From Carpediemonas membranifera BICM (taxonomy: Eukaryota > Protista > Fornicata), in NCBI GenBank assembly GCA_019828565.1, contig JAHDYR010000066.1, positions 584,425 to 636,361 on the forward strand: a DNA stretch of 51,937 bases. Direction: 5' to 3'. Below, piece after piece: positions 1-51,937 of the stretch. Position 1 is the first letter of the stretch; each line of letters starts with the position of its first letter. The notes below the pieces were generated by a model. It searched no databases. It was not told the origin of the DNA and saw only the letters and a list, made by a program, of their open reading frames with translations. Both the position numbers and the translations under genes were made by a program.

Positions 1-366
1 CCACACACACAGCGGGCTGACCTCAAGGTCTGGGGCGAGCGCGACGTGGTCGGAAACGTCGTCCACGACGACGTCTACGTCGACTTCTACTGCGGTCTTC
101 ACCCCGCGACGCCGAGACCGAGAAGACCCGGGAGTACGCCAACTGGGACGTCACCTTCCTGGTCGCCGCCACCACCGTCGGCGGCGCCACGGAGTCCCGC
201 CTGACCGCGGACTGGGCGGTGCAGTTTTTGCGACGCCATTGCACGGCCGCACCTGGCGGGAACCATGCGCGACACGGCCTTCCTGAAGGCCTGGGAGGGC
301 AACCTCAGCATCTGGAGTGACTATGTCAGCCAGTGCAAGGCCCGCTGGGCCGAGCTCAACCTATAA
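1..366 (+). CDS. Unit 0 (partial, subfamily A): C-terminal RLE endonuclease end
   Basis: Matches the 3' end of units 2/3/5/11 apart from indels (…CKARWAELNL, TAA 364-366); cut by the window start. Confidence 0.88.
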
Positions 367-563
367 CCAGGTCCCTGCACAGAAATCTGGAGTCGCGACT
401 CGGCTGACTTGGCCACTCTAGGCTGCGTCGTCCCCGAGCCCCCTGCGCCTCCCGCCCCATCGCCGCATCGCATAACGCATCCCCTGCCCCTGCGCGAGAG
501 TAGTTGCTCGAAATTCCGCGGAGTCGCGTGTCGTTCGGACAACCCCCTCCTGTAAATTCGGCC

Positions 564-3500
564 ATGGTATCCAGAGGAAAGTTGCTCGATTCGCCGCCGC
601 AAGGCGACGAATCCTGCCATACATCCGATGAAGGACCAGGTGACACGAATCTACTGACAAGCGATTAGCGCTATTCGCTGCTCTTCTGCGCGTAATGGAC
701 GAAATTCGTCAGCACTGCCCGAAAGGCTCGTGGCCGAAGAACGCTGAGGCCTTCATCGAGGTTTGTATGAACAAAGATCGTTTATTGCGCCTTGTGACGG
801 ACAACAAACGCTTCTTCACGATCAACAACCTTTCTTTGATCACGGACTACGTTCATGCGGCCACAAACCGCTTCGGGCCAGGCCATAAGCCGAAGGCATC
901 CCGCCGTGATGACCACATCGCCAATGCCACTTCACTTCTTCACGCCGCAGCCACCAACCAGGTGTTCACTGCTACGATCTCGATTGATCGTGCCAACGAG
1001 GCCCTCGAGCGCGTGATACGGGGCAGAAGGACCGATGAGCAGCTCATGAGGGAGCACCCTCGTCCGCTCCGCCCGTCCGAGATCGCCGCTCGCCGCGCCA
1101 AGACCGGGCGTCAGTCATACGCCCAACTGATCAGCCGTGTCGAGGAGGCCCGCCCGGCAAGCCCTGCGCGAGACCGCACTGCCTTCCTCGAGGCAGAAGC
1201 ATACGCGTGTCGCGTAGCTGCTGGCCGCGCAGACCGTCAACAGCAGGGTGATAGGCCCCCGAGCCCCACCCCCTGCCGATGCTGCCCCCACCGACTCCGC
1301 TGCCGCCCTAACTGGGCCGCAGCCCGCAGCCGCCCAGCGGGATGACCGGTCTACCGACCCCACCCCCTGCCCAGGCTGCCCCCACCGACTCCGCTGCCGC
1401 CCCTAACTGGGCCGCAGTCCCGCAACCGCCCCGCAGGGTGACCAGGCCCACGCGCCAGACCCCCGCCCAGGTTGCCCCCCACCCAGCCAGAGGAGAGGAA
1501 CATCGACGACACCGCAGTGTCCGAGTTCCTCTCCCTGGCGGGCGTCGAAGGCGGGGAAGGGGAGAGAGCTGAGCCAGAGACCGAGCACGAAGCCCGTGGT
1601 GACTCAGCCAACTCCCCCCTTCGCCCGCCGCCGCAGGTTGACCCCGCCCACCGGCTCACAGGGTGGCTCGACCGCACGACCATCGACGCTGTTCGCCGCA
1701 GCTTTGACGCACATGTACCGCGGGAAGACAGAGACATGTGGTCGACCAACGACCAGGTCGTCGCAACGCTGACGTCTATCGACGCCGTCCGCTGGCTCTC
1801 CCGGGGGCAAAATGGCCAGAACCGCATGTCCAGAGCACGCTGGACGACTCTCCTCGAGCAGGTCTTTGCGGCTCACCCGAGGAACCGGCCTTCGTATGCG
1901 TTCCCGCAAGGCCTGAAGTCGTTCGCACCCAGGTTCGTGGCGTTCATGAGGGAAGGGTTGGGTATGCCAGTCGACCCCGCTCTCCCAGCTGTCCCGCAGC
2001 CAAGGACGGCCCAGCCAGCCAGAAGAAGGCTCACTGCTCCCCGCCCGCAGCCGGAGACCATCCTTCCAGAGCTCCCAGAGGACCTCAAGTTCCTCCCCTC
2101 CCCGACGGAGGCCGGCAGGATTGGGAAGTCGAAGCCCCTCAAGGAAGGGTGCGGTCTCATTCGTGAAGGGTCTCATCAACCTGTTGGAGGCCCTGAACGA
2201 GGTGCCTGCCCAGCAGAAACGGCGTGGCCTTATTGCCATCATGACCCATGGTCAGACGGTGTACAAGCCCGCCAAGAAGCAGGTGACACTGCGGACCCGG
2301 ACCAAGGAGCGCTCGGCCTTCACCAAGGCCTCGGCCGGCTACTACTCCAGTGGCCTGAAGATCCTCCTGTCTGAGGACATGGACCTCAGCCCGACCGAGG
2401 TTGACGAGAAGCTGGTGGAGCTGCAGGCCGAGCCAATGGCAGACCCACGTCTCTTCCACCCACAGCAACGGGCGGGTGCGCTGGAGTCATATGAGGTCAC
2501 CCCGGAGTCTGTGACATGGGCCCTGGACAGGCTCAAAGCAGACTCGGCACCGGGACCCTCGGGCCTGAGTTTCCTTCACTTGAAGCTGGCCTACCGCCTA
2601 CGCAAACACAAGTTTGTTGCTGCTGTCACGCCTCTGATCAACGACATCATCAACGGGGAGCCCCTACACTGAGATCCTGTCGCACTCGAGGCTCGTTGCC
2701 CTGCCTAAGGGAGACTCCAAGGTCCGGCCCATTGCAATGGGCGAGAGCCTGAGACGCCTCGCAGGCAAGGTCCTAGCCCACGATGTCGGGCTGAGGATTA
2801 TTGGCGATGGTGTGTGCGAGGGGCAGTTCGGACTGGGCGAGAGCTGCGGCCTGGACTGCATGGGTGACATTCTGAAGGCAGCGTACGCCGGCGGTGCGCA
2901 GCTGTGCGCCGTTGACATGTCCAATGCGTACGGAACCGTCAGTCGGCAGCATCTGTCTGAGGTCGCACAGGCGTGGGCCCCGGTCTTGCTACCGTACCTG
3001 CACACGATGTATGCCGGGGGCAAGATGATCACACCAACAGGCCTTGTCATCCCGTCCCGGGAGGGCATCCAGCAAGGGGACCCCATATCTCCGCTGCTGT
3101 TCACCCTGGCGATGAAGCCGGTCCTGGACCAGATCAGAGGTGAGTTCCAGGAGTGCAGGATGGTCTCCCTATCAGGACGATGCTTACTTGATCGCGCCAG
3201 CGTCCATGCCGGCCTCACGAGTTGATCGCTTCTACGACCGGATGGCTGAGGTTTGTGGCCGCATCGGCATGCGCGTGAACACGGCTAAGTGTATGGTGAT
3301 CAGCGCTGCTGGCTCCCCGGGTGCCATTCAGCGGGTAGTCAACGGTAGAGCCGTTGGAATCCCTGTTGGGGACGCTCATGGTGAGGCAAGAGCTGTCGAT
3401 GATGTCTTCTCGGAGATGGAGATGGCGACTGCTCGCGTCGTGGAAATGGTGGAGACTGTAGGGCCTTCTGCGGCCAGCGTTGCGCTGAATATGATTCGTT

Positions 3501-4707
3501 CATGCATTCTTGCGATGCCATCCGCAATCTACAGAGCTGTGTCGCCGATTAGGCACGAAAGCAGGACATCCCGCTTCGAGCAGATGCTTAGCCGCAGCGT
3601 AGAGCACATTCTGCAACTAAGAGATGGTCTGGAAGACAAAACTCGTAGAATGGCTCTCGATTATGGAGATTACGGGCTCCGCATGCCAATCCCATCACTC
3701 GTCTGGAAATGCGCATTTTTTTGGGCACGGAACACCAGCTGCACCAGCTGCTTCCGGACCGGTCTGTGCACCTAGACGAGGCCCTGTTTACCGTTGAAGG
3801 CGCCGAAGAGTGGCCTAGGACCAAGGACGAACTCTATGAGATGGAGGCCAAAAAGCCTCAGAAACAACTCACAAAGTACCATAGAGACGCCTGGACAGTC
3901 CAGCACCGCCCATCAACGCCGTCTGACTTCAACTTGGACCGCAATGCGGCCACTCAGGCCCTGAACGACTCCTCCCAGCGCGCTGCCCCGGCGGCTGGAA
4001 TTCTCCGGCAAGAGGCCGCACTCACCCCAATTGAGCTAGAATCGAAGCCTGTTGGCTCAATATTTGTCCCAATTGCCAGGGCACACCTGGATGTCGCCCC
4101 GTTCGAAGAGTGGCCCGAGACTTGCCCCCTGTGTCAGGCCCAGCGCTGCACCTGGCAGCATGCCCTCTCGTGCCCACACACCAAGGGAACCGCCCACACC
4201 GAGCGTCACAACCATGTTAGAGACGCTGTGAGCGCCGTGTTGACCGACGACGACGTTAGAGGTCGACCCATGGCCCGTTGCCAGGCCGAGGTCGCGCTCA
4301 CCTCTCGTCACCCCCGCTACCAGCAGGCCGATACCGAAGCGCCCAGACGCAAGGTGGCCGACCTCATGGTGGCAGGCGAGAGAGACGTGGTCGGGAACCG
4401 TGTCCACGAGGAAGTCTATGTCGACTTCGTGGTCAGCCTGCACCCGCGGGAGGCTGAGCTAGAGAAGCTCCGCGAGTACCGCAACTGGCAGGTCACCTTC
4501 GTGCCTGCTGCCTGCACGGTTCTGGGCGAGACTGAGTCCCGTCTGACCGAGTGCTGGGTCGCCCGCCTCTGTGCCGCGATTCGCAGGCCGGCCCTCGTGG
4601 GCGCCATCCGTGACCGGGTATTCTGGTCCATCTGGGCGGACAACCAGACCGTCTGGTCGGACTATGTCTCCCAGTGCAAGGCCCGTTGGGCCGAGCACCA
4701 CCAATAA
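564..4707 (+). CDS. Unit 1 RT-RLE polyprotein, subfamily B (N2+Lb+RT-B), frameshifted as assembled
   Basis: ORF pieces 695-1345, 1472-2374, 2121-2672, 2737-3225, 3140-3775 and 3709-4707 reconstruct the unit 4 protein; ends …CKARWAEHHQ. Confidence 0.88.
1244..1445 (+). repeat. 93-bp coding minisatellite, 2 copies (unit 1)
   Basis: Core ccctaactgggccgcag occurs twice. Confidence 0.85.
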
Positions 4708-4904
4708 TCTGCCCTCCCCACAAAATGCCGGAGTCGCGACTCGGCTGACTCGGCCACTCTAGGCTGCGTCGTCCCCGAGCCCCCTGCGCCTCCCGCCCCA
4801 TCGCCGCATCGCATAACGCATCCCCTGCCCCTGCGCGAGAGTAGTTGCTCGAAATTCCGCGGAGTCGCGTGTCGTTCGGACAACCTGGGAAAGTAAATTC
4901 GGCC
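4708..4904 (+). other. Conserved inter-ORF spacer (3'UTR/5'UTR junction), representative of 12 copies (367-563, 9166-9363, 13903-14102, 18325-18522, 22779-22976, 27279-27474, 31867-32063, 36418-36613, 41004-41200, 45500-45696, 50044-50241)
   Basis: About 22 subfamily-specific nt follow the stop; the sequence is then near-identical from ggagtcgcgactc to the ATG in all copies. Confidence 0.9.
4892..4898 (+). promoter_or_regulatory. AGTAAAT, candidate Giardia-type poly(A) signal (AGTRAAY) or AT-rich initiator, 6 nt upstream of the ATG
   Basis: Present in 11 of 12 spacers (tgtaaat in the poorly resolved first one) and is one of the few AT-rich patches in a GC-rich spacer; its meaning depends on the host. 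Confidence 0.35.
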
Positions 4905-7900
4905 ATGGTATCCAGAGGAAAGTTGCTCGATTCGCCGCCGCAAGGCGACGAATCCTGCCATACATCCGATGAAGGACCTGGTACGTCTATTGACAAGCGA
5001 TTAGCGCTGTTCGCTGCTCTTCTGCGGTGGATTAACGATTTCCATCCATCCAGCTCGAAGAACTCTTGGCCGAAGGATACTGAGGCCTTTATTGAGATCT
5101 GCATGAACAAAGAACGTCTATTGAGCCTTATTTCGGATTACAAGCGTTTCTTCACGGTGAGCAACTTGGTTTGGATAACCAACTACGTTCACGCGGCGAC
5201 AAATCGCTTCGGCCCCGGCCACAAGGTGAAAGCTTCCCGCCGCGACGATCACGTCGCAAATGCTGTCGCCATTCTGCACGCTGCAGCCACTGATCAGGCG
5301 TTCACATCAACGCTCACCATCGAACGTGCGAACGAGGCTCTTGAGCGTATGATCGAGCACGCCATCGACCCAGTGAAAGCGAGAAGGATGAACCTCCTTC
5401 AGACTGTCCGAGGCCCCTCAGAGGACGACGTCTGTAACCGCCTTGGTGAAGCGGGTCCAGCATGCGCCCCGCCCAGCCAGCCCACCGAATGCGGGCATCG
5501 CCCGCGAGTATGCGAGGGCCGATGCCTTCGCCCGACGCCAGGGAGACCGGCCCCCGAGCCCCACCCCTGCCGATGCTGCCCTCACCGACTCCGCTGCCGC
5601 CCCTAACTGGGCCGCAGCCCGCAGCCGCCCCGCAGGGTGACCGGCCCCCGAGCCCCCACCCCCTGCCGATGCTGCCCCCACCGACTCCGCTGTCGCCCTA
5701 ACTGGGCCGCAGCCCGCAGCCACACAGCAGGATGACCGGCCCCCGAGCCCCACCCCTGCCGATGCTGCCCCCACCGACTCCGCTGCCGCCCTAACTGGGC
5801 CGCAGCCCGCAGCCGCCCCCGCAGGGTGACAGGCCCACGCGCCAGACCCCCGCCCAGGTTGCCCCCCACCCAGCCAGAGGAGAGGAACATCGACGACACC
5901 GCAGTGTCCGAGTTCCTCTCCCTGGCGGGCGTCGAAGGCGGGGAAGGGGAGAGAGCTGAGCCAGAGACCGGGCACGAAGCCCGTGGTGACTCAGCCAACC
6001 CTCCCCTTCGCCCGCCGCCGCAGGCAAGCCAAGGCCCTGAACCACGTACATTTGTGTACACAGGACCTCCTGGCGCTCTTAACCAGATCACGGAGGCGCA
6101 CCCTGGGCCAGCATCATCCACGCCTACCCAGGGGTGGCTGAGCCTTGCCAAGCTGGATCGACTCCGGCATAGGTTCACCGCAAACATCCCGACCCACCTG
6201 GTCGAGTCTCATTGGGGCTCGGCCGAGCAGGTAAGGTCCACACTCACGACAGCAGTCCGGGTCGGAGAAGTGTCCGGCGGGCAGAATGGCGTCCACAGGA
6301 TGTCACGTGAACGCTGGACACAGCTTCTCGAGGGCCTCTTCGCGGACGAGCCGGACAGGCGGCCACCCTACAGCTTCCCCAAAGGGTTCAGGCAGTTCAC
6401 GCCGAGGTTTGTGTTCTTCATGAGAGAGGCATGCGGTCTTCCGCCGGACCCTAGTGCTGAGGCCCCGCCCCATGCCGGGCCCAGCCAGCCCCCACGGAGA
6501 CCGAGAGCAGCGCTCCTGCCCCTGCCGCCGGCCGACCCTCTCGCGGGCGACCTGCCGATCGAGCTGTCATATCTGCCTCACCCCGCGGAAGCCGGACGCA
6601 TCGGCCGGGCGAAGCCCTCACGGAAGGCTGCCGCGGGATTCGTGAACGGGCTGATCCGGCTGCTCGTGACCCTGGCGAACGCGCCGCAGAACCGGAAGCG
6701 GGAGGCGCTAGCCGCCGTCCTTCGGCACGCGCGGACAGTATATCGCCCTGGGAAGAAGGGGATCTCCCTCCGCACCCGCTCCCCAGAGCGAGCTGCATAC
6801 TCGAAGGCCGCCGCCGGGTATTACTCCAGCGCCATGAAGGTCCTGCTCTCTGAGGAGATGACACTCACGCCGGGTCAGATCGACCAGAAGCTGGAGGAGA
6901 TGCAGGCCGCCCCGCTGAGAGATCCCCAGACGCCGGCTCTCACACGCCGCGCCGACGCGCTCACGTCCTTTGAGGTCACCTTCGAGGCCGTAGACGAGGC
7001 GCTGGGGAAGATGAGAGCGGACTCGGCCCCCGGCCCATCCGGGCTGAGCTTCTTGCATCTGAAACTCGCTCATCGACTCCGGAAGGGCCAGTTGGTGCAG
7101 GCACTCCTGCCCCTTGTGCGCGACATCATTGCCGGCGAGGAGTACACGGGTATCCTCGCTCACGCACGGCTCATCGCACTGCCGAAGGGCGAAGATCGGG
7201 TCAGACCCATCGCCATGGGCGAGGCGCTCCGGCGCCTGGCCGCGAAGGTCCTCGCCTCGGCCGTCTCGTCGCGTCTCCGTAATGACGGCGTCTGCCCTGA
7301 GCAGTACGGGCTCGGCGAGAGCTGCGGCCTGGACGTTATGACCGCGAAAATTGCGGAAGCGTACGACGAAGGGCTCAAGGTCTGTGCTGTTGACATGACT
7401 AACGCCTACGGAACCGTGTCCCGCGCCCACCTCCGTGTGGTGCTCGAGGCGCACGCCCCAGCCGCCCTCCCCTATTTCTCCACCATGTATGGCGAGGGCA
7501 AGCTGCTGACCCCGACCGGGCACGTCATAGCCAGCCGAGAGGGCATCCACCAGGGGGACCCCCTGTCCCCAGCCCTCTTCACGCTGGCTATGACGCCCCT
7601 CCTCGGCAGCCTCCGGTCGCAACTTCCCAGTACGACCATCCTCGGCTACCAGGACGACGTGTACGGGCTGCTGCCCCGGCAGGCAGACCAGCGGACGATC
7701 GATACATTCTACGCGCGTGTGGAGGCGGCGTGTGGAGCCGTCGGTATGCGGGTGAACCGACTGAAGTGCCTCGTCCTGGCGAAGACGGGGACACTGGGCC
7801 AAAAAAGCGGACGGGTGCTCGGTATCCCCGTAGGCGACGACGCGGGCGTTGCCAACGCTGTGGACGCGGCCTTCTCGCGCATGGAGGACGCGCTCGTGCG

Positions 7901-9165
7901 GGTGGCCGAGATGACCGAGGCAGTGGGGCCGAAAGCGGCCTCGGTGGCGGTCAATCTGATCAGGTCTTGCGTTCTTCCGATGCCTTCGGCAATCTTTCGC
8001 AACGTGAGCCCGATTGGCCACGAATGCCGCACAAAAAGCCTGGAGCGGAAGCTGAGAGCTGCCATCGCACGCATCCTTCAGGTATCCGACGTCACAAAGA
8101 TACCCGAAGAGCGTCTAGCGCTCGATTTCGCCGACTACGGGCTCCGTATCCCTCTTCCGTCGCTCATCTGGAAGTGTGCATTTTTGGGCGCAGCCCACCA
8201 GCTGCACGCCCTAGGCATCACCCGGGACATGGAGGCGGCGCTGTTCTCTCCAGAAGAGTGCCAGGAGTGGCCCAAAACCATCCAGGAACTGTTTAGCATC
8301 GAGGCTGAAAAGCCGCAGAAGACACTCACTACGATGCTTGCAAAAGCCTGGACGGCCAAGTACCGCCCCAAGACACCCGCCGACTTCGGCCTAGACCCCG
8401 AGGAGGTCTCCCAGGGCCTCTCTGACTGCAGCTCCCTCGAGGCCCCCCGCCGCCGGACTCCTCCGCAAAGAAGCCGCGCTGAGCCCCCTCGACCTCGAGC
8501 AGACCTCCTGCGACAGCGTGTTCGTCCCCGTCACCCGGGCGCACCTCAACATCGCCCCATTCCGCGAGATGCCGGTCACCTGCCCCCTCTGTGGCCAGCA
8601 GGACATCACGTGGCGCCACGCCCTCGGCTGCTCCTACCTGAAGGATGGCGCGACCAACGCACGCCACGACAGCATCAAGATGGCTGTGCACGATCTCGTG
8701 ACCCAGGACGACCTCCGCGGGCGCCCCATCCCCCACTGCAAGCCCGAGTTCGATCTGCTCGACACCCACCCTAGGTTCCGCGTCACGAGCGCCGACGCCC
8801 CCACACACAAGCGGGCTGACCTCAAGGTCTGGGGCGAGCGCGACGTGGTCGGAAACGTCGTCCACGACGACGTCTACGTCGACTTCTACTGCGGTCTTCA
8901 CCCCCGCGACGCCGAGACCGAGAAGACCCGGGAGTACGCCAACTGGGACGTCACCTTCCTGGTCGCCGCCACCACCGTCGGCGGCGCCACGGAGTCCCGC
9001 CTGACCGCGGACTGGGCGGTGCAGTTTTGCGACGCCATTGCACGGCCGCACCTGGCGGGAACCATGCGCGACACGGCCTTCCTGAAGGCCTGGGAGGGCA
9101 ACCTCAGCATCTGGAGTGACTATGTCAGCCAGTGCAAGGCCCGCTGGGCCGAGCTCAACCTATAA
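4905..9165 (+). CDS. Unit 2 RT-RLE polyprotein, subfamily A (N1+La+RT-A), frameshifted as assembled
   Basis: ORFs 4845-5606, 5826-8774 (RT, GYQDD) and 8518-9165 (CPLC..H..C, RLE). Confidence 0.9.
5539..5830 (+). repeat. 93-bp coding minisatellite, 3 copies (unit 2)
   Basis: Core occurs 3 times. Confidence 0.9.
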
Positions 9166-9363
9166 CCAGGTCCCTGCACAGAAATCTGGAGTCGCGACTC
9201 GGCTGACTTGGCCACTCTAGGCTGCGTCGTCCCCGAGCCCCCCTGCGCCTCCCGCCCCATCGCCGCATCGCATAACGCATCCCCTGCCCCTGCGCGAGAG
9301 TAGTTGCTCGAAATTCCGCGGAGTCGCGTGTCGTTCGGACAACCTGGGAAAGTAAATTCGGCC

Positions 9364-12300
9364 ATGGTATCCAGAGGAAAGTTGCTCGATTCGCCGCCGC
9401 AAGGCGACGAATCCTGCCATACATCCGATGAAGGACCTGGTACGTCTATTGACAAGCGATTAGCGCTGTTCGCTGCTCTTCTGCGGTGGATTAACGATTT
9501 CCATCCCTCCAGCTCGAAGAACTCTTGGCCGAAGGATACTGAGGCCTTTATTGAGATCTGCATGAACAAAGAACGTCTATTGAGCCTTATTTCGGATTAC
9601 AAGCGTTTCTTCACGGTGAGCAACTTGGTTTGGATAACCAACTACGTTCACGCGGCGACAAATCGCTTCGGCCCCGGCCACAAGGTGAAAGCTTCCCGCC
9701 GCGACGATCACGTCGCAAATGCTGTCGCCATTCTGCACGCTGCAGCCACTGATCAGGCGTTCACATCAACGCTCACCATCGAACGTGCGAACGAGGCTCT
9801 TGAGCGTATGATCGAGCACGCCATCGACCCAGTGAAAGCGAGAAGGATGAACCTCCTTCAGACTGTCCGAGGCCCTCAGAGGACGACGTCTGTAACCGCC
9901 TTGGTGAAGCGGGTCCAGCATGCGCCCCGCCCAGCCAGCCCACCGAATGCGGGCATCGCCCGCGAGTATGCGAGGGCCGATGCCTTCGCCCGACGCCAGG
10001 GAGACCGGCCCCCGAGCCCCACCCCTGCCGATACTGCCCTCACCGACTCCGCTGTCGCCCTAACTGGGCCGCAGCCCGCAGCCGCCCCGCAGGGTGACAG
10101 GCCCCCGAGCCCCACCCCCGCCGATGCTGCCCTCACCGACTCCGCTGTCGCCCTAACTGGGCCGCAGCCCGCAGCCGCCCCGCAGGGTGACAGGCCCCCG
10201 AGCCCCACCCCCGCCGATGCTGCCCTCACCGACTCCGCTGTCGCCCTAACTGGGCCGCAGCCTGCAGCCACACAGCAGGGTGACCGGCCCCCGAGCCCCC
10301 ACCCCCGCCGATGCTGCCCCCACCGACTCCGCTGCCGCCCTAACTGGGCCGCAGCCTGCAGCCACACAGCAGGGTGACCGGCCCCCGAGCCCCACCCCCG
10401 CCGATGCTGCCCCCCACCGACTCCGCTGCCGCCCTAACTGGGCCGCAGCCCGCAGCCGCCCCGCAGGGTGACCGGCCCCCGAGCCCCACCCCCTGCCGAT
10501 GCTGCCCCCCACCGACTCCGCTGCCGCCCTAACTGGGCCGCAGCCCGCAACCGCCCCGCAGGGTGACAGGCCCACGCGCCAGACCCCCGCCCAGGTTGCC
10601 CCCACCCAGCCAGAGGAGAGGAACATCGACGACACCGCAGTGTCCGAGTTCCTCTCCCTGGCGGGCGTCGAAGGCGGGGAAGGGGAGAGAGCTGAGCCAG
10701 AGACCGGGCACGAAGCCCGTGGTGACTCAGCCAACCCTCCCCTTCGCCCGCCGCCGCAGGCAAGCCAAGGCCCTGAACCACGTACATTTGTGTACACAGG
10801 CCCTCCTGGCGCTCTTAACCAGATCACGGAGGCGCACCCTGGGCCAGCATCATCCACGCCTACCCAGGGGTGGCTGAGCCTTGCCAAGCTGGATCGACTC
10901 CGGCATAGGTTCACCGCAAACATCCCGACCCACCTGGTCGAGTCTCATTGGGGCTCGGCCGAGCAGGTAAGGTCCACACTCACGACAGCAGTCCGGGTCG
11001 GAGAAGTGTCCGGCGGGCAGAATGGCGTCCACAGGATGTCACGTGAACGCTGGACACAGCTTCTGGAAGGCATTTTCGCTGACGAGCCGGACAGGCGGCC
11101 ACCCTACAGCTTCCCCAAAGGGTTCAGGCAGTTCACGCCGAGGTTTGTGTTCTTCATGAGAGAGGCATGCGGTCTTCCGCCGGACCCTAGTGCTGAGGCC
11201 CCGCCCCATGCCGGGCCCAGCCAGCCCCCACGGAGACCGAGAGCAGCGCTCCTGCCCCTGCCGCCGGCCGACCCTCTCGCGGGCGACCTGCCGATCGAGC
11301 TGTCATATCTGCCTCACCCCGCGGAAGCCGGACGCATCGGCCGGGCGAAGCCCTCACGGAAGGCTGCCGCGGGATTCGTGAACGGGCTGATCCGGCTGCT
11401 CGTGACCCTGGCGAACGCGCCGCAGAACCGGAAGCGGGAGGCGCTAGCCGCCGTCCTTCGGCACGCGCGGACAGTATATCGCCCTGGGAAGAAGGGGATC
11501 TCCCTCCGCACCCGCTCCCCAGAGCGAGCTGCATACTCGAAGGCCGCCGCCGGGTATTACTCCAGCGCCATGAAGGTCCTGCTCTCTGAGGAGATGACAC
11601 TCACGCCGGGTCAGATCGACCAGAAGCTGGAGGAGATGCAGGCCGCCCCGCTGAGAGATCCCCAGACGCCGGCTCTCACACGCCGCGCCGACGCGCTCAC
11701 GTCCTTTGAGGTCACCTTCGAGGGCCGTAGACGAGGCGCTGGGGAAGATGAGAGCGGACTCGGCCCCCGGCCCATCCGGGCTGAGCTTCTTGCATCTGAA
11801 ACTCGCTCATCGACTCCGGAAGGGCCAGTTGGTGCAGGCACTCCTGCCCCTTGTGCGCGACATCATTGCCGGCGAGGAGTACACGGGTATCCTCGCTCAC
11901 GCACGGCTCATCGCACTGCCGAAGGGCGAAGATCGGGTCAGACCCATCGCCATGGGCGAGGCGCTCCGGCGCCTGGCCGCGAAGGTCCTCGCCTCGGCCG
12001 CCTCGTCGCGTCTCCGTAATGACGGCGTCTGCCCTGAGCAGTACGGGCTCGGCGAGAGCTGCGGCCTGGACGTTATGACCGCGAAAATTGCGGAAGCGTA
12101 CGACGAAGGGCTCAAGGTCTGTGCTGTTGACATGACTAACGCCTACGGAACCGTGTCCCGCGCCCACCTCCGTGTGGTGCTCGAGGCGCACGCCCCAGCC
12201 GCCCTCCCCTATTTCTCCACCATGTATGGCGAGGGCAAGCTGCTGACCCCGACCGGGCACGTCATAGCCAGCCGAGAGGGCATCCACCAGGGGGACCCCC

Positions 12301-13902
12301 TGTCCCCAGCCCTCTTCACGCTGGCTATGACGCCCCTCCTCGGCAGCCTCCGGTCGCAACTTCCCAGTACGACCATCCTCGGCTACCAGGACGACGTGTA
12401 CGGGCTGCTGCCCCGGCAGGCAGACCAGCGGACGATCGATACATTCTACGCGCGTGTGGAGGCGGCGTGTGGAGCCGTCGGTATGCGGGTGAACCGACTG
12501 AAGTGCCTCGTCCTGGCGAAGACGGGGACACTGGGCCAAAAAGCGGACGGGTGCTCGGTATCCCCGTAGGCGACGACGCGGGCGTTGCCAACGCTGTGGA
12601 CGCGGCCTTCTCGCGCATGGAGGACGCGCTCGTGCGGGTGGCCGAGATGACCGAGGCAGTGGGGCCGAAAGCGGCCTCGGTGGCGGTCAATCTGATCAGG
12701 TCTTGCGTTCTTCCGATGCCTTCGGCAATCTTTCGCAACGTGAGCCCGATTGGCCACGAATGCCGCACAAAAAGCCTGGAGCGGAAGCTGAGAGCTGCCA
12801 TCGCACGCATCCTTCAGGTATCCGACGTCACAAAGATACCCGAAGAGCGTCTAGCGCTCGATTTCGCCGACTACGGGCTCCGTATCCCTCTTCCGTCGCT
12901 CATCTGGAAGTGTGCATTTTTGGGCGCAGCCCACCAGCTGCACGCCCTAGGCATCACCCGGGACATGGAGGCGGCGCTGTTCTCTCCAGAAGAGTGCCAG
13001 GAGTGGCCCAAAACCATCCAGGAACTGTTTAGCATCGAGGCTGAAAAGCCGCAGAAGACACTCACTACGATGCTTGCAAAAGCCTGGACGGCCAAGTACC
13101 GCCCCAAGACACCCGCCGACTTCGGCCTAGACCCCGAGGAGGTCTCCCCAGGGCCTCTCTGACTGCAGCTCCCTCGAGGCCCCCGCCGCCGGACTCCTCC
13201 GCAAAGAAGCCGCGCTGAGCCCCCTCGACCTCGAGCAGACCTCCTGCGACAGCGTGTTCGTCCCCGTCACCCGGGCGCACCTCAACATCGCCCCATTCCG
13301 CGAGATGCCGGTCACCTGCCCCCTCTGTGGCCAGCAGGACATCACGTGGCGCCACGCCCTCGGCTGCTCCTACCTGAAGGATGGCGCGACCAACGCACGC
13401 CACGACAGCATCAAGATGGCTGTGCACGATCTCGTGACCCAGGACGACCTCCGCGGGCGCCCCATCCCCCACTGCAAGCCCGAGTTCGATCTGCTCGACA
13501 CCCACCCTAGGTTCCGCGTCACGAGCGCCGACGCCCCCACACACAAGCGGGCTGACCTCAAGGTCTGGGGCGAGCGCGACGTGGTCGGAAACGTCGTCCA
13601 CGACGACGTCTACGTCGACTTCTACTGCGGTCTTCACCCCCGCGACGCCGAGACCGAGAAGACCCGGGAGTACGCCAACTGGGACGTCACCTTCCTGGTC
13701 GCCGCCACCACCGTCGGCGGCGCCACGGAGTCCCGCCTGACCGCGGACTGGGCGGTGCAGTTTTTGCGACGCCATTGCACGGCCGCACCTGGCGGGAACC
13801 ATGCGCGACACGGCCTTCCTGAAGGCCTGGGAGGGCAACCTCAGCATCTGGAGTGACTATGTCAGCCAGTGCAAGGCCCGCTGGGCCGAGCTCAACCTAT
13901 AA
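9364..13902 (+). CDS. Unit 3 RT-RLE polyprotein, subfamily A, six 93-bp repeats, frameshifted as assembled
   Basis: ORFs 9304-10377, 10499-12019, 11706-12569, 12467-13162 and 13254-13856; the homologous TAA is at 13900-13902. Confidence 0.88.
9997..10570 (+). repeat. 93-bp coding minisatellite, 6 copies (unit 3)
   Basis: Core occurs 6 times; encodes QGDRPPSPTPADAAxTDSAxALTGPQPAAxx. Confidence 0.92.
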
Positions 13903-14102
13903 CCAGGTCCCTGCACAGAAATCTGGAGTCGCGACTCGGCTGACTTGGCCACTCTAGGCTGCGTCGTCCCCGAGCCCCCCTGCGCCTCCCGCCCCATCGC
14001 CGCATCGCATAACGCATCCCCTGCCCCTGCGCGAGAGTAGTTGCTCGAAATTCCGCGGAGTCGCGTGTCGTTCGGACAACCCCTGGGAAAGTAAATTCGG
14101 CC

Positions 14103-17100
14103 ATGGTATCCAGAGGAAAGTTGCTCGATTCGCCGCCGCAAGGCGACGAATCCTGCCATACATCCGATGAAGGACCTGGTACGTCTATTGACAAGCGATT
14201 AGCGCTGTTCGCTGCTCTTCTGCGCGTAATGGACGAAATTCGTCAGCACTGCCCGAAAGGCTCGTGGCCGAAGAACGCTGAGGCCTTCATCGAGGTTTGT
14301 ATGAACAAAGATCGTTTATTGCGCCTTGTGACGGACAACAAACGCTTCTTCACGATCAACAACCTTTCTTTGATCACGGACTACGTTCATGCGGCCACAA
14401 ACCGCTTCGGGCCAGGCCATAAGCCGAAGGCATCCCGCCGTGATGACCACATCGCCAATGCCACTTCACTTCTCCACGCCGCAGCCACCAACCAGGTGTT
14501 CACTGCTACGATCTCGATTGATCGTGCCAACGAGGCCCTCGAGCGCGTGATACGGGGCAGAAGGACCGATGAGCAGCTCATGAGGGAGCACCCTCGTCCG
14601 CTCCGCCCGTCCGAGATCGCCGCTCGCCGCGCCAAGACCGGGCGTCAGTCATACGCCCAACTGATCAGCCGTGTCGAGGAGGCCCGCCCGGCAAGCCCTG
14701 CGCGAGACCGCACTGCCTTCCTCGAGGCAGAAGCATACGCGTGTCGCGTAGCTGCTGGCCGCGCAGACCGTCAACAGCAGGGTGATAGGCCCCCGAGCCC
14801 CACCCCTGCCGATGCTGCCCCCACCGACTCCGCTGCCGCCCTAACTGGGCCGCAGCCCGCAGCCGCCCAGCGGGATGACCGGTCTACCGACACCACCCCT
14901 GCCGATGCTGCCCCCACCGACTCCGCTGCCGCCCTAACTGGGCCGCAGCCCGCAGCCGCCCAGCGGGATGACCGGTCTACCGACCCCACCCCTGCCCAGG
15001 CTGCCCCCACCGACTCCGCTGCCGCCCTAACTGGGCCGCAGTCCCGCAGCCGCCCCGCAGGGAGACCGGCCCACGCGCCAGACCCCCGCCCAGGTTGCCC
15101 CCACCCAGCCAGAGGAGAGGAACATCGACGACACCGCAGTGTCCGAGTTCCTCTCCCTGGCGGGCGTCGAAGGCGGGGAAGGGGAGAGAGCTGAGCCAGA
15201 GACCGAGCACGAAGCCCGTGGTGACTCAGCCAACTCCCCCCTTCGCCCGCCGCCGCAGGTTGACCCCGCCCACCGGCTCACAGGGTGGCTCGACCGCACG
15301 ACCATCGACGCTGTTCGCCGCAGCTTTGACGCACATGTACCGCGGGAAGACAGAGACATGTGGTCGACCAACGACCAGGTCGTCGCGACGCTGACGTCTG
15401 TCGACGCCGTCCGCTGGCTCTCCAGGGGGCAGAACGGGCAGAACCGCATGTCCAGAGCACGCTGGACGGCTCTCCTCGAGCAGGTCTTTGCGGCTCACCC
15501 GAGGAACCGGCCTTCGTATGCGTTCCCGCAAGGCCTGAAGTCGTTCGCACCCAGGTTCGTGGCGTTCATGAGGGAAGGGTTGGGTATGCCAGTCGACCCC
15601 GCTCTCCCAGCTGTCCCGCAGCCAAGGACGGCCCAGCCAGCCAGAAGAAGGCTCACTGCTCCCCGCCCGCAGCCGGAGACCATCCTTCCAGAGCTCCCAG
15701 AGGACCTCAAGTTCCTCCCCTCCCCGACGGAGGCCGGCAGGATTGGGAAGTCGAAGCCTTCAAGGAAGGGTGCGGTCTCATTCGTGAAGGGTCTCATCAA
15801 CCTGTTGGAGGCCCTGAACGAGGTGCCTGCCCAGCAGAAACGGCGTGGCCTTATTGCCATCATGACCCATGGTCAGACGGTGTACAAGCCCGCCAAGAAG
15901 CAGGTGACACTGCGGACCCGGACCAAGGAGCGCTCGGCCTTCACCAAGGCCTCGGCCGGCTACTACTCCAGTGGCCTGAAGATCCTCCTGTCTGAGGACA
16001 TGGACCTCAGCCCGACCGAGGTTGACGAGAAGCTGGTGGAGCTGCAGGCCGAGCCAATGGCAGACCCACGTCTCTTCCACCCACAGCAACGGGCGGGTGC
16101 GCTGGAGTCATATGAGGTCACCCCGGAGTCTGTGACATGGGCCCTGGACAGGCTCAAAGCAGACTCGGCACCGGGACCCTCGGGCCTGAGTTTCCTTCAC
16201 TTGAAGCTGGCCTACCGCCTACGCAAACACAAGTTTGTTGCTGCTGTCACGCCTCTGATCAACGACATCATCAACGGGGAGCCCTACACTGAGATCCTGT
16301 CGCACTCGAGGCTCGTTGCCCTGCCTAAGGGAGACTCCAAGGTCCGGCCCATTGCAATGGGCGAGAGCCTGAGACGCCTCGCAGGCAAGGTCCTAGCCCA
16401 CGATGTCGGGCTGAGGATTATTGGCGATGGTGTGTGCGAGGGGCAGTTCGGACTGGGCGAGAGCTGCGGCCTGGACTGCATGGGTGACATTCTGAAGGCA
16501 GCGTACGCCGGCGGTGCGCAGCTGTGCGCCGTTGACATGTCCAATGCGTACGGAACCGTCAGTCGGCAGCATCTGTCTGAGGTCGCACAGGCGTGGGCCC
16601 CGGTCTTGCTACCGTACCTGCACACGATGTATGCCGGGGGCAAGATGATCACACCAACAGGCCTTGTCATCCCGTCCCGGGAGGGCATCCAGCAAGGGGA
16701 CCCCATATCTCCGCTGCTGTTCACCCTGGCGATGAAGCCGGTCCTGGACCAGATCAGAGGTGAGTTCCAGGAGTGCAGGATGGTCTCCTATCAGGACGAT
16801 GCTTACTTGATCGCGCCAGCGTCCATGCCGGCCTCACGAGTTGATCGCTTCTACGACCGGATGGCTGAGGTTTGTGGCCGCATCGGCATGCGCGTGAACA
16901 CGGCTAAGTGTATGGTGATCAGCGCTGCTGGCTCCCCGGGTGCCATTCAGCGGGTAGTCAACGGTAGAGCCGTTGGAATCCCTGTTGGTGACGCTCATGG
17001 TGAGGCAAGAGCTGTCGATGATGTCTTCTCGGAGATGGAGATGGCGACTGCTCGCGTCGTGGAAATGGTGGAGACTGTAGGGCCTTCTGCGGCCAGCGTT

Positions 17101-18324
17101 GCGCTGAATATGATTCGTTCATGCATTCTTGCGATGCCATCCGCAATCTACAGAGCTGTGTCGCCGATTAGGCACGAAAGCAGGACATCCCGCTTCGAGC
17201 AGATGCTTAGCCGCAGCGTAGAGCACATTCTGCAACTAAGAGATGGTCTGGAAGACAAAACTCGTAGAATGGCTCTCGATTATGGAGATTACGGGCTCCG
17301 CATGCCAATCCCATCACTCGTCTGGAAATGCGCATTTTTGGGCACGGAACACCAGCTGCACCAGCTGCTTCCGGACCGGTCTGTGCACCTAGACGAGGCC
17401 CTGTTTACCGTTGAAGGCGCCGAAGAGTGGCCTAGGACCAAGGACGAACTCTATGAGATGGAGGCCAAAAAGCCTCAGAAACAACTCACAAAGTACCATA
17501 GAGACGCCTGGACAGTCCAGCACCGCCCATCAACGCCGTCTGACTTCAACTTGGACCGCAATGCGGCCACTCAGGCCCTGAACGACTCCTCCCAGCGCGC
17601 TGCCCCGGCGGCTGGAATTCTCCGGCAAGAGGCCGCACTCACCCCAATTGAGCTAGAATCGAAGCCTGTTGGCTCAATATTTGTCCCAATTGCCAGGGCA
17701 CACCTGGATGTCGCCCCGTTCGAAGAGTGGCCCGAGACTTGCCCCCTGTGTCAGGCCCAGCGCTGCACCTGGCAGCATGCCCTCTCGTGCCCACACACCA
17801 AGGGAACCGCCCACACCGAGCGTCACAACCATGTTAGAGACGCTGTGAGCGCCGTGTTGACCGACGACGACGTTAGAGGTCGACCCATGGCCCGTTGCCA
17901 GGCCGAGGTCGCGCTCACCTCTCGTCACCCCCGCTACCAGCAGGCCGATACCGAAGCGCCCAGACGCAAGGTGGCCGACCTCATGGTGGCAGGCGAGAGA
18001 GACGTGGTCGGGAACCGTGTCCACGAGGAAGTCTATGTCGACTTCGTGGTCAGCCTGCACCCGCGGGAGGCTGAGCTAGAGAAGCTCCGCGAGTACCGCA
18101 ACTGGCAGGTCACCTTCGTGCCTGCTGCCTGCACGGTTCTGGGCGAGACTGAGTCCCGTCTGACCGAGTGCTGGGTCGCCCGCCTCTGTGCCGCGATTCG
18201 CAGGCCGGCCCTCGTGGGCGCCATCCGTGACCGGGTATTCTGGTCCATCTGGGCGGACAACCAGACCGTCTGGTCGGACTATGTCTCCCAGTGCAAGGCC
18301 CGTTGGGCCGAGCACCACCAATAA
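14103..18324 (+). CDS. Unit 4 RT-RLE polyprotein, subfamily B (about 1,406 aa once a net +1 indel in the minisatellite is corrected); most intact copy
   Basis: ORF 14103-15194 plus the 1061-aa ORF 15139-18324; YQDD at 16789-16800, CCHC at 17740-17790. Confidence 0.93.
14778..15070 (+). repeat. 93-bp coding minisatellite, 3 copies (unit 4)
   Basis: Core occurs 3 times. Confidence 0.9.
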
Positions 18325-18522
18325 TCTGCCCTCCCCACAAAATGCCGGAGTCGCGACTCGGCTGACTCGGCCACTCTAGGCTGCGTCGTCCCCGAGCCCC
18401 CCTGCGCCTCCCGCCCCATCGCCGCATCGCATAACGCATCCCCTGCCCCTGCGCGAGAGTAGTTGCTCGAAATTCCGCGGAGTCGCGTGTTGTTCGGACA
18501 ACCTGGGAAAGTAAATTCGGCC

Positions 18523-21500
18523 ATGGTATCCAGAGGAAAGTTGCTCGATTCGCCGCCGCAAGGCGACGAATCCTGCCATACATCCGATGAAGGACCTGGT
18601 ACGTCTATTGACAAGCGATTAGCGCTGTTCGCTGCTCTTCTGCGGTGGATTAACGATTTCCATCCATCCAGCTCGAAGAACTCTTGGCCGAAGGATACTG
18701 AGGCCTTTATTGAGATCTGCATGAACAAAGAACGTCTATTGAGCCTTATTTCGGATTACAAGCGTTTCTTCACGGTGAGCAACTTGGTTTGGATAACCAA
18801 CTACGTTCACGCGGCGACAAATCGCTTCGGCCCCGGCCACAAGGTGAAAGCTTCCCGCCGCGACGATCACGTCGCAAATGCTGTCGCCATTCTGCACGCT
18901 GCAGCCACTGATCAGGCGTTCACATCAACGCTCACCATCGAACGTGCGAACGAGGCTCTTGAGCGTATGATCGAGCACGCCATCGACCCAGTGAAAGCGA
19001 GAAGGATGAACCTCCTTCAGACTGTCCGAGGCCCTCAGAGGACGACGTCTGTAACCGCCTTGGTGAAGCGGGTCCAGCATGCGCCCCGCCCAGCCAGCCC
19101 ACCGAATGCGGGCATCGCCCGCGAGTATGCGAGGGCCGATGCCTTCGCCCGACGCCAGGGAGACCGGCCCCCGAGCCCCACCCCTGCCGATGCTGCCCTC
19201 ACCGACTCCGCTGTCGCCCTAACTGGGCCGCAGCCCGCAGCCGCCCCGCAGGGTGACCGGCCCCCGAGCCCCACCCCTGCCGATGCTGCCCCCACCGACT
19301 CCGCTGCCGCCCTAACTGGGCCGCAGCCTGCAGCCACACAGCAGGATGACCGGCCCCCGAGCCCCACCCCTGCCGATGCTGCCCCCACCGACTCCGCTGC
19401 CGCCCTAACTGGGCCGCAGCCCGCAGCCGCCCCGCAGGGTGACAGGCCCACGCGCCAGACCCCCGCCCAGGTTGCCCCCACCCAGCCAGAGGAGAGGAAC
19501 ATCGACGACACCGCAGTGTCCGAGTTCCTCTCCCTGGCGGGCGTCGAAGGCGGGGAAGGGGAGAGAGCTGAGCCAGAGACCGGGCACGAAGCCCGTGGTG
19601 ACTCAGCCAACCCTCCCCTTCGCCCGCCGCCGCAGGCAAAGCCAAGGCCCTGAACCACGTACATTTGTGTACACAGGCCCTCCTGGCGCTCTTAACCAGA
19701 TCACGGAGGCGCACCCTGGGCCAGCATCATCCACGCCTACCCAGGGGTGGCTGAGCCTTGCCAAGCTGGATCGACTCCGGCATAGGTTCACCGCAAACAT
19801 CCCGACCCACCTGGTCGAGTCTCATTGGGGCTCGGCCGAGCAGGTAAGGTCCACACTCACGACAGCAGTCCGGGTCGGAGAAGTGTCCGGCGGGCAGAAT
19901 GGCGTCCACAGGATGTCACGCGAACGCTGGACACAGCTTCTCGAGGGCCTCTTCGCGGACGAGCCGGACAGGCGGCCACCCTACAGCTTCCCCAAAGGGT
20001 TCAGGCAGTTCACGCCGAGGTTTGTGTTCTTCATGAGAGAGGCATGCGGTCTTCCGCCGGACCCTAGTGCTGAGGCCCCGCCCCATGCCGGGCCCAGCCA
20101 GCCCCCACGGAGACCGAGAGCAGCGCTCCTGCCCCTGCCGCCGGCCGACCCTCTCGCGGGCGACCTGCCGATCGAGCTGTCATATCTGCCTCACCCCGCG
20201 GAAGCCGGACGCATCGGCCGGGCGAAGCCCTCACGGAAGGCTGCCGCGGGATTCGTGAACGGGCTGATCCGGCTGCTCGTGACCCTGGCGAACGCGCCGC
20301 AGAACCGGAAGCGGGAGGCGCTAGCCGCCGTCCTTCGGCACGCGCGGACAGTATATCGCCCTGGGAAGAAGGGGATCTCCCTCCGCACCCGCTCCCCAGA
20401 GCGAGCTGCATACTCGAAGGCCGCCGCCGGGTATTACTCCAGCGCCATGAAGGTCCTGCTCTCTGAGGAGATGACACTCACGCCGGGTCAGATCGACCAG
20501 AAGCTGGAGGAGATGCAGGCCGCCCCGCTGAGAGATCCCCAGACGCCGGCTCTCACACGCCGCGCCGACGCGCTCACGTCCTTTGAGGTCACCTTCGAGG
20601 CCGTAGACGAGGCGCTGGGGAAGATGAGAGCGGACTCGGCCCCCGGCCCATCCGGGCTGAGCTTCTTGCATCTGAAACTCGCTCATCGACTCCGGAAGGG
20701 CCAGTTGGTGCAGGCACTCCTGCCCCTTGTGCGCGACATCATTGCCGGCGAGGAGTACACGGGTATCCTCGCTCACGCACGGCTCATCGCACTGCCGAAG
20801 GGCGAAGATCGGGTCAGACCCATCGCCATGGGCGAGGCGCTCCGGCGCCTGGCCGCGAAGGTCCTCGCCTCGGCCGTCTCGTCGCGTCTCCGTAATGACG
20901 GCGTCTGCCCTGAGCAGTACGGGCTCGGCGAGAGCTGCGGCCTGGACGTTATGACCGCGAAAATTGCGGAAGCGTACGACGAAGGGCTCAAGGTCTGTGC
21001 TGTTGACATGACTAACGCCTACGGAACCGTGTCCCGCGCCCACCTCCGTGTGGTGCTCGAGGCGCACGCCCCAGCCGCCCTCCCCTATTTCTCCACCATG
21101 TATGGCGAGGGCAAGCTGCTGACCCCGACCGGGCACGTCATAGCCAGCCGAGAGGGCATCCACCAGGGGGACCCCCTGTCCCCAGCCCTCTTCACGCTGG
21201 CTATGACGCCCCTCCTCGGCAGCCTCCGGTCGCAACTTCCCAGTACGACCATCCTCGGCTACCAGGACGACGTGTACGGGCTGCTGCCCCGGCAGGCAGA
21301 CCAGCGGACGATCGATACATTCTACGCGCGTGTGGAGGCGGCGTGTGGAGCCGTCGGTATGCGGGTGAACCGACTGAAGTGCCTCGTCCTGGCGAAGACG
21401 GGGACACTGGGCCAAAAAAAGCGGACGGGTGCTCGGTATCCCCGTAGGCGACGACGCGGGCGTTGCCAACGCTGTGGACGCGGCCTTCTCGCGCATGGAG

Positions 21501-22778
21501 GACGCGCTCGTGCGGGTGGCCGAGATGACCGAGGCAGTGGGGCCGAAAGCGGCCTCGGTGGCGGTCAATCTGATCAGGTCTTGCGTTCTTCCGATGCCTT
21601 CGGCAATCTTTCGCAACGTGAGCCCGATTGGCCACGAATGCCGCACAAAAAGCCTGGAGCGGAAGCTGAGAGCTGCCATCGCACGCATCCTTCAGGTATC
21701 CGACGTCACAAAGATACCCGAAGAGCGTCTAGCGCTCGATTTCGCCGACTACGGGCTCCGTATCCCTCTTCCGTCGCTCATCTGGAAGTGTGCATTTTTG
21801 GGCGCAGCCCACCAGCTGCACGCCCTAGGCATCACCCGGGACATGGAGGCGGCGCTGTTCTCTCCAGAAGAGTGCCAGGAGTGGCCCAAAACCATCCAGG
21901 AACTGTTTAGCATCGAGGCTGAAAAGCCGCAGAAGACACTCACTACGATGCTTGCAAAAGCCTGGACGGCCAAGTACCGCCCCAAGACACCCGCCGACTT
22001 CGGCCTAGACCCCGAGGAGGTCTCCCAGGGCCTCTCTGACTGCAGCTCCCTCGAGGCCCCCGCCGCCGGACTCCTCCGCAAAGAAGCCGCGCTGAGCCCC
22101 CTCGACCTCGAGCAGACCTCCTGCGACAGCGTGTTCGTCCCCGTCACCCGGGCGCACCTCAACATCGCCCCATTCCGCGAGATGCCGGTCACCTGCCCCC
22201 TCTGTGGCCAGCAGGACATCACGTGGCGCCACGCCCTCGGCTGCTCCTACCTGAAGGATGGCGCGACCAACGCACGCCACGACAGCATCAAGATGGCTGT
22301 GCACGATCTCGTGACCCAGGACGACCTCCGCGGGCGCCCCATCCCCCACTGCAAGCCCGAGTTCGATCTGCTCGACACCCACCCTAGGTTCCGCGTCACG
22401 AGCGCCGACGCCCCCACACACAAGCGGGCTGACCTCAAGGTCTGGGGCGAGCGCGACGTGGTCGGAAACGTCGTCCACGACGACGTCTACGTCGACTTCT
22501 ACTGCGGTCTTCACCCCCGCGACGCCGAGACCGAGAAGACCCGGGAGTACGCCAACTGGGACGTCACCTTCCTGGTCGCCGCCACCACCGTCGGCGGCGC
22601 CACGGAGTCCCGCCTGACCGCGGACTGGGCGGTGCAGTTTTGCGACGCCATTGCACGGCCGCACCTGGCGGGAACCATGCGCGACACGGCCTTCCTGAAG
22701 GCCTGGGAGGGCAACCTCAGCATCTGGAGTGACTATGTCAGCCAGTGCAAGGCCCGCTGGGCCGAGCTCAACCTATAA
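18523..22778 (+). CDS. Unit 5 RT-RLE polyprotein, subfamily A
   Basis: ORFs 18463-19653, 19439-21910 and 21429-22778, joined across two extra A's in A-runs (~19640, ~21420). Confidence 0.92.
19156..19445 (+). repeat. 93-bp coding minisatellite, 3 copies (unit 5)
   Basis: taactggg at 19220, 19313 and 19406 gives an exact 93-bp period. Confidence 0.93.
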
Positions 22779-22976
22779 CCAGGTCCCTGCACAGAAATCT
22801 GGAGTCGCGACTCGGCTGACTTGGCCACTCTAGGCTGCGTCGTCCCCGAGCCCCCCTGCGCCTCCCGCCCCATCGCCGCATCGCATAACGCATCCCCTGC
22901 CCCTGCGCGAGAGTAGTTGCTCGAAATTCCGCGGAGTCGCGTGTCGTTCGGACAACCTGGGAAAGTAAATTCGGCC

Positions 22977-25900
22977 ATGGTATCCAGAGGAAAGTTGCTC
23001 GATTCGCCGCCGCAAGGCGACGAATCCTGCCATACATCCGATGAAGGACCAGGTGACACGAATTACCAGAAACTAGCGCTGTTCGCTGCGCTCCTGCGCG
23101 TAATGGACGAAATTCGTCAGCACTGCCCGAAAGGCTCGTGGCCGAAGAACGCTGAGGCCTTCATCGAGGTTTGTATGAACAAAGATCGTTTATTGCGCCT
23201 TGTGACGGACAACAAACGCTTCTTCACGATCAACAACCTTTCTTTGATCACGGACTACGTTCATGCGGCCACAAACCGCTTCGGGCCAGGCCATAAGCCG
23301 AAGGCATCCCGCCGTGATGACCACATCGCCAATGCCACTTCACTTCTTCACGCCGCAGCCACCAACCAGGTGTTCACTGCTACGATCTCGATTGATCGTG
23401 CCAACGAGGCCCTCGAGCGCGTGATACGGGGCAGAAGGACCGATGAGCAGCTCATGAGGGAGCACCCTCGTCCGCTCCGCCCGTCCGAGATCGCCGCTCG
23501 CCGCGCCAAGACCGGGCGTCAGTCATACGCCCAACTGATCAGCCGTGTCGAGGAGGCCCGCCCGGCAAGCCCTGCGCGAGACCGCACTGCCTTCCTCGAG
23601 GCAGAAGCATACGCGTGTCGCGTAGCTGCTGGCCGCGCAGACCGTCAACAGCAGGGTGATAGGCCCCCGAGCCCCACCCCTGCCGATGCTGCCCCCACCG
23701 ACTCCGCTGCCGCCCTAACTGGGCCGCAGCCCGCAGCCGCCCAGCGGGATGACCGGTCTACCGAGCCCCACCCCTGCCCAGGCTGCCCCCACCGACTCCG
23801 CTGCCGCCCTAACTGGGCCGCAGCCTGCAACCGCCCCAGCGGGATGACCGGTCTACCGAGCCCCACCCCTGCCCAGGTTGCCCCCACCGACTCCGCTGCC
23901 GCCCTAACTGGGCCGCAGCCCGCAGCCGCCCCGCAGGGTGACAGGCCCACGCGCCAGACCCCCGCCCAGGTTGCCCCCACCCAGCCAGAGGAGAGGAACA
24001 TCGACGACACCGCAGTGTCCGAGTTCCTCTCCCTGGCGGGCGTCGAAGGCGGGGAAGGGGAGAGAGCTGAGCCAGAGACCGGGCACGAAGCCCGTGGTGA
24101 CTCAGCCAACCCTCCCCTTCGCCCGCCGCCGCAGGCAAGCCAAGGCCCTGAACCACGTACATTTGTGTACACAGGCCCTCCTGGCGCTCTTAACCAGATC
24201 ACGGAGGCGCACCCTGGGCCAGCATCATCCACGCCTACCCAGGGGTGGCTGAGCCTTGCCAAGCTGGATCGACTCCGGCATAGGTTCACCGCAAACATCC
24301 CGACCCACCTGGTCGAGTCTCACTGGGGCTCGGCCGAGCAGGTAAGGTCCACACTCACGACAGCAGTCCGGGTCGGAGAAGTGTCCGGCGGGCAGAATGG
24401 CGTCCACAGGATGTCACGTGAACGCTGGACACAGCTTCTCGAGGGCCTCTTCGCGGACGAGCCGGACAGGCGGCCACCCTACAGCTTCCCCGAAAGGGTT
24501 CCGCGAGTTCACACCAAGGTTGGTCTACTTCATGAGGGAGGCCTGCGGACTCCGGCAGGACCCCACAACCGGTGGTCCACCGCACACCAGACCCAGTCTG
24601 ACCCAGCGGAGACCGAGAGCCGCACTCCTCCCCATGCCACCAACTGACCCCATCGCAGGCGACCTGCCCCTCGAACTGGCGTTCCTTCCCCATCCAGCTG
24701 AAGCCGGCCGTATCGGCCGATCAAAGCCATCGCGAAAGGCGGCAGCCAGGTTTGTGAACGGGCTGATCCAGCTGCTCGTGGCCCTTGCCAACGCCCCGGA
24801 GAGTCGGAAGCGAGAGGCGCTAGCCGCCGTCCTTCGGCACGCGCGGACCGTATACCGCCCTGGGAAGAAGGGCGTTTTCTCTCCGGGCCCGCTCTCCGGA
24901 GCGAGCTGCATACTCGAAGGCCGCCGCAGGGTACTATTCAAGCGCCATGAAGGTCCTGCTTTCGGCGGAAATGACACTGACACCGGGAGAGATCGACCAG
25001 AAGCTGGAGGAAATGCAGGCCACCCCACTTCACGATCCCCAGACACCGGCACTCACACCCCACACCGACGCACTGACGTCCTTTGAGATCACGTTCGAGG
25101 CGGTTGACGAAGCCCTAGGAAGGATGAGGGCGGACTCGGCACCGGGCCCATCCGGGCTGAGCTTCTTGCATCTCAAACTGGCCCACAGACTGCGGAAAGG
25201 CAAGCTTGTCCAGGCGCTGCTACCTCTCGTGAGAGATATCATCGCAGGAGAGGAGTACACAAGCATCCTCGCGCACGCACGGCTCATCGCGCTACCAAAG
25301 GGCCAAGATCGCGTCAGACCCATCGCTATGGGCGAGTCTCTCCGACGCCTTGCCGCGAAGGTCCTTGCCTCAGCCGTCTCGGCCCGCCTCCGGGACGATG
25401 GGGTCTGCCCAGAGCAGTATGGGCTGGGTGAGAGCTGCGGCCTGGACATCATGACCAACAAGATCGCCGAGGCCTACGAGTCGGGCCACAAGGTCTGTGC
25501 TGTGGACATGTCCAATGCGTATGGCACAGTGTCCCGGGCTCACCTTCATGCAGTACTGCAGGCCTATGCCCCAGCCGCACTCCCATACTTCACTACGATG
25601 TACAGAGAGGGCAAGCTGCTTACGCCGACTGGCAAGGTCATTGACAGCCGCGAGGGCATCCACCAGGGTGACCCGCTCTCGCCCGCACTCTTCACGCTGG
25701 CAATGATGCCCATCCTGAAGAGCCTCCGGTCTCAGCTCCCGAGCGCCACCATTCTCGGGTACCAAGATGACTTGTACGGTCTCTTGCCCGCCCACGCGGA
25801 CCAACGCTCGATAGAGACGTTCTACGTGCGAGTGGAAGCAGCATGCAAGGCCGTTGGTATGCGCGTCAACAGGCAGAAGTGCCTCATCCTGACGAAGGCC

Positions 25901-27278
25901 GGATCACTTGGCAGACGGAGCGGACGCGCGTTGGGAATCCCTGTAGGAGACGACGCCGGCATCTCCCAGGCAGTGGATGATATCTTCACGCGCATGGAGG
26001 AGGCGCTCGAACGCGTCGCAGAAATGACGGAGACCGTGGGGCCAAAAGCAGCCGCCGTAGCGATCAACATGATCAGGTCATGCGTTCTACCGATGGCTTC
26101 AGCAGTATTTCGCAACGTGAGCCCGATCGGGCACGAATGCCGAACCAAAAGGCTCGAACACACGCTGAGAACCGTTATCGGCCGCATACTTCAAGAAACG
26201 GACGTTTCAAATATCCCAAAAGAGCGCCTTGCACTTGATTATGATGACTACGGGCTTCGGATTCCACTTCCCTCTCTCATTTGGCAATGTGCGTTTTTAG
26301 GAGCAGCGCACCAGCTGCACGCCCTAGGCATCACAAGGGCCATGGAGGAGGAGCTATTCGCTCCCAATGGGTGCCAGAGGTGGCCCAAGACCACCCAGGA
26401 CCTGTTCGACATCGAGGCTGAAAAGCCACAGAAGAACCTCACAACGATGTTGGCAGAGACCTGGACGGCCAATTACCGCCCCAAGACACCCCACGACTTC
26501 AGTCTAGACCCCGAGGAGGTCTCCCAGGGCCTCACCGACTGCAGCTCCCTCACCGCACCCGCCGCCGGAATCCTCAGGAAGGAGGCCAGCCTGAGCCCCC
26601 CTGGACCTCGAGCACGTCTCATGCGACAGCGCGTTCGTCCCAATCGCCCGGGCACACCTCAATGTCGCCCCATTCCGCGAAATGCCGGTCACATGTCCCC
26701 TTTGTGGCCAGCAGGATGTCACGTGGCGCCACGCCTTAGGGTGCGCCCACCTCAAGGAAGGCGCCATTACCGCACGCCACGACCACGTTAAGATGGCTGT
26801 GCACGACCTGGTAGCCCAGGACGACCTACGCGGGCGGCCCATTCCCCGTTGCCGTCCAGAGGTCGACCTCCGCGACACACACCCACAGTTCCGTGTCACC
26901 AACGCCGCAGCGCCCACACACAAGCGGGCCGACCTCAAGGTCTGGGGCGAGCGCGACGTGGTCGGAAACGCGGTACACGATGATGTATACGTGGACTTCT
27001 ACTGCGGGCTGCACCCCCGCGACGCCGAGCTCGAGAAGACCAAGGAGTACGCCAACTGGGACGTCACCTTCCTGGTCGCCGCCACCACCGTCGGCGGCGC
27101 CACGGAGTCCCGCCTGACCGCGGACTGGGCGGTGCAGTTTTGCGACGCCATCGCACGGCCGCACCTGGCGGGAACCATGCGCGACCTGGTCTTCCTCAAG
27201 ACTTGGGAGGGCAACATGACCGTCTGGAGCGACTACGTCACTCAGTGCAAGGCCCGCTGGGCCGAACTTCGCCCCTAA
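22977..27278 (+). CDS. Unit 6 RT-RLE polyprotein, subfamily C (N2+La+RT-C)
   Basis: ORFs 22917-24647, 24397-25086, 24947-26791 and 26682-27278; ends …CKARWAELRP. Confidence 0.9.
23652..23945 (+). repeat. 93-bp coding minisatellite, 3 copies (unit 6)
   Basis: Core occurs 3 times. Confidence 0.9.
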
Positions 27279-27474
27279 TCGCCTCACCAGAAATGTGCCG
27301 GAGTCGCGACTCGGCTGACTCGGCCACTCTAGGCTGCGTCGTCCCCGAGCCCCCCTGCGCCTCCCGCCCCATCGCCGCATCGCATAACGCATCCCCTGCC
27401 CCTGCGCGAGAGTGGTTACCCCAAGTTCCGCGGAGTCGCGTGTCGTTCGGACAACCTGGGAAGTAAATTCGGCC

Positions 27475-30400
27475 ATGGTATCCAGAGGAAAGTTGCTCGA
27501 TTCGCCGCCGCAAGGCGACGAATCCTGCCATACATCCGATGAAGGACCAGGTGACACGAATTACCAGAAACTAGCGCTGTTCGCTGCGCTCCTGCGCGTA
27601 ATGGACGAAATTCGTCAGCACTGCCCGAAAGGCTCGTGGCCGAAGACCGCTGAGGCCTTCATCGAGGTTTGTATGAACAAAGATCGTTTATTGCGCCTTG
27701 TGACGGACAACAAACGCTTCTTCACGATCAACAACCTTTCTTTGATCACGGACTACGTTCATGCGGCCACAAACCGCTTCGGGCCAGGCCATAAGCCGAA
27801 GGCATCCCGCCGTGATGACCACATCGCCAATGCCACTTCACTTCTTCACGCCGCAGCCACCAACCAGGTGTTCACTGCTACGATCTCGATTGATCGTGCC
27901 AACGAGGCCCTCGAGCGCGTGATACGGGGCAGAAGGACCGATGAGCAGCTCATGAGGGAGCACCCTCGTCCGCTCCGCCCGTCCGAGATCGCCGCTCGCC
28001 GCGCCAAGACCGGGCGTCAGTCATACGCCCAACTGATCAGCCGTGTCGAGGAGGCCCGCCCGGCAAGCCCTGCGCGAGACCGCACTGCCTTCCTCGAGGC
28101 AGAAGCATACGCGTGTCGCGTAGCTGCTGGCCGCGCAGACCGTCAACAGCAGGGTGATAGGCCCCCGAGCCCCACCCCTGCCCAGGTTGCCCCCACCGAC
28201 TCCGCTGCCGCCCTAACTGGGCCGCAGCCCGCAGCCGCCCAGCGGGATGACCGGTCTACCGACACCACCCCTGCCCAGGCTGCCCCCACCGACTCCGCTG
28301 CCGCCCTAACTGGGCCGCAGCCTGCAACCGCCCCGCAGGGTGATAGGCCCCCGAGCCCCACCCCCTGCCCAGGTTGCCCCCACCGACTCCGCTGCCGCCC
28401 TAACTGGGCCGCAGCCCGCAGCCGCCCAGCGGGATGACCGGTCTACCGACACCACCCCTGCCCAGGCTGCCCCCACCGACTCCGCTGTCGCCCTAACTGG
28501 GCCGCAGCCCGCAGCCGCCCCGCAGGGTGACAGGCCCACGCGCCAGACCCCCGCCCAGGTTGCCCCCACCCAGCCAGAGGAGAGGAACATCGACGACACC
28601 GCAGTGTCCGAGTTCCTCTCCCTGGCGGGCGTCGAAGGCGGGGAAGGGGAGAGAGCTGAGCCAGAGACCGGGCACGAAGCCCGTGGTGACTCAGCCAACC
28701 CTCCCCTTCGCCCGCCGCCGCAGGCAAGCCAAGGCCCTGAACCACGTACATTTGTGTACACAGGCCCTCCTGGCGCTCTTAACCAGATCACGGAGGCGCA
28801 CCCTGGGCCAGCATCATCCACGCCTACCCAGGGGTGGCTGAGCCTGCCAAGCTGGATCGACTCCGGCATAGGTTCACCGCAAACATCCCGACCCACCTGG
28901 TCGAGTCTCACTGGGGCTCGGCCGAGCAGGTAAGGTCCACACTCACGACAGCAGTCCGGGTCGGAGAAGTGTCCGGCGGGCAGAATGGCGTCCACAGGAT
29001 GTCACGTGAACGCTGGACACAGCTTCTCGAGGGCCTCTTCGCGGACGAGCCGGACAGGCGGCCACCCTACAGCTTCCCGAAAGGGTTCCGCGAGTTCACA
29101 CCAAGGTTGGTCTACTTCATGAGGGAGGCCTGCGGACTCCGGCAGGACCCCACAACCGGTGGTCCACCGCACACCAGACCCAGTCTGACCCAGCGGAGAC
29201 CGAGAGCCGCACTCCTCCCCATGCCACCAACTGACCCCCATCGCAGGCGACCTGCCCCTCGAACTGGCGTTCCTTCCCCATCCAGCTGAAGCCGGCCGTA
29301 TCGGCCGATCAAAGCCATCGCGAAAGGCGGCAGCCAGGTTTGTGAACGGGCTGATCCAGATGCTCGTGGCCCTTGCCAACGCCCCGGAGAGTCGGAAGCG
29401 AGAGGCGCTAGCCGCCGTCCTTCGGCACGCGCGGACCGTATACCGCCCTGGGAAGAAGGGCGTTTTCTCTCCGGGCCCGCTCTCCGGAGCGAGCTGCATA
29501 CTCGAAGGCCGCCGCAGGGTACTATTCAAGCGCCATGAAGGTCCTGCTTTCGGCGGAAATGACACTGACACCGGGAGAGATCGACCAGAAGCTGGAGGAA
29601 ATGCAGGCCACCCCACTTCACGATCCCCAGACACCGGCACTCACACCCCACACCGACGCACTGACGTCCTTTGAGATCACGTTCGAGGCGGTTGACGAAG
29701 CCCTAGGAAGGATGAGGGCGGACTCGGCACCGGGCCCATCCGGGCTGAGCTTCTTGCATCTCAAACTGGCCCACAGACTGCGGAAAGGCAAGCTTGTCCA
29801 GGCGCTGCTACCTCTCGTGAGAGATATCATCGCAGGAGAGGAGTACACAAGCATCCTCGCGCACGCACGGCTCATCGCGCTACCAAAGGGCCAAGATCGC
29901 GTCAGACCCATCGCTATGGGCGAGTCTCTCCGACGCCTTGCCGCGAAGGTCCTTGCCTCAGCCGTCTCGGCCCGCCTCCGGGACGATGGGGTCTGCCCAG
30001 AGCAGTATGGGCTGGGTGAGAGCTGCGGCCTGGACATCATGACCAACAAGATCGCCGAGGCCTACGAGTCGGGCCACAAGGTCTGTGCTGTGGACATGTC
30101 CAATGCGTATGGCACAGTGTCCCGGGCTCACCTTCATGCAGTACTGCAGGCCTATGCCCCAGCCGCACTCCCATACTTCACTACGATGTACAGAGAGGGC
30201 AAGCTGCTTACGCCGACTGGCAAGGTCATTGACAGCCGCGAGGGCATCCACCAGGGTGACCCGCTCTCGCCCGCACTCTTCACGCTGGCAATGATGCCCA
30301 TCCTGAAGAGCCTCCGGTCTCAGCTCCCGAGCGCCACCATTCTCGGGTACCAAGATGACTTGTACGGTCTCTTGCCCGCCCACGCGGACCAACGCTCGAT

Positions 30401-31866
30401 AGAGACGTTCTACGTGCGAGTGGAAGCAGCATGCAAGGCCGTTGGTATGCGCGTCAACAGGCAGAAGTGCCTCATCCTGACGAAGGCCGGATCACTTGGC
30501 AGACGGAGCGGACGCGCGTTGGGAATCCCTGTAGGAGACGACGCCGGCATCTCCCAGGCAGTGGATGATATCTTCACGCGCATGGAGGAGGCGCTCGAAC
30601 GCGTCGCAGAAATGACGGAGACCGTGGGGCCAAAAGCAGCCGCCGTAGCGATCAACATGATCAGGTCATGCGTTCTACCGATGGCTTCAGCAGTATTTCG
30701 CAACGTGAGCCCGATCGGGCACGAATGCCGAACCAAAAGGCTCGAACACACGCTGAGAACCGTTATCGGCCGCATACTTCAAGAAACGGACGTTTCAAAT
30801 ATCCCAAAAGAACGCCTTGCACTTGATTATGATGACTACGGGCTTCGGATTCCACTTCCCTCTCTCATTTGGCAATGTGCGTTTTTAGGAGCAGCGCACC
30901 AGCTGCACGCCCTAGGCATCACAAGGGCCATGGAGGAGGAGCTATTCGCTCCCAATGGGTGCCAGAGGTGGCCCAAGACCACCCAGGACCTGTTCGACAT
31001 CGAGGCTGAAAAAGCCACAGAAGAACCTCACAACGATGTTGGCAGAGACCTGGACGGCCAATTACCGCCCCAAGACACCCCACGACTTCAGTCTAGACCC
31101 CGAGGAGGTCTCCCCAGGGCCTCACCGACTGCAGCTCCCTCACCGCACCCGCCGCCGGAATCCTCAGGAAGGAGGCCAGCCTGAGCCCCCTGGACCTCGA
31201 GCACGTCTCATGCGACAGCGCGTTCGTCCCAATCGCCCGGGCACACCTCAATGTCGCCCCATTCCGCGAAATGCCGGTCACATGTCCCCTTTGTGGCCAG
31301 CAGGATGTCACGTGGCGCCACGCCTTAGGGTGCGCCCACCTCAAGGAAGGCGCCATTACCGCACGCCACGACCACGTTAAGATGGCTGTGCACGACCTGG
31401 TAGCCCAGGACGACCTACGCGGGCGGCCCATTCCCCGTTGCCGTCCAGAGGTCGACCTCCGCGACACACACCCACAGTTCCGTGTCACCAACGCCGCAGC
31501 GCCCACACACAAGCGGGCCGACCTCAAGGTCTGGGGCGAGCGCGACGTGGTCGGAAACGCGGTACACGATGATGTATACGTGGACTTCTACTGCGGGCTG
31601 CACCCCCGCGACGCCGAGCTCGAGAAGACCAAGGAGTACGCCAACTGGGACGTCACCTTCCTGGTCGCCGCCACCACCGTCGGCGGCGCCACAGAGTCCC
31701 GCCTGACCGCGGACTGGGCGGTGCAGTTTTGCGACGCCATCGCACGGCCGCACCTGGCGGGAACCATGCGCGACCTGGTCTTCCTCAAGACTTGGGAGGG
31801 CAACATGACCGTCTGGAGCGACTACGTCACTCAGTGCAAGGCCCGCTGGGCCGAACTTCGCCCTAA
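27475..31866 (+). CDS. Unit 7 RT-RLE polyprotein, subfamily C, frameshifted as assembled
   Basis: ORFs 27412-28437, 28340-28933, 28834-29289, 29535-31184 and 31271-31906; the homologous TAA at 31864-31866 is out of frame by one missing C. Confidence 0.88.
28150..28535 (+). repeat. 93-bp coding minisatellite, 4 copies (unit 7)
   Basis: Core occurs 4 times. Confidence 0.9.
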
Positions 31867-32063
31867 TCGCCTCACCAGAAATGTGCCGGAGTCGCGACTC
31901 GGCTGACTCGGCCACTCTAGGCTGCGTCGTCCCCGAGCCCCCCTGCGCCTCCCGCCCCATCGCCGCATCGCATAACGCATCCCCTGCCCCTGCGCGAGAG
32001 TGGTTACCCCAAGTTCCGCGGAGTCGCGTGTCGTTCGGACAACCTGGGGAAGTAAATTCGGCC

Positions 32064-35000
32064 ATGGTATCCAGAGGAAAGTTGCTCGATTCGCCGCCGC
32101 AAGGCGACGAATCCCGCCATACATCCGATGAAGGACCAGGTGACACGAATTACCTGAAACTAGCGCTGTTCGCTGCGCTCCTGCGCGTAATGGAAGAAAT
32201 TCGTCAGCACTGCCCGAAAGGCTCGTGGCCGAAGAACGCTGAGGCCTTCATCGAGGTTTGTATGAACAAAGATCGTTTATTGCGCCTTGTGACGGACAAC
32301 AAACGCTTCTTCACGATCAACAACCTTTCTTTGATCACGGACTACGTTCATGCGGCCACAAACCGCTTCGGGCCAGGCCATAAGCCGAAGGCATCCCGCC
32401 GTGATGACCACATCGCCAATGCCACTTCACTTCTTCACGCCGCAGCCACCAACCAGGTGTTCACTGCTACGATCTCGATTGATCGTGCCAACGAGGCCCT
32501 CGAGCGCGTGATACGGGGCAGAAGGACCGATGAGCAGCTCATGAGGGAGCACCCTCGTCCGCTCCGCCCGTCCGAGATCGCCGCTCGCCGCGCCAAGACC
32601 GGGCGTCAGTCATACGCCCAACTGATCAGCCGTGTCGAGGAGGCCCGCCCGGCAAGCCCTGCGCGAGACCGCACTGCCTTCCTCGAGGCAGAAGCATACG
32701 CGTGTCGCGTAGCTGCTGGCCGCGCAGACCGTCAACAGCAGGGTGATAGGCCCCCGAGCCCCACCCCTGCCGATGCTGCCCCCACCGACTCCGCTGCCGC
32801 CCTAACTGGGCCGCAGACCGCAGCCGCCCAGCGGGATGACCGGTCTACCGACACCACCCCCTGCCCAGGATGCCCCCCACCGACTCCGCTGCCGCCCTAA
32901 CTGGGCCGCAGCCCGCAGCCGCCCAGCGGGATGACCGGTCTACCGACACCACCCCTGCCCAGGCTGCCCCCACCGACTCCGCTGCCGCCCCTAACTGGGC
33001 CGCGCCTGCAGCCCCGCAGTGATAGGCCCCCGAGCCCCACCCCCTGCCCAGGCTGCTGACGCCCCAGGGCCCGCAGCGCGCCGCCCAGGGTGACCCCCGC
33101 CCAGGTTGCCCCCACCCAGCCAGAGGAGAGGAACATCGACGACACCGCAGTGTCCGAGTTCCTCTCCCTGGCGGGCGTCGAAGGCGGGGAAGGGGAGAGA
33201 GCTGAGCCAGAGACCGGGCACGAAGCCCGTGGTGACTCAGCCAACCCTCCCCTTCGCCCGCCGCCGCAGGCAAGCCAAGGCCCTGAACCACGTACATTTG
33301 TGTACACAGGCCCTCCTGGCGCTCTTAACCAGATCACGGAGGCGCACCCTGGGCCAGCATCATCCACGCCTACCCAGGGGTGGCTGAGCCTTGCCAAGCT
33401 GGATCGACTCCGGCATAGGTTCACCGCAAACATCCCGACCCACCTGGTCGAGTCTCATTGGGGCTCGGCCGAGCAGGTAAGGTCCACACTCACGACAGCA
33501 GTCCGGGTCGGAGAAGTGTCCGGCGGGCAGAATGGCGTCCACAGGATGTCACGTGAACGCTGGACACAGCTTCTGGAAGGCATTTTCGCTGACGAGCCGG
33601 ACAGGCGGCCACCCTACAGCTTCCCGAAAGGGTTCCGCGAGTTCACACCAAGGTTGGTCTACTTCATGAGGGAGGCCTGCGGACTCCGGCAGGACCCCAC
33701 AACCGGTGGTCCACCGCACACCAGACCCAGTCTGACCCAGCGGAGACCGAGAGCCGCACTCCTCCCCATGCCACCAACTGACCCCCATCGCAGGCGACCT
33801 GCCCCTCGAACTGGCGTTCCTTCCCCATCCAGCTGAAGCCGGCCGTATCGGCCGATCAAAGCTCCCTCGCGAAAGGCGGCAGCCAGGTTTGTGAACGGGC
33901 TGATCCAGCTGCTCGTGGCCCTTGCCAACGCCCCGGAGAGTCGGAAGCGAGAGGCGCTAGCCGCCGTCCTTCGGCACGCGCGGACCGTATACCGCCCTGG
34001 GAAGAAGGGCGTTTTCTCTCCGGGCCCGCTCTCCGGAGCGAGCTGCATACTCGAAGGCCGCCGCAGGGTACTATTCAAGCGCCATGAAGGTCCTGCTTTC
34101 GGCGGAAATGACACTGACACCGGGAGAGATCGACCAGAAGCTGGAGGAAATGCAGGCCACCCCACTTCACGATCCCCCAGACACCGGCACTCACACCCCA
34201 CACCGACGCACTGACGTCCTTTGAGATCACGTTCGAGGCGGTTGACGAAGCCCTAGGAAGGATGAGGGCGGACTCGGCACCGGGCCCATCCGGGCTGAGC
34301 TTCTTGCATCTCAAACTGGCCCACAGACTGCGGAAAGGCAGGCTTGTCCAGGCGCTGCTACCTCTCGTGAGAGATATCATCGCAGGAGAGGAGTACACAA
34401 GCATCCTCGCGCACGCACGGCTCATCGCGCTACCAAAGGGCCAAGATCGCGTCAGACCCATCGCTATGGGCGAGTCTCTCCGACGCCTTGCCGCGAAGGT
34501 CCTTGCCTCAGCCGTCTCGGCCCGCCTCCGGGACGATGGGGTCTGCCCAGAGCAGTATGGGCTGGGTGAGAGCTGCGGCCTGGACATCATGACCAACAAG
34601 ATCGCCGAGGCCTACGAGTCGGGCCACAAGGTCTGTGCTGTGGACATGTCCAATGCGTATGGCACAGTGTCCCGGGCTCACCTTCATGCAGTACTGCAGG
34701 CCTATGCCCCAGCCGCACTCCCATACTTCACTACGATGTACAGAGAGGGCAAGCTGCTTACGCCGACTGGCAAGGTCATTGGCAGCCGCGAGGGCATCCA
34801 CCAGGGTGACCCGCTCTCGCCCGCACTCTTCACGCTGGCAATGATGCCCATCCTGAAGAGCCTCCGGTCTCAGCTCCCGAGCGCCACCATTCTCGGGTAC
34901 CAAGATGACTTGTACGGTCTCTTGCCCGCCCACGCGGACCAACGCTCGATAGAGACGTTCTACGTGCGAGTGGAAGCAGCATGCAAGGCCGTTGGTATGC

Positions 35001-36417
35001 GCGTCAACAGGCAGAAGTGCCTCATCCTGACGAAGGCCGGATCACTTGGCAGACGGAGCGGACGCGCGTTGGGAATCCCCGTAGGAGACGACGCCGGCAT
35101 CTCCCAGGCAGTGGATGATATCTTCACGCGCATGGAGGAGGCGCTCGAACGCGTCGCAGAAATGACGGAGACCGTGGGGCCAAAAGCAGCCGCCGTAGCG
35201 ATCAACATGATCAGGTCATGCGTTCTACCGATGGCTTCAGCAGTATTTCGCAACGTGAGCCCGATCGGGCACGAATGCCGAACCAAAAGGCTCGAACACA
35301 CGCTGAGAACCGTTATCGGCCGCATACTTCAAGAAACGGACGTTTCAAATATCCCAAAAAGAACGCCTTGCACTTGATTATGATGACTACGGGCTTCGGA
35401 TTCCACTTCCCTCTCTCATTTGGCAATGTGCGTTTTTAGGAGCAGCGCACCAGCTGCACGCCCTAGGCATCACAAGGGCCATGGAGGAGGAGCTATTCGC
35501 TCCCAATGGGTGCCAGAGGTGGCCCAAGACCACCCAGGACCTGTTCGACATCGAGGCTGAAAAGCCACAGAAGAACCTCACAACGATGTTGGCAGAGACC
35601 TGGACGGCCAATTACCGCCCCAAGACACCCCACGACTTCAGTCTAGACCCCGAGGAGGTCTCCCCAGGGCCTCACCGACTGCAGCTCCCTCACCGCACCC
35701 GCCGCCGGAATCCTCAGGAAGGAGGCCAGCCTGAGCCCCCTGGACCTCGAGCACGTCTCATGCGACAGCGCGTTCGTCCCAATCGCCCGGGCACACCTCA
35801 ATGTCGCCCCATTCCGCGAAATGCCGGTCACATGTCCCCTTTGTGGCCAGCAGGATGTCACGTGGCGCCACGCCTTAGGGTGCGCCCACCTCAAGGAAGG
35901 CGCCATTACCGCACGCCACGACCACGTTAAGATGGCTGTGCACGACCTGGTAGCCCAGGACGACCTACGCGGGCGGCCCATTCCCCGTTGCCGTCCAGAG
36001 GTCGACCTCCGCGACACACACCCACAGTTCCGTGTCACCAACGCCGCAGCGCCCACACACAAGCGGGCCGACCTCAAGGTCTGGGGCGAGCGCGACGTGG
36101 TCGGAAACGCGGTACACGATGATGTATACGTGGACTTCTACTGCGGGCTGCACCCCCGCGACGCCGAGCTCGAGAAGACCAAGGAGTACGCCAACTGGGA
36201 CGTCACCTTCCTGGTCGCCGCCACCACCGTCGGCGGCGCCACAGAGTCCCGCCTGACCACGGACTGGGCGGTGCAGTTTTGCGACGCCATCGCACGGCCG
36301 CACCTGGCGGGAACCATGCGCGACCTGGTCTTCCTCAAGACTTGGGAGGGCAACATGACCGTCTGGAGCGACTACGTCACTCAGTGCAAGGCCCGCTGGG
36401 CCGAACTTCGCCCCTAA
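32064..36417 (+). CDS. Unit 8 RT-RLE polyprotein, subfamily C, frameshifted as assembled
   Basis: ORFs 31881-32900, 33090-33836, 34262-35377, 35481-35930 and 35821-36417. Confidence 0.88.
32739..33095 (+). repeat. 93-bp coding minisatellite, 3 copies plus a garbled fourth (unit 8)
   Basis: Core occurs 3 times; 33001-33095 is degenerate. Confidence 0.85.
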
Positions 36418-36613
36418 TCGCCTCACCAGAAATGTGCCGGAGTCGCGACTCGGCTGACTCGGCCACTCTAGGCTGCGTCGTCCCCGAGCCCCCTGCGCCT
36501 CCCGCCCCATCGCCGCATCGCATAACGCATCCCCTGCCCCTGCGCGAGAGTGGTTACCCCAAGTTCCGCGGAGTCGCGTGTCGTTCGGACAACCTGGGGA
36601 AGTAAATTCGGCC

Positions 36614-39600
36614 ATGGTATCCAGAGGAAAGTTGCTCGATTCGCCGCCGCAAGGCGACGAATCCTGCCATACATCCGATGAAGGACCAGGTGACACGAAT
36701 TACCAGAAACTAGCGCTGTTCGCTGCGCTCCTGCGCGTAATGGAAGAAATTCGTCAGCACTGCCCGAAAGGCTCGTGGCCGAAGACCGCTGAGGCCTTCA
36801 TCGAGGTTTGTATGAACAAAGATCGTTTATTGCGCCTTGTGACGGACAACAAACGCTTCTTCACGATCAACAACCTTTCTTTGATCACGGACTACGTTCA
36901 TGCGGCCACAAACCGCTTCGGGCCAGGCCATAAGCCGAAGGCATCCCGCCGTGATGACCACATCGCCAATGCCACTTCACTTCTTCACGCCGCAGCCACC
37001 AACCAGGTGTTCACTGCTACGATCTCGATTGATCGTGCCAACGAGGCCCTCGAGCGCGTGATACGGGGCAGAAGGACCGATGAGCAGCTCATGAGGGAGC
37101 ACCCTCGTCCGCTCCGCCCGTCCGAGATCGCCGCTCGCCGCGCCAAGACCGGGCGTCAGTCATACGCCCAACTGATCAGCCGTGTCGAGGGAGGCCCGCC
37201 CGGCAAGCCCTGCGCGAGACCGCACTGCCTTCCTCGAGGCAGAAGCATACGCGTGTCGCGTAGCTGCTGGCCGCGCAGACCGTCAACAGCAGGGTGATAG
37301 GCCCCCGAGCCCCACCCCTGCCCAGGCTGCCCCCACCGACTCCGCTGCCGCCCTAACTGGGCCGCAGCCCGCAGCCGCCCAGCGGGATGACCGGTCTACC
37401 GACACCACCCCCTGCCCAGGCTGCCCCCACCGACTCCGCTGCCGCCCTAACTGGGCCGCAGCCTGCAACCGCCCCGCAGGGTGATAGGCCCCCGAGCCCC
37501 ACCCCTGCCCAGGCTGCCCCCACCGACTCCGCTGTCGCCCTAACTGGGCCGCAGCCTGCAACCGCCCCGCAGGGTGATAGGCCCCCGAGCCCCACCCCTG
37601 CCCAGGTTGCCCCCACCGACTCCGCTGCCGCCCTAACTGGGCCGCAGCCCGCAGCCGCCCCGCAGGGTGACAGGCCCACGCGCCAGACCCCCGCCCAGGT
37701 TGCCCCCACCCAGCCAGAGGAGAGGAACATCGACGACACCGCAGTGTCCGAGTTCCTCTCCCTGGCGGGCGTCGAAGGCGGGGAAGGGGAGAGAGCTGAG
37801 CCAGAGACCGGGCACGAAGCCCGTGGTGACTCAGCCAACCCTCCCCTTCGCCCGCCGCCGCAGGCAAGCCAAGGCCCTGAACCACGTACATTTGTGTACA
37901 CAGGCCCTCCTGGCGCTCTTAACCAGATCACGGAGGCGCACCCTGGGCCAGCATCATCCACGCCTACCCAGGGGTGGCTGAGCCTGCCAAGCTGGATCGA
38001 CTCCGGCATAGGTTCACCGCAAACATCCCGACCCACCTGGTCGAGTCTCACTGGGGCTCGGCCGAGCAGGTAAGGTCCACACTCACGACAGCAGTCCGGG
38101 TCGGAGAAGTGTCCGGCGGGCAGAATGGCGTCCACAGGATGTCACGTGAACGCTGGACACAGCTTCTCGAGGGCCTCTTCGCGGACGAGCCGGACAGGCG
38201 GCCACCCTACAGCTTCCCGAAAGGGTTCCGCGAGTTCACACCAAGGTTGGTCTACTTCATGAGGGAGGCCTGCGGACTCCGGCAGGACCCCACAACCGGT
38301 GGTCCACCGCACACCAGACCCAGTCTGACCCAGCGGAGACCGAGAGCCGCACTCCTCCCCATGCCACCAACTGACCCCATCGCAGGCGACCTGCCCCTCG
38401 AACTGGCGTTCCTTCCCCATCCAGCTGAAGCCGGCCGTATCGGCCGATCAAAGCCATCGCGAAAGGCGGCAGCCAGGTTTGTGAACGGGCTGATCCAGAT
38501 GCTCGTGGCCCTTGCCAACGCCCCGGAGAGTCGGAAGCGAGAGGCGCTAGCCGCCGTCCTTCGGCACGCGCGGACCGTATACCGCCCTGGGAAGAAGGGC
38601 GTTTCTCTCCGGGCCCGCTCTCCGGAGCGAGCTGCATACTCGAAGGCCGCCGCAGGGTACTATTCAAGCGCCATGAAGGTCCTGCTTTCGGCGGAAATGA
38701 CACTGACACCGGGAGAGATCGACCAGAAGCTGGAGGAAATGCAGGCCACCCCACTTCACGATCCCCAGACACCGGCACTCACACCCCACACCGACGCACT
38801 GACGTCCTTTGAGATCACGTTCGAGGCGGTTGACGAAGCCCTAGGAAGGATGAGGGCGGACTCGGCACCGGGCCCATCCGGGCTGAGCTTCTTGCATCTC
38901 AAACTGGCCCACAGACTGCGGAAAGGCAAGCTTGTCCAGGCGCTGCTACCTCTCGTGAGAGATATCATCGCAGGAGAGGAGTACACAAGCATCCTCGCGC
39001 ACGCACGGCTCATCGCGCTACCAAAGGGCCAAGATCGCGTCAGACCCATCGCTATGGGCGAGTCTCTCCGACGCCTTGCCGCGAAGGTCCTTGCCTCAGC
39101 CGTCTCGGCCCGCCTCCGGGACGATGGGGTCTGCCCAGAGCAGTATGGGCTGGGTGAGAGCTGCGGCCTGGACATCATGACCAACAAGATCGCCGAGGCC
39201 TACGAGTCGGGCCACAAGGTCTGTGCTGTGGACATGTCCAATGCGTATGGCACAGTGTCCCGGGCTCACCTTCATGCAGTACTGCAGGCCTATGCCCCAG
39301 CCGCACTCCCATACTTCACTACGATGTACAGAGAGGGCAAGCTGCTTACGCCGACTGGCAAGGTCATTGACAGCCGCGAGGGCATCCACCAGGGTGACCC
39401 GCTCTCGCCCGCACTCTTCACGCTGGCAATGATGCCCATCCTGAAGAGCCTCCGGTCTCAGCTCCCGAGCGCCACCATTCTCGGGTACCAAGATGACTTG
39501 TACGGTCTCTTGCCCGCCCACGCGGACCAACGCTCGATAGAGACGTTCTACGTGCGAGTGGAAGCAGCATGCAAGGCCGTTGGTATGCGCGTCAACAGGC

Positions 39601-41003
39601 AGAAGTGCCTCATCCTGACGAAGGCCGGATCACTTGGCAGACGGAGCGGACGCGCGTTGGGAATCCCTGTAGGAGACGACGCCGGCATCTCCCAGGCAGT
39701 GGATGATATCTTCACGCGCATGGAGGAGGCGCTCGAACGCGTCGCAGAAATGACGGAGACCGTGGGGCCAAAAGCAGCCGCCGTAGCGATCAACATGATC
39801 AGGTCATGCGTTCTACCGATGGCTTCAGCAGTATTTCGCAACGTGAGCCCGATCGGGCACGAATGCCGAACCAAAAGGCTCGAACACACGCTGAGAACCG
39901 TTATCGGCCGCATACTTCAAGAAACGGACGTTTCAAATATCCCAAAAGAACGCCTTGCACTTGATTATGATGACTACGGGCTTCGGATTCCACTTCCCTC
40001 TCTCATTTGGCAATGTGCGTTTTTAGGAGCAGCGCACCAGCTGCACGCCCTAGGCATCACAAGGGCCATGGAGGAGGAGCTATTCGCTCCCAATGGGTGC
40101 CAGAGGTGGCCCAAGACCACCCAGGACCTGTTCGACATCGAGGCTGAAAAGCCACAGAAGAACCTCACAACGATGTTGGCAGAGACCTGGACGGCCAATT
40201 ACCGCCCCAAGACACCCCACGACTTCAGTCTAGACCCCGAGGAGGTCTCCCAGGGCCTCACCGACTGCAGCTCCCTCACCGCACCCGCCGCCGGAATCCT
40301 CAGGAAGGAGGCCAGCCTGAGCCCCCTGGACCTCGAGCACGTCTCATGCGACAGCGCGTTCGTCCCAATCGCCCGGGCACACCTCAATGTCGCCCCATTC
40401 CGCGAAATGCCGGTCACATGTCCCCTTTGTGGCCAGCAGGATGTCACGTGGCGCCACGCCTTAGGGTGCGCCCACCTCAAGGAAGGCGCCATTACCGCAC
40501 GCCACGACCACGTTAAGATGGCTGCGCACGACCTGGAAGCCCAGGACGACCTACGCGGGCGGCCCATTCCCCGTTGCCGTCCAGAGGTCGACCTCCGCGA
40601 CACACACCCACAGTTCCGTGTCACCAACGCCGCAGCGCCCACACACAAGCGGGCCGACCTCAAGGTCTGGGGCGAGCGCGACGTGGTCGGAAACGCGGTA
40701 CACGATGATGTATACGTGGACTTCTACTGCGGGCTGCACCCCCGCGACGCCGAGCTCGAGAAGACCAAGGAGTACGCCAACTGGGACGTCACCTTCCTGG
40801 TCGCCGCCACCACCGTCGGCGGCGCCACAGAGTCCCGCCTGACCACGGACTGGGCGGTGCAGTTTTGCGACGCCATCGCACGGCCGCACCTGGCGGGAAC
40901 CATGCGCGACCTGGTCTTCCTCAAGACTTGGGAGGGCAACATGACCGTCTGGAGCGACTACGTCACTCAGTGCAAGGCCCGCTGGGCCGAACTTCGCCCC
41001 TAA
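36614..41003 (+). CDS. Unit 9 RT-RLE polyprotein, subfamily C; best C copy
   Basis: N-terminal pieces plus the uninterrupted 1009-aa ORF 37974-41003, which spans linker, RT, CCHC and RLE. Confidence 0.93.
37290..37675 (+). repeat. 93-bp coding minisatellite, 4 copies (unit 9)
   Basis: Core occurs 4 times. Confidence 0.9.
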
Positions 41004-41200
41004 TCGCCTCACCAGAAATGTGCCGGAGTCGCGACTCGGCTGACTCGGCCACTCTAGGCTGCGTCGTCCCCGAGCCCCCCTGCGCCTCCCGCCCCATCGC
41101 CGCATCGCATAACGCATCCCCTGCCCCTGCGCGAGAGTAGTTGCTCGAAATTCCGCGGAGTCGCGTGTCGTTCGGACAACCTGGGAAAGTAAATTCGGCC

Positions 41201-44200
41201 ATGGTATCCAGAGGAAAGTTGCTCGATTCGCCGCCGCAAGGCGACGAATCCTGCCATACATCCGATGACGGACCAGGTGACACGAATTACCTGAAACTAG
41301 CGCTGTTCGCTGCGCTCCTGCGCGTAATGGAAGAAATTCGTCAGCACTGCCCGAAAGGCTCGTGGCCGAAGAACGCTGAGGCCTTCATCGAGGTTTGTAT
41401 GAACAAAGATCGTTTATTGCGCCTTGTGACGGACAACAAACGCTTCTTCACGATCAACAACCTTTCTTTGATCACGGACTACGTTCATGCGGCCACAAAC
41501 CGCTTCGGGCCAGGCCATAAGCCGAAGGCATCCCGCCGTGATGACCACATCGCCAATGCCACTTCACTTCTTCACGCCGCAGCCACCAACCAGGTGTTCA
41601 CTGCTACGATCTCGATTGATCGTGCCAACGAGGCCCTCGAGCGCGTGATACGGGGCAGAAGGACCGATGAGCAGCTCATGAGGGAGCACCCTCGTCCGCT
41701 CCGCCCGTCCGAGATCGCCGCTCGCCGCGCCAAGACCGGGCGTCAGTCATACGCCCAACTGATCAGCCGTGTCGAGGAGGCCCGCCCGGCAAGCCCTGCG
41801 CGAGACCGCACTGCCTTCCTCGAGGCAGAAGCATACGCGTGTCGCGTAGCTGCTGGCCGCGCAGACCGTCAACAGCAGGGTGATAGGCCCCCGAGCCCCA
41901 CCCCTGCCGATGCTGCCCCCACCGACTCCGCTGCCGCCCTAACTGGGCCGCAGCCCGCAGCCGCCCAGCGGGATGACCGGTCTACCGACACCACCCCTGC
42001 CCAGGATGCCCCCACCGACTCCGCTGCCGCCCTAACTGGGCCGCAGCCCGCAGCCGCCCAGCGGGATGACCGGTCTACCGACACCACCCCTGCCCAGGCT
42101 GCCCCCACCGACTCCGCTGCCGCCCTAACTGGGCCGCAGCCCGCAACCGCCCCGCAGGGTGACAGGCCCACGCGCCAGACCCCCGCCCAGGTTGCCCCCA
42201 CCCAGCCAGAGGAGAGGAACATCGACGACACCGCAGTGTCCGAGTTCCTCTCCCTGGCGGGCGTCGAAGACGGGGAAGGGGAGAGAGCTGAGTCAGAGAC
42301 CGGGCACGAAGCCCGTGGTGACTCAGCCAACCCTCCCCTTCGCCCGCCGCCGCAGGCAAGCCAAGGCCCTGAACCACGTACATTTGTGTACACAGGCCCT
42401 CCTGGCGCTCTTAACCAGATCACGGAGGCGCACCCTGGGCCAGCATCATCCACGCCTACCCAGGGGTGGCTGAGCCTTGCCAAGCTGGATCGACTCCGGC
42501 ATAGGTTCACCGCAAACATCCCGACCCACCTGGTCGAGTCTCATTGGGGCTCGGCCGAGCAGGTAAGGTCCACACTCACGACAGCAGTCCGGGTCGGAGA
42601 AGTGTCCGGCGGGCAGAATGGCGTCCACAGGATGTCACGCGAACGCTGGACACAGCTTCTGGAAGGCATTTTCGCTGACGAGCCGGACAGGCGGCCACCC
42701 TACAGCTTCCCGAAAGGGTTCCGCGAGTTCACACCAAGGTTGGTCTACTTCATGAGGGAGGCCTGCGGACTCCGGCAGGACCCCACAACCGGTGGTCCAC
42801 CGCACACCAGACCCAGTCTGACCCAGCGGAGACCGAGAGCCGCACTCCTCCCCATGCCACCAACTGACCCCCATCGCAGGCGACCTGCCCCTCGAACTGG
42901 CGTTCCTTCCCCATCCAGCTGAAGCCGGCCGTATCGGCCGATCAAAGCCCTCGCGAAAGGCGGCAGCCAGGTTTGTGAACGGGCTGATCCAGCTGCTCGT
43001 GGCCCTTGCCAACGCCCCGGAGAGTCGGAAGCGAGAGGCGCTAGCCGCCGTCCTTCGGCACGCGCGGACCGTATACCGCCCTGGGAAGAAGGGCGTTTTC
43101 TCTCCGGGCCCGCTCTCCGGAGCGAGCTGCATACTCGAAGGCCGCCGCAGGGTACTATTCAAGCGCCATGAAGGTCCTGCTTTCGGCGGAAATGACACTG
43201 ACACCGGGAGAGATCGACCAGAAGCTGGAGGAAATGCAGGCCACCCCACTTCACGATCCCCAGACACCGGCACTCACACCCCACACCGACGCACTGACGT
43301 CCTTTGAGATCACGTTCGAGGCGGTTGACGAAGCCCTAGGAAGGATGAGGGCGGACTCGGCACCGGGCCCATCCGGGCTGAGCTTCTTGCATCTCAAACT
43401 GGCCCACAGACTGCGGAAAGGCAAGCTTGTCCAGGCGCTGCTACCTCTCGTGAGAGATATCATCGCAGGAGAGGAGTACACAAGCATCCTCGCGCACGCA
43501 CGGCTCATCGCGCTACCAAAGGGCCAAGATCGCGTCAGACCCATCGCTATGGGCGAGTCTCTCCGACGCCTTGCCGCGAAGGTCCTTGCCTCAGCCGTCT
43601 CGGCCCGCCTCCGGGACGATGGGGTCTGCCCAGAGCAGTATGGGCTGGGTGAGAGCTGCGGCCTGGACATCATGACCAACAAGATCGCCGAGGCCTACGA
43701 GTCGGGCCACAAGGTCTGTGCTGTGGACATGTCCAATGCGTATGGCACAGTGTCCCGGGCTCACCTTCATGCAGTACTGCAGGCCTATGCCCCAGCCGCA
43801 CTCCCATACTTCACTACGATGTACAGAGAGGGCAAGCTGCTTACGCCGACTGGCAAGGTCATTGACAGCCGCGAGGGCATCCACCAGGGTGACCCGCTCT
43901 CGCCCGCACTCTTCACGCTGGCAATGATGCCCATCCTGAAGAGCCTCCGGTCTCAGCTCCCGAGCGCCACCATTCTCGGGTACCAAGATGACTTGTACGG
44001 TCTCTTGCCCGCCCACGCGGACCAACGCTCGATAGAGACGTTCTACGTGCGAGTGGAAGCAGCATGCAAGGCCGTTGGTATGCGCGTCAACAGGCAGAAG
44101 TGCCTCATCCTGACGAAGGCCGGATCACTTGGCAGACGGAGCGGACGCGCGTTGGGAATCCCCGTAGGAGACGACGCCGGCATCTCCCAGGCAGTGGATG

Positions 44201-45499
44201 ATATCTTCACGCGCATGGAGGAGGCGCTCGAACGCGTCGCAGAAATGACGGAGACCGTGGGGCCAAAAGCAGCCGCCGTAGCGATCAACATGATCAGGTC
44301 ATGCGTTCTACCGATGGCTTCAGCAGTATTTCGCAACGTGAGCCCGATCGGGCACGAATGCCGAACCAAAAAGGCTCGAACACACGCTGAGAACCGTTAT
44401 CGGCCGCATACTTCAAGAAACGGACGTTTCAAATATCCCAAAAGAGCGCCTTGCACTTGATTATGATGACTACGGGCTTCGGATTCCACTTCCCTCTCTC
44501 ATTTGGCAATGTGCGTTTTTAGGAGCAGCGCACCAGCTGCACGCCCTAGGCATCACAAGGGCCATGGAGGAGGAGCTATTCGCTCCCAATGGGTGCCAGA
44601 GGTGGCCCAAGACCACCCAGGACCTGTTCGACATCGAGGCTGAAAAGCCACAGAAGAACCTCACAACGATGTTGGCAGAGACCTGGACGGCCAATTACCG
44701 CCCCAAGACACCCCACGACTTCAGTCTAGACCCCGAGGAGGTCTCCCAGGGCCTCACCGACTGCAGCTCCCTCACCGCACCCGCCGCCGGAATCCTCAGG
44801 AAGGAGGCCAGCCTGAGCCCCCTGGACCTCGAGCACGTCTCATGCGACAGCGCGTTCGTCCCAATCGCCCGGGCACACCTCAATGTCGCCCCATTCCGCG
44901 AAATGCCGGTCACATGTCCCCTTTGTGGCCAGCAGGATGTCACGTGGCGCCACGCCTTAGGGTGCGCCCACCTCAAGGAAGGCGCCATTACCGCACGCCA
45001 CGACCACGTTAAGATGGCTGTGCACGACCTGGTAGCCCAGGACGACCTACGCGGGCGGCCCATTCCCCGTTGCCGTCCAGAGGTCGACCTCCGCGACACA
45101 CACCCACAGTTCCGTGTCACCAACGCCGCAGCGCCCACACACAAGCGGGCCGACCTCAAGGTCTGGGGCGAGCGCGACGTGGTCGGAAACGCGGTACACG
45201 ATGATGTATACGTGGACTTCTACTGCGGGCTGCACCCCCGCGACGCCGAGCTCGAGAAGACCAAGGAGTACGCCAACTGGGACGTCACCTTCCTGGTCGC
45301 CGCCACCACCGTCGGCGGCGCCACGGAGTCCCGCCTGACCGCGGACTGGGCGGTGCAGTTTTGCGACGCCATCGCACGGCCGCACCTGGCGGGAACCATG
45401 CGCGACCTGGTCTTCCTCAAGACTTGGGAGGGCAACATGACCGTCTGGAGCGACTACGTCACTCAGTGCAAGGCCCGCTGGGCCGAACTTCGCCCCTAA
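41201..45499 (+). CDS. Unit 10 RT-RLE polyprotein, subfamily C
   Basis: ORF 41141-42922 reads in frame from the ATG through the minisatellite into the linker, supporting a single ORF; it continues as 43168-44460 and 44564-45499. Confidence 0.9.
41876..42165 (+). repeat. 93-bp coding minisatellite, 3 copies (unit 10)
   Basis: Core occurs 3 times, in frame. Confidence 0.9.
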
Positions 45500-45696
45500 T
45501 CGCCTCACCAGAAATGTGCCGGAGTCGCGACTCGGCTGACTCGGCCACTCTAGGCTGCGTCGTCCCCGAGCCCCCCTGCGCCTCCCGCCCCATCGCCGCA
45601 TCGCATAACGCATCCCCTGCCCCTGCGCGAGAGTGGTTACCCCAAGTTCCGCGGAGTCGCGTGTCGTTCGGACAACCTGGGAAAGTAAATTCGGCC

Positions 45697-48600
45697 ATGG
45701 TATCCAGAGGAAAGTTGCTCGATTCGCCGCCGCAAGGCGACGAATCCTGCCATACATCCGATGAAGGACCTGGTACGTCTATTGACAAGCGATTAGCGCT
45801 GTTCGCTGCTCTTCTGCGGTGGATTAACGATTTCCATCCATCCAGCTCGAAGAACTCTTGGCCGAAGGATACTGAGGCCTTTATTGAGATCTGCATGAAC
45901 AAAGAACGTCTATTGAGCCTTATTTCGGATTACAAGCGTTTCTTCACGGTGAGCAACTTGGTTTGGATAACCAACTACGTTCACGCGGCGACAAATCGCT
46001 TCGGCCCCGGCCACAAGGTGAAAGCTTCCCGCCGCGACGATCACGTCGCAAATGCTGTCGCCATTCTGCACGCTGCAGCCACTGATCAGGCGTTCACATC
46101 AACGCTCACCATCGAACGTGCGAACGAGGCTCTTGAGCGTATGATCGAGCACGCCATCGACCCAGTGAAAGCGAGAAGGATGAACCTCCTTCAGACTGTC
46201 CGAGGCCCTCAGAGGACGACGTCTGTAACCGCCTTGGTGAAGCGGGTCCAGCATGCGCCCCGCCCAGCCAGCCCACCGAATGCGGGCATCGCCCGCGAGT
46301 ATGCGAGGGCCGATGCCTTCGCCCGACGCCAGGGAGACCGGCCCCCGAGCCCCACCCCTGCCCAGGTTGCCCCCACCGACTCCGCTGTCGCCCTAACTGG
46401 GCCGCAGCCCGCAGCCACACAGCAGGGAGACCGGCCCCCGAGCCCCACCCCTGCCCAGGTTGCCCCCACCGACTCCGCTGCCGCCCTAACTGGGCCGCAG
46501 CCCGCAGCCACACAGCAGGGAGACCGGCCCCCGAGCCCCACCCCTGCCGATGCTGCCCCCACCGACTCCGCTGCCGCCCTAACTGGGCCGCAGCCCGCAG
46601 CCACACAGCAGGGAGACCGGCCCCCGAGCCCCACCCCTGCCCAGGTTGCCCCCACCGACTCCGCTGCCGCCCTAACTGGGCCGCAGCCTGCAGCCGCCCC
46701 GCAGGGTGACAGGCCCACGCGCCAGACCCCCGCCCAGGTTGCCCCCACCCAGCCAGAGGAGAGGAACATCGACGACACCGCAGTGTCCGAGTTCCTCTCC
46801 CTGGCGGGCGTCGAAGGCGGGGAAGGGGAGAGAGCTGAGCCAGAGACCGGGCACGAAGCCCGTGGTGACTCAGCCAACCCTCCCCTTCGCCCGCCGCCGC
46901 AGGCAAGCCAAGGCCCTGAACCACGTACATTTGTGTACACAGGCCCTCCTGGCGCTCTTAACCAGATCACGGAGGCGCACCCTGGGCCAGCATCATCCAC
47001 GCCTACCCAGGGGTGGCTGAGCCTGCCAAGCTGGATCGACTCCGGCATAGGTTCACCGCAAACATCCCGACCCACCTGGTCGAGTCTCATTGGGGCTCGG
47101 CCGAGCAGGTAAGGTCCACACTCACGACAGCAGTCCGGGTCGGAGAAGTGTCCGGCGGGCAGAATGGCGTCCACAGGATGTCACGCGAACGCTGGACACA
47201 GCTTCTCGAGGGCCTCTTCGCGGACGAGCCGGACAGGCGGCCACCCTACAGCTTCCCCAAAGGGTTCAGGCAGTTCACGCCGAGGTTTGTGTTCTTCATG
47301 AGAGAGGCATGCGGTCTTCCGCCGGACCCTAGTGCTGAGGCCCCGCCCCATGCCGGGCCCAGCCAGCCCCCACGGAGACCGAGAGCAGCGCTCCTGCCCC
47401 TGCCGCCGGCCGACCCTCTCGCGGGCGACCTGCCGATCGAGCTGTCATATCTGCCTCACCCCGCGGAAGCCGGACGCATCGGCCGGGCGAAGCCCTCACG
47501 GAAGGCTGCCGCGGGATTCGTGAACGGGCTGATCCGGCTGCTCGTGACCCTGGCGAACGCGCCGCAGAACCGGAAGCGGGAGGCGCTAGCCGCCGTCCTT
47601 CGGCACGCGCGGACAGTATATCGCCCTGGGAAGAAGGGGATCTCCCTCCGCACCCGCTCCCCAGAGCGAGCTGCATACTCGAAGGCCGCCGCAGGGTACT
47701 ATTCAAGCGCCATGAAGGTCCTGCTCTCTGAGGAGATGACACTCACGCCGGGTCAGATCGACCAGAAGCTGGAGGAGATGCAGGCCGCCCCGCTGAGAGA
47801 TCCCCCAGACGCCGGCTCTCACACGCCGCGCCGACGCGCTCACGTCCTTTGAGGTCACCTTCGAGGCCGTAGACGAGGCGCTGGGGAAGATGAGAGCGGA
47901 CTCGGCCCCCGGCCCATCCGGGCTGAGCTTCTTGCATCTGAAACTCGCTCATCGACTCCGGAAGGGCCAGTTGGTGCAGGCACTCCTGCCCCTTGTGCGC
48001 GACATCATTGCCGGCGAGGAGTACACGGGTATCCTCGCTCACGCACGGCTCATCGCACTGCCGAAGGGCGAAGATCGGGTCAGACCCATCGCCATGGGCG
48101 AGGCGCTCCGGCGCCTGGCCGCGAAGGTCCTCGCCTCGGCCGTCTCGTCGCGTCTCCGTAATGACGGCGTCTGCCCTGAGCAGTACGGGCTCGGCGAGAG
48201 CTGCGGCCTGGACGTTATGACCGCGAAAATTGCGGAAGCGTACGACGAAGGGCTCAAGGTCTGTGCTGTTGACATGACTAACGCCTACGGAACCGTGTCC
48301 CGCGCCCACCTCCGTGTGGTGCTCGAGGCGCACGCCCCAGCCGCCCTCCCCTATTTCTCCACCATGTATGGCGAGGGCAAGCTGCTGACCCCGACCGGGC
48401 ACGTCATAGCCAGCCGAGAGGGCATCCACCAGGGGGACCCCCTGTCCCCAGCCCTCTTCACGCTGGCTATGACGCCCCTCCTCGGCAGCCTCCGGTCGCA
48501 ACTTCCCAGTACGACCATCCTCGGCTACCAGGACGACGTGTACGGGCTGCTGCCCCGGCAGGCAGACCAGCGGACGATCGATACATTCTACGCGCGTGTG

Positions 48601-50043
48601 GAGGCGGCGTGTGGAGCCGTCGGTATGCGGGTGAACCGACTGAAGTGCCTCGTCCTGGCGAAGACGGGGACACTGGGCCAAAAAAGCGGACGGGTGCTCG
48701 GTATCCCCGTAGGCGACGACGCGGGCGTTGCCAACGCTGTGGACGCGGCCTTCTCGCGCATGGAGGACGCGCTCGTGCGGGTGGCCGAGATGACCGAGGC
48801 AGTGGGGCCGAAAGCGGCCTCGGTGGCGGTCAATCTGATCAGGTCTTGCGTTCTTCCGATGCCTTCGGCAATCTTTCGCAACGTGAGCCCGATTGGCCAC
48901 GAATGCCGCACAAAAAGCCTGGAGCGGAAGCTGAGAGCTGCCATCGCACGCATCCTTCAGGTATCCGACGTCACAAAGATACCCGAAGAGCGTCTAGCGC
49001 TCGATTTCGCCGACTACGGGCTCCGTATCCCTCTTCCGTCGCTCATCTGGAAGTGTGCATTTTTGGGCGCAGCCCACCAGCTGCACGCCCTAGGCATCAC
49101 CCGGGACATGGAGGCGGCGCTGTTCTCTCCAGAAGAGTGCCAGGAGTGGCCCAAAACCATCCAGGAACTGTTTAGCATCGAGGCTGAAAAGCCGCAGAAG
49201 ACACTCACTACGATGCTTGCAAAAGCCTGGACGGCCAAGTACCGCCCCAAGACACCCGCCGACTTCGGCCTAGACCCCGAGGAGGTCTCCCAGGGCCTCT
49301 CTGACTGCAGCTCCCTCGAGGCCCCCGCCGCCGGACTCCTCCGCAAAGAAGCCGCGCTGAGCCCCCTCGACCTCGAGCAGACCTCCTGCGACAGCGTGTT
49401 CGTCCCCGTCACCCGGGCGCACCTCAACATCGCCCCATTCCGCGAGATGCCGGTCACCTGCCCCCTCTGTGGCCAGCAGGACATCACGTGGCGCCACGCC
49501 CTCGGCTGCTCCTACCTGAAGGATGGCGCGACCAACGCACGCCACGACAGCATCAAGATGGCTGTGCACGATCTCGTGACCCAGGACGACCTCCGCGGGC
49601 GCCCCATCCCCCACTGCAAGCCCGAGTTCGATCTGCTCGACACCCACCCTAGGTTCCGCGTCACGAGCGCCGACGCCCCCACACACAAGCGGGCTGACCT
49701 CAAGGTCTGGGGCGAGCGCGACGTGGTCGGAAACGTCGTCCACGACGACGTCTACGTCGACTTCTACTGCGGTCTTCACCCCCGCGACGCCGAGACCGAG
49801 AAGACCCGGGAGTACGCCAACTGGGACGTCACCTTCCTGGTCGCCGCCACCACCGTCGGCGGCGCCACGGAGTCCCGCCTGACCGCGGACTGGGCGGTGC
49901 AGTTTTGCGACGCCATTGCACGGCCGCACCTGGCGGGAACCATGCGCGACACGGCCTTCCTGAAGGCCTGGGAGGGCAACCTCAGCATCTGGAGTGACTA
50001 TGTCAGCCAGTGCAAGGCCCGCTGGGCCGAGCTCAACCTATAA
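45697..50043 (+). CDS. Unit 11 RT-RLE polyprotein, subfamily A
   Basis: ORFs 45361-47112, 47013-47852 and 47890-50043 (717 aa, RT to RLE); one -1 and one +1 indel. Confidence 0.92.
46330..46715 (+). repeat. 93-bp coding minisatellite, 4 copies (unit 11)
   Basis: Core occurs 4 times, in frame. Confidence 0.9.
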
Positions 50044-50066
50044 CCAGGTCCCTGCACAGAAATCTG

Positions 50067-50206
50067 GAGTCGCGACTCGGCTGACTTGGCCACTCTAGGC
50101 TGCGTCGTCCCCGAGCCCCCCTGCGCCTCCCGCCCCATCGCCGCATCGCATAACGCATCCCCTGCCCCTGCGCGAGAGTGGTTACCCTAAGTTCCGCGGA
50201 GTCGCG
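50067..50206 (+). ncRNA. Putative structured cis-RNA element (long imperfect stem-loop) in the spacer; representative copy
   Basis: Nested pairings by eye: cgcgactc/gagtcgcg, gactt/aagtt and ggccactct/agagtggtt. No folding program was run. Confidence 0.45.
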
Positions 50207-50241
50207 TGTCGTTCGGACAACCTGGGAAAGTAAATTCGGCC

Positions 50242-51937
50242 ATGGTATCCAGAGGAAAGTTGCTCGATTCGCCGCCGCAAGGCGAAGAATCCTGCCATAC
50301 ATCCGATGAAGGACCAGGTGACACGAATTACCAGAAACTAGCGCTGTTCGCTGCGCTCCTGCGCGTAATGGACGAAATTCGTCAGCACTGCCCGAAAGGC
50401 TCGTGGCCGAAGAACGCTGAGGCCTTCATCGAGGTTTGTATGAACAAAGATCGTTTATTGCGCCTTGTGACGGACAACAAACGCTTCTTCACGATCAACA
50501 ACCTTTCTTTGATCACGGACTACGTTCATGCGGCCACAAACCGCTTCGGGCCAGGCCATAAGCCGAAGGCATCCCGCCGTGATGACCACATCGCCAATGC
50601 CACTTCACTTCTTCACGCCGCAGCCACCAACCAGGTGTTCACTGCTACGATCTCGATTGATCGTGCCAACGAGGCCCTCGAGCGCGTGATACGGGGCAGA
50701 AGGACCGATGAGCAGCTCATGAGGGAGCACCCTCGTCCGCTCCGCCCGTCCGAGATCGCCGCTCGCCGCGCCAAGACCGGGCGTCAGTCATACGCCCAAC
50801 TGATCAGCCGTGTCGAGGAGGCCCGCCCGGCAAGCCCTGCGCGAGACCGCACTGCCTTCCTCGAGGCAGAAGCATACGCGTGTCGCGTAGCTGCTGGCCG
50901 CGCAGACCGTCAACAGCAGGGTGATAGGCCCCCGAGCCCCACCCCTGCCGATGCTGCCCCCACCGACTCCGCTGCCGCCCTAACTGGGCCGCAGCCCGCA
51001 GCCGCCCAGCGGGATGACCGGTCTACCGACACCACCCCTGCCCAGGATGCCCCCACCGACTCCGCTGCCGCCCTAACTGGGCCGCAGCCCGCAGCCGCCC
51101 AGCGGGATGACCGGTCTACCGACACCACCCCTGCCCAGGCTGCCCCCACCGACTCCGCTGTCGCCCTAACTGGGCCGCAGCCCGCAGCCGCCCCGCAGGG
51201 TGACAGGCCCACGCGCCAGACCCCCGCCCAGGTTGCCCCCCACCCAGCCAGAGGAGAGGAACATCGACGACACCGCAGTGTCCGAGTTCCTCTCCCTGGC
51301 GGGCGTCGAAGCAGGGGAAGGGGAGAGAGCTGAGTCAGAGACCGGGCACGAAGCCCGTGGTGACTCAGCCAACCCTCCCCTTCGCCCGCCGCCGCAGGCA
51401 AGCCAAGGCCCTGAACCACGTACATTTGTGTACACAGGCCCTCCTGGCGCTCTTAACCAGATCACGGAGGCGCACCCTGGGCCAGCATCATCCACGCCTA
51501 CCCAGGGGTGGCTGAGCCTGCCAAGCTGGATCGACTCCGGCATAGGTTCACCGCAAACATCCCGACCCACCTGGTCGAGTCTCATTGGGGCTCGGCCGAG
51601 CAGGTAAGGTCCACACTCACGACAGCAGTCCGGGTCGGAGAAGTGTCCGGCGGGCAGAATGGCGTCCACAGGATGTCACGTGAACGCTGGACACAGCTTC
51701 TCGGAAGGGCATCTCTTCGCGGACGAGCCGGACAGGCGGCCACCCTACAGCTTCCCGAAAGGGTTCCGCGAGTTCACACCAAGGTTGGTCTACTTCATGA
51801 GGGAGGCCTGCGGACTCCGGCAGGACCCCACAACCGGTGGTCCACCGCACACCAGACCCAGTCTGACCCAGCGGAGACCGAGAGCCGCACTCCTCCCCAT
51901 GCCACCAACTGACCCCATCGCAGGCGACCTGCCCCTC
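50242..51937 (+). CDS. Unit 12 (partial, subfamily C): N2 domain, minisatellite, linker
   Basis: ORFs 50206-51333, 51200-51607 and 51508-51912; C-type sequence follows tacagcttcc; cut by the window end. Confidence 0.86.
50917..51208 (+). repeat. 93-bp coding minisatellite, 3 copies (unit 12)
   Basis: Core occurs 3 times. Confidence 0.9.

Follow-up and report, generated by a model that had tools for sequence, protein, structure and literature searches.

The window, by which we mean the whole 51,937-nucleotide stretch analysed (C65:584425-636361 in the 24.2-Mb assembly of Carpediemonas membranifera), is a 52-kb head-to-tail stack of 11 complete and two partial retrotransposon units, all co-oriented and 4.3-4.7 kb each (Table 1); it runs off the contig end (C65:636361) in mid-unit. 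The absence of host DNA, which the first-pass annotation had claimed together with this layout, is confirmed by MAFFT alignment of the 11 full units: no foreign DNA lies between units, because large indels are confined to an internal 93-bp repeat. As also annotated, a block of ~250 nt is common to all 12 junctions, across all lineages, and it ends in bases 1-13 of a tRNA-Glu(CTC) gene, which precede each element body. The opening 13-mer of the block occurs 12 times in the window, always on the plus strand and at a spacing of 4341-4737 bp (0.23 occurrences expected), and the closing 13-mer likewise 12 times. Eight isolated matches to the opening 13-mer exist in the genome (C1:1385663, C2, C67, C6:1729602, C1:1420581, C4, C30 and C35), and the first four of these, the ones examined, lie in unrelated sequence. 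Sequences were used as assembled, and broken frames are described as they stand.

Table 1. Features of the window and the evidence by which each was placed
Feature	Position	Strand	Basis
Leading fragment, lineage B, 3' end (ORF end + 3'UTR), continues upstream of window	1..557	+	99% identity to 3' ends of elements 2, 3, 5, 11; B-type ORF end
tRNA-Glu(CTC) bases 1-13, TCGGCCATGGTAT	558..570	+	identical to bases 1-13 of intact tRNA at array ends on C6, C26, C11
Further exact copies of TCGGCCATGGTAT	start at 4899, 9358, 14097, 18517, 22971, 27469, 32058, 36608, 41195, 45691, 50236	+	exact matches
Element 1, lineage A, body + 3'UTR	571..4898	+	block spacing, unit alignment, 13-nt matches
Element 2, lineage B	4912..9357	+	Pfam RVT_1 in ORF 5826-8774
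Element 3, lineage B, 6.5 copies of 93-bp repeat	9371..14096	+	TRF, 13-nt matches
Element 4, lineage A, fewest frame breaks of any copy, two overlapping open frames	14110..18516	+	ORF list
N-terminal coding module, element 4	14103..14780	+	ORF list; amino-acid conservation A vs B
93-bp (31-codon) tandem repeat inside ORF, element 4	14800..15105	+	TRF
Reverse transcriptase domain, element 4	16324..16920	+	Pfam RVT_1, E 2e-14, residues 396-594 of ORF 15139-18324
CCHC zinc knuckle + PD-(D/E)XK restriction-like endonuclease, element 4	17740..18132	+	invariant columns; AF2/Foldseek
3'UTR of element 4; shared block from 18347 on	18325..18516	+	stop codon 18322-18324; block variants follow upstream element
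Element 5, lineage B	18530..22970	+	
Element 6, lineage C	22984..27468	+	
Element 7, lineage C	27482..32057	+	
Element 8, lineage C	32071..36607	+	
Element 9, lineage C; RT-RLE ORF 37974-41003 open	36621..41194	+	
Element 10, lineage C	41208..45690	+	
Element 11, lineage B	45704..50235	+	
Element 12, lineage C, cut by contig end	50249..51937	+	

Coding modules and lineages

The first in-frame ATG of element 4 (14103-14105) coincides with bases 7-9 of the tRNA-derived segment. The N-terminal module that it opens has no Pfam match, including no zinc finger (ZF) or Myb domain; its AF2 model is unusable (pLDDT 43) and the ESM Atlas gave nothing. It is followed by the 93-bp repeat, which TRF finds in every unit at 2.5-6.5 copies. 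Pfam RVT_1 is detected in lineages A, B and C (E 1.5e-15 to 2.3e-14), and the best PDB sequence matches of the reverse transcriptase (RT) are R2 proteins. The endonuclease has no PDB or Pfam match by sequence, and the fold search alone succeeded: an AF2 model of the C-terminal 272 residues (pLDDT 71.6, core >85) retrieved R2 proteins as its top seven Foldseek matches (E 2e-6 to 2e-3), followed by the PD-(D/E)XK restriction enzymes MspJI and BbvCI, and the invariant endonuclease columns are C79, C82, H91, C95, R106, H107, D158, D179 and K193. The protein combines a reverse transcriptase with an endonuclease of the R2-like CCHC/PD-(D/E)XK type, and the earlier call of a restriction-like endonuclease (RLE) is borne out by conserved motifs and the fold match. 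We rejected a Penelope-like element (GIY-YIG or no endonuclease), the nuclease fold being PD-(D/E)XK with a CCHC knuckle. Hallmarks of non-LTR elements are seen in the lack of LTRs, the variable 5' truncation and the fixed 3' junction. Among full-length proteins, the nearest relatives come from metagenomes or draft genomes and are 33-35% identical; the contigs that encode the closest foreign proteins (L045, L063) end too soon to show whether the target is conserved and carry no tRNA.

Every copy in the window carries at least one frame break and none is open end to end, although elements 6 and 10 have a single frame from the N-terminal module through the repeat. Homopolymer runs hold 37 of the 46 small indels between copies of the same lineage, and these look like long-read errors.

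Three lineages are present, in the order B A B B A B C C C C C B C along the window, and copies of one lineage differ by 0.07-0.6%. Comparison of the RT-RLE proteins across lineages gives 53-79% identity, dS of 0.85-1.6 and dN/dS of 0.15-0.29, the last suggesting that these proteins have been under selection; despite this protein divergence the first ~290 nt of each unit are 97-98% identical across A, B and C. The three annotated subfamilies need one amendment, in that they are mosaics: A and C have a 5' coding module that is 99-100% identical, and B and C are more similar in the RT module.

The junction block and the tRNA-Glu(CTC) gene

The origin of the 13-nt segment is evident where arrays end. 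The final junction block on C6 and on C26 continues directly into the remainder of a tRNA, identified by ARAGORN as tRNA-Glu(CTC), and the array-end tRNA scores 61.3 bits with Rfam on C6, C26 and C11. The complete arrays on these three contigs all close with the rest of the tRNA-Glu(CTC) gene; these are the only intact tRNA-Glu(CTC) genes in the assembly, where a fourth, on C54, is broken and no empty site is found. All assembled 3' ends are identical, with the junction after tRNA base 13. This fixed junction, together with the RT and RLE motifs and fold, upholds the annotation of the units as site-specific RLE retrotransposons. In host-only flanks, GAG accounts for ~77% of the Glu codons that long open frames contain, and therefore tRNA-Glu(CTC) matters to the host.

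Arrays occur at no fewer than nine separate loci that differ in first copies and truncation points, and ~59 junctions at ~4.5 kb amount to ~1% of the assembly. Those on C6, C11, C26 and C54 lie 60-250 kb inside contigs, beside ordinary genes, and are followed downstream by the tRNA gene and unique DNA; those on C65, C15, C43 and C52 run off contig ends with the 3' end outward. At five loci the first copies are 5'-truncated, starting at element positions 2405, 3400, 3522, 3771 and 3977, and truncated first copies on C11, C54, C56, C15 and C65 lack the upstream tRNA half, which requires either that insertion deleted part of the target, as Utopia is reported to do (PMC4640811), or that arrays were seeded by some other route. 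An A-type ORF end, common to a further lineage, D, closes all seven first copies examined. Divergence between the two lineage D copies is 2.3%, whereas copies of A, B or C never differ by more than 0.6% from others of their own lineage. The D copies are also the ones farthest from the tRNA; lineage D is an older lineage. Within each of A, B and C, copies are too similar for a fine age gradient.

The first-pass annotation had taken the shared block as the common target site and/or the common cis-acting RNA; a target origin holds for its 13 tRNA bases. The first ~170 nt are the 3'UTR of the upstream element, because block variants follow the upstream and not the downstream lineage: base 22 is T at 8/9 junctions with B upstream versus 2/21 others (p 6e-5) and shows no association with what lies downstream (p 0.20), and a second variant associates with C upstream (p 0.002). 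Apart from the tRNA bases, the block consists of upstream-element 3'UTR plus downstream-element 5' leader. The first copies of arrays are not preceded by the block; on C43 the first full-length copy, and on C52 a 5'-truncated lineage D copy, have the 13 tRNA bases directly upstream and then unrelated DNA. Two sequencing runs each contain two short pieces, 151-293 nt in length, and one contig of run X1 extends from 3'UTR across the 13 tRNA bases into a B-type 5' end.

No known RNA family or ribozyme was found at Rfam gathering scores in the whole window, nor at E up to 10 around a junction, and a tRNA-like 5' leader with A-box/B-box look-alikes was unsupported by the Rfam tRNA model. The 3'UTR does not fold more stably than shuffles (z +1.3). 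The 5' leader does so modestly (z -2.1 to -2.5), its tRNA-derived bases pairing in lineage A with a coding segment ~165 nt downstream; we draw no conclusion from this because lineage B folds differently.

Growth of the arrays

The explanation that we consider probable is that the elements are RLE non-LTR retrotransposons specific for a tRNA gene, which on insertion duplicate or re-supply 13-17 bp and regenerate the target, serial insertions forming the stack. Target-primed reverse transcription would occur where the tRNA gene begins, one nick falling ~0-4 nt before tRNA base 1 and the other, staggered from it, after base 13, which would yield a 13-17-bp duplication; alternatively, the 3' end of the element RNA may already carry the tRNA bases. 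By either route a complete tRNA gene would be rebuilt just downstream of the new copy and, since its first 13 bases would be re-created at each insertion, the gene would survive while copies pile up in front of it. The rebuilt gene would be the next target, and several co-resident lineages would stack head-to-tail, the oldest copy far from the tRNA and the youngest adjoining it. The position of the first in-frame ATG within tRNA-derived bases suggests that transcription of a copy starts in, or passes through, the 3'UTR that belongs to the preceding copy; the block may be near-identical among lineages with such divergent proteins because the 3'UTR would serve the next copy's transcription. The earlier proposal that the elements build their own array is retained here, with the host tRNA-Glu(CTC) gene as target in place of the element itself or a chromosome end.

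A more far-reaching and rather unlikely version is that the host no longer owns a tRNA-Glu(CTC) gene. Every working tRNA-Glu(CTC) gene would have arisen as a by-product when elements retrotransposed and would be flanked upstream by a transposon 3'UTR, and read-through RNAs of lineage A would carry the tRNA to fresh sites, seeding both genes and arrays, which would account for truncated A-type first copies that lack the upstream tRNA half. The junction block would be a 3'UTR and also the promoter/leader for the next copy, with its start codon in the tRNA bases, and each array would be a time-ordered log of competing, module-swapping lineages.

If the elements instead recognised the junction block itself (3'UTR plus 13 tRNA bases), insertion could occur at any junction and the tRNA would be a historical entry point only. 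Both parts of the block are unchanged at every junction, recognition of upstream sequence only would make each of them a target, and the lineages are interleaved; however, junction and tRNA have no common sequence past base 13, and lineage D and the truncated first copies are always far from the tRNA, which fits growth at the tRNA end and is not decisive. We regard self-targeting as improbable. Growth driven chiefly by either unequal crossing-over or the segmental duplication of a handful of founding insertions, which we judge highly improbable, would suit the within-lineage identity of 99.4-99.9% and the five consecutive C copies, and clustered variants in common do suggest gene conversion. 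Neighbours are not systematically closest, however (4 sites distinguish elements 7 and 9, and 24 distinguish 9 and 10), the interleaved lineages have dS >0.8, and the separate array loci have different first copies and truncation points.

The first-pass annotation had also raised a telomeric, subtelomeric or centromeric role, that is, a structural array maintained by the elements. That four arrays run off contig ends with the 3' end outward and that the relative Giardia has telomere-associated RLE elements (PMC10999387) speak for such a role, and telomeres that are unassembled throughout leave some room for it. Against it, the four internal arrays lead into a tRNA gene followed by unique DNA, the mid-unit end of the window carries neither a simple repeat nor a telomere repeat, a pattern search of the assembly, where telomeres are unassembled, found no TAGGG or TTAGGG runs, and none of 18 contig ends examined carries repetitive sequence. 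With four arrays internal and no telomere repeats found, the role is unsupported, and we give it hardly any credence.

Comparison with known systems

R2 is the closest match, by sequence and fold, to the RT and the CCHC/PD-(D/E)XK nuclease; it likewise shows 5' truncations, and the Carpediemonas elements, like R2, probably depend on transcription from upstream sequence. Their target is a tRNA gene and that of R2 is 28S rDNA; an R2-type N-terminal zinc finger was not detected by Pfam nor an HDV-like ribozyme by Rfam, and unlike R2 they carry a probably helical N-terminal module and a 31-residue repeat. A strict R2 assignment was rejected on the tRNA target and the lack of an N-terminal ZF or Myb domain by Pfam. 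In Giardia, Arkhipova and Morrison reportedly described in 2001 the RLE elements GilM and GilT in head-to-tail arrays. GilM/GilT (Genie) resemble our elements as RLE elements of a related fornicate in such arrays (summarised in PMC10999387), but they are joined to telomere repeats whereas the Carpediemonas arrays end in a tRNA gene with no telomere link seen; no Giardia proteins are among the sequence matches. A telomere-associated retrotransposon (GilM/GilT, HeT-A/TART, SART/TRAS) was rejected as no telomere repeats were found and four arrays are internal, telomeres being unassembled. Bacterial integrative elements and prophages enter tRNA genes and restore the gene from their own attachment site. 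They, too, leave a functional tRNA gene and a reusable target, but differ wholly in being DNA elements of another kingdom that use a tyrosine recombinase.

Utopia elements are RLE elements specific for U2 snRNA genes, notably in Phytophthora and Nasonia (PMC4640811). As in Carpediemonas, several old lineages live side by side in a low-copy small-RNA gene, with tandem insertions and with 5'-truncated copies from which the upstream half of the target is missing. Insertion of Utopia is destructive, in that U2 loses its first 38 bp and disrupted genes outnumber intact ones (PMC4640811), whereas in Carpediemonas the tRNA would be rebuilt and the only gene remnant between copies is 13 bases. Target regeneration would remove the host cost and renew the target indefinitely, and so bears on the puzzle posed by Utopia, the persistence of several old lineages in a target with a handful of copies. 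How lineages competed and exchanged modules can be read from the arrays. In the Carpediemonas genome, the arrays account for several contig breaks and for the ~1% of the assembly noted above, with the caution that their repeats should not be taken for telomeres or centromeres. Site-specific RLE retrotransposons underlie current attempts at programmable gene insertion, for which a target-sparing family is a useful model of harmless integration.

The closest parallels in target choice are the tRNA-gene-specific RLE elements NeSL-1_TV (tRNA-Pro, Trichomonas), LIN25_SM (tRNA-Glu) and LIN15_SM (tRNA-Arg, both planaria) (Kojima and Jurka 2015, PMC4640811). Compared by description, these combine an RT, a C-terminal zinc knuckle and an RLE with a fixed tRNA-gene site, as here, and NeSL-1_TV likewise comes from a metamonad. 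The literature on the three gives target assignments only, and we did not find target regeneration, long stacks or occupation of all copies reported for them. What is already known is tRNA-specific RLE elements; what is new is stacking that spares the target, together with the mosaic lineages and the fact that all tRNA-Glu(CTC) genes in the assembly have been captured.

Composition of the array and its element lineages

The window (C65:584425-636361) forms the terminal 52 kb of contig C65 (636,361 bp), in an assembly whose 24.2 Mb and 69 contigs match the published C. membranifera genome (24.2 Mb, 69 contigs; PMC8516963). An NCBI entry for a C. membranifera hypothetical protein is 100% identical to part of the longest ORF. 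The 13-mer that opens the block of ~250 nt common to all junctions has 12 matches on the + strand of the window, spaced 4341-4737 bp apart (0.23 matches expected), and the 13-mer that closes the block also has 12. Cutting the window at the 13-mer sites yields 11 full and two partial units. Multiple alignment confines length variation of large size to an internal 93-bp (31-codon) tandem repeat present in 2.5-6.5 copies, and the array therefore contains no host DNA, as the first-pass annotation had observed. The repeat is in frame, encodes a Pro/Ala/Thr-rich unit of 31 residues in all lineages, and is located where the mosaic modules described below join. Elsewhere in the C65 array, a 3.4-kb repetitive insertion of other DNA, with internal 168-bp repeats, splits the first copy, a 5'-truncated B element.

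The elements fall into three lineages (Table). Copies of the same lineage diverge by 0.07-0.6% with the repeat left out, and RT-RLE protein identity between lineages is 53% (A-B), 55% (A-C) and 79% (B-C). Inter-lineage dS of 0.85-1.6 with dN/dS of 0.15-0.29 indicates that A, B and C are old lineages on which purifying selection acts. Despite this protein divergence, the opening ~290 nt of each unit are 97-98% identical across all three. The lineages are mosaics: the 5' coding module is 99-100% identical between A and C and only 63-74% identical to these in B, whereas in the RT module B groups with C. Every copy in the window carries frame breaks. Of the 46 small indels that separate copies of one lineage, 37 fall in homopolymers, and we therefore suspect long-read errors.

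Pfam RVT_1 is present in lineages A, B and C, and among proteins of solved structure the best sequence matches are to R2. For the C-terminal part, neither Pfam nor PDB gives a match by sequence; in an alignment with distant relatives, however, its C, C, H, C, RH, D, D and K residues are all invariant. An AlphaFold model of this part (pLDDT 71.6, nuclease core >85) has seven R2 structures as its top fold matches (E 2e-6 to 2e-3), followed by PD-(D/E)XK restriction enzymes. Domain content, relatives, invariant residues and the R2-like nuclease fold of the model together place the elements among RLE-type non-LTR retrotransposons, bearing out the initial assignment. Proteins matching at E <1e-30 number only 14 in a library of 1.8 billion; among full-length foreign relatives, the nearest share 33-35% identity.

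The closest of these, P0014 (35%), has as neighbours a Ty3/chromo element and a gene in which RVT_1 occurs together with a weak match to Dam methyltransferase. The setting is reminiscent of retrotransposons with a Dam gene that a 2026 preprint describes, with Carpediemonas among those listed. Two 151-nt contigs from a microbial-mat metagenome (run X2, 2018) are identical to lineage A, and thus C. membranifera or a very close relative lives in that mat.

Coordinates and membership of the features discussed (C, contigs of the C. membranifera assembly; L, individual loci)
Feature	Locus	Position	Remark
Lineage A			elements 1, 4
Lineage B			elements 2, 3, 5, 11 and leading fragment
Lineage C			elements 6-10, 12
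93-bp repeat	window	14800-15105	equivalent place in each unit
Metagenome matches	window	15537-15687; 17030-17180	lineage A
3.4-kb insertion	L002:2581-6023	C65:577005-580447	
P0014	L063:3291-4853		GCA_002919055.1, contig PPCM01001310.1
Element/tRNA fusion	L024:3700-3910	C54:267700-267910	
Second RLE family	L058	C1:480620-483692	
Second RLE family	L060	C19:41697-44769	
Second RLE family	L061	C24:219371-222443	
Second RLE family	L062	C39:27727-30799	
Empty-site-like tRNA-Thr(AGT) locus	L059	C6:1106184-1109256	
Third RT family		C39:757285-813163	array
Third RT family		C24:285753-340635	array
Third RT family		C44:14065-26883	array
Third RT family		C7:403052-407503	array
Third RT family		C6:1263819-1268269	array
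Upstream repeats	L049/L050; L051/L059; L057/L061; L054 and C43 array flank (L022); L062 and C52 flank (L020)		1.0-1.5 kb upstream of tRNA genes

The tRNA-Glu(CTC) gene and the shared block

Arrays bearing the block are present on nine contigs. On C6 and C26 no element follows the last block; instead, its last 13 nt and the sequence that follows make up a complete tRNA, which ARAGORN identifies as tRNA-Glu(CTC) and Rfam scores at 61.3 bits on C6, C26 and C11. An assembly-wide search with this gene returned exactly three full copies (C6, C26 and C11), together with one broken copy (C54) and two tRNA-Glu(TTC)-like genes, so that all assembled tRNA-Glu(CTC) genes sit at array 3' ends. It is unlikely that the host can dispense with the gene: in long open frames from flanks of host DNA only, GAG accounts for ~77% of Glu codons. 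In the broken C54 copy, a C-type element that lacks its 3' end and stops within the CCHC motif abuts the 3' portion of the tRNA, where the BLAST match starts at query base 24; the fusion is a deletion spanning the element/tRNA junction.

Bases 1-13 of the tRNA are present at each junction in the window. At the C43 array, whose first copy (the element far from the tRNA gene) is full-length, only these 13 bases and a few leader bases intervene between the element and unrelated DNA, and on C52 tRNA bases 1-13 also precede a 5'-truncated copy of lineage D, a fourth and older lineage whose protein is 64% identical to that of A. The initial ~170 nt of the block are thus neither the native upstream region of the tRNA nor a 5'UTR. 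Block variants track the element upstream: T occurs at base 22 in 8 of 9 junctions that have B upstream and in 2 of 21 that do not (p 6e-5), and it shows no association with the type of element downstream (p 0.20); a 12-nt variant is associated with upstream C (p 0.002). These patterns, together with the C43 and C52 flanks, show that the block consists of the 3'UTR of the upstream element (~170 nt), tRNA bases 1-13 and the first ~70 nt of the element that follows. The ORF has its first in-frame ATG at tRNA bases 7-9, and amino acids conserved between A and B where nucleotides diverge confirm the frame as coding.

Insertion, array growth and chromosomal position

In the mechanism that we propose, the elements enter the 5' end of the tRNA gene through target-primed reverse transcription. 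The target would be duplicated over 13-17 bp, or else the 3' end of the element RNA would already carry the tRNA bases; by both routes the inserted copy would be followed by an intact tRNA gene that has the element 3'UTR as its new upstream flank. The rebuilt gene would be the next target, and copies would stack for this reason. Growth at the tRNA end fits several features: five loci have a first copy with 5' truncation, starting at positions 2405-3977; an A-type ORF end, also present in lineage D, occurs in 7/7 first copies examined; and the two D copies, both farthest from the tRNA, are 2.3% apart vs <=0.6% within A, B or C. The 5'-truncated first copies occur without an upstream tRNA half. 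Insertion could have deleted this half of the target, in the way reported for Utopia (PMC4640811), or the arrays could have been seeded by read-through RNAs that brought the tRNA along. The flanks 3' of the array-end tRNAs have in common just a short trailer and T-run, a likeness that does not decide between deletion and seeding because other tRNA paralogues in the genome show it too.

The first-pass annotation also raised a telomere-like system as a candidate, against which stand the arrays on C6, C11, C26 and C54, located 60-250 kb inside contigs with unique DNA downstream (on C6 with a tRNA-Leu gene). The assembly contains no TAGGG or TTAGGG runs, and no repeats were found at 18 contig ends. 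On C65, C15, C43 and C52 the array reaches the end of its contig, most simply because the assembly breaks there, and the window itself stops mid-unit. The distal ends of these four arrays are absent from the assembly, which leaves a small chance that they are terminal.

Other elements at tRNA genes and comparison with known systems

A second RLE family, with ~25% protein identity to the tRNA-Glu(CTC) family and a unit spacing of ~3.45 kb, occupies 4/5 tRNA-Thr(AGT) loci in antisense orientation, a short way 3' of the gene. All five loci have the tRNA and 37 nt in common, beyond which L059 shares nothing and looks like an empty site, suggesting insertion ~37 nt downstream of the gene. A third RT family forms several arrays with a repeat spacing of ~3.98 kb. 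Repeats of 0.8-1.5 kb, 97-99.8% identical, also lie upstream of tRNA genes of several kinds (Phe, Thr, Glu and one other) and stop 0-4 nt before base 1, as expected of Ty3-like elements integrating at Pol III start sites; in this genome, tRNA genes are thus hot spots at which more than one type of element inserts.

We found no earlier paper on the Carpediemonas elements. RLE elements specific for tRNA genes include NeSL-1_TV (tRNA-Pro, Trichomonas) and, in planaria, LIN25_SM (tRNA-Glu) and LIN15_SM (tRNA-Arg) (Kojima and Jurka, PMC4640811). Several Utopia lineages occupy a few U2 genes in common, with tandem insertions and destruction of the target (PMC4640811). Tandem insertions and coexisting lineages are thus found in both systems, whereas Utopia destroys its target and insertion in Carpediemonas is non-destructive. 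The novelty lies in how features are combined here: insertion is non-destructive, the stacks are long, all assembled gene copies are occupied, and mosaic lineages have a junction in common.
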